From Macrostomum lignano (Eukaryota): a stretch of DNA of 64,000 nucleotides. Positions within the stretch are counted from its first letter, which is position 1, and each line of letters opens with the position of its first letter. Positions 1-64,000 of the stretch are shown piece after piece. The notes under the pieces were generated by a model. It saw nothing but the letters and a program-made list of their open reading frames with translations. It was not told where the DNA came from and did no database searches. The stretch lies in NCBI GenBank assembly GCA_002269645.1, contig NIVC01003604.1, positions 24,472-88,471 on the forward strand, given 5' to 3'. Made by a program: the position numbers and the translations under genes.

Positions 1-254
1 AGAGTCTGAACCTAAGCGAGCTTCAGTACAAGCCATCAGAAAGGAATTCGACACCATCACTCTGTTGGAATGTTCGCCAAGCCGCTTCGGTGCAGCTCTA
101 GACGCGGCCAGAGAGACGGCAGTGTGAAAGACGCCCTCATTTTTTAATTGCTATTTCTTATAGACGTGTAATTCAAGCACATTGAGCTTAGCGGCAGAGA
201 AACAAGGGACGCGTGTTTAACAAACAAAGTAGGGGAGAGGGGCAGGGAAAAGAG

Positions 255-650
255 TAGACAGAGATGCAGATAAAGATTAGACAGTGATGCAGACAGATTA
301 GACAGAGATACAGACAGAGTAGAAAGAGATGCAGACAGAGTAGACAGAGATGCAGATAGAGAGAAGACAGAGATGCAGACAGAGTAGACAGAGATGCAGA
401 TAGAGTAGACAGAGATGCAGATAGAGTAGACAGAGATGCAGACAGAGTAGACAGAGATGCAGATAGAGAGAAGACAGAGATGCAGACAGAGTAGACAGAG
501 ATGCAGATAGAGAGAAGACAGAGATGCAGACAGAGTAGACAGAGATGCAGACAGAGTAGACAGAGATGCAGACAGAGTAGACAGAGATGCAGATAGAGTA
601 GACAGAGATGCAGACAGAGTAGACAGAGATGCAGATAGAGTAGACAAAGA
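255..650. repeat. Minisatellite, ~21-23-bp GACAGAGATGCAGACAGAGTA unit
   Basis: Direct tandem periodicity; same family as 3465-5015. Confidence 0.95.
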
Positions 651-1369
651 TGCTTTTACATTATTGTAGGAACAAAACAGATTGGAATGTTGAAACAAAC
701 CAGAGTCCCTGGTTTCTACGCGGCTCACTATGTGTATCCCAAGAAAGAATTACCTAATAGATAGGTAAACTATAGATAAGGATCATTCGTATATCTATTA
801 GAAATCAAAACGCAAATTTACTTTTGAATAATAAAACTTGTGAAAAAACACCATAAAAGAGAAGGAGCTTTTCCTGCCATCGCGACAAATTTCTCTCTAA
901 ATCCGTGTTTAACTGTCGGGAAAAGCAGATATTGAAACAAGCGGCAGACCTTAATCCCAAATCCTACAGGCATTTCCGGAGCATCCAGTTTGAGGATTAG
1001 AGTTGAGAAATTATTTGGAAGTCAGAATGTAAATAATGCATAAAATTCCGCGGGTCCTCATGATTCACAGAATTAAAGATTATAAATAACTGCTTCATCA
1101 TATATATATTTGACATGTGGCAATAACAAAACTGAGTTATTTTCATTCAATGCATGATGATATGCACCTTTGAAAACTAACATTATAAAAACCGGATGAC
1201 TGAACAATTTGCAACTGTCTGGGCTCCAGTAACCGCTGAATGAGCAAGCTGCAAAGGTGACAGTGACAAGCGAAACCTCTCAATCCAGAGAGAGCTAGGA
1301 GTTCTCAAATTAAATGGAGTCGAAAACTAGTGGGAGAGAGAGGATCAGGGGAGGGCATCATGAAAGGAG

Positions 1370-1850
1370 AGGGAGAGGGATAAGAGAAAGGGGATTAGAG
1401 AGGGGATCTGAGAAAGTGGATTAGAGACGGGATCTGAGAAAGGGGATTAGAGAGGGGATCTGAGAAAGGGGACTAGAGAGGGGATCTGAGAAAGGGGATT
1501 AGAGAGGTGATCTGAGAAAGGGGATTAGAGACGGGATCTGAGAAAGGGGATTAGAGAGGTGATCTGAGAAAGGGGATTAGAGACGGGATCTGAGAAAGGG
1601 GATTAGAGAGGGGATCTGAGAAAGGGGATTAGAGACAGGGATCTGAGAAAGGGGATTAGAGAGGGGATCTGAGAAAGTGGATTAGAGACGGGATCTGAGA
1701 AAGGGGATTAGAGAGGGGATATGAGAAAGGGGATTAGAGACAGGATCTGAGAAGGGAATTAGAGAGGGGAGCTGGGAAATGAGATTAGAGACCGGGGATC
1801 TGAGAAGGGGATTAGAGAGGGGATCTAAAAAGGGGATTAGTGAGGGAGAT
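1370..1850. repeat. Minisatellite, ~26-bp GGGATTAGAGAGGGGATCTGAGAAAG unit
   Basis: Direct tandem periodicity immediately 3' of the XPNPEP3 stop. Confidence 0.95.
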
Positions 1851-1895
1851 AAGCGCCACGAATATCCTCAAACAACATCTTAACGGCACCCCTCA

Positions 1896-4800
1896 TCAGA
1901 TGCTGGCAGAGTAGGTCTCAGCGTCACCAGCCAGCCGCTGAACAGTCTCAGGGTCCAGCGCAGCCGATCCAGTCAGCAGTTCCAGCTCGCCAGTGTCTCC
2001 AATAGCGAAATCGTCTTCAAGTCGAACACCGCCAAGTCCGCGGAACTCCTGATGCACCAGCTGACAGTCAGGGGACAGGTAGAGCCCCGGCTCCAGGGGA
2101 AACACCACGCCACACTGCAGAGGCTCCGACCTGGACACGCTGGGCGTATCGTGGACGTCCATGCCGAGATAGTGAGACACGTGATGAGGACAGAGGGCGT
2201 GGCACAGCGCGTGAGAGCTCAGGCTGGCCCCCGCCTCGGTGAGCATCGAGGCTTCAATGAGGCGAGCCCGCAGCTTCTGGCCCATGTACAGGTGGACATC
2301 GTCAAGCGACACTCCGATCCGACAATGATCCCGACAGTCAATCAGTAGCTGACGGACAATCTCGTAGGCAACTAGCTGATGAGGCGTGAAACCGTCCGGG
2401 GAGGCTGGCCAGGTTCGAGTGATGTCGCTAACGTAGCCTTGGACATCAGCGCCGGAGTCGGCAAGGATGAGGTCGGGCGGCTGCACCGGCCGGTTGTTCT
2501 TCATGTAGTGAATCACCGTGGAGCGCTGGCCGCCGCCTGGCGAGAATGAGGGAATAGTGGAAAAATGAGCATTATAGGAGATGGATATAGTCTCTCGTTC
2601 AGAAGGGAGAAATAAGTAGATAGTGGAGAAGTAGACAGATAGAAGCCAAGTAGGCAGGAGAAAAGGTAGGAGAGAATTAGACAGAGGAGAGAAGTAGACA
2701 GAGAGGAAAGAAATTAGAAATAAAGAAGAGAAAGTAGACATAAAGGAGAGAAGTAGACAGAGAGGAGAAGAGTAGACAGAGGAGAGAAGTAGATATAAAG
2801 GAGAGAAGTAGACATAGAGGAGAGAAGTAGACATTAAGGAGAGAAAATAGACATTAAGGAGAGAAAGTACACATGAAGGAGAGGAGTAGACATAAAGGAG
2901 AGAATAGACATAGAGAGAAAAGTAGACAGGGGAGAAGTAGACATAAAGGAGAGAAGTAGACATAGAGGAGAAAAGTAGGCAGGAGAGAAGTAGACAGAGA
3001 GAAGTACATATAGCCATGAGAGACAGACGGAGAGATGAAAGAAAATTTGATATCTCAGGTCAGAAAATGTCGTTTTATTATTTCAAATCCAAGCTACGCA
3101 TTTAAGGTGCACACGCAGCAACTGCAGACAGACAGACAGATAAGAAGCCATTTTAGCTGCTAAACTCAAGCCAAGACTAATTTCCTATCATGCCGTGTTG
3201 CAAAGGATTTAGAGAAATTGATTTTGACTGGCAGAGAAAAAATGATATTCACAAGACTTTTGAGAAGTTGCTGAGAACTACAATGCACACGAGTAGAGTT
3301 ACGATTGCAAGATTTGAAAACCTTATAAAAAGAAATATGAGCTGCCAGACTTCATCATTATTTGAGAGAAAAAACTCTTTAGAAGTAGGCAGGGTGGAGC
3401 GAGGGCGATTTTGAGGGAGTAGAGAGAGGCAGGGAAATGGGATGGACATATGCAGATAGAGAGTAGACAGGGATGCAGACAGAGTAAACAGAGATACAGA
3501 CAGAGTAGACAGAGATGCAGACAGAGTAGACAGAGATGCAGACAGAGTAGACAGAGATGCAGACAGAGAATAGACAGAGATGCAGACAGAGATGCAGACA
3601 GAGAGTAGACAAAGATGCAGACAGAGTAGACAGAGATGCAGACAGAGTAGACAGAGATGCAGACAGAGAGTAGACAGGGATGCAGACAGAGAGTAGACAG
3701 AGATGCAGACAGAGAGTAGACAGAGATGCAGACAGAGAGTAGACAGAGATGCAGACAGAGAGTAGACAGAGATGCAGACAGAGAGTAGACAGAGATGCAG
3801 ACAGAGAGTAGACAGAGATGCAAACAGAGAGTAGACAAAGATGCAGACAGAGTAAACAGAGATACAGACAGAGTAGACAGAGATGCAGACAGAGTAGACA
3901 GAGATGCAGACAGAGAGTAGACAGGGATGCAGACAGAGAGTAGACAGGGATGCAGACAGAGAGTAGACAGAGATGCAGACAGAGAGTAGACAGAGATGCA
4001 GACAGAGAGTAGACAGAGATGCAAACAGAGAGTAGACAAAGATGCAGACAGAGTAAACAGAGATACAGACAGAGTAGACAGAGATGCAGACAGAGTAGAC
4101 AGAGATGCAAACAGAGAGTAGACAAAGATGCAGACAGAGTAAACAGAGATACAGACAGAGTAGACAGAGATGCAGACAGAGTAGACAGAGATGCAGACAG
4201 AGAGTAGACAGGGATGCAGACAGAGAGTAGACAGGGATGCAGACAGAGAGTAGACAGAGATGCAGACAGAGAGTAGACAGAGATGCAGACAGAGAGTAGA
4301 CAGAGATGCAAACAGAGAGTAGACAAAGATGCAGACAGAGTAAACAGAGATGCAGACAGAGAGTAGACAGAGATGCAGACAGAGAGTAGACAGAGATGCA
4401 AACAGAGAGTAGACAAAGATGCAGACAGAGTAAACAGAGATACAGACAGAGTAGACAGAGATGCAGACAGAGTAGACAGAGATGCAGACAGAGAGTAGAC
4501 AGGGATGCAGACAGAGAGTAGACAGAGATGCAGACAGAGAGTAGACAGAGATGCAGACAGAGAGTAGACAGAGATGCAGACAGAGAGTAGACAGAGATGC
4601 AGACAGAGAGTAGACAGAGATGCAAACAGAGAGTAGACAAAGATGCAGACAGAGTAAACAGAGATACAAACAGAGTAGACAGAGATGCAGACAGAGTAGA
4701 CAGAGATGCAGACAGAGAGTAGACAGGGATGCAGACAGAGAGTAGACAGAGATGCAGACAGAGAGTAGACAGAGATGCAGACAGAGAGTAGACAGAGATG

Positions 4801-7800
4801 CAGACAGAGAGTAGACAGAGATGCAGACAGAGAGTAGACAGAGATGCAGACAGAGAGTAGACAGAGATGCAGACAGAGAGTAGACAGAGATGCAGACAGA
4901 GAGTAGACAGAGATGCAGACAGAGAGTAGACAGAGATGCAAACAGAGAGTAGACAGAGATGCAGACAGAGTAAACAGAGATACAGACAGAGTAGACAGAG
5001 ATGCAGACAGAGTAGACCCAGCAGTGCTATAGTACCAAGAAGGGTAAAGCGAGAGTAATGAGCAATAATCAAGGTACAACTGGGCGTGAGAATTAGAAAA
5101 AAGTTTAACACGACCGCTCTCTGTGAAGCTGGGCTTCAATGAATAGATTAGGTTTTTTCCCAGCTGATGCAGAATTTATTTGATTTAAAATCGGATTCGG
5201 CTTTGCTTTGATCTCTGACCGACTCCCGACTTTCTGAGAGCAGATGCATCGAAAAGTTGATTGGGGATGAGAGAGACGGAGACAGAGAGAACTTTTGAAT
5301 TTTTTGCATAGCCATACGGAATAAAATCACTTCTATGTGATGCATTAGTAAATGTCAAGTATGACTCATTGCATCTGTAAATCCTGTCTCCATATCTATC
5401 ACTTGAGTATCCCTACATCTATCACTTGAGTATCCCTACATCTATCACTTGAGTATCCCTACATCTATCACTTGAGTATCCCTACATCTATCACTTGAGT
5501 ATCCGTATATCTATCACTTGAGTATCCCTACATCTATCACTTGAGTATCCCTACATCTATCACTTGAGTATCCCTACATCTATCACTTGAGTATCCCTAC
5601 ATCTATCACTTGAGTATCCGTATATCTATCACTTGAGTATCCCTATATCTATCACTTGAGTATCCCTACATCTATCACTTGAGTATCCCTATATCTATCA
5701 CTTGAGTATCCCTACATCTATCACTTGAGTATCCCTACATCTATCACTTGAGTATCCCTATATCTATCACTTGAGTATCCCTACATCTATCACTTGAGTA
5801 TCCCTACATCTATCACTTGAGTATCCCTATATCTATCACTTGAGTATCCCTATATCTATCACTTGAGTATCCCTACATCTATCACTTGAGTATCCCTACA
5901 TCTATCACTTGAGTATCCCTATATCTATCACTTGAGTATCCCTACATCTATCACTTGAGTATCCCTACATCTATCACTTGAGTATCCCTATATCTATCAC
6001 TTGAGTATCCCTACATCTATCACTTGAGTATCCCTATATCTATCACTTGAGTATCCCTACATCTATCACTTGAGTATCCCTACATCTATCACTTGAGTAT
6101 CCCTACATCTATCACTTGAGTATCCCTATATCTATCACTTGAGTATCCCTACATCTATCACTTGAGTATCCCTATATCTATCACTTGAGTATCCCTACAT
6201 CTATCACTTGAGTATCCCTACATCTATCACTTGAGTATCCCTATATCTATCACTTGAGTATCCCTACATCTATCACTTGAGTATCCCTATATCTATCACT
6301 TGAGTATCCCTACATCTATCACTTGAGTATCCCTATATCTATCACTTGAGTATCCCTACATCTATCACTTGAGTATCCCTATATCTATCACTTGAGTATC
6401 CCTACATCTATCACTTGAGTATCCCTACATCTATCCATAGAGTATCCCTACATCTATCACTAAAGTATCCCTAGATCTACCCTACAGTAATCCCTAGATC
6501 TACCCTACAGTAATCTCCACATCCATCCCTACAGTAATCAATACATCTAAACTACGATATCCCTACATCTAACCTACAATATCCCTACATCTAACCTACA
6601 ATATCCCTACATCTAACCTACAATATCCCTACATCTAACCTACAATATCCCTACATCTAACCTACAATAATCCCTGCATCTAACCTATAGTAATCCCTAC
6701 ATCTATCACTACTATTTGGCAGCCATAAATGTCCCAAAACTAACTCACCAATCACAGGCGGATAGGCCAACCGATCCGCTCCCAGCCTTCGACATTCAAA
6801 GTCCAACACGGCCCACACGGCAGCCTCATTAATATCCGGCTTAGTCGCTCTCATAGCCGAGTTCATCGCCTCAGAACCGATTAGAGCCGCTCGACGCATG
6901 ACAGCTAACTCTTTGGCTGACTTACGCCATCGAACTCGGTCCAACACGGGCTCAATGTTGGCCACTGCCTGCGGGCCGCGCTGTTTCACAGCTGCTAAAA
7001 CCAGACTGCGATCCAGATTGCCATTGGCTGGCTCTTTGTAGTTGTACCATAGAGCTAACCTGGGGTGAGGGCGGCGATGTATGTCTGAGTTTAAGTCTCG
7101 TATTTCTAATTTGTATGAGATGTTATCATTGAGTCGTTTCATACGACTCTGTATCTCCGCTGCCCATCTTCTTACCTCTCCGCTTCCCAACTCCTAAATC
7201 TCTACTCCCGTCTCCCTGCATCTCTACTCCCTGTCTCAATGCACCTCTACTCCCCGTCTCCCTGCACCTCTGCTACCCTTCGCCGTCTCAATGCACCTCT
7301 ACTCCCCGTCTCCCTGAACCTCTACTCCCCGTCTCAATGCACCTCTACTCCCCGTCTCCCTGCACCTCTACTCCCCGTCTCAATGCACCTCTACTCCCCG
7401 TCTCCCTGCACCTCTACTCCCCGTCTCAATGCACCTCTACTCCCCGTCTCAATGCACCTCTACTCCCCGTCTCAATGCACCTCTACTCCCCGTCTCAATG
7501 CACCTCTACTCCCCGTTTCAATGCACCCCTACTCCCCGTCTCAATGCACCTCTACTCCCCGTCTCAATGCACCTCTACTCCCCGTTTCAATGCACCCCTA
7601 CTCCCCGTCTCCCTATATCTCTACTCCCCGTATCCCTATATCTCTACTCCCCGTATCCCTATATCTCTACTCCCCGTATCCCTATATCTCTACTCCCCGT
7701 ATCCCTATATCTCTACTCCCCGTATCCCTTTATCTCTACTCCCCGTCTCCCTATATCTCTACTCCCCGTCTCCCTTTATCTCTACTCCCCGTCTCCCTAT

Positions 7801-10800
7801 ATCTCTACTCCCCGTCTCCCTATATCTCTACTCCCCGTCTCCCTATATCTCTACTCACCGTCTCCCTATATCTCTACTCCCCGTCTCCCTATATCTCTAC
7901 TCACCGTCTCCCTATATCTCTACTCCCCGTCTCCCTATATCTCTACTCCCCGTATCCCTATATCTCTACTCCCCGTCTCCCTATATCTCTACTCCCGTCT
8001 CCCTATATCTCTACACCCGTCTCCCTATATCTCTACTCCCGTCTCCCTATATCTCTACTCCACATCTCCCTACATCTCTACTCCCTCTATGCTTAATCTT
8101 TTCTCAAAAAAATCTCCCTACATCTCTACTCCCTCTATCCCTGAATCTGTTCTCCATCTATCCCCACATCTCTTCTCCCCACTTCCCTACATCTCTACTT
8201 CCTATCTGCCTACATCTCTTCTCCCTGTATCCCTGAATCTCTCTTTTTTCAGATCTTCCTATCCCAATGTCGTATTATATCTCTACCATATCCTATCCGC
8301 CTACTCAGTTATTTATATTCAAATCAAGCAACGCTTTGAATAAAATAGCTGATATTAACAAAAAATATTTTCAAGCAAAATCGCATTAAAAACAAACAGA
8401 TATTCAAATCACGCATAGGGGATTTATAAATCCGTTGCCATGGCAGCACTTAACTACACCGCTATAAATCAATTGTCTCCTCCTACATGCATAGAAATAG
8501 GAAATGTGAAATTCCCTCGCTAAAACAAGCAGCAGTTCGCTAGAAAACCAACAGACTAGTTGAAGATTTTTGGTTTCGAGGTGAGTCTCTAGTAAAATAG
8601 CAAAAAAATTGGTCAGATTTTTTGGCCAATAAATGAAATGAGATGCCGGGTAACTAATGCATTTCAAAATGATAAGGAAAAAGATACAATAGTCTACAGT
8701 ATGCGGGTGAAGATATGATCTTAAACTATGTGAAAGCGGTTATAAATGGACACTTCACATTCAATAGCATCAGATGATCTTTATTTGAACTCCATATGAT
8801 CTCTACATGGCAATACAGATTTAATTTTTGCTAAAATCGATCACATACCTACCTAGATAGATACCTACCGGCAGACCATTTTTAGTATATAGATCTAACC
8901 CCTGACTCCCTGCATCTTAATACCTGCCTTCTTGCATCTCACTCTGTGTCCCTAAATCTCACTCCTTGTCTCCTTGCATCTCACTCCTTGTCTCCTTGCA
9001 TCTCACTCTCTGTCTCCCTACATCCTAATTTCCGTCTCCTTGCATCCAACTACCTGTATCCCTGCATCTCACTCCCTGTCTCCTACATCCTAATTTCCGT
9101 CTCCCTGCATCTCACTACCTGTCTCCCTGACTCTCCCTCCCTGTCTCCATGCATCTCCCTCCTTGTCTCCCTGCATCTCACTCCCTGTCTCCCTGCATCT
9201 CACTACCTGTCTCCCTGACTCTCACTCCCTGTCTCCCTGCATCTCACTACCTGTCTCCCTGAATCTCACTCCCTGTCTCCATGCATCACACTCCTTGTCT
9301 CCCTGCATCTCACTCCTTGTCTCCCTGCATCTCACTACCTGTCTCCCTGAATCTCACTCCCTGCATTTTACAGTCTATAAACTTTTAGACAATATTATAC
9401 TGATTACTCAACTTTCACAATTTTGATTTTCCCTATCGCCGAAATTAAATGATGATTTTTAACTTTCAATTTTCAAATTTCAAGCTTGCGGTATTGACTT
9501 TTATTTTACTACAAACAACGCACCACCTTTAGTATTAAGATTATGAGCTATTATAGAGCAGAATGGTAGCATTTGAATCCAATTTCATCCAGACACTGAT
9601 AGTAAGATAAGGTTGCTACGAGCTATTTATAGTTTTCCCGACCTTATCCGATACCAGTAATAACATTAAAATACTACTCACCAGCCACATTACTAAGAAC
9701 TGGGTCATTTTTAAGCGTCAGAACCGGATGCGTCTCCCGAGGGATTTAAATTTAGGATAGCCAGCTGGCATCAGTCAAAAATTCATAATCAAATAAAACG
9801 CTCAACATCTTTATACCCTACCCTTAACACTGCTGAGCCTCTCTGACCAACAGAAGTTTCAGAAGTCTGCAGACTCCATGTTTATAGATTAACTCAATCA
9901 AATTTGACAATTAATAGAAGTATTGAAATATCCAATCAGCTTAATGATTACATATAAATAATTCCAGACATAAAGACTGAACTGGAGCACAAAAATCAAT
10001 ACTGATTAGCTTTTTAAAGTAGGCCTTAACTGAAACAAAGACTCAAATCTTAATTAAAACAGACTTAAGTTTTAACAAAAACAAAGACTCGAGCCTCAAC
10101 TGAAACAAAGACTCAAATCTTAATTAAAACAGACTTAAGTTTTAACAAAAACAAAGACTCGAGCCTCAACTGAAACAAAGACTCAAATCTTAATTAAAAC
10201 AGACTTAAGTTTTAACAAAAACAAAGACTCGAGCCTCAACTGAAACAAAGACTCAAATCTTAATTAAAACAGACTTAAGTTTTAACAAAAACAAAGACTC
10301 GAGCCTCAACTGAAACAAAGACTCAAGTGTTAACTAAAAGAAAGAATCACGTCTAAACTTAAACAAGGACTTAATAATCAACTGAAACAAAGACTTAAGT
10401 CTCACCGAAACAAAGACTTAAGTCTCACCGAAACAAAGACTAAGTCTAAACTAAAACAAAGACTCAAGCATAGACTAAAACAAAGACTCAAGTCCCACAC
10501 AAAGACTTAGGTCTAAACTAAACCAAAGACTCAAATCTTAATTAAAACAGACTTAAGTCTAAACTAAACCAAAGACTCAAATCTTAATTAAAACAGACTT
10601 AAGTCTAAACTAAACCAAAGACTCAAATCTTAATTAAAACAGACTTAAGTCTAAACTAAACCAAAGACTCAAATCTTAATTAAAACAGACTTAAGTCTAA
10701 ACTAAACCAAAGACTCAAATCTTAATTAAAACAGACTTAAGTCTTAACAAAAACAAAAACTCGAGCCTCAACTAAAACAAAGACTCAAGTCTCAACTGAA

Positions 10801-13510
10801 ACAAAGACTCAAATCCCAACTGAAACAAAGACTCAAGTTTGAACTAAAACAAAGACTCAAGTTTTAATTAAACCAAAGACCAAAGACCAAGTATAGACTA
10901 AAACAAAGACTTCAGACGTTGCCCAATAGAAAATATCGTCTTTAGCAAAAAGAGAATACACTGAACTCACTTTCCCTTAGCGCTAGTCATCTGGTCAGCC
11001 AAAAACTTGGCCGCCTCCTCATCCTCGGTGTACAATCCAGAATTAGCCGGATCTAGCAGGCCCGCCCGTTGGGCAGCTTCAACGGGCGTCGGCTCACCAC
11101 CGTCCCACAGTCGCTCAGTCTCCGACTGTCGATGCACCAGCAGGCGCGCCGTGTCAAAGTCGCTAACACCCGAACCACCGTTGCAAGCCAGCACCAGCAT
11201 GGCATCGGCGCCCAGGTGCCCGGTCAGGTAGCGGAAATACGAATTCTGCCGCATAGTGTAGGGCACGTGATGCGCCATGAACTGCTGCTGAGCCGACGGT
11301 ACCAGTAGTATGTGACGGTCAAAATCCGCGAACTGCTTGTCGCTTGACAGTCGGCGGGTGAACTCTTCGAATAGGAGGCGTCTGGGGAGGGGTTGAAAGA
11401 TACAGAGTGTGAGTGAGTGCCTGCGTACAGTATTGCAACTGACTAGATCGCAGATACTACGCTAGTATAAAGATATGTTTTTGATTAGAACAGTATCCCT
11501 GGCGCACTTTAAGAAGCGGCATTGTCACACAACCGGCGAGAGACATTACTACCCGTTCCGCCGACTCCCCTGAGCAGGCACACAAGCGCGCGGAGGGAGA
11601 GGGTGGGAGACACAGGCACATACTCACACAGGCCCTTTATTTATCGTTAGGCATGTACACTTCACTGTGCCTTGGGAGCTGGCCCTCAAAGCCGTTAATT
11701 GCACGAGCAGAGCCAAGCCGAGATTCCAATTTAGCCCCAATGTTAATGTGACTGCATTTGGAATCGAGCCTGGGCCGCTGGCACATCAGAGCCTGCGCTA
11801 GACCGCTAGGCTACGGCCTTCCTAACTAGATATGCCAGTCATAATTAACTGGCCAATCTCCCAAAACACCATCAGTGTGTTCAATGCTGTAGCTGAAGAT
11901 AAAACGAGTCCGGGCCAACTGCATGCCTCCTTACCGACAGGCATTAACCATCTAATCAGTTGCAGCAATTTGTTAGTGAAGTGTAACAGTCAGTTTCCCC
12001 ATAACTTCAACAGATAAAAGTGCAGATCGCCGGTATGTATCGAAAATAACATTTCAGTTTTGACGCTTTATCTCTAACGGGGGCGTGAAAAAAAGCGGAT
12101 GAAAAAGATATGGGACAGGGTGAGGGAGAGGGTGAGAGAGATAGAAGCAGGGTGAGGGAGAGGGTGAGAGAGATAGGGACAGGGAGAGGGAGAGGGTGAG
12201 AAAGATAGGGACAGGGAGAGGGAGAGGGTGAGAGAGATAGGGACAGGGAGAGGGTGAGGGTGAGAGAGATAGGGACAGGGAGAGGGTGAGGGTGAGAGAG
12301 ATAGAAGCAGGGTGAGGGAGAGGGTGAGAGAGATAGGGACATGAAGAGAGTGAGAGAGAGATAGGGACAGGGAGAGGGTGAGAGAGAGATAGGGACAGGG
12401 AGAGGGTGAGAGAGAGATAGGGACAGGGAGAGGGTGAGAGAGAGATAGGGACAGGGAGAGGGTGAGAGAGAGAGATGGGGACAGGGAGAGGGAGAGGGTG
12501 AGAGAGAGATAGGGACAGGGAGAGGGTGAGAGAGATAGGGACAGGGAGAGGGTGAGAGAGAGATAGGGACAGGGAGAGGGTGAGGGTGAGAGAGATAGAA
12601 GCAAGGTGAGGGAGAGGGTGAGAGAGATAGGGACATGAAGAGAGTGAGAGAGAGATAGGGACAGGGAGAGGGTGAGAGAGAGATAGGGACAGGGAGAGGG
12701 AGGGTGAGAGAGATAGAAGCAGGGTGAGGGAGAGGGTGAGAGAGATAGGGACATGAAGAGAGTGAGAGAGAGATAGGGACAGGGAGAGGGTGAGAGAGAG
12801 ATAGGGACAGGGAGAGGGTGAGAGAGAGATAGGGACAGGGAGAGGGTGAGAGAGAGAGATGGGGACAGGGAGAGGCAGAGGGTGAGAGAGAGATAGGGAC
12901 AGGGAGAGAGTGAGAGAGAGAGATAGGGACAGGGAGAGGGAGAGGGTGAGAGAGAGATGGGGACAGGGAGAGGGTGAGAGAGAGATAGGGACAGGGAGAG
13001 GGTGAGAGAGAGAGATGGGGACAGGGAGAGGGTGAGAGAGAGATAGGGACAGGGAGAGGGTGAGAGAGAGAGATGGGGACAGGGAGAGGGAGAGGGTGAG
13101 AGAGAGATAGGGACAGGGAGAGGGAGAGGGTGAGAGAGAGATGGGGACAGGGAGAGGGTGAGAGAGAGATGGGGACAGGGAGAGGGAGAGAGCGCGCGGC
13201 AACCCAGCAGGCAGCTGTAGAGAGCAGAATCCAAAGTCCAAAAAGCAGCAGTCAACAAGGCCACAGGCCAGCCATATCTAAAGCATTTCGCGCACCTTCG
13301 CTCAGCATAGTCAGCTGGCGTGAACGGATCCAAATAGAAGTGACCACTCCGCGGCAACAGCAGCTCCGGACCGTCCAGATGGGACGGCGTTGAAGAACCC
13401 GATGACGTGGTTGATGAAGATTGAGCAGGCGAGGCTGATGCAGTGTAAGAGGAGCTGCTGCTGCTGCTGCTGCTTAGGAAGCGACGGCAGGCGCTAAATT
13501 TACGAAGCAT
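1896..13510 (-). CDS. XPNPEP3: Xaa-Pro aminopeptidase 3 (M24B family), 4 exons: join(13510..13296, 11381..10971, 7059..6749, 2536..1896), 525 aa
   Basis: Exons joined by hand at GT-AG sites with matching phases (215+411+311+641=1578 nt, divisible by 3). N-terminal AMP_N-like segment (FMAHHVPYTMRQNSYFRYLTG, RLWDG), then WRKSAKELAVM, LAYPPVIGGG and the M24 metal ligands LADSG..VSDITRTWP, HHVSHYLGMDVHD, LEPG, RLEDD. Basic, acid-free N-terminus MLRKFSACRRFL fits a mitochondrial presequence, as expected for XPNPEP3/Icp55. Confidence 0.93.
2600..3015. repeat. Degenerate purine-rich tandem repeat (GGAGAGAAGTAGACA core)
   Basis: Tandem periodicity in XPNPEP3 intron 3. Confidence 0.85.
3465..5015. 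repeat. Minisatellite, 21/23-bp GACAGAGATGCAGACAGAG(AG)TA
   Basis: About 70 units; source of three spurious 450-620-aa ORFs. Confidence 0.97.
5390..6710. repeat. Minisatellite, 23-bp CTATCACTTGAGTATCCCTA(C/T)AT, grading into ~22-bp ATCCCTACATCTAACCTACAAT
   Basis: About 45 near-perfect units, then diverged units approaching the exon 3 donor. Confidence 0.97.
7195..8230. repeat. Minisatellite, ~23-bp CTCTACTCCCCGTCTC(AATGCAC/CCTATAT), two sub-blocks
   Basis: Direct tandem periodicity in XPNPEP3 intron 2. Confidence 0.95.
8900..9365. repeat. Minisatellite, ~22-bp CATCTCACTCCCTGTCTCCCTG
   Basis: Direct tandem periodicity. Confidence 0.9.
10025..10915. repeat. AT-rich tandem repeat with a 70-bp higher-order unit built from ~23-bp AAACAAAGACTCAA subunits
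   Basis: AACTGAAACAAAGACTC recurs at 10028, 10098 and onward at 70-bp steps, then switches to a shorter unit. Confidence 0.9.
11497..11818 (-). mobile_element. tRNA-derived SINE, family A (XPNPEP3 intron 1)
   Basis: Reverse-complement match along the length of 25713-26055. Confidence 0.75.
12105..13190. repeat. Purine-rich minisatellite, ~26-28-bp AGGGACAGGGAGAGGGTGAGAGAGAT
   Basis: Tandem periodicity in XPNPEP3 intron 1. Confidence 0.95.
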
Positions 13511-13569
13511 TCTTAGGCATGCAAAATGTTCAAAGGAATCGCTAAATGTCAGTCGTTGAATGTCGTTGA

Positions 13570-13875
13570 ATGACAGTCAAATGTCACTGGCTAGTCAAAT
13601 GTCACTGACAGTCAAAAGTCACTGGCTAGTCAAATGTCTCTGCCTAGTCTAATGTCTCTGGCTAGTCAAATGTCACTGACAGTCAAAAGTCACTGACAGT
13701 CAAATGTCACTGACTAGTCAAATGTCACTGACTAGTCAAATGTCACTGACAGTCAAATGTTACTGACAATCAAATGTCACTGACAGTCAAGTGTCACTGG
13801 CTAGTCAAATGTCACGGAGAATCAAATGTCACTGAAAGTAAAATGTCACTGACAGTCACATGTCACTGATAGTCA
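13570..13875. repeat. 17-bp AAATGTCACTGACAGTC tandem repeat
   Basis: Tandem periodicity just upstream of the XPNPEP3 ATG. Confidence 0.9.
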
Positions 13876-14159
13876 GTTTTTGCTGATCAACTGACAGTTT
13901 GTAGGTAACTAGACGATATAAAAAATGATTTACTTTTCAAAATTTCCTTTCAAATTTGTTTGTCTAAAAATCTAACAGCTAATTGTAATAAGCTTAACGA
14001 AAAATGAATACGACAAGATTATAAAAAATTGTTTTCCACAAATTTATTTGAAAATTTAATCAAATGACAGCAAATGGTCATGCACACCTTTATTAAACTG
14101 GAGGCCAAGGCCTGTACATTAGTCCGATGAACTTAATTGATAAAAATGCAAATAACTAA

Positions 14160-14590
14160 TTAATATTCTTAGCTAATTAGCATATTCGTAAATCCCTAGC
14201 TACTTAGCATATTCCCGAATCCCTAGCTAATTAGCATATTCCTAAATCTCTAGTTAATTAGCGTATTCCAATATCCTTAGCTAATTAACATATTCTTATA
14301 TCCCTTAGCATTAGCATATTCCAATATCCTTAGCTAATTAGCATATTCGTAAATCCCCAGCTAATTGGCATATTCCTAAATCCCTAGCTAATTAGCATAT
14401 TCCTAAATCTCTAGCTAATTGGCATATTCCTAAATCCCTAGCTAATTAGCATATTCCTAAATCCCTAGCTAATTAGCATATTCCTAAATCCCTAGCTAAT
14501 TAGCATATTCCTAAATCCCTAGCTAATTAGCATATTTCTAAATCCCAAACTAATTAGCATATTCCCAAATCCCTAACTAATTAGCATTGG
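14160..14590. repeat. 27-bp TAGCTAATTAGCATATTCCTAAATCCC tandem repeat
   Basis: Tandem periodicity just 3' of the TEX10 stop; the unit contains the palindrome GCTAATTAGC. Confidence 0.9.
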
Positions 14591-14638
14591 ACAGTTAGCA
14601 GCCAGTCTGACAAACAAAAGTACAAGCCAAACTCAGTC

Positions 14639-17600
14639 TTAAACGGAAGCAGCGTTGCCAACAGAGGCTAGAGCGGCACTCAAACTCCTTCTCAACAGCC
14701 GATCGGGACAGTAGCGCACCAGCCTGTCGCAAGCAGCAATCGCAGCCTCTTCAGCTCCAGGAAATTGACTAGCCAGCAAAAGCAGAAGACAGCGAACAGC
14801 GGAACAGGCCGACTGTTGCTCAGGACTGGCGCTGTTAAGCAACTTTGATGATGAAGAAGAAGAAGCTGACACAGGCGGCAACAAGTGAAGCTGGGCAGCA
14901 TCGAATCGATCAATCAGATATCGCGGTAGAAAATCCAAACTCTGCCGACAGACGCTACTAATACTACTGTTATAAGTAGCTAAATTCACTAGAAAATCGG
15001 CAACAACATCCGGCTGCTCGAATCGATTTTTACGCATCGAATCGGCAAAGAAGGCTAGAAACAGTCTAGCCAGAGGACTGCTATCCAGGTGTTGGCAAAC
15101 CAATCGACTACTGGCATTTAGCCAATAAGTAGTATCTGTAGCCAGTATTTTAGCTGTAGAAGATCTTGTATTGGAGTATCTAGCAGCTAAGTAGTTATAG
15201 ACGGCCAAAGCGAATGCGTCTGTGTTAGCCTGACCGAGACAGGCCTGCAGCTGGGGACCCGCCAGCAGGGCGCACTCCACTATCGCATTGTTCAGCTCCG
15301 TAGATTTCCTTGCCAAGTCTTTCAGTGCGTCTCTGCCGCCGTGGCTCTTGCGACGCTTCTTGTTAGCCTGACCGGAGCCGGCTGACGACGAGTCCGCAGT
15401 GGCAGACACGGTCAGGGGGAACAGGGGACACAGGACTGACGACAGTAGGTCTGACACAGCCAGCTGACAGGGTGTGAACCGTCTGTTGTTGGAGCGCTTT
15501 CTACCGGAGTCTGGAGCAGAGATGAGGTGGGGGTTTGGGTTGGGTTAATGAGACCTGATGGTTGATTGTAAAGGAAGTACTGCGATCAATTAACCTGCGG
15601 ATATTGTCGTTCAACTAATGGATCATCACAACGAACTATTAATCTATTAAATAATCAATTCTCTGACTGGGATTTTCCTGACTGAGATTCCCCTGACTGG
15701 GATTTCACTGAATAGGATTTCCTTGAATGGGATTTCCCTTGACTGAGATTTCCCTGAATGGGATTTCCCTGACTGGTATTTCGCTGACTAGGATTTTCCT
15801 GACTGGTATTTCCATAACTGGGATTTCCCTAATTGGGATTTCCCAAACAGGGATTTCTCTGACTAGGATTTCCTTGAATGGGATTTTCCTGACTAGGATT
15901 TTCCTAAATGGGATTTCCCTGACTAGGATTTCCCGGACTAGGATTTCCCAAACGGGGATTTCCCAAACTGGGATTTCTCTGACTGGGATTTCCCAAACGG
16001 GGATTTCCCTGACTAGGATTTCCCTAAATGGGATTTCGCTGACTGGGATTTCCCTAACTAGAATTTCCTTAACTGGCATTTCACTGACTAGCTAGGATTT
16101 CACACAGCAGAATTTCGAACTCATAATACAATGTCAATCTAATTAGGCATTCAAAGTGTCAAAAAATGTTACCATTATTAGGTTTTCCAGCGGTGAAACA
16201 GTCACACTGCCACCAACGCTCCTCAGAGCCTACTAGATTGTCACCGCCCCTGTCTCGCCTCCCGGCAGCGGTGCGAGCAAAATGCAAGGCCAACAAGCTT
16301 CTCAGACACTTCAACAAAGCCAGCAACTCTTCATAAGCGTTCACGCCGCCAACTCGACCAGAGAACTCAGCGGGAAACAGCTCTTTAATTAGGCTAGCAA
16401 AATTCACTTCAAAACTACTGCTATCGCTGCTAATTGAAGATTCTGCGCCGCCAGTCTCTGCATCGTCGACAAGTAGGTCTTTGTCTTTGTTACTGCTGCT
16501 GTTATAAAGATCGGAGATGGCCAAGCCAACCAGAGCTGTAGGATCCGAGTCCGTAGCCGCCAGGTCGCAGTTCCAGCTGAGCTGATAGCGGGACCAAGCG
16601 GCGCTGTATAAATCGAAATCGTCCGGTAGGTAGTCGAGAATCCTACTCTGCTGGTGCTGAGCAGATGATGAAGCATCTGAGCTGCTCAACTGGGAAGCTG
16701 GAAGTGGTGGGTTAAAGAATAAAAAAAACGGAAAAGTTATCTTCCACGATGTCACGATGTCACGTGAATGACAGGGCCGCTGTACACAGTACACAGTACG
16801 GAGTCAGCGCTAATGGGCAGATGTGCAACCGACAGCTCAGCTGCAGCTATTGCGGACCCTCAATTATCCCAGCTAATCCTGGCATCCATTTTACAGCTGG
16901 GTGAACTGAAGCAATGCAGAGTTAAGTGTCTTGCTCATAAGGACACAAATTGTTCCGAGTGGGATTGGGAATCGAACCCCCGACCTTTCAGTCGTGAGTC
17001 CGACGCTCTGACGGCTAGGCTACAACCGACCACACTCCCTCCAACGATCGTCAGCGCTGCATGGCATCAAAGCCATTCTTTAATGGCTTCTGAGGGCGAT
17101 TTTAATGGCTTTTGAGGGCGATTTTTTCTGGCTTTTGATGGCAATTTTTAATGGCCATGATCTTTGAGGGCGATTCTGTATTGGCTTTTGAGGGCGATTT
17201 TTTCGGGCTTTTGAGGGCGATTGTTTCTGGCTTTTGAGGGCGATTTTTTCTGGCTTTTGAGGGCGATTTTTTCTGGCTTTTGAGGGCGATTTTTTCTGGC
17301 TTTTGAGGGCGATTTTTTCTGGCTTTTGAGGGCGATTTTTTATGGCTTTTGAGGGCGATTTTTCTATGGTTTTTGAAGGCGAATTTTTATGGCTTTTGAG
17401 GGCGATTTTTCTATGGTTTTTGAAGGCGAATTTTTATGGCTTTTGATGACGATTTTTTTATGGCTTTGAGGGCGATTTTTATGGCTTTGAGGGCAATTTT
17501 TTATGGCTTTTGAGGGCACTTACCGGAAGAGTAGTTCTCAGCCAGCAGGTCGGCAAAGCTGGCCACACAGGCAGCCAGCGACATCAGCTGGCCTCGACTT

Positions 17601-19081
17601 CGCTGAGCCACCGAAGCTGAAGCAACACCCGCACCAGCAGCAGCCGCTGATGCCCCTGTTGGCACTGTCGCAGTTAAACGCCTCTTCAAACTTCGATTGA
17701 GCAACGCTCGAAAATCGTCAGCACGTTCCAACAGTACAATGGGAGCGTGAGTTAGCAAGGACTCGAGTAGTTGTACCGATTCGTTTTGAATTGATTCGTC
17801 CACGTGACACCAACAGGTGCGCAGAGACTGGAACAGAGCAGGCCGGCACACTGGCTGACTGGCAACGCCGCAGGTGAGCAGGGCGGTGAAGACACGTCGG
17901 CAGGCTGATCGCAGTTCTGCGCTGGCTGGATCGCGAAGGCATGGGGACAGGTACTCGGTCAGATCCTGCACTGTGAATGGCACTGGCCGGTTGCGTTGCT
18001 GCTGCTCTTGCTGAGCGGCAGCCAGGTCTGCCAGCCACCTGAGCATTGCAGTGGGGTGGGCTTTCAGGTACTTGAGGGCGATTCAGGTACTTGAGGGCGA
18101 TTCTTTGATGAGTTTTGAGGGCGATTCTTTGATGAGTTTTGAGGGCGATTCTTTGATGAGTTTTGAGGGCGATTCTTTGATGAGTTTTGAGGGCGATTCT
18201 TTGATGAGTTTTGAGGGCGATTCTTTGATGAGTTTTGAGGGCGATTCTTTGATGAGTTTTGAGGGCGATTCTTTGATGAGTTTTGAGGGCGATTCTTTGA
18301 TGAGTTTTGAGGGCGATTCTTTGATGAGTTTTGAGGGCGATTCTTTGATGAGTTTTGAGGGCGATTCTTTGATGAGTTTTGAGGGCGATTCTTTGATGAG
18401 TTTTGAGGGCGATTCTTTAATGAGTTTTGAGGGCGATTCTTTGATGAGTTTCGAGGGCGATTTTTTGACGGGTTTTGAGGGGCGATTCTTTGATGAGTTT
18501 TGAGGGCGATTCTTTGATGAGTTTCGAGGGCGATTCTTTGATGGCTTTTGAGGGCGATTTTTTGATGGCTTTTGAGGGCGATTCTTTGATGAGTTTTGAG
18601 GGCGATTCTTTGATGAGTTTTGAGGGCGGTTCTTTGATGTCTTTTGAGGGCGATTCTTTGATGGCTTTTGAGGGCGATTCTTTGATGAGTTTCGAGGGTG
18701 ATTCTTGGATGCGCTTTAAGGGGGATTTTTTAGACTTACAGTAAATATCTAAACATCCCTAATCAACTCATTACAATCAAGTCCAAAACTTATCCCAAAC
18801 ACGAACCTGGCCAACTTGTTAGCCGCGGCCACTCGCTCGTCCATCTGGCTGGCTCTCAGTTTTCGCAACAGAGCCTGGCCCGTGGACCACTGCAGCGGCT
18901 GGCTGGCCGGAGATGCCAAATCAGCCGAGCTAGCGGCGGACTCCTGACCGCGAACAACAATTTTACCTGTAGCCAAACTGATTTTTGTTTCGTTCAGGCA
19001 TTTCGGCAACTTTCGACCAACTTTCAGGCGCACTTTAGTGAAGTCGGCATTTTTCTCTTTCTTTTTGTGATGCTTCACCAT
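14639..19081 (-). CDS. TEX10: TEX10/Ipi1-like pre-60S (rixosome) component, 4 exons: join(19081..18807, 18038..17524, 16697..16173, 15510..14639), 728 aa
   Basis: N-terminus MVKHHKKKEKNADFTKVRLKVGRKLPK matches the TEX10/Ipi1 start (KKRK..DFQKVKLKVGK). Exon 2 has HVDESIQNESVQLLESLLTHAP, resembling the Ipi1_N region ([22 protein letters not shown]). Phases are consistent: 275+515+525+872=2187 nt. The C-terminal half is helical-repeat-like but not independently recognisable. Confidence 0.85.
15660..16095. repeat. 15-bp GGGATTTCCCTGACT tandem repeat
   Basis: Tandem periodicity in TEX10 intron 3. Confidence 0.9.
16790..17030 (-). mobile_element. tRNA-derived SINE, family B (TEX10 intron 2)
   Basis: On the minus strand: TAGCCTAGCCG (A box), GGTTCGATTCCC (B box), then GTGTCCTTATGAGCAAGACACTTAAC and TCAGTTCACCCAGCTGTAAAATGG, motifs I recognise from conserved central domains of metazoan SINE superfamilies. 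Confidence 0.7.
17085..17520. repeat. ~23-bp TTTTGAGGGCGATTTTTTCTGGC tandem repeat
   Basis: TEX10 intron 2; GAGGGCGATT family. Confidence 0.9.
18065..18725. repeat. 24-bp TTTGAGGGCGATTCTTTGATGAGT tandem repeat
   Basis: TEX10 intron 1; GAGGGCGATT family. Confidence 0.95.
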
Positions 19082-19219
19082 GGCTTGGCAGCTGAAATAT
19101 TTGTTTAAGATATCGTTATGCATAATGTCTGAAATAAGCTGCTGAGATGCCAATGCTTAAAAGCGTATGTAGCAATATGTTACGACTGGGGCACTCCACA
19201 CCTGCTTGTCGACACTAAC

Positions 19220-21100
19220 ACAACAACAACCCCAACCAAAGCCAACCCGAACCACAACCAACCCGAACCACAACCAACCCGAACCACAACCAAAGCCAAC
19301 CCGAACCACAACCAACCTGAACCACAACCAACCCGAACCACAACCAACCGAACCACAACCAAAGCCAACCCGAACCACAACCAACCCGAACCACAACCAA
19401 AGCCAACCCGAACCACAACCAACCTGAACCACAACCAACCTGAACCACAACCGACCCGAACTACAACCAACCCGAACTACAACCAACCCGAACCACAACC
19501 AACCTGAACCACAACCAACCTGAACCACAACCAACCTGAACCACAACCGACCCGAACTACAACTAACCCGAACTACAACCAACCTGAACCACAACCAACC
19601 TGAACCACAACCAACCTGAACCACAACCACCCCGAACTACAACCAACCCGAACTACAACCAACCCGAACCACAACCAACCTGAACCACAACCAACCTGAA
19701 CCACAACCAACCTGAACCACAACCAACCTGAACCACAACCACCCCGAACTACAACCAACCCGAACCACAACCAACCTGAACCACAACCAACCTGAACCAC
19801 AACCACCCCGAACCACAACCAACCTGAACCACAACCAACCTGAACCACAACCAACCTGAACCACAACCACCCCGAACTACAACCAACCCGAACCACAACC
19901 AACCTGAACCACAACCAACCTGAACCACAACCACCCCGAACTACAACCAACCCGAACCACAACCAACCCGAACCACAACCAACCCGAACCACAACCACCC
20001 CGAACTACAACCAACCCGAACCAGAAAAAACCTGAACCACAACCAACCTGAACCACAACCAACCTGAACCACAACCAACCTGAACCACAACCAACCTGAA
20101 CCACAACCAACCTGAACCACAACCAACCTGAACCACAACCAACCCGAACTACAACCAACCCGAACCACAACCAACCTGAACCACAACCAACCTGAACCAC
20201 AACCAACCCGAACTACAACCAACCCGAACCACAACCAACCTGAACCACAACCAACCTGAACCACAACCAACCTGAACCACAACCAACCCGAACTACAACC
20301 AACCCGAACCACAACCAACCTGAACCACAACCAACCTGAACCACAACCAACCTGAACCACAACCAACCTGAACCACAACCAACCCGAACTACAACCAACC
20401 CGAACCACAACCAACCTGAACCACAACCAACCTGAACCACAACCAACCCGAACTACAACCAACCCGAACCACAACCAACCTGAACCACAACCAACCTGAA
20501 CCACAACCAACCTGAACCACAACCAACCCGAACTACAACCAACCCGAACCACAACCAACCTGAACCACAACCAACCTGAACCACAACCAACCCGAACCAC
20601 AACCAACCCGAACCACAACCACCCCGAACTACAACCAACCCGAACCAGAAAAAACCTGAACCACAACCAACCTGAACCACAACCAACCTGAACCACAACC
20701 AACCTGAACCACAACCAACCTGAACCACAACCAACCTGAACCACAACCAACCTGAACCACAACCAACCCGAACTACAACCAACCCGAACCACAACCAACC
20801 TGAACCACAACCAACCTGAACCACAACCAACCCGAACTACAACCAACCCGAACCACAACCAACCTGAACCACAACCAACCTGAACCACAACCAACCTGAA
20901 CCACAACCAACCTGAACCACAACCAACCTGAACCACAACCAACCTGAACCACAACCAACCCGAACTACAACCAACCCGAACCACAACCAACCTGAACCAC
21001 AACCAACCCGAACTACAACCAACCTGAACCACAACCACCCCGAACTACAACCAACCCAAACCACAACCAAAGGCAACCCCAACCAAAGCCAACCAACCAC
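19220..21100. repeat. 16-bp AACCACAACCAACC(C/T)G tandem repeat
   Basis: More than 100 units upstream of the TEX10 ATG, with larger re-duplicated blocks (CCAGAAAAAACC variant at ~20022 and ~20645). Confidence 0.97.
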
Positions 21101-21730
21101 TAATAAACTAACCTAAACCCTTAACCGCAACCCTAATTGCTGACAGTGAAATAGTGGGAAGTCGAATTTTAGGCTAGAAAAAATGCAATTTCAGATTTTT
21201 GCTATTATTGAGCTTTCTCAACTTCTTTGGACATTCTGAAACATCTAAAACTCTAGTAGAAAAAAAACTTTTTGTCTACCCAACAGGGAGTTAAAATTAT
21301 TAGACAATGACTAAAACATATACTTTTAGTAAGAAAATAAAAAGCTTGAAAAGTTTTGCATAGTATATTTTTCAATTATTAAAACAATTTTAGAATAAAA
21401 ATATATAAAATACGAATTTACATCACAGCTTCGGCTTTTTGTCAAGGTATGACAAAATCAAGGTCTTGAAGTCATTGGCTCTGCTCGTGTAATTAAGTCT
21501 TAGAACGGCGTTCATTCAGATTCTTCATTAATTTTTTAGTATAGATGGAAATATGATTTATAACTGCCAAGTTCGCAGTGCAATAACAACAAGGATACTG
21601 AATGATTAGCCATGCAGTGAAAACTGTTTTGCTGTTTCCATAGTATTACATAATAGCAGGGAATGTGACATGATTAAGGCAATAATTAGGTTGGAGCAAA
21701 AAGTTAGATTAGATAATCAGATATCAAGTT

Positions 21731-23606
21731 TTACGGGCGGTCCAGATTAGGTCGAACATGCACTGGGCTTGGGTTCAAGTTCAAACTGTTTAACAATTCC
21801 ATCAATTCAACTGGAGCTGTAGGCGAGAATATCAGCACCTGAAATGATGGAGGTTCGGAGCTTTAGTCAGCGGCATGGCGTTTCTTTAAAGTGCTAGATG
21901 AACTTTTCAGGAAGTTAAAAGACGATTCTTTGATGGCTTTTGATGAGTTTTGAGGGAGATTCTTTCTTGGCTTTTGACGGCGATTCTTTCTTGGCTTTTG
22001 AGGGCGATTCTTTCTTGGCTTTTGACGGCGATTCTTTCTTGGCTTTTGAGGGCGATTCTTTCTTGGCTTTTGACGGCGATTCTTTCTTGGCTTTTGAGGG
22101 CGATTCTTTCTTGGCTTTTGAGGGCGATTCTTTCTTGGCTTTTGAGGGCGATTCTTTCTTGGCTTTTGAGGGCGATTCTTTCTTGGCTTTTGACGGCGAT
22201 TCTTTCTTGGCTTTTGAGGGCGATTCTTTTTTGGCTTTTGACGGCGATTCTTTCTTGGCTTTTGAGGGCGATTCTTTCTTGGCTTTTGAGGGCGATTCTT
22301 TCTTGGCTTTTGAGGGCGATTCTTTCTTGGCTTTTGAGGGCGATTCTTTCTTGGCTTTTGACGGCGATTCTTTCTTGGCTTTTGACGGCGATTCTTTCTT
22401 GGTTTTTGAGGGCGATTCTTTCTTGGCTTTTGAGGGCGATTCTTTCTTGGCTTTTGAGGGCGATTCTTTCTTGGCTTTTGAGGGCGATTCTTTCTTGGCT
22501 TTTGAGGGCGATTCTTTCTTGGCTTTTGAGGGCGATTCTTTCTTGGCTTTTGAGGGCGATTCTTTCTTGGCTTTTGAGGGCGATTCTTTCTTGGTTTTTG
22601 TGGGCGATTCTTTCTTGGCTTTTGAGGGCGATTCTTTCTTGGCTTTTGAGGGCGATTCTTTCTTGGCTTTTGAGGGCGATTCTTTCTTGGCTTTTGAGGG
22701 CGATTCTTTCTTGGCTTTTGAGGGCGATTCTTTCTTGGCTTTTGAGGGCGATTCTTTCTTGGCTTTTGACGGCGATTCTTTCTTGGCTTTTGAGGGCGAT
22801 TCTTTCTTGGCTTTTGAGGGCGATTCTTTAATGAGTTTGGTGGGCGACTCTACTAAAAATGGAATATATTGTTTTAAGGTTTAAACAAAGCACAGCCTAC
22901 CTGCAAACCTTCAGGCATCTGACTAATTATGTTAATCAGATTGTTTTTGAAACCTCGTCTAATCAAATCGTCGGTCTCAGTGAGGATTATCAATCGTATC
23001 TGAGCAGTGCTCAACCATCCTCGATTTATTAAGTCTTCAACTCGGCCTGGGGTGCCAATCGCAATATCCACGCCTGCATCTAGCTCAGTCTTCTGATCCC
23101 GCGGCTGGGGAAATGGGATCGAACGATTCATAAATAATTATGGGATAATTGATAGACAACGCCAATAGAACTATTCGATACGCCAAATCACAAACCTTAA
23201 TACCTCCAACGCAAGCGCAACACAATACGCCCATTGATTTTCCCAGGTCATTAAACATGAATCTCGCAGATAGAGCCAACTCTCTTGACGGAGTCAGCAC
23301 CAAAGCTTGAGCTGTACGACTCTGAACAGGATTGTCAGGATTTGTAGAGCTCAAACTTGGGAGTTTCACTGATTGCAGAACTGAAATTGCGGCCATAGAC
23401 ATCTTGCCAGTGCCAGACGGTGACTGAACAAACACATTTTCCCCATTCAAGTACAAAGGGAAAGCTTGATTTTGAATTGTAGACAGTTCGATAAAACCAT
23501 GGTTACGGATGGAGCGTTTCAGTGTATCGTTTAGTGGCAGGTCATCGAATGTGTCTGCGTTGGGACTCTGGCCAGACTTGCTAGCGGAGACCATATTTTG
23601 TTTCAT
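21731..23606 (-). CDS. eIF4A-like DEAD-box protein, N-terminal RecA domain only, degenerate motifs; join(23606..23196, 23104..22901, 21838..21731), ~240 aa
   Basis: Aligns by eye with eIF4A residues ~30-240: TFDDLPL, Q motif GFIELSTIQ, SPSGTGKM, ALVLTPSRELA, CACVGG, IGTPGRV, LIILTETDDLIRRGF, QVLIFSPTAP, then stop. Two phase-0 GT-AG introns. The start codon is uncertain (23606 or 23594, or an upstream exon). Confidence 0.8.
21920..22835. repeat. 24-bp TTTGAGGGCGATTCTTTCTTGGCT tandem repeat
   Basis: Intron 2 of the eIF4A-like gene; GAGGGCGATT family. Confidence 0.97.
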
Positions 23607-23684
23607 AATAACTGCAATATTTACACAGAACTGAGAGTCACTAAGACACAATTTAAAAACGGCTTAGAGTTTAGGAGATTTTTG

Positions 23685-24015
23685 AAGTTTGGGGGATTTT
23701 AAAAGCTTGGGTATTTCTGAAACTTAGGGGTTTGAGAAGCTTGGGGGATTTGGGAAGCGGGGGGATTTGAGAAGCTTGGGGATTTGGGAAGCGGGGGGAT
23801 TTGAGAAGCTTGGGGGATTTGGGAAGCTTAGGGGATTTGGGAAACTTGGGAGACTTGAGAAGCTTGGGGGATTTGGGAAGCTTGGGGGATTTGAGAAGCT
23901 TGGGGGATTTGGGAAGTGGGGGATTTGAGAAGCTTGGGGGATTTGGGAAGTGGGGGATTTGAGAAGCTTGGGGGATTTGGGAAGATTGGGGGATTTGGGA
24001 AACTTGGGAGATTTT
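23685..24015. repeat. ~17-18-bp GGGAAGCTTGGGGGATTT tandem repeat
   Basis: Same family at 24590-24935 and 37290-37440. Confidence 0.9.
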
Positions 24016-24368
24016 AATGTGAAATGTTTCACGCTAATCCATTCTTATATTTAGAGCTACCAAATGCATTCCAAACGCACAAAGTTAAAAAAGCGCTTTG
24101 AGACATTGTATTACTTATCAGCAATGAGTCAATTTTTCGTTTAATTTTTTAGCCAAAAATAGTAGGTCCAATTTATAGTAAAAACAGCACAAAAACAGTG
24201 CAGGTCTAGCGATGCTGCAGTTGGGGGATCAGAAAAAAGTGAGAAATTTTAGCAATTTGCATGAGACCATATCAATTGTAATTTATAGTGTTATTTCAGT
24301 TATTTAAGTGTCGCAAGCTTTACTACCAAATATATATCCGAATGAGCTTAAAAAATCACACAGTAAGC

Positions 24369-24590
24369 TTATAAAGGCCAATAGATTTTGAATTGTGACA
24401 CACCGCCACGTCCGCCAGCAGCTTTAATGATCGCCAAGCCTAACGGCTCATCGAGTTTTCTTACGTCACTGCCAGTCTGACCCTCGACTGCGACAGTCTG
24501 CAACACAGTGCCGTCACTCCGCATCAAACAAACCACTTGCCCTGAACACTCGCTGACAAACAGCAGACCCGACCGATTTGAGAAACCGGA
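24369..24590 (-). pseudogene. 3' fragment of the Cys-finger/coiled-coil/NHL gene family (copy 0)
   Basis: Translates as [51 protein letters not shown], the last propeller blade of the family, with a frameshifted end. Upstream it is replaced by a GGGATTTGGGAAGC tandem array. Confidence 0.85.
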
Positions 24591-24935
24591 GGAATTTGGG
24601 ATTCGGGAAGCTTGGGTATTCAAGAAGCTTGTGGGTTTTGGGAAGCTTGGGGATTTGGAAAGCTTGGGGATTTGGAAAGCTTGGGGGATTTGGAAAGCTT
24701 GGGGGATTTGAGAAGGTTGGGGATTTGGGAAGCTTGGGGGATTTGGGAAGCTTGGGGGATTTGGAAAGCTTGGGGGATTTGAGAAGGTTGGGGATTTGGG
24801 AAGCTTGGGGCATTTGGGAAGGTTTGGGATTTGGGAAGCTTGGGGGGATTTGGGAAGGTTTGGGCGATTTGGGAAGCTTGGGGGGATTTGGGAAGGTTGG
24901 GGATTTGGGAACCTTGGGGGATTTGGGAAGCTAGA
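24590..24935. repeat. ~17-18-bp GGGAAGCTTGGGGGATTT tandem repeat
   Basis: Direct tandem periodicity abutting the copy-0 fragment. Confidence 0.9.
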
Positions 24936-25563
24936 TACCCACTTTAGCAGACGCTCACTGTTCGCATGTGCCATGCGGCACACACAGCAAACATTTTGAC
25001 CAAAATTTGTCAACTGTCAGTTGACATCTGAGACTATAAAATCTCATTATTGGTACTTTCCTTCAGTTTAAAAGGACAGTTAAGACAAAGTCTCGAAGTC
25101 TCAATTCACAAGCAGTGGTTCAGTTGGTAAGTGGACATAGGACTGCTCTATCAAGCTTAAGTTTGGTCGCCAGGAGGGAGGCAACTGCTTCATTTACAAT
25201 TGGAAAAATTCCCGCTAATCTTAGTGACCTTTGCGCCTACCTTATTGGATTTTGAACACATAATCTGAAAATCCTTGAGATATTACTAAATAACTTTATT
25301 AACAAAGTAGTCAATTGTTCAAATATTTCTTGTAAAAAAATTGAAATAAAAAAATAATGGTTTCAGTTTAGAGAAATCAGATTTTAGCGCAGAAACGAAC
25401 AAAAAGTACAAAAATAGCAAAAGAATGAAACACTACATAAAAATAAAAAACATAAAACTTGGCAGTTGATAAAAATTGTTAATTACATTGCTGGTATTCA
25501 TGTATTAGTTAAATTTCCAAATTTTGAGTAAATTCTCTTGATGAGTATCAGACATGCTAAATA

Positions 25564-26493
25564 CACTCAGCAAGTCAAAAGTTGCACCCGCTAAGCGAGA
25601 TAAAAATTTTCTTTCTTATTGCGACAACTTCTCACTCACAATTCAACCCTGAAATTACGCAACTAAGCCGCCGCGAGGAAGGGAATTAAATAAAAAATAA
25701 ACGTCATTCGCAGGGGGGCCGTAGCCCAGCGGTAGCGCAGCTGCTCTGGTGTGCCGCGACCCAGGCTCGATTCCAAGTGCAGTCACATTAATTTGGGGCT
25801 GAATTGGAATCCCGGCTTGGCTTGGCTCTGCTCGTGCAATTAACGGCCTTGAGAGCCAACCCCCCAAGGCGCAGTGAAGTGTACATGCCTAACGATAATA
25901 TAAAGTTAGGGCCGCTGTACACTCCTGTGTGAGTGTGTGCCTGCGTAACGTATCCGCGCGCTTGTATGCCTGCTCAGTGGAGTCGGCGGAATGGGCAGCA
26001 ATGCCTCTCGCCGGTTGTGTGCCTATGTCGCTTAAAGTGCGCCAGGGTGCACACAACCCCCATGCCACTAATAAAAAAAACTTCATTCGCACAAAATCAT
26101 AACAATTTCTTTTTTCACGCAATATGCAGTTGGGATCGCAAAGCTAAATAACGCGTGAGATCTCCTCGCACGCAGAAGTGCGGCGACTCTGCGGGGCATC
26201 CGAAGGATGAGGCGGTGCAGAAGGTCTTGGTGAAGCTGCTGCCAAGCCTTTTCAATGGCATGACGCAGCTCCGCAAAATTCTGTGGTGGATTTTCTTTTC
26301 AAATGCTGCGTTTTAGGAAATCCCAGACATGCTCGATCTGGGGGACCGGGAGGGCCAGCGCAGGCAGTGCGTTGTGATCCTGAACAGTCCCCCAAGTAGC
26401 AATAAGCTTCGCGCGTGCCGTAACCTGTGTCACTCGCAAAGTGAGAAAAATTCATCTCGCTTGGATGATGGAACTTTTGACTGTTGCTGAGTG
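25564..26493. mobile_element. Tc1/mariner-type non-autonomous element containing a nested SINE
   Basis: Imperfect TIRs starting CACTCAGCAA..GTCAAAAGTT, flanked by TA on both sides. The flanks rejoin into the shared array-unit sequence seen at ~47215-47250. Confidence 0.7.
25713..26055 (+). mobile_element. tRNA-derived SINE, family A
   Basis: Head GGCCGTAGCCCAGCGGTAG (A box) and GGCTCGATTCC (B-box-like). The body matches 11497-11818 in reverse and 26755-26905. Confidence 0.75.
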
Positions 26494-26754
26494 TATATTA
26501 TTATGATAGATTTTGTTACACTAACTCAAAGTAACTCACAATTTTAAGAAAGGCAAACTCATTGACTTCAAATTTAAATTCGAAAATTAGTTTGCTAAAA
26601 ATTGATCAACAGCCCTGCCGATATGAGTGAAAGTTTCTAGAAGACTTGAACGGAAAAAAATATCGCATAACTGCATACCCTCTAAGCAATCTAAACACAG
26701 ACCTACGTAGGCAATCAAAAACTTTTATGAAGTTACGAGCTAAGTTACGAGCTA

Positions 26755-26905
26755 ACCCCCAAGGCACAGTGAAGTGTGCATGCTTAGCGATAAATAAAAT
26801 TAGGGTCGCTGTGTGTGAGTCTGCTCAGAAGAGTCGGCTGAATGCTCAACAATGTCTCTCGCCGGTTGTGTGACAGTACCGATTAAGGTGCGCCAGGGTG
26901 CACAC
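26755..26905 (+). mobile_element. 3' fragment of SINE family A
   Basis: CCCCCAAGGCACAGTGAAG...CTCGCCGGTTGTGTG...GTGCGCCAGGGTGCACAC is shared with 25860-26055. Confidence 0.7.
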
Positions 26906-27131
26906 AGTCACTGCTTTTAAAACTCTCCGAATGAAAAATTTAGCCCTAGAAATAACCTAAAACAACTGTACTGACTAACTCATATTACTAACATCTAACA
27001 GCCTATAACTAAGACAGAGCTAATTAATGAAAATTTTCAAGGAACGAAATTAAATGTAGATAAAAAACAACTGAATAACGCATCAAAGAAGCTTAAAATA
27101 GTAAACAGATCAGAATGAATGAACTAAAAAG

Positions 27132-28652
27132 TTACACAGTCAACTTATACAATCCAATTAATTTTGAATCTTGACACACCGCCAGCAGCTTTGGGCTTTC
27201 TTCAATGATCGCCAAGCCAAATGGGCTATCAACTTTACTCATACCACTGCCAGCCTCACCCTCGACTCCGACAGTCTGCAGCACAGTGCCGTCACTCTGT
27301 ATCACACGAACTACATGCCCTGAATTCTCACTGACACACAGCAGACCTGACCAATGAGTCGCGACACCAACAGGTCCACGAAGCTTGTCAAGACGACTTT
27401 GCTTAGTCGGGTAGGTCGAGATCAGCTGATCGCTGGCGAGACACACTTTGTAGAGCTTGCCACCTTCATAGTCAGCCAGTAGCAGCGCGTTGTCAATTAC
27501 AGACATGCCCTCCATGAATTTACCAGGGTTACCGACACCGACCAATGTGATTTTGGTCTGAAGCTGACCGCTGTCTTTATCGATGCACAGCACTGACCAT
27601 TCCGGGCTGCCTTTGCTCAAAGCAAATATCTTGTCAGAGCTGCAGGCCAAGGCAAATAATTTGACTGGATGACCCAGGCTGCTCGAGTTGAAAGCCTGCG
27701 TCACGCGGCCGCTGAGGTCCGTCACCTTCAAAGTACCATAGTCAGCGACATAAAGAGTCTGTCGCTTGCTGTCACAGCAGAGTCCAGCGACAGGTTTTGA
27801 GACATCAATGTCGAGCTGTAGTTGCGCTTTCACTAAGCCATCAACTGAGCAGGCAAGAAGGTAGTTTATCTTATTTTTAGGATGAAAACTAACGAAGAGA
27901 CACGGCTGTGGCAGCTCTCTGTCAGAGACCTCCTTGACCACCTTGCTCTGAGAATCCACGTAGAAGTCTTGCGTGTTGCTGCATGATGACACATAATATG
28001 GAGAACCCGGTAGATCTTTGATTTCAGACTGAAATTCAAAAATTGGTTTTTCTGCACTAAGAGACTCTGCTGACCCGCACAGCTGCATCACATCAATCAG
28101 GTGTCTGTCAATCAGCAGCTGCAAGTCCCTCACACAGCCGCTCACATCGCCCACAGTCCTTCCAATGCCTCTCTTAGAGTTTTCGGTAATGATCGGGCCA
28201 AACATCGTCTGCAACTCTTCACTCCTAATATCGAATGCGCTAGAAATTTCAAACATCTTATTGAAGTCATTGTGCTTTTCTGCTTCCGTCACTTCTCGCT
28301 CATACTCCTGCAGAGCGGACAACTGCTGCAGATTCTGCAACACGCTGTCGTGTCTCTCAGTCAGTCGCTTTGTCACAGCTGCCTTCCACTTAATCAGCGA
28401 GTCCACAGCCGACTCAAACAGCTCCTCAGTCTCTTGCAGCTCAACTGACAGAGCTTGCTGCTGCATCCGAAATTCTTTCTGCAATTTTAGAAATGGCTTC
28501 AGCTTTCCCTGCATATTTTTGTACAGAACTCGCACAATTTCTCTGTCCTGCTCAATGTGTTTCTCACACAATGGCTGTGGGATTCGAAAACCAGTGCCAC
28601 ATACGGGATCGGTGCAGCCTTTAATAAAGCAAGAAGTGCTCCGCTCCGACAT
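27132..28652 (-). CDS. Cys/His finger - coiled coil - NHL-type beta-propeller protein (RING-less TRIM-NHL-like), copy 1, intact, 506 aa
   Basis: Uninterrupted ORF. N-terminal C-x4-C-x15-C-x2-H, heptad-rich region ([24 protein letters not shown]), C-terminal NHL-like repeats ([37 protein letters not shown]; SPFGLAII). Confidence 0.85.
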
Positions 28653-28741
28653 TGAGTTGCAACTGAAATATGATATTATAGTAAGTTTTATACAGAAATT
28701 GTAAAGCCATTTTTTGACAGAAAGCTATAACTGGTGTGAAT

Positions 28742-31700
28742 CACAGATACTATAAACACTAGATAGGCCACTCCAGCTAATTTTCACAACACGACAGTTT
28801 ACTTTACTTTCTGCTTAGTAGTAGTAAAAACATTTTAGCGTTATTTATATTTTTTAAAAATAAAAAAACAGATGAATGCAATGCAGCAATTATATTGATT
28901 TTATTTGCAAAAAGAAACTTATAATTATACTTTCCACAATTCAAAGCAACATTGTGAATGCTTTAGATTGCATTGAAGGCTATATTATTGCAGTCAACTA
29001 TTGTATATTTAGCAAATACGAGCTATATCATATACTCCATAATCCATATTCGTGTAGCAAAATAGAAAGATTTCTCATCTTAATCAGCTCATCTGTTTGT
29101 GAAACTCGCAGCGTGCTGTCGAAGAACAGGGGGTCGCCAGTCACTCTTGTTCAGAGGCAGCATTCAGCACGGCCCAACAGATAAAAAAAACTGGCGAATG
29201 CGCCTCTTCTAAGTCCAGGGATGTATCCGATGGAGAGCCAATCCTCAGTGGTTTCGTAACAGGCAGCTGATAAGCAGCAGGACTTTTGTGGTGCAGCTGC
29301 AATGAGCTGCTGATGAGATGACATCCTTTGACCAGAGCACCCCTGACTGCGAGCGCCCTGCCGCCCAGTCGACCGCTGGAAGCTGCGCTATAGCCACGCC
29401 TCAAAAGTCCATGGATGCACGACTGCGCTGTACTTGCCTTGACCATCGAGAGTTGCTGCTGCAGCCGCTTGATTTGCCTGTCGCTTTCGGGATTGCTGCT
29501 GCAGCCGCTTGATTCGCCTGTCACTTTCGGGATCGTTGCTGCAGCCGCTTGATCGTTGCCTCTAGCGCTTGGAACCCGCAAATCGGCTGCAGAGGTGAGA
29601 GCTTTCAGCCGCAACAGCTGTTCTCGGCGCAGAATCTGGTAGCCGAAGGTTGCTCTGCCACAGCACTGGCAGCAGGCAAGTCGCAGGCTCGGCTGCAGAT
29701 AGATTGCTAATAGGCCCCAGCACTGGAGGGTACATGTCGTCTGCCTCTTCATCGTTTATCAGTCCTTTGCACAGAGCTGGTAGCTGGTCTATTTGAACGA
29801 GCCGAGGCAGCATCAACTCTTGGTGTGGGATTGCGTCCCAGCGAAAACAGATGTCTTGCACATCCGTGGCACTTTGTAAGGCAGCAGTAGGCCTCGTCCA
29901 TAAAGTGCAAGCTGAACACACGTAGGCCCCGTGATTTAATTGTTTATAAAGGTCAATATCCACGCTCCTGCAGTAGCTGCTGCCAGCGCTTCGCCAGTGT
30001 CATCTTTTGGTAATTTATGCATTCGCAACGGATTGTTCTTTCTCGGATGTTAATAGCACTAGTACAGAGCTCGTGCAAGTGGGAGCACAGCAGTGGTTCG
30101 AATCAAAACATTTCTCGAGTACGAGATTAGATAGAAAAGCTAGTATGCACTCGAACTTTCTTTAACTCTGAATCTTGTCCTGTTCATCTATATATAAGCT
30201 TGTATTTAAGCTAGGGGGCGACCCAGTCCCGGGCCCGGGCCCGAAAAGTCGGGAATCCCGACCAAAATCGTGGCCCGACCCGGGCCCGGGCCCGACCCTA
30301 AAAAAGTCGGGAAATCGGGACAAGTCTTTTTTCCCTAAAGGCACTAACCGCGTGCGAATAAGAATAAAATTATTTTTATTCACAGCACAGCACAACACTC
30401 AGTTAAGCATCGCATCAGCACTCAAGACTCAAGCACTGCACGACTGCAGTAATAGTAATAGATGATATGATGTGAAGTAGCAATATCATTGATTTGTAGT
30501 ATGCTCTTAGCGTGAGCGTCTGTGACTGTGACCGTGAGCGTCAGCCACAGCCAGTTTCCACTTTCCAGGAAGATCGGATTTTTTCCAGGAAGATAAAATT
30601 AAAACATAGTTTTGCAATACTTTTTTGCAATATTGATTCCACTTTACACGCTGCAGGCTGCAGCCTAAAAGCAAAAATATGATTCTTAAAAAAGTTGATT
30701 TGTCAATTTTAAGCTTTTGTAAATAACATTTCCTATTTACATTCCAAGAAGTACCTATTAAGGGCCAAGGCTACCATTTTTCCAAGAAGTTTGCTATCTG
30801 TCAGAGTTTGTAATCGTGTTCATATTTGTATTGTATTCGTAGGTAGTTGTAGTCGTAGACTCATAGTATCATATTCGTAATCATATTCGTTTAGGTAGGT
30901 AGGTGAGCAGGTAGGCAGGTATCAGCTAATTACTTGTATTTCCATTGTCTGTTTGCCTGTTCTGTTGAGACAGTTGAGTGTTGTGTTGTGTTGTCACTTC
31001 ACTTGTGTTCTGTTCTGTTGTCTTGTCTTGTTGTCTTATTGAATACTGACTGTGTACATGGCTCTTTACATTGAAGCTATGTAAAGGAACTAAAAATTCA
31101 AATAAAAGAATCAATCAATTGATTTGGTTCTTACTTCCTTATTGCTTCCAATGCCAAGTGCCTTACACTTAATGCTTCAGCTTTTCTTCTTTTTGATTAC
31201 TGCCACTGCCAGTGCCAGCCGCACTACCGCAGTGCCTGCTTGCCTACCTCACTGCCTATTAGTGTCACTGTCACTGGCACACACACAGTACTTGTGCCAC
31301 ACAGTGACATTGAATTTGAACTATTGGGTATATTGATATTTGAGTATTAAGTCTTTTAATGTAACTCTTATCTATTCTGAAGTCTTAACTAATGTATTAA
31401 ATAAAAATAATATTTATTATATTATATATTTAATATATATTTAATTTAATATATTATATTTATTATATTTATATTATTATATATTCAATATATTTATATA
31501 TTATAATATATTTAATGTTTATCATATATTTATTATACATTTAATATATTATATTAGATTTAATATATCTATATATTTATTATATATTTAATAGTAATCT
31601 GCATATGCTAAAAGTATTAAGATTTATTATGATTTTTTTTCCAATTATTGAGCTGTCCTAAAGATCTTGTCCCGAATTCCCGAGGCCCGACCCGGGCCCG

Positions 31701-32187
31701 AGTCCTCATTCCCGGGCCCGACCCGGGCCCGACTTTGGCTGTCCCGGTCGCCCCCTAATTTAAGCACGATTCGCCACCCCCAAATTTTCTAAACCACAAC
31801 CTCTCAACCCCCACCCCTAACGCAGGCTGGCTATGTCCAGTCCTTTATTTTCTATCCCACCACCAGTGGGCCTAAATTATCGATCCACTCACCCTGCCTT
31901 ATACGAAACTGATATTAACCCTATTCCAGACTACCCCCCTTCCTCCACTTTGAAAGATAGCGGCATTGTACACTGTCTGTCGCGTCTTAATGTACACCAT
32001 TACTGCACAAAACAAGTTAGTTGTTTATGGCGTTAGCAAAACGATGTCTCAAAAACAGTCACTTGATTTGTCTAATTTAGCAAATAATACTGTTGCTTCC
32101 TTTCATTGCTACTAAGCAGAAAGTAGAATAAAAAACTTGCCCAGAAAATTAGCCTGAGTGGCCTATCTAGTGTTTATAGTATCTGTG
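28742..32187 (-). mobile_element. Degenerate THAP-bearing (P-element-like) DNA transposon
   Basis: 32-bp perfect TIR CACAGATACTATAAACACTAGATAGGCCACTC with further imperfect similarity inward; 8-bp TSD GTGTGAAT at 28734-28741 and 32188-32195. Frameshifted THAP motifs at ~30110-29830 (CCAPTC, HKLP, KRWQQLL, YVCS.HF, WDAIP). A paralogous empty site is at ~39850-39890. Confidence 0.75.
30212..31757. mobile_element. Non-autonomous hAT-type element nested in the P-like element
   Basis: 12-bp TIR TAGGGGGCGACC; 8-bp TSD ATTTAAGC at 30204-30211 and 31758-31765; subterminal CCCGGGCCCG palindromes at both ends; no coding capacity; AT-rich interior. Confidence 0.85.
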
Positions 32188-33782
32188 GTGTGAATAGTAC
32201 CTTTGAAATCTGCAAACTCTGATTTCATCTTTTCAACAGAGCCACAGAGAGTGACTTAAAGAGAGGGCAATTCACAACTTAAAGTTAGCATCCCATTTTA
32301 TTGCGCATTGCAGATACAGCTGAGACCAGAAAATCTCACGAGTCACACCCTCCTTCATGTTGGAAGGGCAGTTAAGACGAAGTCTATTATTCTCAATTCG
32401 CAATTAAGATGTCCAGTTGTTCAACAGAAATGACAAATGCACATAGCCGTAGCAACGGGCAGGACTGTTCTATCAAACTTAAGTTGGTCCCCAGGAAGAA
32501 ATTTCGGTTAAGGGAACGAGGACTTTCTAGCAACAGGCACTTAAACAGCCGACTGGGACAATTCAAGCTTGTTGTAAAAGTTCCGGACATTCTTAAAAAG
32601 GCCTAACCTTCATCTATATTGTGAACTATTTGACGCTCATCTAGTTACCTTTGAACCACCTAATGGATTCCAAACACAGAAACTGAAAATAACAACAGCT
32701 TGAGACATTGCAGAACTTTATTGACAAATCAGTCAATTGTTTGTATATTTCTTGTCAAGACTTTGTAGCTAAAGAAGTGGACAAATTTAGAGAGAACAGA
32801 TTTAGCAAAGATACATAAACGGCCATCTATAGCGCAGTTATGGAAACATGTAAGGATCAGAAAAAAAAGAAAAGTCGGAAAGTTGGCAATTACTAAAAAT
32901 GTTTGTATCCATTACTCATATCTCTACATATAAAAAGCAAATCTTTGTATAAAGTTAAATTTCTAAAATTTCATAAATTTCTCTGCATAAAAACCAGACG
33001 TGCTGTATCGATTATTCTGATAGATTTTGTTATAAGTTTATAACAACTCAAAATATTTCAAAACTTCGAGACGGCCAAACTCATAGCTTGCGAATTTCAA
33101 TCCAAAAATTAATTCGCTCAAAATGGATTCAGAGTCTCGCTGTTGTTACAAGTAAAAAATCTTATATAATTGAACGGAAGAATACTCGTATATTGAGGCG
33201 GAAGGCCTTTTAGTTTCAATAGATGGAATGGCAGCGAAGATTTTGCACTGCATTGCGCGTATATTTATACAAGTGAAAACAGCGCGAGATTATTGAGTGG
33301 CCAAGGGAGGTGCGCATATGTGGCGTGGCGTGATTGGCTACGCCAACCTCCCTTGGCTTAGCGAGCCGGCTAGCGCGGTGCGCCACCACCCCACCTCAGC
33401 TAGACAGAGGTTGGCGGGGGGGTTTCCAGTGCGGCTGCACTGGTGCTGCCGGTCGCGTAGTCTGGCCGCCACAATATTCAGAAAATAATATTCTTAAAAT
33501 TGCCCGTGTAAGCATTCCATAGCACCAGATTCCTAGTAGATTCATAGATTTACTCTAGGAGAAAAAATATCTTAAAAACAGCTCTACTAATAATGCACAT
33601 ATTTGCACCCACGATAATTTTAAAAACAACTGTACCGACTACTCATAACCCTATACTACTGTTACTAGTAACTAACAGTACACAACAACTTTAACAGAAC
33701 ACTAATACTAATGACATGTAAAAAACCACATTGAGGGTGGATGAAACAACAATTAACACCCACACCAAATAAGATTCGCAAA

Positions 33783-34222
33783 CTACGAACAGATGCGAAT
33801 AAACTTTAAAATTACAGTCAACTTATAAAGGCCAATCGATTGTGAATCTTGACACACCGCCAGCAGCTTAGGGCTACCTTCAATGATCGCCAAACCGAAT
33901 AAGTCAGCAATTTCATCACCGTCACTGCCAGTCTGACACTCGACTTCGACAGACTGCAGCACAGTGCCGTCACTCCGCATCAAACGAAGCACCTGCCCAT
34001 CACACTCGCTGACAAACAGCAGACCCGAGCGATGAGCCGCGACACCAACAAGTCCACGAAGCTTGTCAAGACGAATTCGCTTGGTCAGGTAGGTCGAAAT
34101 CAGCTAACTGCTGGCCAGACAAACTTTGTAGAGGTTGCCACCGGCATAGTCGGTGAACAGCAATGCGTTTTCAATTACAGACATGCCATCTGTAAATTTA
34201 CCAGAGATACGGACACCAACCA
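33783..34222 (-). pseudogene. 3' fragment of the NHL-like family (copy 2)
   Basis: Homology starts abruptly at [17 protein letters not shown]. In-frame TAG after VCLASS, and the normal stop is lost. Confidence 0.85.
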
Positions 34223-34497
34223 AGGTATTTTAAAGATTAGGATATTTAAGAGAGATGTATTATAAAAATGTCACAATTAATGAAACACTTTGAAAACATG
34301 GTGACCCTCTAATACAACTGTATACTGTACTCACAACTCATAATATGAGGAATAAACAGCACAAAATAACTCTAACAGAATGCGAATACAATGAAGCGTC
34401 AATTAACGACATTAACGGTACATACGCTCATAAAACAACAATTAACAGAAACGTCGAAAATAGTTTACGGCCCACGTAGGGATAAAAAAACAAAAAA

Positions 34498-36024
34498 TTA
34501 CATAGTAAGCTTATAAAGGCCAATTGAACTTAAATTTTGACACACCGCCAGAAGCTTGGGGCTTTCTTCAACGATTGCCAAGCCCAATGGGTCATCAATG
34601 TCATCACCGTCACTACTGTCAGCCTCACCCAATACTTTTACCGTCTGCAGCACAGTGCCGTCACTCTGCATCAAACGAACCACATGCCCTGAACGCTCGC
34701 CGACAAACAGCAGACCCGACCGATGAGCCGCGACACCAACAGGTCCACGAAACTTTCCCAGAGAACTTCGCTTGGAAGGGTAGGTTGAGATCAGCTGACC
34801 ACTGGTAAGACACACTTTGTAAAGCTTGTTAGCCGCAAAGTCAGTAAGCAGCAGGGCATTGTCAACTACAGACATCATGCCCTGAGTAAATTTATCAGAG
34901 ATACTGGCTGTAACCAAAGTAATGTTGGTCTGCAGCTGACCGCTGTCTTTATCGATGCACAGCACTGACCATTCTGGTTTGCCTTTGCTCAAAGCAAATA
35001 TCTTGTCAGAGCTGCTGGTCACGGCAATAAAGTTAACTGGCCGTCCCAGGTTGCTCGAGTTGAAGACCTGCGTCACGCAGCCGCTGAGGTCCGTCACTTT
35101 CACTGTATCAAACTGAGCAACATAAAGAGTCTGTCGCTTGCTGTCACAGCAGAGTCCAGCGATATTATTTGCGATATCAATGTTTAGCTGAACTTTTGCC
35201 TTTACTTTGCCGTCGACTGAGCAGGCAAAAAGGTAGTTCATCTTATTATTAGGACGAAAACTAACGAAGAGACACGGCTGTGGCAGCTCTCTGTCAGTGG
35301 GCTCCTTGACCACCTTGCTCTGAGAATCCACGTAAAAGCCTTGCGTGTTGCTGCATGATGACACATAATATGGAGTTCCTGGCAGATTTTGTATTTTAGA
35401 CTGAAACTCACAGATTGGCTTTTCTGCAGTAAGAGGCTTTTCTGACTCGCACAGCTGCATCACATCACTCAGGTGTCTGTCAATCAGCAGCTGCAAGTCC
35501 CTCACACAGCCGCTCACATCGCCCACAGTTCTTCCAGTGCCTCGCTCAGAGTTTTCTTTACCAGTATGGCCGAATTTGACCAGAAACTCTTCACTCTCAA
35601 TATCAAATGCGACAGAAATCTCAAACATCTTATTGAATTCATTGTGCTTTTCTGCTTCCGTCACTTCTCGCTCATACTCCTGCAGGGCAGACAACTCCTG
35701 CAGATTCTGCAACACGCTGTCGTGTCTCTCAGTCAGTCGCTTTGTCACAGCTGCCTTCCACTTCATCAGCGAGTCCACAGCCGACTCAAACAGCTCCTCA
35801 GTCTCTTGCAGCTCAGCTGACAGAGCTTGCTGCTGCATCCGAAATTCTTTCTGCAATTGCGAAAAAGTTTTCAGTCTTAGCTGCATACAACTGTGCAACT
35901 GATAAGCCTTTTGTCTGTCTTGCTTGAGATGATTCACACACAGAGGCTTTGGGATTCGAGCACCGGTGCCAGACACAGGAGCGGTGCAGCTTTTGATAAA
36001 GCAAGAAGTACTCGGCTCCGACAT
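34498..36024 (-). CDS. Cys/His finger - coiled coil - NHL-type propeller protein, copy 3, intact, 508 aa
   Basis: Uninterrupted ORF colinear with copy 1. Confidence 0.85.
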
Positions 36025-36502
36025 TGAGCTGTAACTGAAAATATGATATTATAGTAAATTTAATATAGGAATTAAAAAGCCATCTTTTTTAAAGCAAAGC
36101 TGACTTGTATGAAAAATACATCAGAATACATCAATCTGAACTCTGTTAAAGCTGACTTCAGCACTCTCATATGGCGGAGTCGTCAGGAAAGTTCATAAAC
36201 GGAGTAACTGGGTTTTGATAAAAATATCTCTATTTATGGCACAGTGTGTTGAAGACAAAGCCTAGCTTAGCTCTTCACTTTGCTATACTCTGTCTGCACC
36301 AAGGATGACTAAATAATACATTTCTGCTATCAGCCCATTTCTGATGACAAGACGTTTTAATGAGACACGTTTGAGGACTTTTAGACTTTGAATTGAAAGT
36401 ATGGGAATTTTACAATCGGGAAAGTTGGAGACCAAGCTTTGTCTTTAGACTAAAACAAATAAATTCAGATAAAAAGACTTTCGTTTTGTAGATTTCAATA
36501 TA

Positions 36503-37205
36503 CGAAGGGGTGTCCAGAAAGTTCTGACACTTTTAATTCCAGAGCAAAAATAGTAGCAGACTGCAAGCACAACTTTGGGTAACTTCTCGTCTTCTCTTCT
36601 CCAATGAATTAAAATGCGTGTAGTTTTGTCATTTCTTTAAAAAGTTGTGTGACAAATAATTGAAATACCACTGATACGCTAGTAGTCTTACAGAAAAGGT
36701 TAAAAATATAAAATTTATGTTTTATACTCAAAGAAACGAACTGTAGTCATTCATTTCCATCAATAACCTTCAAAGCAGCCTTCTCAACATAGTCTCCACC
36801 TGTAGCAACACACTTTTCCATCGCTTGAGCATTCCGTCAATCGCATCAGAATAGCATATTGTCTTGAAAGACCATAGGAGAGAATGTGCCGAACCTTTTC
36901 TTCCAAATGATCCATTGCTGGAGTAAACTTCTCTCCCCCTCTCCTCTCTCTCCTTTCCTCTCCTATCCTCTCCTCTCCCCTCCCATCCTCTCCTCTCTCT
37001 CCTCTCCTTACTCCTCCCGCAATCCTACTGGCATTGCGATGGTTTTTCACACATAACTTTTAAATAAAATTATCAAAACAAGCGCGACTGAATTCATTGG
37101 AGAGAAGAGATGTGCCGCTTTATATTGACACCCAAGTCGTGCTTGCAGTCTGTTACTGTTTATGCTCTGGGATTAAAAGTCTCACAACTTTCCGGATACC
37201 CCTCG
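36503..37205 (-). mobile_element. Mariner deletion derivative
   Basis: ~100-bp imperfect TIRs beginning (TA)CGA(A)GGGGT(G/A)TCC. The interior encodes EKCVATGGDYVEK, matching the mariner transposase C-terminus (RWEKC..NGDYVEK). The right TA has drifted to TG. Confidence 0.8.
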
Positions 37206-37289
37206 TGAAATATTTCAGGCGTCCAACTTTGCGAGTAAAAAATAGATATTCGTCAGGGAAAGTTTAACAAAAGATTTGATCAGAATTCG

Positions 37290-37440
37290 AGAAGCTTGGA
37301 GGATTTGGGAAGCTTGGGGGATTTGGGAAGCTTAGAGGGTTTGGAAGCTTGGAGGATTTGGGAAGCTTGGGGGATTTGGGAAGCTAGAGGGTTTGGAAGC
37401 TTGGAGGATTTAGGAAGCTTAGGGGGTTTGGGAAGCTAGA
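37290..37440. repeat. GGGAAGCTTGG(A/G)GGATTT tandem repeat
   Basis: Same family as the 23.7 kb and 24.6 kb arrays. Confidence 0.85.
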
Positions 37441-38325
37441 TAACCACCTAAGCATCCACTATTGGCATCGACATATGGAGCAAACGGCAGGCCTTTCGGC
37501 AAAGCATTGGCTCTCAAGTGTCGCACTCTCCTTCAGTTTGGAAGGACAGTTTAGACGAAGTCTCAAATCCTCAATTCGCAAGTCGTCCAGTTGCTCAGTT
37601 GTAAATGCATCGCATGGGTATAGGAATAGGACTGCTCTATAAAACTTAAAGTTGGTACCCAAGAGGAAGCCTACTTCTTTATTTTTAAGTGAAATATTTC
37701 ACGATAACTCTAGTCACATTTGAACCTACCTAACGCATTCCAAACACAGGAACTGAAAGAAACACCGCGAAAAATTGCATAATGTATCAGAAAATTAGCA
37801 AATTATACAGTTCGTTTATTTTTTAGCTAAAATAGTAGATCAAATATGGAAAAACATATTTTAGCGCAGAAAACAACAAATAGCATAAAATTTGGCACGT
37901 CTAAGGTTTCAGGAAGAAAAGAATCACAGTATGCAATTTTTTAAAAAATTGTTGATTGCACTTCTCGTATTCATTTCTGAACTGAATTTCCAAATTTCGA
38001 GAAATTCCTCAAGCTCAAAAAATCAGTCTTCTAATTTAAATAAAAAATTATTTGTTAAAAAGTAATCACAGCTCTACCGATACGAGTGAAAATTTTCTGG
38101 AAGATTTAAACGGAAAAATACTCATAAAATGCATCAGGCAAGCAGTCTTATGGCATTATACATGTAAATTAGTCACAGCACATAAAGCAAGTTTATCTTG
38201 GTACTCGAAGTAAACAAAATTATACTCTTCAAGCAAAAACTGCGTGCCGGATAAACCGTACTGACTACTGATAATAGATGTACAAAGACAGCATTAGAAT
38301 TATAAAATGAAGTCAAATGAACAAC

Positions 38326-39773
38326 TTACACAGCGTCAAAAAAGCTTACAATGTAATTATCACGAATGTATAATGAACTTAAATAATTATACACACTAAG
38401 CTTATAAATGCCAATCGATTTTAAATTTTGACACACCACCAGCAGTTTAGGGCTTCCATCAACGATTGCCAAGCCCAATGGGTTGTCAAGTTTTCTTCCA
38501 CCACTGCCAGTCTGACCTTCGACTGCGACAGTCCGCAGCACAGTGCAGTCACTCTGCACCAAACGAACCACATGCCCTGAACTCTCGCTGACAAACAGCA
38601 GACCTGACCGATGAGCCGCGACACCAACAGGTCCACGAAACTTTTCAAGAGGGCTTCGCTTAGTAGGGTAGGCTGAGATCAGCTGACCGCTGGTGACACA
38701 TTGTAGAGCTTGCCACCTTCATAGTCAGTGAGCAGCAGTGCGTTGTCAATTACAGACATGCCCTCGACATATTTACCAGAGGAACTAATACCAACCAAGT
38801 TAATTCTGGCCAGCAGCTGACCGCTGTCTTTATCGATGCACAGCACTGACCATTCTGGTTTGCCGTTGCTCAAAGCAAATATCTTGTCAGAGCTGCAGGC
38901 CAAGGAAAAAGTTGACTGGCCCTCCTAGGTTGCTCGAGTTGAAGACCTGCGTTACGCAGCCGCTCAGGGCCGTCACCTTTACTTCATCAAACTGAGCGAC
39001 ATAAAGAGTGTGTCGCTTGCTGTCACAGCAGAGTCCTACAACAGTTTTTGAGGTATCAATGTAGAGCTGCAGCCCGGCTTTCACTAAGCCCTCGATTGAG
39101 CAGGCAAGGTGGTTTATCTTATCATTAAGATGAAAACTAATGAAGAGACACGGCTATGGCAGCTCTCTGTCAGGGCCCTGTTTGACCACATTGCTCTGAG
39201 AATCCACGTAAAAGCCTTGCGTGTTTCTGCATGATGACACATAATATATGGAGAACCCGGCAGATCTTTTATCATAGATTGAAACTCACAGATTGGCTGA
39301 TCTGCACTAAGAGACTCTGCTGACTCGCACAGCTGCATCACATCACTCAGGTGTTTGTCAATCAGCAGCTGCAAGTCTCTCACACAGCCGCTCACATCGC
39401 CTACAGTCCTTCCAGTGCCTCGCTCAGAGTCTTCGGTAATAGACGTGCCAAATACCATCTGTAACTCGTTACTCTCAATATCGAATGCGCCAGAAATCTC
39501 AAACAGTTGAGATTTCAGCGAGTCCACAGCCGACTCAAACAGCTTCTCAGTCTCTTGCAGCTCAGCTGACAGAGCTTGCTGTTGCATCCGAAAGTCTTTC
39601 TGCAATTTCAGCAATGGCTTCAGCTTTTTCTGAATATTTTTGCATAGATCTCGCACAATTTCTATGTCCTGCTCAATGTGTTTCTCACACAATGGCTGTA
39701 GGATTCGAATACCAGTGCCACATGCGGGATCGTTGCAGCATTTGATAAAACAAGAAGTGCTCGGTTCGGACAT
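38326..39773 (-). pseudogene. Full-length but disrupted NHL-like gene (copy 4)
   Basis: Split across ORFs 39114-39773, 38887-39084, 38679-38903 and 38326-38571 by frameshifts. An internal deletion removes most of the coiled coil (AVDSL joins to KSQLFEIS). Confidence 0.88.
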
Positions 39774-41455
39774 TTAGTTGCAACTGAAAAAAAGATATTA
39801 TAGTAAAATTTAATACATAAATCAGAAAACCATTTCTTGACGCAAAGCTAACTTGTATGAATAATTACTTCTGAAATCTGCAAACTCTAGTTAATGACCC
39901 TACAAAGGCAATGCGAGAGTGATCTAATGAGAGGGTAATTCACAAGTTTATAAAGTTATATTTGAAGCATCTAACTATGCTTGCGCACAGATATTTCAAT
40001 TCTGGATTCAAAACCAAGTATCACTAGGGATTTAAACTTGCATGGTACTTTGGTATTATTGGTCTCAATCCTTCTATCCATGGCACTGGGTGCTTTAAAC
40101 AGAGATCTACAGTTTTCTACTCTTGGGGACTAAGTTTTGTCTTGACACTAAAACAAATAACAGATAAATAAATATGCGGTGGGCTTCACAGATACTAAAA
40201 AACAAGATGTGTTATTCAGGAAAAACACCAATTTACTCGTACTTCTTTTTAGTAGTTACGTTTGCGTATTTTGCCTTTATGATAGTAATGTATATAATCA
40301 TTGAATTTTACAAAATATTTAAAGTTTTCGAATCTGCAACAATTGCCATCGTCTCTTTAAAATCAAACCCGAATCCAATGCGTGCATAGCGAGCAAGAGA
40401 GAAAGAGGTGGCGTTCAAGCCCACAGCCAGGCCGATAACAGTTTGGCTTTCCTCTTGCCCGCTTTTGTCTGACTTTGACACTCCTTACTGCCCTCTCATT
40501 GGCTGGGCCAGATTGGGCCTGTCCTATAGACTGATTTTCGTTCTTCTTGCGTTCACTTGCGTACATCGAGTTAAATGCCTGTTGTTCATTCTTAACCATA
40601 TGCTTACGAAAACCACCAACCCAGGGAAAGGAGAAAATTTTAGCTGCCACAATAAATTTAAGTGACACTGCGCAGAAAAACTACTGAATGAAGAGTAGAC
40701 GCTCTACTATTTCACAAGTTTAATTGCGAGTGGCATGTTGACTTATTCTAGTATCTGTGAAGGGATAAGAGACTTCGGGAACCTAAAAAAGCTGGATAAT
40801 AAGAGGATGAACGCCAGACAGCAATTTGTGACTATCGAAAATATGCATCAGCAAAAATAAATTTTACTACCGTGGGCTGGTAGGATAAAGTTTTTACAAG
40901 TCAATAACACTTCAAAAACAAAACAAAAACAAACACTGTCAAAAACACTTCATCAAATATCTAATCTAAATTAAACTTCGGGAAAATCAATCTAAGACTC
41001 TCTATGCTCATCATGCAATGCTGGTTTGCCAATTGACAAGAACTGTCTCAATCAAGTCAAACTAAAATAGTACGGTTAGCTCATTATTAGCAGTGATAAA
41101 TCTGTCTAAAGAATTGTTTGCTCACTCAAATTGGTTGCAAGTGACCTTAAATATTTTCGTCAGTTGCTTTTTTAAACTTTAAGAGCTACGCGTATTATAT
41201 AAAGCACATATATATGCATGTACACACTGGTGACACGAGTCTCCCGTTGTTAGTCTGAAGTCACATTCGAAACTCCCCAAAAGCGATAATAGCTGGTGCA
41301 AAAATGCTGCATCATATTGGAAACGAACTAAACGAAAAGCTTACTCGTAAGAACCAACTATAAAAAACTTAAAAATGATGAAACAGAATCAATAACAGTA
41401 AAGCCAAACAGGCGAGCGAAACAAGACTAGTTACGACCACAAAAAGACTAGATAG

Positions 41456-42783
<1,328 letters not shown>

Positions 42784-43588
42784 TTACATTTGAACCTAAC
42801 TAATGGATTCCAAACACAGAAACTAAAATAACAGCTTAAGACATTTGATAACCTTATCAGGAAATTAGCAAATTTTCAATAGTTCGTATATTCCTTGTCG
42901 AAAGACTTTTTAGCAACAATAGACGATCAAATATAGAACAGGTTTCAGCGCAGAAAACAACAAATAGCATAAAATGTGGCAACACTGATGTATCTGAAGA
43001 AAAAAGCCAGAAAGTTGGCAGTTTATTAAAATTTTTGATTGCCCTACTCGTATTAATGTTTAAAATAAAATTCCTAATTTCGAATAATTCCTCCAGCCCT
43101 ATAACAGAATGCTATATTTAGATTAGTATGATAAATTTTGTTATACTTACAATTAAAAAATTAAAATTTCGAGAAGGTCCAACTCAGCCTTCGAATTTGA
43201 ATAAAAAGTAATTTGCTAAAAAGGAATCATAGCCTTGTTTCTAAGAGTGAAAAATTGAACAGAAGAAAAATATAAATCAGGTAATCAAAGTGTTAATCAG
43301 TCACTATAAATTTTAGTCACAACACATAAAGTAAGTATCTTGGTACTAAAGCAAAATAAAAATTGATTTCCACTCGGAGTAAAATCAGTATATAAAATTA
43401 AAAAATAGCTTTTCAAATAATTGCGTGCCGGATGAACCGAAAAATAACTGCTGACTACTCATAATACTACTAATACAGCATTAGAATACTAATGAAGTGT
43501 TAAAAAAACATTAAATGTGAATAAAAAATAACTAACACCATGTCAAACAGCCTTCACAACCGCAAATTTATCCCGATGAACTTAAAAA

Positions 43589-45109
43589 TCACACAGTAAA
43601 AGTATAAAAACTAATTGATTTTAAATTTTGACACACCACCAGCAGCTTGGGGCTTCCTTCGATGATCGTCAAGCCCAATGGGTTGTCAAGTTTTCTTCCG
43701 CAAATGCCAGTCTGACCCTCCACTGCGACAGTCTGCAGCACAGTGCCGTCACTTTGCATCAAACGAACCACATGCCCTGAACGCTCGCTGACAAACAGCA
43801 GACCCGACGGATGAACCGCGACACCAACAGTTCCACGAAACTTCTCCAGAGGACTTCGCTTGGTCGGGTAGGTCGTAATCAGCTGACCGCTGGCGATGCA
43901 CACTTTGTAGAGCTTGCCACCGGCATAGTCAGTGAGCAGCAGCGTATTGTCGATTACAGACATGCCCTCGACATATTTACCAGAGGGACTGGCTCCAATC
44001 AAGGAAATTTTAGTCTGCAGCTGACCGCTGTCTTTATCGATGCACAGCACTGACCATTCTGGGTTGCCTTGGCTCAAAGCAAATATCTTGTCAGAGCTGC
44101 AGGTCAAGGCAAAAAAGTTGACTGGCTGTCCCAGGCTGCTCGAGTTGAAAACCTGCGCCACGAAGCCGCTCAGGTCCGTCACCTTCACTGCGTCAAACTG
44201 AGCAACAAAAAGACTCTGTCGCTTGCTGTCACAGCAGAGCCCTACAACAGTTTTTGAGACATCAATGTCGAGCTGTAGCTGCGCTTTCACTAAGCCGTCG
44301 ACTGAGCAGGCAAGAAGGTGGTTTATCTTATCATTAGGATGAAAACTAACGAAGAGACACGGCTGTGGCAGCTCTCTGTCAGTCGGATCGTTGACCACCT
44401 TGCTCTGAGAGTCCACGTAAAAGTCTTGCGTGTTACTGCATGATGTCACATAGAAAGGAGAACCCGGCAGATCTTTAATTTCAGACTGAAACTCACAGAT
44501 TGGCTTTTCTGCGGTAAGAGGCTTTTCTGACTCGCACAGCTGCATCACATCACTCAGGTGTCTGTCAATCAGCAGCTGCAAGTCCCTCACACAGCCGCTC
44601 ACATCGCCCACAGTCCTTCCAGTGCATCGCTCAGAGTCTTCGTTAGACGCCGTGCCACACGTCGTCTGCAACTCTTCACTCTTTATATCTAACGCGTTAG
44701 AAATTTCAAACATCTTATTGAAGTCATTGTGCTCTTCTGCTTCCGTCACTTCTCGCTCATACTCCTGCAGAGCGGACAACTGCTGCAGATTCTGCAACAC
44801 GCTGTCGTGTCTCTCAGTCAGTCGCTTTGTCACAGCTGCCTTCCACTTCATCAGCGAGTCCACAGCCGACTCAAACAGTTCCTCAGTCTCTTGCAGCTCA
44901 ACTGACAGAGCTTGCTGCTGCATCCGAAATATGGTTTGCAATTTCAGCAAGGGCTTCATCTTTGTATGTAAATTCTTGTGCAGCTCACGCACCCTGTGCC
45001 TGTCTTGTTCGAGATGTCTTTCACACAGTGGCTGACGTATTCGAGCACCGCTGCCAGACACAGGATCGGTGCAGCCTTTGATAAAGCAGGAAGTGGTTGG
45101 CTCCGACAT
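43589..45109 (-). CDS. Cys/His finger - coiled coil - NHL-type propeller protein, copy 6, intact, 506 aa
   Basis: Uninterrupted ORF colinear with copies 1 and 3. Confidence 0.85.
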
Positions 45110-45511
45110 TGAGTTGGAACTGAAAATACTTTAAAATAATGAAAAATACTTATCCTGTGAAAATACTGAAAAACTTTTAACAAAGCCAAAAATGCCATAT
45201 TTAAGTTGATATGATGCGAGAGGGACCAAATGACGTAAGTCACAACTTTAAAGTTACTTTTGAAACCATATAACTTGCTTACAAACGGAAACTTCAATTT
45301 TGCGGTCAGACCCAGATGAATAGGCAATTTAAATTTGTACGGGACTATGGTATTAATGGCATCGATAATTGTATCTATAGCACTGGTGTGTTTAGGACAA
45401 AGCTTTGCCTAGCTCTTCATTTTGTACGCTGTCTGCATCAAGGATGAATAAATAGATTAGATTGCTCCTATGAGCCCATTTCTGATGATGGGGGAAATAT
45501 TTTAAATATGG

Positions 45512-46124
45512 TGTTGCTCGTCTGGTCTCTCATCCCTATGGGTCTATGTCTACTTCAAGTTTCATTGTGAGAGCCAAATAACTGAGGCGGCGGATTCAAC
45601 TGACTTTTCCTGATAATGCAAACACTTGACCGTTGTATTTGATGGTCACAATCTTGAGATGTTATCTTACAAAAAAGAATGTCTAAGATGGAATTCCAAA
45701 TAAGAAGCTCGTTCGGTTCAAGCTACAATGGGTTCTTGTTGTTTGGGGTGAACCGAAGGTTCAGTCTGTTGTGGAGTGTGGGTTGATTGTTAGTTTGGTT
45801 TCAATAGATTAATTTATCAGTTTTGGTATTCGGGTTGAGACCCTAACTGTTTCAATCAAAGGTAATTCTTAGATAGCTAACAAAAGCTAAAAGAGGGGAG
45901 AAAAAAAGAGAGGGGCAAAAAGAGGCGAGCTTCTTGCTTGGTTGACATGGGCTTTTATAGTACTTTTCAGTCTTGATCGCATTGGGTGGTACTTAGCTAC
46001 TTTTCATTGGTTGGGGTCGTGTCCTCAGCTTTTGCTAGTTGGAGCGCATTCATTGGTTAAAATACATTGAATCTGGATGAGAACTTTTAGGGCCAAAATG
46101 TGTCACTTCAGGGGCGCTGCAATA
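45512..46124 (-). mobile_element. Possible solo LTR
   Basis: ~610-bp insertion absent from paralogous units (~36350, ~53650). Ends TGTTGC...GCAATA; several CCAAT boxes and CTATAAAAG on the minus strand. No clean TSD. Confidence 0.35.
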
Positions 46125-47776
46125 GGCTGGCTTAAGGATTTTTGACACTTTAAACATGGGAATTTTACAATCGGAAAGGTTTGGAGACAGCTTGTGACAG
46201 AGTGAAATTCAGGGAAGCATAGTCATTCAAGTTTTTTCTGCAGCTTCTTTGCAGAATTGGGAACACCATAACGGCTGGCATCTTTTAGCAGGGCACTAAT
46301 GTCAGCTTGCACAAGAGTGTGCTGCCTTCTGCTGTTGTGTCATATTCGCTTTCTCGCGCTCTGCCACAACCTGCCGCTGTTCGTCCAGCTCTGACTGCAT
46401 CTTTGCCTTTGCCATTTGTTTCTTTTTTAGCACCAGGTCGCAAGCCTTGACACGAGCAGCAAAGACAGATGCAAGCAATGTGGGGTTGATCTTCACTGCT
46501 GCCAAACTAATATTAGTTACTTGGTGAAAAAAGCTTAAGCCAAGTCTGAACTGTTAGGAGCGAATCGAGGCATTGCTATTTGGAACAAACAACAGGCATT
46601 TTGGCCAAGCATTGTTAACTTATGATAGCTGTGAGATTATCAAGCTGAGACCAGAAAATGTCATGAGTCGAACTCTTGGACAAGTGGACATAGCCTTAGC
46701 AACAGGTAGGACTGTTCTATTAAAATTGAAGTTGAAGTTGGTACCCAGGAAGAAATTTCGGTCAAGGAAGCAAAAACTGTCTAGCAGCAGGCACTTAAAC
46801 AGCCGACTGGAACAACCTTATTATAAAAGTCCCAGACATTCTTAAATAATGTGAAATACTTCACGCCAATCTTAGTTACCTTTAAACCTACCTAATGGAT
46901 TCCAAACACAGAAACTGAAAAAAGCACATTAAGACATTACATAACTTTATTGGCAAATCAGTCAATTGTTTGTATATTTCTTGTCAAAAGACATTTTAAT
47001 TAAAAAAGGGTGAATCAAACTTAAAAGAAAAACAATTAATGCGGAAAGACATAAAAAAACCATATATAGCCGCATGTATGGCAACACGCGGGGGATCAGA
47101 AAAAGAGAAAAGTCGAAAAGTTGGCAATTAATAGAATATTTTTGGCATTTGTGTGTATGAGTCGTGTGTATGAGTTCAATTTCCGAGAGTTGAGAAATTT
47201 TATCTCTTAATATCAGACATGCTGTATCGATTATTATGATAGATTTTGTTATACCGACTCAAAAATTTAAAATTTCCAAAAATCAAACTCATAGGCTTCT
47301 AATCCGAAATCCGAACAGTAATTAGCTAAAAATGGATCCAAAGCCTCGCTTTCACAAATAAAAAATCGATTGAATTTGAAAGAAAGACAAGCATATATGT
47401 AATTGCAGACAATAGCCCCTACGTATCTACAACACAGGGTTACGAAAGCATTCAATTCAAAGTATTTTAGTAAGTTAAAATAAAACTTAGTCGAAGGATA
47501 TGGATTTTTATTTGTAGTTACGTTGAAAAGAAATTGATTAAATCTGCGAAAAAGATATCATTGGTATACTTAAACGGCTCTATTAATGAAAATATTTGCG
47601 TCTATGATCAAGCTAAAACAAAATGACCACTCATAACAGTAGACTAGTAACTGGTACTATAAAAGTATGCGAATGCTCATGACCTGCCAAAAACGGCATT
47701 GAGGGTGGACAAAACAACAATTAACATACACGTCAAATAAGATTTGAAACCGTAGAGATGCGAATAAACTTTAAAA

Positions 47777-49393
<1,617 letters not shown>

Positions 49394-51184
49394 TTACGTA
49401 TTAAAACCTCCAAGAACCAAACATAGCTCAATCACAACCGAAATATGGTCAAAATCATACGGCGGTCACAACTTTAAGGTCACAACTATAAGGTCACAAC
49501 TACACGGTCACTTCAACACGGAATTTTACAATCAGAAGAGCTTGCAATTTTTTTTCTCTACACTAAAATAAAGAATTGCAGACGAAAATTGCTTCCAGTT
49601 TGAAGAGTCAAAGTAGCGCAGATAGGCACCATGTATTTAGGCAGTAAAAAATTCTGGTTGATGTGTGAAGATGCAAAACTGATACAAAACATGCAGTCGG
49701 ATCCAGAGATACGAAAATAACTGGATAAGCCACGCAAATAGAGCGTATCTACTCTTTTTATCAATTAAATTTGCATATTTTGCCTTCATAATAGTGCAGT
49801 CAAAATCAATTCAACTTTTGAAAATATATAGTTTTTGAAGCTGCAACAACCGTCGCTGGCTTTTTTATAAGTAGCGAGCAAGAAAGAAAAGGGTGGCGCC
49901 CCAGCCCACAGTCAGGCTAATAAACAGTTTGGGTTTAATCCTGCCCACTTGTGTCTGACCTCCCTCCTTACTGCCTTCTCATTGGCTGAGCTAGATTGGG
50001 CCTGCCCCCCAGGCTAAGTTTCGTCCAGCTTGCGTTCACTTGTATACATCGAGTTAAATGCTTTTGCTCATTCTTAACCCCCATACGCTTCTGAGGCCGT
50101 TATCCAAGAAAAAGGAGAGGACTTAAAGCTGCTGCCGCTATTAAATTTTAATGACACTGCGCAGACAATCTACTGAATATACAGTAGACGCTCTAGTATT
50201 TTACAAACTTAATTTTGAGTGGCATAACAGTTGTTCTGGCATCTGCGGTGGGATCGGATATTTCAGGAGTCGAAAACAGCTGGATAGAACAGGATGAAGT
50301 GCAGCGATTCCTCATTACCGAAAAATGCATTAATAGGAATCAAACTTTTTTAACGTGGGTTAGAATTAAGCTTTCTAAATGCTAATGTAAACACTTATTT
50401 CGTGGAATATTTCAGTCATCAAAATTTAGGAGTGCAACAGCGCAAAGTAGATACTCGTCGGCGATAAAAATCACGATTTGACACAGAAAAGCAATAAATG
50501 TGCTGCAAGCATAAAGTAATCAGCACTGTTGAGTAAACCATAACAGATACAAAACACTTTACTAGCGATTTTAGAAAATTTGGAGACTTTGACACTGACA
50601 CTCGAACAAAAAAACTTTACAAAAATCACAAACTGAGACTCCAATTGCTGGTAATGCAACCAATGACTTGCCAATTGACTAACGGAGTTGCCTGGGCTCT
50701 GAGGCGGCTTTCATTTAGTGTGCAATTGAATAATACGGCTAACCGCGCTGGATGTCAGTTGCGTAACTTGTAGTTAAGATCGGAGAGAAATCGCTCACTA
50801 GATCAGAGTGAAGACTTTTCAAGGTCCAGCAGTAGATATGCATACACTGGTTAGATTCACCCTCACCATGGTACACTTGCATATAAAGCATAGGGAATCT
50901 CGCATTGTTTGTCTGAAGTCTTGTTCGAATCGCCAAAAACGATAAGAGCTTGTGCAAAAATGCTCCATCATATAATTGCAAGCAAACTAAACGCAAAAAA
51001 ACAATTATGGAAACCAAAACTGGAAAACAGACTCCTTAACAGCTAAAGCGAGCGAGACATGATTAGCTATGAGCAAAAAAATAAAGTTTGTATGATTTCA
51101 CAGGAGACTTACATGTATATAATGCGCCGGGATACACAAACAGAAATGTTACCCTAGGTGACGGCCAGCAGATTACGGCTTCAT

Positions 51185-52798
51185 TCAATGATCGCCACCG
51201 CAACTACCAGCCGCACTGGTAAAATTACACAGTAAGCTTATAAATGCCAATTGCCTTTGCATCCTGACACACCGCCAGCAGCTTGGAGCTTCCTTCGATG
51301 ATCGCCAAGCCGAAAGGGTAATCATGTTTTCTTCCGCCACTGCCAGACTGACCCCGACTTCCACGGACTGCAGCACAATGCCGTCACTGCGCATCACACG
51401 AACCACATGCCCTTCGCTGACAAACAGCAGACCCGAGCGATGAGCTGCGACAGCAACAACTTCACGAAACTTATCAAGGCGACTTCGCATGGTCGGGTAG
51501 GTCGAGATTAGCTGACCGCTAGCGATGCACATTCTGTAGAGATTGTCAGCGGCACAGTCGGTTAGCAGCAGCGCGTTGTCGACTACAGACATACCCTCAA
51601 TGAATTTACCCGAGGGACTGACACCAACCAAAGTTATGTTGGTCTGCAGGTGACCGCTGTCTTTATCGATGCACAGCACTGACCATTCTGGGTTGCCTTT
51701 GCTCAAAGCAAATATCTTGTCAGAGCTGCAGGCCAAAGCAATAAGGTCAACTGGCTGTCCCAGGCTGCTCGAGTTCAAAACCTGCGTCACGCAGCCGCTC
51801 AGGTCCGTCACTTTCACTACATCAAACTGGGCGACATAAAGACTCTGTCGCTTGCTGTCACAGCAGAGTCCTACAACAGGTTTCAAGACATCAATGTCGA
51901 GCTGCAGCTGCGCTTTTATTAAGCCATCGACTGAGCAGGCAAGAAGGTAGTTTATCTTATCATTAGGATGAAAACCAACGAAAAGACACGGCTGTGGCAG
52001 CTCTCTGTCAGTGACCTCCTTGACCACCTTGCTCTGAGAATCCACGTAAAAGCCTTGCGTGTTGCTGCATGATGACACATGGAGAGAGGAACCCGGCAGA
52101 TGTTTAATTTCAGACTGAAACTCACAGATTGGCTTTTCTGCACTAAAAGGCTCTGCTGACTCGCACAACTGCATCACATCAATCAGGTGTCTGTCAATTG
52201 GCAGCTGCAAGTCCCTCACACAGCCGCTCACATCGCTCACAGTCCTTCCAGTGCCTCGGAAGGACTGTGGGCGACAGTCCAGTCGTGCCACAGTCGTGCC
52301 ACCAATAGGTGCCACGACTATTAACTCCTTGTTAATAGTCGTGCCACCTGCTATCTGCAACTCTTCACTCTCAATATCGAATGCGCTGGAAATCTCAAAC
52401 ATTTTATTGAAGTCATTGTGCTTTTCTGCTTCCGTCACTTCTCGCTCATACTCCTGTAGAGTGGACAACTGCTGCAGATTCTGCAACACGCTGTCGTGTC
52501 TCTCAGTCAGTCGCTTTGTCACAGCTGCCTTCCACTTCATCAGCGAGTCCACAGCCGACTCAAACAGTTCCTCAGTCTCTTGCAGCTCAACTGACATAGC
52601 TTGCTGCTGCATCCGAAAGTCTTTCTGCAATTCCGACAAAGTTTTCAGTTTGGTCTGTAAATTCTTGTGCAACTCACGCACCCTGTGCCTGTCCTGTTCG
52701 AGATGTCTTTCACACATTGGCTGACGGATTCGAGCACCGGTGCCAGACACAGGATCGGTGCAGCCTTTGATAAAGCAGGAAGTGGTCGGCTTCGACAT
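51185..52798 (-). pseudogene. NHL-like gene with a 20-aa linker insertion and a 1-nt frameshift in the last blade (copy 8; may still be translated)
   Basis: 537-aa ORF is colinear until SVEV, then shifts frame at ~51352. The normal tail ([21 protein letters not shown]) is present in the alternative frame. Confidence 0.75.
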
Positions 52799-55010
52799 TG
52801 AGTCGTAACTGAAAATATGATATTATAGTGAATTTAATACAGAAATTAGAAAGCCATTTTTCACAAAGCAAAGCTGACTAAAGCTGATGATAAATCTGAA
52901 CTCTGCAAAGCGTGACTTCATCACTCTAATAAAGCGCTCAGACGTTAGAAAGGTTATAATCGAAATGAGGCTCAACTTTGTAACCAAGCTAAACAATGCC
53001 ATATTTCAGTTTATGCTTTATTGTGTGAGTGACCTATTGAGGGTGTAATTCACAAGTTGCAACGCTCGTAGTAGCTTTTTTGATTAGAAGACTTTGGAAT
53101 GAGGCCTGCTTAAAAATTTAAGGCCTAAAAATGGGAATTTTACAATCAGAAAACTGGGCGACTAAGTTTTTTCGTCGGACAAAATTATAAATAACTGCAG
53201 ACGAAAATTTTACTAAATTTAAAGAGAGAACGTAGCTGATATGCAGAATTTATTAGGGTAGTAGTAGAAATTCCAGTTATTGAGTCATACCCGAAACGGA
53301 TACAAAAATATACGGTAAGGTACACAATTCCCAAAAATCTTGATATGCTACTTAAAAAGAGCTTATCTACAGTTCTTAGTAGTGAAATTTGCGTATTTTG
53401 CCTTTATAATAATGAAGCAAAAATGTATTTAATTTTCGAAATGTAAGAGCCAAATAGACTAGCAAAGCTTAACTTGCATGGCACTGTAATACGCTCGCAT
53501 TGATGGCATCAATACTTGTATCCATGCAACCGGGTGTTCAATACAAGACTTGCCTAGCCCTTCAGTTTTCTACTCTGTCTACACCAAGAATGAGTGAATA
53601 CCGTATAATAGGATCGCTGTTATGAGACCATTTCTGAGGATAAGAAACTCCTATGGCTTGAGGTCGGTTGAGACTTTAACAACTGAATTTTACAACTGAA
53701 AAGCTTGGAGACTAAGAGCTGTCTTTAAACTAAGGTAAATAAGTCCAGACGAAAATTGCTTTAGGTTTTAACGGTCAACATATGCAATATTTATTTAGTC
53801 AGTAGTGAAAATTATGGCTAATAAGTCGGGATGCAAAGCGAATACAAAAATATACCGTGGGTTTCAAAGATACTTGATATGCCAGTCACAAAAAGCGCTT
53901 TACTTATATTATTCTGCAGTAAATTTGTGTTATTTTGCTTTTATGATAGTGCTATGAAAGTGTATTAAATTTTACATAATATTTAAAGTTCTTAAAGCTG
54001 CAACTATTGCCTCTGATTTTCCAAATCCATATCCAGCGCGTGTGCAGGCGAGCGAGAGAGGCCGCGAACCCGAGGATGACATTTTATGGCTGCCACATCA
54101 AATTAAAGTACCTCTGCGCACACAAACTACTGAATAAAGAGTAGACGCTCTGCTTTTTAGCAAATTTAACCGCGAGTGACATGGCATGTCAAGTTGTTAT
54201 AGTAGCTGCAGTGGGATCGGAGATTTCAGGAGTTGATAATGGCTAGATAAAAACAGGATAAACTGTAGAGAGCAGTTCGTAATTACTCGAGAAAAAAACC
54301 TTATTATCACGCGTTAGTATGAAAAGTTTGTTGAAATAAATGATAATATCGCTCGTAAATGCCTATTTCGACAAAAATTTCCGACATACAAACTTACGAG
54401 TACAAAATAGATGTTCGTCAGGTACAAAAACCATTCACTGACATACAAATGCAATAAATATGTTACAACAATAAAAGCAATCAGCACAAATGTGTAAACC
54501 CTACCAAAAAATCGCTTTTTAGCGATCTAAATTAGACTTTACACAAATCAAACTGAGACCTCATTTGCTTATCATGCAACGCTGCTGTGCCAATCCGTCA
54601 TTACTTTGTCAAAAGTGATAAATCTGACCAGAGGCTTGATTGCTCATTCAAAATAGTTACAAATGACCTTAAACACATCGAACAGTTTACTTCAAATGCA
54701 AAGCAATGTAACGATTCTGGTGAGATTCTGCTTCATCCTGGTACATTTGCATATAAAGCATAGCGAGTCTCTCGTTATTTGCTTGATGTCATACGAGTAT
54801 TTTAATCACCAAAAGCGATAGTATCTTGCGTGAAAATGCTGTATTATAAAATTGGAAACAAACTAAGCAAAAATGAAAAATCAAATGCAGAAAAAAACTG
54901 ACACAAAGAGAATCATCAAAAGCTAAGCCAAGTAACATGCTTGCGAACCAGAATAAATTAAGGGTATCAAATAGATAGACAAATAGTTAGCAGGATTTTG
55001 TGAATGTGAA

Positions 55011-56531
55011 TTATAAATTCCGTCTATAAATACTAATAGACATGTTATTCTGGGTGACGGCCAAAAGCTCGGGGCTTCCTTCAATGATCGCCAAGCCAAA
55101 AGGGGAATCAAGTTTCCTAGCGCCACCATCAGCCTGACATTCCACTTCGACAGTCTGCAGCACAGTGCCGTCACTCCGCATCAAACGAACCACTCGCCCT
55201 GAACACTCGCTGACAAACAGCAAACCTGAGCGATGAGCCGCGACACCAACAGGTCCAGATAGCTTGTCAAGACGGCTTCGCTTGGTCGGGTAAGTCGAGA
55301 TCAGCTGACCGCTGGCGATGCACACTTTGTAGAGCTTGCCACCTTCGTAGTCAGTGAGCAGCAGCGTGTTGTCGACTACAGACATGCCTTCGGTGACTTT
55401 ACCAGAGGGACCGACGCCAACTAAGGTAATGTTGGTCTGCAGCTGACCGCTGTCTTTATCGATGCACAGCACTGACCATTCTGGGTTGCCTTTCCTCAAA
55501 GTAAATATCTTGTCAGAGCTGCAGGCCAAAGCAATAAGGTTGACTGGCTGTCCCATGCTGCTCGAGTTGAAAACCTGCGTCACGCAGCCGCTCAGGTCCG
55601 TCACTTTCACTGCGTCAAACTGAGCAACATAAAGACTCTGTCGCTTGCTGTCACAGCAGAGTCCTACAACAGTTTTTGAGACATCAATGTCGAGCTGTAG
55701 CTGCGCTTTCACTAAGCCGTCGACTGAGCAGGCAAGAAGGTAGTTTATCTTATCATTAGGATGAAAAATAATGAAGAGACACGGCAGTGGAAGCCCTCTG
55801 TCAGTCGGACCGTTGACCACCTTGCACTGCGAATCCACGTAAAAGTCTTGCGTGTTGCTGCATGATGTCACATAGAAAGGAGAACCCGGCAGATCTTTTA
55901 TTTTAGTCTGAAACTCACAGATTGGCTGATCTGCACAAAGTGAGTCTGCTGACTCGCACAGCTGCATCACATCACTCAGGTGTCTGTCAATTAGCAGCTG
56001 TAAGTCCCTCACACAGCCGCTCACATCGCCCACAGTCCTTCCAGTGCCTCGCTCAGAGTCCTTGTTAATAGTCGTGCCACCTGCCATCTGCAACTCTTCA
56101 CTCTGAATATCTAGCACGCCAGAGATCTCAAACATCTTATTGAAGTCATTGTGCTCTTCTGCTTCCGTCACTTCTCGCTCATACTCCTGTAGAGCGGACA
56201 ACTGCTGCAGATTCTGCAACACGCTGTCGTGTCTCTCAGTCAGTCGCTTTGTCACAGCTGCCTTCCACTTCATCAGCGAGTCCACAGCCGACTCAAACAG
56301 CTCCTCAGTCTCTTGCAGCTCAACTGACAGAGCTTGCTGCTGCATCCGAAATTCTTTCTGCAATTTCAGCAATGGTTTCAGCTTTGCCTGTAAATTCTTG
56401 TGCAACTCACGCACCCTGTGCCTGTCCTGTTCGAGATGTCTTTCACACAGTGGCTGACGTATTCGAGCACCGGTGCCAGACACAGGATCGGTGCAGCCTT
56501 TGATAAAGCAGGAAGTGGTCGGCTCCGACAT
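55011..56531 (-). CDS. Cys/His finger - coiled coil - NHL-type propeller protein, copy 9, intact, 506 aa
   Basis: The family start MSEPTTSC is at 56531, directly after a splice acceptor (ctaattgcag|acaaATG). The 49-aa upstream extension in the ORF track is not shared by the paralogues. Confidence 0.85.
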
Positions 56532-57364
56532 TTGTCTGCAATTAGAATAGGTTTTTGTCAAGCTGTATCGTAAAAAAATAATCAAGCTAAAATTCAGTTT
56601 CGAGATAATGCGACGCACGATGGCACATTGCACTGTGATTCTAATGCATAAAAACCCAGAGCATATCGATTTGGTCACGTCTATTCAGGGTATTACGATT
56701 TTCGAAAACGAAATGTACATTTAACTCAAGCACAATTGCAAGGTCAAATAACAGGGTCAAAACCGCAGCATTGTGCTAAATAAACATTACGAACCAGGAG
56801 TACTGACTGGAGTTTTAATGTTAATTATTGTTTAATTATGTTAACTTAATTGGTTTATCAGTGAGAAATAATTTAAACAATGAATTTAAAAAACAACACT
56901 AAAAAGCATGGTTTTTTTCACGTGTATTTTAGTTAGCATTATTAAAATAATAACTGTTATTACAAAATGATAGCAGCTCATTGAGTAAAACACTGCTTAA
57001 CCTTGACTGTATTGAGTTTGAGGATAGCACAAACGCCATTAAAACAGATGGCAATACTGGCATTAGATACAATGCAACTTGTAGTATCTTGTATTTAGAT
57101 TGAGATTTGTATTGAGTAGTATAATCGAGTATTTTATGCTATCCAAAATGAAAGTTTAAAGTTCAGAAATCAAAATAGTTTTGAGGAATTAGAGATTTCA
57201 AAATTTGGGGATATGGGAAGCTTAGGGATTTCAGAATTGTAGGATTTGGGAAACTTTGAGATAATAGAATTCTGGGTTCTGGTATCTAATTAACAGGCTT
57301 ACATGGTTTTTTAAAACTTTGGTAACTTGGAAACCTTTAAAATATTTTACTGTACCAGAAAATT

Positions 57365-57770
57365 TGACTGACTGGCTAACTGACTGACTGACTGACTGGC
57401 TGACTGACTGGCTGACTGACTGACTGACTGACTGACTGACTGGCTGGCTGACTGACTGACTGACTGACTGACTGACTGGCTGACTGACTGACTGACTGAC
57501 TGACTGACTGACTGACTGACTGACTGGCTGACTGACTGACTGACTGACTGACTGACTGACTGACTGACTGACTGACTGACTGACTGACTGACTGACTGAC
57601 TGGCTGGCTGACTGACTGACTGACTGACTGACTGACTGACTGACTGACTGGCTGGCTGACTGACTGGCTGACTGACTGACTGACTGACTGGCTGGCTGAC
57701 TGACTGACTGACTGACTGACTGACTGACTGACTGACTGACTGACTGACTGACTGACTGACTGACTGGTCA
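57365..57770. repeat. (GACT)n tetranucleotide microsatellite
   Basis: About 100 units with GGCT variants. Confidence 0.98.
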
Positions 57771-58919
57771 ATTAGGCATTATGAGTAGAAATTACAAATG
57801 CCTCTAAACACTGACTCTGAGTTGCATTTGTTTCCGCGTTTTACAATCAAGAAGTTAATAAAACTATTAAAAGAACACATAATTTAATTTTTTTAAATTT
57901 GAATAAACAGATGCGCGAAAATTAATTTGCTAAATAGTTCGCAGAAAACAATCAATATTCAGAGAATTTAAACAACAAAATCTTCTTTAACAAGCACCAA
58001 TAATAAAACAAATACAAACACAAAACAGTATTCCGTTTGTACTTTATACGTGGCAAATATTTAAATTTTAGACGACAAGAGAAATAAATATAAAATAATT
58101 TTTAAAAACACGTAAAACAAATTGACTTGGACGTCAACGACAAAAAAGGTGTCTTTCTGGTTACACTGCAGTGCAAAAGTTCAATGAAAATTGCATTAAT
58201 GCGTTGCACTTGCATGTAGACTCTTGTACAGAAAGAGAAGCTGCTTGAGTAATTAAAACAAAGGAAAACAATTGAATTAAACAATTAAACAATACACAAT
58301 TGAAAAACAAAAGCAAACACTAGATGACACAATAAAAAAGTTGAGAAAACAGTACGCAAAGTTTGAACAGCTGTGTCTTACAACAGTACAAAAATGTATA
58401 ATTAACACAATATACTTGCAAGCAAGAAGGTCTCAGTAACGGTCAAGTACGGATATATTTACAGAAGTTTTCGTTAAAAAAATTCAGTAAAAGACTTTCA
58501 AAAATACAAGCTTGATATGCCTAATGACTAGATTATAAATCAATTCTCAATTGGAATGCACCTAGATAATAGAAATAAAACAAATGTAAAATCGAAATAT
58601 AATGATAAAATATTCTAAAATGTTCGACTGCATCAGAGAAAACTGCAACGCGAGCTGATATGATTTTTTTTCGTTTGTTTTCCACCGTTGAACAGGTAAC
58701 TAACATGGGCAGAAAGCAATATAAGTTTTGTGTGGATATAAACAATAAATCGCAACAAAGTAACATGATCGATACAGACGTCGAGGATATAAAGGGCGAT
58801 TGCTAAGTATCCTTTAAAGTTGTGTTTACTGAGTAAAATGGACTCAACCGTGCTTTTTTCACCCGGTTGCTCTCTATTGGCAACACACACTAATGAAAGT
58901 CGCTTATTGGCTGGGAAAG

Positions 58920-59260
58920 CAGTCACGTGACAATCGTCTCGTTAATAGACTGTCTGCATCGTTTATTGGCTGATAGAACAGTCACGTGACAATAGTCTAT
59001 TGGCTATTAGCCGAGAGAATAGTCACGTGACGATCGTTTCGCCCAATAGTCTGCTTGCATTGTTTATTGGCTGATAGAACAGTCACGTGACAATAGTCTA
59101 TTGGCTATTAGCCGAGAGAATAGTCACGTGACAATCGTTTTGCCCAATAGTCTGCTTGCATTGTTTACTGGCTGATAGAACAGTCACGTGACAATGGTCA
59201 TGTCCAATAGACACTTTTGCATCGCCTATTTGCCGAAAAAAGAGTCACGTGACAACAATT
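58920..59260. repeat. Tandem repeat carrying seven GTCACGTGAC palindromes plus ATTGG motifs
   Basis: GTCACGTGAC at 58922, 58981, 59022, 59082, 59123, 59183 and 59244; ~60/41-bp alternating spacing. Confidence 0.85.
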
Positions 59261-59809
59261 AACGTAAAGCCTTTCTTTTCACTCAATTATCCCGCATTGT
59301 CCCTACGGAAATTCGGCCGATCGAGACCAACAGAAACTGATGGTTTAGCAGCGCAGGCGGCCAGCAGACACAGCGGCATACAAGCCAGGCCGCACAAAAT
59401 AATAACCAGACCGAGTAGGAGAAACGGCAGGCCAAAATCCGGCATAGTTGAACTACTCAAACGCAGAGACTGTTGAGTCAATTGGGCCGCCAATAAACTA
59501 CCAGCGGCCATTGGAGCAAACAGGCGAGCCAGTGAACTGCAAGCCATGACGGCTGCGCTGATTGGGCCTAGTTGAGCAGGCCTCAATGATTGCATAATTA
59601 ATGCATTTAGGCTAGACATGCTGGCAAGGTGAGACAGAGACTGTGCGCATTCTAGGCAGATGATCAGGGACCATACAGTCGGCTCACTGCCAATTGGATG
59701 ATTCATATTACAACTTTCATATAATTAATATAATTTACAAGTTTATGGTAACACTTTAATAACATTAACATTTCAACCTTAATATTAAATTGGAAATTTA
59801 CCTATTAGA

Positions 59810-60775
59810 CTAAGAGTTTACCTATTAGACAGGGAGTTTACCTGTTAGATAGGGAGTTTACCTGTTAGATAGGGAGTTTACCTGTAGATAGGGAGTTTAC
59901 CTGTTAGATAGGGAGTTTACCTATTAGACTAGGAGTTTACCTATTAGACTAGGAGTTTACCTATTAGACTAGGAGTTTACCTATTAGACAGGGAGTTTAC
60001 CTGTTAGATAGGGAGTTTACCTGTTAGATAGGGAGTTTACCTGTTAGATAGGGAGTTTACCTGTTAGATAGGGAGTTTACCTGTTAGACAGGGAGTTTAC
60101 CTGTTAGATAGGGAGTTTACCTATTAGACTAGGAGTTTACCTATTAGACTAGGAGTTTACCTATTAGACTAGGAGTTTACCTATTAGACAGGGAGTTTAC
60201 CTGTTAGATAGGGAGTTTACCTGTTAGATAGGGAGTTTACCTGTTAGATAGGGAGTTTACCTGTTAGACAGGGAGTTTACCTGTTAGATAGGGAGTTTAC
60301 CTATTAGACTAGGAGTTTACCTGTTAGATAGGGAGTTTACCTGTTAGATAGGGAGTTTACCTGTTAGACAGGGAGTTTACCTATTAGACTAGGAGTTTAC
60401 CTGTTAGATAGGGAGTTTACCTGTTAGATAGGGAGTTTACCTGTTAGATAGGGAGTTTACCTGTTAGACAGGGAGTTTACCTGTTAGATAGGGAGTTTAC
60501 CTGTTAGACAGGGAGTTTACCTGTTAGAAAGGGAGTTTACCTGTTAGACAGGGAGTTTACCTGTTAGATAGGGAGTTTACCTGTTAGACAGGGAGTTTAC
60601 CTGTTAGAAAGGGAGTTTACCTGTTAGACAGGGAGTTTACCTGTTAGATAGGGAGTTTACCTGTTAGACAGGGAGTTTACCTGTTAGAAAGGGAGTTTAC
60701 CTGTTAGACAGGGAGTTTACCTATTGGACAGGGAGTTTACCTGTTAGACAGGGAGTTTACATGTTAGACTGGGAA
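59810..60775. repeat. 20-bp GGGAGTTTACCTGTTAGA(T/C)A tandem repeat
   Basis: About 48 units inside the MFS gene span. Confidence 0.97.
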
Positions 60776-63584
60776 GTTTGCGTGTTATACTGCAGGGAAT
60801 TTACCTACCAAAACAGTTACCCTGGCTACGTGCACTAATTGATAAACAAGTTCAAAAACTCACCTGAATAACAAACGACAATGCGCTGTTAGAATCATTG
60901 GAGTTGACGACAGAAGCATTACAAACAGTCCGTATAGATAGACCTGTAACGATTATATTGGAACGAATGAGAAAGATACTTAGCAAATATTGATGCGTAC
61001 TTATTAACAGGTAAAGTCTGCGACCCCTGAGAAGCCACACCAGCACACACAGACTTAAATACGGCCACTACACCCCCCTGCGGCAATCCCCTGCCTTTCC
61101 AGCGCCCTCCACAGGGCCCTGGTTGGACTCAACCGTAGGGAAATCAGGGTGATAACCTGTCAGGCCATGGCTGTTTTCTCAGCTCCTTGTCAGCAGCTTT
61201 GTCACATCCAGAGAAAATCCGTGGCAAGGATTTTGCTTTACTGGTGTCGAGAATGCACCTCTAATAATCTGATAATCTGTGAATGCACTGCTTTTACTCA
61301 GGACCCGTCGAAAAATTCACCCGGAAACTTGACCCGGAAATTTTTCCTTTTCTGTAATGTATTTTGATCCGGGAAATTTGCTTGAAATTGTGACAAAAGT
61401 TTACAATGTAATCCGGATTTTGTTCATGATCCGAGCTTACATACTTCTCTCCCGGAACTGAGAGCCGGATCAGCAAAATATGTTCTGGGCGAAAATACCG
61501 GATCGGGGAACACGGGTCAGTTTCCGGACGAATTTTACGGATTAGGGTTTGATCCGGGTCAGTTTCCGGACGAATTTTACGGATTAGGGTTTGATCCGGG
61601 TCGCTCGAGAGAGGCTTACCTGCCCGGCCTTTTAGGCCGAGAATCTCGGCCAGCTCGTCCGCTAACCTAGGGGCTAGCGGGCGGGCGAGTATCCACCGGA
61701 TCTCCCTGTGTCTCCACTTCCAGCTGTATCCGGGTGTCCATAGCCCCTCTGCAGCTATAAGCCAAATTAAGAACCCTCATTAGGGCCATAGACAATGAAA
61801 AAGCAAGTCTTCACAAGCTTGACTCTCCCACTTAGGATTGAATTGCTGGCTCATGGGCCCGATTGGTTTATAAAATACAATATGAAAATAAACTAACCCG
61901 GTCAAAATTAATCCGACAAAACAGATTCTCTGCCGTATTTCTCGCTCCACAGACTGCAATACCAACGGTTGCTAATAGTTGAGTAGCAGCCGATATGCAC
62001 AGTAAACCCGTTAATTCGCCGGTCTCGAACCCCAGACCTCCTAGCTCGGAATCTGTAGCCGACCAAGCTAACACCAGCACGCGCTGATAGCCAATAGCAA
62101 ATGACAATAAAAAGATAGCCAGCAAGGCTAACAGACGAGTCTTAGTCATCCTAGCCGATCCATAGATCCACCGCCGAAACTGTGAAATCCCAATTCAGAC
62201 GACAGGTGCGCAACTGCCCCTAGCAACGCGGATAGCCATAGATTGGAATTTGTTGAATTAACCAATGCCTCGGCAACAAGCGCGAAACCGGCGGTGGCGC
62301 CTCCTCTGCTGCTGACGCCGACGCGACCAGTTAAAAACAGTTCGACACTGTCGCTACCAATACTGTCATTCAAGCGATCGTCATTGGAGTTCTCCTGTTG
62401 CTGCTGCTGCTGCTGCCTGCTGCAACCCGGTGCGGCTGACTGGCGGAACCGGCGCCTCTGCCACCACCGCAGCTCAGATCTTCAGCAGACGAAGCGCGAC
62501 AGAGAGGCCTGACGAACGTGCAAAGTACGTTTTGACTCTCGCTAGTAACTAATATCAGCGGCACCGGTATCTTACTACTACTACTAACAGTAGCAGTAGT
62601 AGTAGGCAATTTCGGTTCTGCTTCAGCAGCAGCAGCAGCAGCAATATTATCATCGACTATATCATCAGTTTGAAGCTGCTGACGCTCCTGACGGCACAGC
62701 GATATGGCTGGAGCAGCGGGGGCATCGCGGCGGTGCCCACAGATGATGATGCGGCGGCGGCAGCGGCCCCGGCTGCGGCGCAAAACACCAAACCGACGCC
62801 TAAGCAAGACGGCAATAATGGCGGCAAGATCAAAGAAGACGATGAAGACAATGATGATGAGTTTATAGTTGTTGTTGCTGTCGGCAAGATCAAAGCTAGA
62901 GGAGGCGTTAATAAAACGGCTAAACAGCCGGTGATCAGCGGGCCAATCAGGCATCCAAGAAACCAGCCAATGCTAACTTGCTCGGCTAATCTGGCATTGC
63001 TGCTTTGGTCGAGAGCATCGGCGCCAGAAGCGGCAGATTCAGCCAGACAGTGTCGAACAACGGGCGTCAGAGCATTCACTAAGCCGCAGGCTAGTATAGC
63101 AAAAGCGGCGCTGAGGAACCCGGCAGAGCAGCCAAATAGGAGGGCGGCCAAAGCCAGCAGGGGCAGGGAGGAGCACAGGATTGGAGCGGTGCCGAATCGC
63201 TTGAGCAGCGGAGTCCAAATGTAGCTGAGGAATTAGTTAGGGATTAGGAAGTTATGGATTAGCAGAGTTACTTAATACCTACCCATTATAATTTAGGCTA
63301 TAAAGTTTTATTACCAGCCAAGCATTCGACCCATGTGAAGGGCGGCCAGGATCATGCCAATATAGGTGCCGGCCTCTGAGCTGGTGTAACCGAATCGCTG
63401 CAAATTGGTAGGCAGAGGCTTTCTCCAGGTAAACTGCATACGAATGATACACATACAGTTTAGGCATATTGAAGAAATCTGCTAACCTTGATCATGTCGG
63501 GCAAGAACGGATGCAGAAAGTTCACACTGATGCCGCTGCTTACCTGCAAATGTATTGTACAGCGAGAAAATAAGTAAACTAATG

Positions 63585-63870
<286 letters not shown>

Positions 63871-64000
63871 TGCACTCACCATAGCAACAAGGACATCAGC
63901 GTCTGGAAGCAAGCGGCAGCCGCAGGCGGGCAGCAGCGGCAGTCGTGACAGACGCTGCCATCAGTTGCAGCGCCAACATCGGCAGACAGGCAAATCTGCT

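Follow-up and report, generated by a model that had tools for sequence, protein, structure and literature searches.

The locus examined here, on the Macrostomum lignano scaffold NIVC01003604.1, raises the question of whether half of an eIF4A-type helicase can be a gene in its own right, kept by selection for something other than catalysis, or whether it is a transcribed relic on its way to becoming a pseudogene. All positions given below are those of the window, that is, the whole 64-kb stretch of this scaffold that was analysed. The candidate gene lies on the minus strand and consists of three exons (23606..23196, 23104..22901 and 21838..21731) that join into 723 nt, or 240 codons followed by TAA, with every junction in phase 0 and both introns bounded by GT..AG (GTTTGT...CCCCAG and GTAGGC...TTTCAG). 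A first-pass annotation of the letters alone had proposed this open three-exon frame with the junctions 23196/23104 and 22901/21838, and re-deriving the frame gave exactly the same exons.

Identical exons are already deposited in GenBank as the hypothetical protein PAA50590.1 (BOX15_Mlig002855g2), and the Mlig_3_7 annotation rests on RNA-seq assemblies that had been split at the sites of trans-splicing and polyadenylation (PMC5730564). The candidate is thus a genuine M. lignano gene modelled from RNA-seq transcripts, and a transcript with the predicted junctions very probably exists, as the RNA-seq-derived annotation and the identical exons of the GenBank model indicate. The lack of a transcript, which the first-pass annotation had named as fatal to its proposal, is therefore very probably not the case. 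The GenBank coding sequence is 5'-partial and begins at 23609, so the 5' end of the transcript should lie at 23609-23611, and the hexamer TTGCAG (23612..23617, minus strand), 5 nt upstream of the ATG, fits the [T/C]TNCAG motif reported for spliced-leader acceptors in this species and is probably a trans-splice acceptor. The analysis turned up neither protein evidence for the candidate nor data on its expression level or tissue pattern, and "Mlig002855" is absent from the searchable supplementary and differential-expression tables of M. lignano papers.

Read along the minus strand, the gene follows the order of a DEAD-box N-terminal domain. Exon 1 (23196..23606, codons 1-137) encodes a disordered N terminus, the Q motif (F20 and GFIELSTIQ with Q45), motif I as SGTGKM (23417..23400, residues 64-69), a loop insertion of 12 residues that follows the motif I helix at about residues 81-98, motif Ia as PSRELA, and the GG motif. 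It is followed by intron 1 (23105..23195, 91 nt, phase 0), retention of which would bring the frame to a stop 41 codons past K137. Exon 2 (22901..23104, codons 138-205) carries motif Ib (TPGRV) and a degenerate motif II, TETD (22981..22970, residues 179-182). The bulk of the 1062-nt intron 2 (21839..22900, phase 0) is a tandem repeat of 37 copies of a 24-bp unit (21948..22829), and here retention would stop the frame after 8 codons. The coding part of exon 3 (21731..21838, codons 206-240 plus the TAA) contains a degenerate motif III, SPT (21826..21818, residues 210-212), with the last RecA1 helix and strand, and matches the family profile by itself (E=0.006). The stop falls in the inter-domain linker, 28 residues past SPT (the first-pass estimate had been about 30) and 8 past the last RecA1 strand. 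Beyond it lies a presumed 3' untranslated region (21100..21730, minus strand) of AT-rich unique sequence (GC 0.31) with no homology to RecA2, in which the canonical AATAAA is missing and only the variants TATAAA (at 21562) and AATATA (at 21369) occur.

Both sequence and predicted structure assign the candidate to the eIF4A family. It matches Pfam DEAD (PF00270) with E=7e-30, and the best solved relatives are the N-terminal domains of human eIF4A2, eIF4A1 and eIF4A3 (E of about 1e-37 to 1e-36, 128-132 bits, and about 36-37% identity to eIF4A1/3), ahead of Dhh1 (about 1e-27, 100 bits), DDX6 (about 1e-24, about 90 bits) and bacterial helicases (at most 92 bits). An AlphaFold2 model has a mean pLDDT of 88.6 and aligns structurally to the eIF4A1 DEAD-domain crystal structure with a target-normalised TM score of 0.90-0.94 and an rmsd of 1.5-1.7 Å, so that the RecA1 domain is predicted to be complete and normally folded. 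The candidate is an eIF4A-family, RecA1-only protein whose nearest relatives are eIF4A proteins rather than other DEAD-box subfamilies. Of the placement among eIF4A1/2/3 and DDX6 suggested in the first-pass annotation, the scores favour eIF4A over DDX6 but give no assignment within eIF4A: the candidate is equally similar to eIF4A3 and eIF4A1/2, and in a neighbor-joining tree it forms a long basal branch of the eukaryotic eIF4A-like clade, without assignment to 4A1/2 or 4A3. Partners of the exon junction complex (EJC)/CWC22 type are therefore equally possible; those of eIF4A3 comprise CASC3, MAGOH-Y14 and CWC22, where eIF4A1/2 bind eIF4G HEAT1 and PDCD4 MA3.

The hallmark of DEAD-box proteins is a pair of RecA domains closing around ATP and RNA. 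From the first domain the candidate retains F20 and Q45, G65, G67 and K68, PxRELA, GG and TPGR. In place of the Walker A GK[TS] it has GKM (Thr to Met), in place of D-E-A-D it has TETD (the first Asp now Thr), and in place of S-A-T it has SPT; all three motif calls of the earlier annotation were confirmed, and all three changes are common to both copies of the gene described below. The second domain (Helicase_C, with motifs IV, V and VI) is lacking from the protein. Because the residues that coordinate Mg-ATP and couple its hydrolysis are lost and RecA2 is missing, the candidate is incapable of ATP hydrolysis or RNA unwinding and is not an enzyme, as had been proposed from the letters alone.

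The loss of the second domain could also be only apparent, if RecA2 were added by alternative cis- or trans-splicing, came from another gene as in a split helicase, or were lost through mis-assembly, so that the real product would be a two-domain protein or complex. Trans-splicing is widespread in M. lignano and its assemblies are partly chimeric, but we consider this explanation very improbable. The TAA comes after homologous sequence within exon 3 itself, and two assemblies, each annotated independently, agree on the 240-aa product. Neither gaps nor Ns interrupt the window, and an assembly artefact was rejected on that ground together with the agreement of the two assemblies. No RecA2 was found in the 64-kb window, either by tblastn with human eIF4A1 or by a Helicase_C/eIF4A profile HMM search (--max) of the six-frame translation of both strands, and the profile search likewise detected no decayed remnant downstream of the candidate. 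On these searches, alternative splicing to a RecA2 exon farther downstream, named at the outset as a refutation, is excluded within 21.7 kb, and the proposed loss of the C-terminal domain holds for the whole window. The downstream gene begins only 2.6 kb away and bounds the locus, so that RecA2 exons would find no space in between. Even a core rebuilt by such a route would, with GKM, TETD and SPT, still be catalytically dead.

A second M. lignano copy in the same line, the UniProt entry A0A1I8I7E0, was modelled independently on the ML2 assembly; it is likewise 240 aa long, has the identical start and stop, and differs at 7 amino acids. Two of the seven differences fall in the near-invariant motif Ia, where each copy has altered one residue since the split (PSRELA versus PTREMA). 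Set against the genome-wide subgenome SNP divergence of 1.9-2.4% in M. lignano (PMC10733133), these amino-acid differences give an omega of about 0.5-0.7 between copies, an estimate that is not codon-based and that is not clearly below 1 (P of 7 or fewer differences, 0.05-0.18). Present-day constraint on the candidate, as far as the two copies reveal it, looks weak at best. A further count against selection is the GC3 of 0.45, below the 0.52-0.70 of the neighbouring genes.

The longer history of the gene points the other way. Neutral divergence would leave the frame open with a probability of about 0.002, and of 49 alignment columns with at least 80% conservation among relatives the candidate keeps 38, at an overall identity of about 35% (P<1e-4), a pattern that shows past purifying selection and strong past constraint. 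As the ATPase-site changes are common to both copies, catalytic decay is older than the copy split. The four altered catalytic residues in common represent at least 5 nucleotide changes in about 30 nonsynonymous sites, and over the time needed for these changes the probability that the frame would survive neutrally is below about 0.01-0.08. Taken together, the open frame, the retained conserved positions and the catalytic decay before the copy split mean that the dead form has most likely been maintained by selection. The argument for selection in the first-pass annotation, which rested on retained splice sites and frame despite heavy divergence, therefore stands against neutral decay over the long term, but is not borne out by the comparison of the two copies. 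Its suggestion that this is not a dead pseudogene is upheld by the introns and the intact frame, which also led us to reject a processed (retro)pseudogene.

A recent duplicate of canonical eIF4A was rejected as well, because no protein at 42%-97% identity to the candidate occurs among 1.84 billion representative proteins. Protein searches returned no orthologue from another species. Calibration of homeolog divergence with neighbouring genes gave no match for a TEX10-like exon query; a peptidase exon query matched only proteins of 41-47% identity from the Logan assemblies, none of them from M. lignano. The searched database is therefore poor in macrostomid data, and missing orthologues are weak evidence for lineage restriction.

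The neighbourhood of the gene bears on its present state. A TEX10/Ipi1-like gene of 730 aa with a weak Ipi1_N match (14639..19087, minus strand, the same strand as the candidate) lies downstream, and most of the gap between the two is taken up by a 16-bp satellite of about 115 copies (19223..21070). On the other flank another satellite (23677-24014) is followed by a truncated or broken NHL-like gene fragment (24369-25013) that adjoins the candidate. The satellites and the broken NHL-like fragment mark a decaying neighbourhood. NHL-like genes lie upstream of the candidate. An Rfam scan of the window returned no match.

These surroundings are part of the case for a transcribed relic, in which a diverged paralogue of eIF4A type, which may by then have been a pseudo-helicase of full length, recently lost its 3' half by deletion or satellite-associated rearrangement and is drifting to a pseudogene with no selected function today. 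We regard such a history as a serious contender, if somewhat short of an even chance. On this account transcription and spliced-leader trans-splicing would persist only because the transcriptional unit serves the neighbours; the gene is the "g2" of a multi-gene unit, so its transcription could be passive. The omega between copies, the alteration of motif Ia in both copies after the split, the low GC3, the satellites on both sides and inside intron 2, and the absence of the candidate from the searchable differential-expression tables all agree with drift, as does the neopolyploid state of M. lignano with its many duplicates. What a relic explains poorly is the shape of what remains: the stop lies exactly in the inter-domain linker and leaves a whole domain that is confidently predicted to fold, frame, splice sites and stop are kept by both copies, the frame is still open although catalytic decay preceded their split, and no decayed RecA2 can be detected downstream.

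Our results lead us to favor, with roughly even confidence, the reading that this is a genuine gene for a RecA1-only derivative of eIF4A that is catalytically dead, is selected and acts by binding. The ancestor was an eIF4A-family DEAD-box helicase, of which the product now comprises the N-terminal RecA1 alone. While the sequence diverged over a very long time, and even once the ATPase site was lost, the gene retained its frame, its splice sites and its domain boundary, along with most residues that hold the fold or contact RNA, namely the Q motif, the P-loop Gly/Lys, PxRELA, GG and TPGR; this retention is most likely due to selection. A stand-alone RecA1 module of this kind would complete no helicase cycle, and may instead occupy the partners of an eIF4A-type RecA1, that is, MA3- or MIF4G-type proteins such as PDCD4, eIF4G and CWC22, or alternatively bind single-stranded RNA with low affinity. 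That selection acted on the truncated form itself, and which partners it serves, are points that we infer.

A narrower version, in line with the decoy suggested in the first-pass annotation, in which the protein is a selected decoy specific for eIF4G HEAT1 and PDCD4 that keeps both away from canonical eIF4A by titration and thereby reduces or tunes cap-dependent translation, seems improbable to us. In sequence and in structure the candidate matches best the DEAD domains of eIF4A1/2, including chains from PDCD4-eIF4A complexes (2ZU6, 3EIQ) and eIF4G-eIF4A complexes (2VSO, 8HUJ), and the fold is predicted to be intact. Yet eIF4A3 is equally similar and the tree leaves the origin unassigned, surface residues are largely replaced at about 37% identity, and the main eIF4G interface reportedly lies on RecA2 (2VSO and NMR mapping), so that a RecA1-only protein would make a poor decoy for eIF4G. 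The MA3 domains of PDCD4 contact RecA1 more. The broader proposal, that a natural "half-helicase" serves as a selected regulator in macrostomids, competes for RecA1-binding partners of eIF4A or eIF4A3 (PDCD4/MA3 and MIF4G proteins, or RNA) and thereby tunes translation initiation or EJC/mRNP assembly, is one that we would put forward as a speculation with a limited chance of being right.

If the gene is indeed selected, a naturally encoded DEAD-box derivative with a single domain would represent a new kind of pseudoenzyme and would offer a natural probe of what the RecA1 of eIF4A does when acting alone, for instance sequestering partners or tethering RNA. RNAi and transgenesis are available in M. 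lignano, hence the question can be tested. If the gene is instead a decaying duplicate, it is one gene fragment among many in a neopolyploid, satellite-rich genome, and its value is only as a warning, in that databases call it an "RNA helicase."

Among known systems, eIF4A1, eIF4A2 and eIF4A3 share with the candidate the RecA1 fold, the Q motif, the P-loop Gly/Lys and motifs Ia, GG and Ib, as well as the lack of accessory domains, while the candidate is set apart by the loss of RecA2, the altered motifs I, II and III and the 12-residue loop after the motif I helix. Physical counterparts are the crystallised eIF4A DEAD-domain constructs (PDB 2G9N, 5ZBZ, 3BOR, 1QDE and 1QVA), whose boundaries are nearly those of the candidate and from which it follows that such a half can fold stably alone. 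Those constructs were made in the laboratory by truncating active helicases whose motifs are intact, whereas the candidate is natural and has a degenerate ATP site. Catalytically dead mutants of eIF4A reportedly act as dominant negatives by occupying eIF4F. Such mutants are full length and need RecA2 to enter eIF4F, which is the half that the candidate lacks.

Another system for comparison is Utp25/DEF, a pseudohelicase of the SSU processome (PMC9539457). It resembles the candidate in being DEAD-box-derived with catalytically degenerate motifs, and it works as a non-enzymatic component. Utp25 still has its two RecA-like domains, is conserved throughout the eukaryotes and belongs to a known complex, in contrast to the candidate, which is single-domain, found in one species and without a known partner. 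Also comparable are predicted eIF4A-like proteins of Stomoxys calcitrans (LOC106083760 and the "eIF4A-III-like" XP_059219390), which have RecA1 (Pfam DEAD) domains and no Helicase_C, and predicted eIF4A-like multi-DEAD proteins of Calicophoron daubneyi, which have RecA1 domains and only one Helicase_C. Their motifs are degenerate in at least some cases (e.g., VLDDAH). Unlike the candidate, these proteins carry several tandem RecA1 domains per polypeptide and may in part be fused gene models, and an identity to it of only about 29-31% means that they arose independently. Given that RecA1-only eIF4A-like proteins occur in Stomoxys too, the M. lignano gene could be one case of a recurrent route.

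The half-helicase encoded here, an eIF4A-type protein of 240 residues that comprises RecA1 only, is real and unusual, and its function is putative. Its reading frame starts at an ATG at 23606 on the minus strand and spans three exons (23606-23196, 23104-22901 and the coding part of exon 3, 21838-21731, which ends in TAA), with GT..AG borders in both introns and all junctions in phase 0. Rejoining the exons recovered exactly the junctions of the first-pass annotation (23196/23104 and 22901/21838) and gave a coding sequence of 723 nt, or 240 codons plus TAA, in which the reported motif states are all present: Walker A SGTGKM (residues 64-69), motif II TETD (residues 179-182) and motif III SPT (residues 210-212), with the stop 28 residues beyond SPT. 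The Pfam DEAD domain (PF00270) matches residues 43-218 (E=7e-30), and the best solved-structure matches are the N-terminal domains of human eIF4A2, eIF4A1 and eIF4A3 (128-132 bits, E ~1e-37 to 1e-36), followed more weakly by yeast eIF4A (~1e-28), Dhh1 (~1e-27) and DDX6 (~1e-24). Identity to human 4A1 and 4A3 is ~36-37%. In a neighbor-joining tree the protein and its second copy, another Macrostomum lignano protein of 240 residues, share a long branch that sits basally in the eukaryotic eIF4A-like clade. eIF4A outscores DDX6, but match scores are equal for eIF4A1/2 and eIF4A3, and neither scores nor tree separate the two.

The protein should fold, as judged from an AlphaFold2 model built on an alignment with 29 relatives (mean pLDDT 88.6), in which low confidence is confined to residues 1-12, the final 4 residues and an inserted loop (~residues 81-98). 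Foldseek superposes it on crystal structures of the eIF4A1 DEAD domain (5ZBZ, 2G9N and 7DDX; target-normalised TM 0.90-0.94, rmsd 1.5-1.7 A), and the natural boundaries are therefore nearly those of laboratory eIF4A "DEAD domain" constructs. The C terminus lies in the interdomain linker, 8 residues past the last RecA1 strand.

The absence of RecA2, the C-terminal helicase half, was borne out across the 64 kb. A tblastn search with human eIF4A1 found exons 1 and 2 only, and RecA2-half and whole-helicase profile HMMs run with --max on all six-frame segments found only the three candidate exons, the best RecA2-like score (E=0.38) lying on the wrong strand within a repeat. The stop is followed directly by 630 bp of AT-rich unique sequence, a 16-bp satellite of 1.85 kb (19223-21070) and, on the same minus strand, a TEX10/Ipi1-like gene of 730 aa whose CDS starts at 19087. 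Since the window contains no Ns and no RecA2 exon and the next gene is close, alternative splicing to a downstream RecA2 exon, which would have undone the first-pass reading, is excluded at this locus.

The gene model is already on deposit, uncharacterized. Among 5.8 billion clustered proteins the sole close relative is the second copy, UniProt A0A1I8I7E0 ("RNA helicase", M. lignano, 240 aa, 97% identical), whose cluster also includes the candidate protein itself, with one preceding Ile, as GenBank PAA50590.1 ("hypothetical protein BOX15_Mlig002855g2, partial"). This record maps to scaffold NIVC01003604.1 (assembly Mlig_3_7), in a locus sequence identical to 11731-33609, with its CDS at 23609-21731. 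The Mlig_3_7 annotation is not ab initio: it combines RNA-seq assemblies guided by the genome (StringTie/TACO) with a de novo transcriptome; genes were delimited at spliced leader (SL) trans-splice sites and poly(A) sites mapped by experiment, and TransDecoder called the ORFs (PMC5730564), so the junctions are transcript derived at the level of the annotation rather than of reads. Mlig002855 was not found in the supplementary tables of five M. lignano papers. No relatives between 42% and 97% identity occur among 1.84 billion representative proteins, a database from which macrostomid data are almost missing, since queries with two genes neighboring the candidate returned no M. lignano protein.

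The "g2" in the locus name denotes the second gene of a multigene transcriptional unit. The GenBank CDS is 5' partial and begins one codon ahead of the ATG, which puts the transcript 5' end at 23609-23611, immediately after a TTGCAG that fits the SL-acceptor motif [T/C]TNCAG (PMC8629364), and we infer SL trans-splicing at this site. As the M. lignano SL ends in ...TTGCATG (PMC8629364), joining it there (23604-23617, minus strand) would create a three-codon uORF, AUG UUA UUA UGA, overlapping the annotated start codon, so that the main ORF would need leaky scanning or reinitiation. The TEX10/Ipi1-like CDS is also 5' partial and starts a few nucleotides past TTTCAG. Excluding satellite, the intergenic distance (19087-21731, minus strand) is ~0.8 kb, inside the 1-kb repeat-adjusted operon criterion (PMC8629364), and the half-helicase may therefore share a transcript with a ribosome-biogenesis gene.

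The surrounding sequence is rich in repeats. Related 23- to 24-bp satellites with the core GAGGGCGATTC occupy candidate intron 2 (21948-22829) and TEX10-like introns (17079-17517 and 18091-18731), and other satellites lie on either side of the candidate (19223-21070 and 23677-24014). Directly upstream, an NHL-like C-terminal fragment (24369-25013) is fused to an 18-bp satellite, and beyond it runs a minus-strand tandem array (27132-56678) of at least seven intronless NHL-like paralogues. Each is ~506 aa long and combines weak NHL repeats (Pfam NHL E=0.003) with a coiled coil and a Cys/His motif at the N terminus. In two of the copies the gene is broken: one is truncated (39114-39773), the other split in two ORFs (47777-49294). 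Between copies lies a plus-strand ORF fragment (41523-42036, LLYNAETW...) with no Pfam match, which presumably resembles the C-terminal region of a reverse transcriptase. Xaa-Pro aminopeptidase-like exons (1896-7190, minus strand; Peptidase_M24, plus AMP_N on record for the called gene) are separated by introns with long satellites that yield spurious ORFs of >300 aa on both strands.

In DEAD-box helicases Mg2+ is coordinated by the Thr of Walker A together with the first Asp of DEAD, SAT is the coupling motif and RecA2 carries the motif VI arginines. Because that Thr, that Asp, SAT and all of RecA2 are missing, the candidate is predicted to be incapable of ATP hydrolysis or RNA unwinding; the RNA-contact motifs of RecA1 and the Q motif, which recognizes adenine, are retained. 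Of 49 columns conserved in at least 80% of 28 relatives, 38 (78%) are retained, against ~35-45% overall identity (P between 8e-9 and 7e-5), so divergence has tracked the constraint pattern of the family. Retained elements include the Q motif, P-loop Gly/Lys, PxRELA, GG and TPGR; the 11 losses are D57N, A62S, T69M, F72A, T107S, Q113S, D179T, A181T, M184L, L185I and A211P, the severe ones clustering in motifs I, II and III, which handle ATP. Simulated neutral divergence from eIF4A to ~36-37% identity left a 240-codon frame free of stops in only ~0.2% of cases, indels uncounted. The four altered catalytic residues are common to both copies, so catalytic loss is older than the copy split; they required at least 5 nucleotide changes in ~30 nonsynonymous sites, a Jukes-Cantor distance of ~0.19 that is rough, resting on five events. 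A neutral 720-nt ORF would be intact at a distance of 0.05-0.1 with P ~0.0004 to 0.08 as the indel rate varies. On this rough estimate, the sequence speaks for long-lasting selection that held a catalytically dead form open.

The recent record is more equivocal. The second copy differs at seven positions (S9I, Q95L, S107T, L110M, R115S, F116C and I197T). Three M. lignano subgenomes differ by 1.9-2.4% in SNPs (PMC10733133), and if the second copy is assumed to be a homeolog, 10.5-13.3 neutral replacements would be expected over 551 nonsynonymous sites; from amino acid differences only, this gives an omega of ~0.5-0.7 (P for 7 or fewer, 0.18-0.05). Two of these replacements fall in near-invariant motif Ia, one per copy (PSRELA versus PTREMA), and GC3 (0.45) is below that of neighboring genes (0.52-0.70). 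The claim of a selected gene rather than a dead pseudogene thus gains support over the long term, from the frame and the conserved columns, but is weakened by the recent omega and the motif Ia changes. A noncatalytic binding module with a history of selection is, in our view, the most likely reading, at about even odds, and a transcribed relic whose 3' half was lost fairly recently a strong and somewhat less probable rival; a satellite-associated rearrangement is a plausible, unproven cause of that loss. The decoy or dominant-negative regulator acting on eIF4G or PDCD4, as first proposed, is possible yet rather unlikely: PDCD4 MA3 domains contact RecA1 more, but in eIF4G-eIF4A structures RecA2, which the candidate lacks, bears the primary eIF4G interface. 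With an eIF4A3-type origin, CASC3 or CWC22 would be the partners to expect.

Apparently no described class covers eIF4A-like proteins that are naturally encoded as RecA1 only. A homology search returned predicted Stomoxys calcitrans proteins (LOC106083760, XP_059219390) with 6-7 eIF4A-like DEAD domains and no Helicase_C, and a predicted protein of the trematode Calicophoron daubneyi in which four DEAD domains accompany a single Helicase_C; some of their motifs at least are degenerate (e.g., VLDDAH). Either independent origin as RecA1-only derivatives or fusion of gene models could explain these proteins, and such derivatives may therefore arise repeatedly. Utp25 retains both RecA-like domains. 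As a DEAD-box-derived pseudohelicase, it is the closest described concept (PMC9539457).

What the first reader, a model, noticed from the sequence alone, without database searches (positions are those of the whole stretch)
24369..56531. Tandem array of at least 10 RING-less TRIM-NHL-like genes in active birth-and-death
Seen: ten same-strand copies (4 intact, 3 full-length disrupted, 3 fragments) of a single-coding-exon ~506-aa gene: short C-x4-C-x15-C-x2-H finger, coiled coil, NHL-type propeller. Established: B-box/coiled-coil/NHL is the TRIM-NHL architecture (Brat, TRIM71, NHL-2), whose NHL domain binds RNA; lineage-specific tandem TRIM expansions (e.g. fish finTRIMs, primate TRIM5 cluster) are often immune related. 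Inference: the finger is much shorter than a canonical B-box and I do not recognise this family, so this may be an undescribed, rapidly turning-over recognition or defence family.
Basis: partly seen in the sequence, partly recalled or inferred. Interest (0 to 1): 0.82.

Follow-up and report, generated by a model that had tools for sequence, protein, structure and literature searches.

The report
Flatworm tandem array of RING-less NHL-propeller genes
A 32-kb stretch of the flatworm Macrostomum lignano genome holds ten tandem copies (four intact) of an unnamed, apparently flatworm-restricted gene encoding a small zinc knuckle, a long coiled coil and a TRIM-type NHL propeller; copies are being gained, lost and recombined, and they differ mostly on the propeller's usual binding face.

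Summary
There are ten same-strand copies between 24359 and 56531: 4 intact, 3 full-length but broken, and 3 fragments, each a single coding exon of ~506 aa. The organism is Macrostomum lignano.

The protein has three parts. A one-zinc C-x4-C-x15-C-x2-H knuckle comes first; its four ligands are the only invariant columns across the family. It is followed by an unbroken ~97-residue heptad helix and two shorter helices. The C-terminal domain is a six-bladed NHL propeller closest to those of TRIM2/3/71/Thin.

There is no RING. B-box homology of the finger could not be shown. A CARD-like sequence hit in the coil was tested and rejected.

The family is large (~27 clusters at 50% identity) and invisible to Pfam. 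It was found only in M. lignano plus a few environmental contigs, and it is unnamed in databases and in the literature searched.

A near-identical sister array differs in copy number, in which copies are intact, in a LINE insertion and in mosaic gene-conversion tracts. Active birth-and-death is therefore well supported.

Selection is purifying overall (pN/pS 0.49). Replacements concentrate on the propeller's top face (0.68), which is not basic.

The most likely function is a non-catalytic dimeric adaptor with diversified binding specificity. A defence role or an RNA-binding role is untested.

The parts
24359..24572 (-). c1: 3' fragment (aa 435-506), flanked on both sides by an 18-bp minisatellite
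   Evidence: tblastn; tandem repeats at 23677-24014 and 24598-24932; counterpart S9 in the sister array
27132..28652 (-). c2: intact copy, 506 aa; carries an RNA-seq-derived gene model (P0005)
33813..34226 (-). c3: 3' fragment (aa 369-506), 275 nt downstream of c4
34498..36024 (-). c4: intact copy, 508 aa; the most divergent copy in the array (83-85% nt identity to the others)
38389..39773 (-). c5: dead full-length copy with a 125-nt deletion at codon 87, indels of -4, +2, -2 and -4 nt, and an in-register stop at codon 249. Its positional counterpart S8 (P0003) in the sister array is intact.
41495..42771 (-). c6: fragment (aa 278-502) in two pieces, 42187-42771 and 41495-41581, separated by ~0.6 kb of unidentified sequence
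   Evidence: no Pfam hit for the ORFs in the insert; not the LINE seen in the sister array
43589..45109 (-). c7: intact reference copy, 506 aa; carries an RNA-seq-derived gene model (P0001); 98% identical to S6 in the sister array
45014..45088 (-). c7 zinc knuckle, codons 8-32 (C8, C13, C29, H32)
   Evidence: The four ligands are the only invariant columns in 23-24 family members averaging 33-39% column identity. pLDDT is 87-94 in the N-terminal model.
44534..45022 (-). c7 helical scaffold, codons ~30-192: one ~97-residue helix followed by two shorter helices
   Evidence: AF2 N-terminal model with pLDDT 94-98 for the long helix; 3.5-residue hydrophobic periodicity and no conserved Gly or Pro; weak TRIM_CC hits in 3 of 23 members
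44705..44929 (-). Gene-conversion island, codons 61-135, where synonymous sites are also nearly identical among the subfamily copies. A second island covers codons 166-195.
   Evidence: pS is 0.03-0.07 here against 0.3-0.5 in the flanks. Third-position identity is 0.93-0.99 within the subfamily but 0.45-0.51 against distant paralogues.
43598..44497 (-). c7 six-bladed NHL beta-propeller, codons 205-504
   Evidence: pLDDT 81-93 and 25 strands. Foldseek TM-score normalised to the target is 0.77 for TRIM3, 0.74 for TRIM2 and 0.73 for TRIM71 and Thin, against 0.45-0.60 for WD40 propellers. phmmer against the PDB: Thin NHL, E=1.8e-7.
47777..49294 (-). c8: full-length copy with one premature stop (48155-48157, codon 380) and a 3-nt in-frame deletion. 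Its counterpart S5 has a different stop, at codon 60.
51225..52798 (-). c9: full-length copy with a 60-nt in-frame insertion (~52259-52318), a 6-nt deletion and a 1-nt deletion (~51354) that replaces the last ~43 residues. Its counterpart S2 is intact. Part of the chimeric gene model Mlig000357.g1.
55011..56531 (-). c10: intact copy, 506 aa; 99.7-100% identical to S1 in the sister array
45110..45135 (-). Conserved polypyrimidine tract plus AG (splice-acceptor-like) 4-12 nt upstream of the ATG. The c7 example is given; the same motif precedes every full-length copy.
   Evidence: alignment of the seven upstream regions

Best explanation
The locus is a tandem array of ten paralogues of an uncharacterised gene family, apparently restricted to Macrostomum or close relatives.

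Each intact gene is a single coding exon. It encodes a ~506-aa protein with no signal peptide and three parts: (i) a one-zinc CCCH knuckle at the extreme N-terminus, (ii) a ~97-residue heptad helix followed by two shorter helices, which is the layout of the TRIM antiparallel coiled-coil scaffold, and (iii) a six-bladed NHL beta-propeller most like those of TRIM2/3/32/71.

The protein has no RING and no other catalytic domain. It most probably works as a non-catalytic, coiled-coil-dimerised adaptor that presents two propellers. Ligands would be bound on the propeller's top face (the D-A and B-C loops). That face is where the paralogues differ, so different copies probably recognise different ligands. 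The ligands are more likely proteins than RNA, because this face is not basic.

The array evolves in three ways: unequal crossing-over (copy gain and loss), gene conversion (mosaic copies and a homogenised coil segment) and pseudogenisation (point stops, indels and TE insertion).

Shown here: the architecture, the family distribution, the selection pattern and the array dynamics. Inferred: dimerisation, binding on the top face, the nature of the ligand and the biological role.
For: - Copies and lesions.
- Organism and family: all named relatives are M. lignano hypothetical proteins. An exhaustive profile search of 1.84 billion cluster representatives finds ~27 family clusters that match in a single stretch. 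Every one that was looked up is from M. lignano or a JGI environmental contig.
- Zinc knuckle: the four ligands are the only invariant columns, and the motif occurs in all subfamilies but one.
- Coil: AF2 pLDDT is 94-98 for a single helix at residues 27-123, with two shorter helices after it. There is heptad periodicity and no conserved Gly or Pro.
- NHL propeller.
- Purifying selection: pairwise dN/dS is 0.36-0.53; pooled pN/pS is 0.49, CI 0.42-0.58.
- Top-face diversification: pN is 0.199 on the top loops against 0.081 on the bottom loops and 0.088 in strands, permutation p<1e-4. Family-wide entropy is 2.55 bits on the top loops against 1.96 on the bottom loops, p=3e-5.
- Non-basic face: net charge 0 to -9.
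- Birth-and-death and gene conversion.
- Transcription: the GenBank models are derived from RNA-seq (PMC5730564), and c2, c7 and c9/c8 carry such models.
Against: - There are no functional data of any kind.
- Dimerisation was not modelled.
- The assignment of loops to the top or bottom face rests on my reading of strand order from the AF2 secondary structure and the NHL repeat pattern, not on coordinates.
- Higher variability on the top face could reflect relaxed constraint rather than adaptive diversification; pN/pS there is still below 1 (CI 0.51-0.95).
- Six of the ten copies are dead, and overall dN/dS (~0.5) is high for an essential gene.
- Foldseek found no significant match for the N-terminal model, so the similarity to a TRIM coiled coil rests on helix layout and on weak PF25600 hits (3 of 23 members, best E 0.0028).
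Confidence: 0.6

Rival explanations
1. The family consists of RNA-binding post-transcriptional regulators of the Brat, LIN-41 or TRIM71 type. Each paralogue's NHL top face would read a different RNA motif, acting for example in the germline or in neoblasts.
For: The nearest sequence and structure relatives of the propeller include the RNA-binding NHL domains of TRIM71/LIN-41. Brat shows that a RING-less TRIM-NHL can function (established knowledge). The variation lies on the face that binds RNA in those proteins.
Against: The propeller's net charge is -13 to +2, and the top loops are 0 to -9. The RNA-binding NHL faces of Brat and LIN-41 are strongly basic (established knowledge, not re-measured here). 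Rapid copy turnover and frequent pseudogenes are atypical of conserved developmental regulators. The other close relatives, TRIM2/3/Thin, are not established RNA binders.
Confidence: 0.15
2. The family is an intracellular defence or restriction family, analogous to the TRIM5 cluster or fish finTRIMs. Variable propellers would recognise pathogen- or transposon-derived proteins, and avidity would come from coiled-coil dimers.
For: The genes form a lineage-restricted tandem expansion with copy-number and intactness differences between near-identical arrays. Replacements concentrate on the putative binding face, with pN/pS about 1.08 in the B-C loops. The family is large, with many tandem sub-arrays.
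Against: Positive selection is not demonstrable; top-loop pN/pS is 0.68 with a CI below 1. There is no RING or other effector domain. No data on infection or induced expression were found. The CARD-like hit that would have linked the family to innate-immune signalling was rejected.
Confidence: 0.15
3. The family is largely neutral and decaying. On this view it is a recently amplified, possibly retrogene-derived gene under weak constraint, whose variability and pseudogenes reflect drift rather than functional diversification.
For: Six of the ten copies are broken. dN/dS is about 0.5. The CDS is intronless in a genome that averages ~5 introns per gene (PMC5730564). The annotated transcripts include broken and chimeric models.
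Against: pN/pS is significantly below 1 (CI 0.42-0.58). Four 1.5-kb ORFs have stayed open at dS 0.2-0.34. The zinc ligands and ~50 other positions are invariant down to ~20-30% identity across ~27 clusters. The bottom loops are as conserved as the strands, so the variability is specific to one face.
Confidence: 0.1

Closest known systems
TRIM-NHL proteins (class VII TRIMs: TRIM2, TRIM3, TRIM32/Thin, TRIM71/LIN-41; Brat, Mei-P26, NHL-2)
   Same: The C-terminal six-bladed NHL propeller has these proteins as its best sequence and fold matches. It is preceded by a long helix plus two shorter helices, as in the TRIM coiled coil. A cysteine/histidine zinc site sits directly N-terminal to the coil, where a B-box2 would be. 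Brat shows that RING-less members of the family exist (established knowledge).
   Different: - No RING, no recognisable B-box and no filamin domain.
- Only ~506 aa, with an intronless CDS.
- 12-18% identity to solved NHL domains, and below Pfam's NHL threshold.
- A non-basic top face.
- No one-to-one orthology.
- A species-level tandem expansion with rapid turnover, whereas canonical TRIM-NHL genes are conserved and low in copy number.
Rapidly evolving tandem TRIM clusters (primate TRIM5/6/22/34, fish finTRIM and btr)
   Same: The mode of evolution is the same: same-strand tandem arrays, gain and loss of copies, pseudogenes, gene conversion, and variability concentrated on the surface loops of the C-terminal recognition domain.
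   Different: The recognition domain is an NHL propeller, not B30.2/PRY-SPRY. The RING effector is absent. Positive selection is not demonstrated here. No link to infection is known.
B-box2 zinc finger (for example TRIM5alpha B-box2, PDB 5k3q/2yrg)
   Same: In TRIM5alpha B-box2, C-x2-H-x7-C-x2-D-x4-C-x2-C, ligand pairs 1 and 3 (the first zinc site) are 15 residues apart (sequence shown). That matches the x15-16 spacing between C13 and C29 here. The position directly before the coiled coil is also the same. UniProt's automatic name for the distant member P0046 is 'B box-type domain-containing protein'.
   Different: The ligands of the second zinc site are missing, and the first pair is C-x4-C in most members. 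There is no Pfam zf-B_box hit, no B-box hit with the finger profile, and hhalign gives a probability of 0.2% with an ambiguous register. The C-x2-C subfamily scores nearly as well as a zinc ribbon (PF11331, 24 bits against a cut-off of 27).

Membership tests
TRIM-NHL (tripartite motif, class VII) | N-terminal RING finger | tested here: not met
   The ORFs start 7 residues before the CCCH knuckle. Pfam finds no RING in the window copies or in 10 distant members. The P0168 model named 'RING-type' by UniProt has no Pfam RING.
TRIM-NHL (tripartite motif, class VII) | One or two B-box zinc fingers (two zinc sites each) | tested here: not met
   Only four conserved ligands are present, enough for one zinc site. 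PF00643 is not hit in 23 members at E<=10 or in the full-length proteins. A finger-only profile hits no B-box chain in the PDB. hhalign against TRIM5 and P0085 B-box2 gives a probability of 0.2%. The spacing is compatible with a B-box2 that keeps only its first zinc site, which is a lead and not a test.
TRIM-NHL (tripartite motif, class VII) | Long coiled coil following the zinc finger(s), with helices that fold back (antiparallel dimer) | tested here: inconclusive
   The helix layout is 27-123, 127-152 and 167-190 at pLDDT 90-98, with heptad periodicity. PF25600 TRIM_CC is hit weakly in 3 of 23 members (best E 0.0028). Foldseek is uninformative. The dimer and its antiparallel geometry were not modelled.
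TRIM-NHL (tripartite motif, class VII) | C-terminal six-bladed NHL-repeat beta-propeller | tested here: met
   phmmer against the PDB: Thin NHL E=1.8e-7, TRIM71 about 1e-4, TRIM2 about 7e-4. The AF2 propeller has pLDDT 81-93 and 25 strands. Foldseek TM-score normalised to the target is 0.73-0.77 for TRIM3/2/71/Thin NHL. Pfam NHL is just below threshold (18-19.8 bits against 20).
TRIM-NHL (tripartite motif, class VII) | Basic RNA-binding top surface (the Brat, LIN-41 and TRIM71 subset) | tested here: not met
   The propeller's net charge is -13 to +2 and the top loops are 0 to -9. This is a charge count only, with no electrostatic surface computed.
TRIM-NHL (tripartite motif, class VII) | E3 ubiquitin-ligase activity | not testable with these tools
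   Not expected without a RING; a biochemical assay is needed.
CARD / death-fold domain (lead from the NLRP1 CARD hit) | Globular bundle of six helices of ~90 residues | tested here: not met
   The lead was an N-terminal profile hit to NLRP1 CARD at E=0.0017. Against it, Pfam finds no CARD in any of 23 members. The region lies inside a single uninterrupted helix with pLDDT 94-98, with heptad periodicity and no conserved Gly or Pro breaks.
Birth-and-death multigene family with gene conversion | Tandem paralogues with pseudogenes and fragments; copy gain and loss between closely related haplotypes or homeologues; mosaic conversion tracts | tested here: met
   There are ten copies, six of them defective. 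A sister array with 97.6-99.7% identical flanks has two extra copies, a single gene in place of c5-c2, different lesions in corresponding copies and a LINE-split copy. Mosaic identities occur, for example S8 is 96% c5-like at its 5' end and 99% c7-like at nt 901-1200. A low-dS island is confined to the subfamily.

The most novel reading that the evidence does not exclude
This would be a flatworm-specific, diversifying intracellular recognition system. Dozens of RING-less TRIM-NHL-derived adaptors would use the NHL propeller top face as a hypervariable sensor, the role B30.2 plays in TRIM5 and finTRIMs, against pathogens or transposons. A gene-conversion-homogenised coiled coil would keep the paralogues able to heterodimerise, multiplying specificities combinatorially. 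It would be the first NHL-based immune-type receptor repertoire.
Probability: 0.12. Interest if true: 0.8.

Novelty: new variant of a known kind. Interest (0 to 1): 0.45.

Why it matters
M. lignano is a transgenic model for stem cells, regeneration and sexual selection, yet this family of dozens of transcribed genes has no name and no Pfam domain, and it is not mentioned in the literature I could search.

It shows that the conserved, low-copy TRIM-NHL scaffold can be stripped to a zinc knuckle, a coil and a propeller. In that form it is amplified into fast-turnover tandem arrays whose variation sits on the propeller's binding face. Until now that evolutionary mode has been associated with SPRY-type TRIMs.

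The array and its sister copy also give a clean, datable example of unequal crossing-over, domain-restricted gene conversion and pseudogenisation in a neopolyploid genome.

In practical terms, several GenBank models here are chimeras of neighbouring paralogues. Also, the 96-99% identical coil island offers a single RNAi target for the whole subfamily.

Tried and rejected
1. CARD or death-fold domain in the coil. The lead was NLRP1 CARD as the top unbiased PDB hit of the N-terminal profile (E 0.0017). I rejected it because Pfam finds no CARD in 23 members, AF2 places the region in one confident continuous helix, and the region shows heptad periodicity with no helix breakers.

2. B-box homology of the finger. 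Pfam, a finger-only profile against the PDB and hhalign against TRIM5 and P0085 B-box2 were all negative. Only the spacing argument remains.

3. Foldseek on the N-terminal model. Nothing was significant, with all E above 1, which is usual for long helices.

4. A nucleotide-level functional element (RNA structure, small-RNA target or antisense gene) as the cause of the low-dS island. I rejected this because synonymous conservation disappears against distant paralogues and the copies are mosaics. Gene conversion explains the island. The antisense ORFs are probably a by-product of stop-poor antisense codons.

5. Two homology searches returned nothing useful: the P0085 B-box/coil fragment and the N-terminal family profile.

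6. Literature and supplement searches for the gene IDs, and for NHL or TRIM expansions in flatworms, found nothing.

7. The ~0.6-kb insert in c6 as a truncated copy of the LINE that split S4. No similarity was found, and Pfam does not recognise its ORFs.

8. An ordinary TRIM-NHL orthologue. I rejected this because of the missing RING, B-box and filamin domains, 12-18% identity to solved NHL domains and the absence of relatives outside Macrostomum.

Full report
**Observation**

The window is eukaryotic DNA from the flatworm Macrostomum lignano. The intact copies are identical or nearly identical to GenBank 'hypothetical protein BOX15_Mlig…' entries of assembly GCA_002269645.1.

tblastn of one intact ORF against the window finds ten copies, all on the minus strand and all between 24359 and 56531.
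- Four are intact: c2 27132-28652, c4 34498-36024, c7 43589-45109 and c10 55011-56531.
- Three are full-length but broken. c5 has a 125-nt deletion, four frameshifts and a stop. c8 has a single stop at 48155-48157. c9 has a 60-nt insertion and a 1-nt deletion that rewrites the C-terminus.
- Three are 3' fragments: c1, c3 and c6.

Each CDS is one uninterrupted exon. A conserved polypyrimidine-AG motif lies 4-12 nt upstream of every ATG. This fits SL trans-splicing or a 5'-UTR intron, both common in this species (PMC5730564).

DNA similarity between copies is essentially confined to the CDS plus about 100-150 nt on either side, at 83-91%. Intergenic DNA is 67-73% identical or cannot be aligned.

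The flanks are ordinary multi-exon genes: an M24 peptidase, a DEAD-box helicase exon and an MFS-like exon. Their introns are full of 15-28-bp minisatellites.

**Protein architecture**

Pfam sees almost nothing; the NHL repeat scores 18 bits against a cut-off of 20.

*Propeller.* phmmer against the PDB hits the NHL domains of Drosophila Thin (E=1.8e-7), TRIM71 and TRIM2. An AlphaFold2 model places a confident propeller at residues 201-506, with pLDDT 81-93 and 25 strands, which is six blades plus a closing strand. Foldseek gives its best target-normalised TM-scores to TRIM3 (0.77), TRIM2 (0.74), and TRIM71 and Thin (0.73). Seven-bladed WD40 propellers score 0.45-0.60. The NHL assignment is sound.

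*Finger.* The motif C-x(2-4)-C-x(15-16)-C-x2-H is present in every subfamily but one. Its four ligands are the only invariant columns in alignments of 23-24 members averaging 33-39% identity. This is strong evidence for a single structural zinc site.

Whether the finger is a degenerate B-box could not be established. Pfam zf-B_box hits none of the members. A finger-only profile finds no B-box in the PDB. hhalign against genuine B-box2 sequences (TRIM5alpha from the PDB, and P0085) gives a probability of 0.2% and cannot fix the register.

Three things remain in favour. The spacing matches: in TRIM5alpha B-box2 the first and third ligand pairs, which form zinc site 1, are 15 residues apart, as here. 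The position immediately before the coil also matches. UniProt automatically names one distant member a 'B box-type domain-containing protein'. The C-x2-C subfamily scores about as well as a zinc ribbon. I therefore describe the finger as a one-zinc knuckle of uncertain origin.

*Helical region.* With a 23-sequence alignment, AlphaFold2 predicts the N-terminal 204 residues at mean pLDDT 87. There is one unbroken helix at 27-123 (pLDDT 94-98), then helices at 127-152 and 167-190. Hydrophobic periodicity peaks at 3.5 residues, and no Gly or Pro is conserved within the long helix. This is the layout of the TRIM coiled coil, and three of 23 members weakly hit Pfam TRIM_CC. Foldseek is uninformative on such helices, and no dimer was modelled.

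One surprise was tested and rejected. The N-terminal profile's best unbiased PDB hits were the NLRP1 CARD (E about 0.002). However, no member hits the Pfam CARD model, and the region lies inside the confident continuous helix.

**Family**

An exhaustive HMM search of 1.84 billion cluster representatives finds about 27 clusters at 50% identity that match in a single stretch across finger, coil and propeller, or parts of these. It also finds thousands of generic multi-NHL proteins that match only the repeats.

Every family cluster I looked up is from M. lignano, apart from a few short JGI environmental contigs. One of these contigs is clearly a genomic family member; it encodes the conserved 'GDVSGGVRSLRFVIDRH' motif and ends in a microsatellite.

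Other subfamilies are also intronless and arranged in tandem. No paper in the searchable library mentions these genes or a TRIM-NHL expansion in flatworms.

The GenBank models derive from a genome-guided RNA-seq assembly (PMC5730564). Copies c2, c7 and c9/c8 carry such models, so several copies, including broken ones, are transcribed. Several of the models (P0002, P0004, P0006) are chimeras of adjacent paralogues.

**Selection**

Pairwise dN/dS among the five best copies is 0.36-0.53 at dS 0.20-0.34. Pooled pN/pS is 0.49, with a bootstrap CI of 0.42-0.58. Selection is thus purifying but relaxed, and the duplications are not very recent.

I assigned strands from the model and the NHL repeat pattern. 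On that assignment, replacements concentrate in the D-A and B-C loops, the canonical 'top' ligand-binding face. pN is 0.199 there, against 0.081 in the bottom loops and 0.088 in strands (permutation p<1e-4). pN/pS is 1.08 in the B-C loops.

The same asymmetry holds at whole-family depth: entropy is 2.55 bits on the top loops against 1.96 on the bottom loops, p=3e-5. Top-loop pN/pS as a whole is 0.68 (CI 0.51-0.95), so positive selection is not demonstrated.

One top loop (225-236) is nearly invariant across the family. The top loops carry a net charge of 0 to -9, unlike the basic RNA-binding faces described for Brat and LIN-41. That comparison draws on established knowledge and was not re-measured here.

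**Array dynamics**

Codons 61-135 and 166-195 form islands where synonymous sites are also frozen among the copies. pS is 0.03-0.07 there, against 0.3-0.5 in the flanks. Third-position identity in the island is 0.93-0.99 within the subfamily but only 0.45-0.51 against distant paralogues on other contigs. The cause is therefore gene conversion and not a nucleotide-level element.

About 53 kb of a sister array on contig NIVC01000989.1 was recovered. Its flanks are 97.6-99.7% identical to the window. The correspondence between copies is as follows.

| Window | Sister array | Relationship |
|---|---|---|
| c10 | S1 | 99.7-100% identical |
| c9 (broken) | S2 (intact) | corresponding copies |
| none | S3, S4 | extra copies; S4 is split by a 5.4-kb LINE (endonuclease, RT, RNase H) |
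| c8 (stop at codon 380) | S5 (stop at codon 60) | 95% identical, with different lesions |
| c7 | S6 | 98% identical |
| c6 (fragment) | S7 | corresponding fragments |
| c5-c4-c3-c2 block | S8 (one intact gene) | S8 is a mosaic: 96% c5-like at its 5' end, 99% c7-like at nt 901-1200 |
| c1 (fragment) | S9 | corresponding fragments |

Copy gain and loss, independent pseudogenisation, TE disruption and gene conversion have thus all occurred since the two arrays separated. 'Active birth-and-death' is directly supported.

**Interpretation**

The proteins are best described as RING-less, TRIM-NHL-like adaptors. A zinc knuckle caps a long, probably dimeric, coiled coil that presents NHL propellers. 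The variable top faces probably bind different ligands, more likely proteins than RNA.

Membership of the TRIM family in the strict sense fails on the RING and is unproven for the B-box. The resemblance lies in the coil-propeller module.

A speculative origin that fits the intronless CDS and the truncated N-terminus is a 5'-truncated retrocopy of a TRIM-NHL mRNA, later amplified in tandem. This is inference only.

A defence role, as in the TRIM5 cluster or finTRIMs, is compatible with the evolutionary mode but has no direct support. An RNA-regulatory role is disfavoured by charge. Pure decay is disfavoured by dN/dS and by deep conservation.

**Verdict**

This is a real and well-delimited feature. 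It is a new variant of a known kind and of moderate interest. It would become highly interesting only if the variable propeller face proves to be an adaptive sensor.

Noticed in passing
window 44705-44929 (c7 codons 61-135) and the homologous segment in every full-length copy; also codons 166-195: There is an island of near-identity at synonymous sites among the paralogues (pS 0.03-0.07 against 0.3-0.5 in the flanks). It is subfamily-specific and consistent with gene conversion confined to the most conserved part of the coil. It would make a single RNAi target for all copies.
   Followed up: yes
L005+L006+L001 (contig NIVC01000989.1, 142296-195232): A sister array has 97.6-99.7% identical flanks but a different copy content: two extra copies, a single mosaic gene in place of c5-c2, different lesions in corresponding copies, and one copy split by a 5.4-kb LINE (AP-endonuclease, RT, RNase H at L006:10951-16414). 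Whether it is allelic or homeologous is undetermined.
   Followed up: yes
P0002 (L005:10001-15302), P0004 (L006:10001-21182), P0006 (window c9 5' part joined to the c8 3' end): These GenBank and transcriptome gene models are chimeras that join neighbouring paralogues across several kb. They are probably transcript-assembly or mapping artefacts in a tandem array, or read-through transcripts.
   Followed up: partly
window, c7 residues ~83-146 (about 44672-44863, minus strand): The N-terminal family profile gives its best unbiased PDB hits to the NLRP1 CARD (E about 0.002), with a striking 'LSxxEYExV…A…xxKxFxLS' match. Structure prediction and periodicity indicate a continuous coiled-coil helix, so the similarity is treated as convergent or chance.
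   Followed up: yes
window 28165-28704, 35537-35902, 44622-45035 and 52251-52724 (plus strand): ORFs of 121-179 aa lie antisense to the coil-coding region of c2, c4, c7 and c9, and their products are Ser/Cys-rich and of low complexity. They are probably a by-product of the stop-poor antisense of E/Q/L/K codons. No evidence of coding was sought.
   Followed up: partly
window 45110-45135 and the equivalent position upstream of each full-length copy: A conserved polypyrimidine-AG (splice-acceptor-like) motif lies 4-12 nt before the ATG, preceded in c2, c4, c5 and c9 by 'ACTATAATATC'. There are two upstream sequence classes: c2, c4, c5, c9 and partly c7, against c8 and c10. It is unresolved whether this is a trans-splice acceptor, a 5'-UTR intron or a TATA-like promoter.
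   Followed up: partly
window 23677-24014 and 24598-24932: The terminal fragment c1 is bracketed on both sides by arrays of the same 18-bp minisatellite (GGGATTTGGGAAGCTTGG). This may mark the breakpoint that truncated the array.
   Followed up: no
window 1-23000 and 57000-64000: The flanking genes (M24 peptidase exons at 1896-3017 and 6657-7190, a DEAD-box exon at 23085-23651, an MFS-like exon at 59287-59706) have introns packed with strongly strand-skewed minisatellites of 15-28 bp. TRF reports 34 rows with score at least 400 window-wide, overlapping rows describing the same array; most lie in these flanks. These produce long spurious ORFs.
   Followed up: partly
window 41581-42187, inside fragment c6: About 0.6 kb of foreign sequence separates the last 29 codons of c6 from the rest. 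Its ORFs have no Pfam hit, and it is unrelated to the LINE in the sister array, so its identity is unknown.
   Followed up: partly
L004 (JGI sample 3300040801, contig Ga0450804_2025337): An environmental genomic contig encodes a family member with 31-34% identity to c7, including the conserved helix-3 motif upstream of the called ORF. The family therefore exists in at least one organism outside the reference genome; the taxon is unknown.
   Followed up: partly
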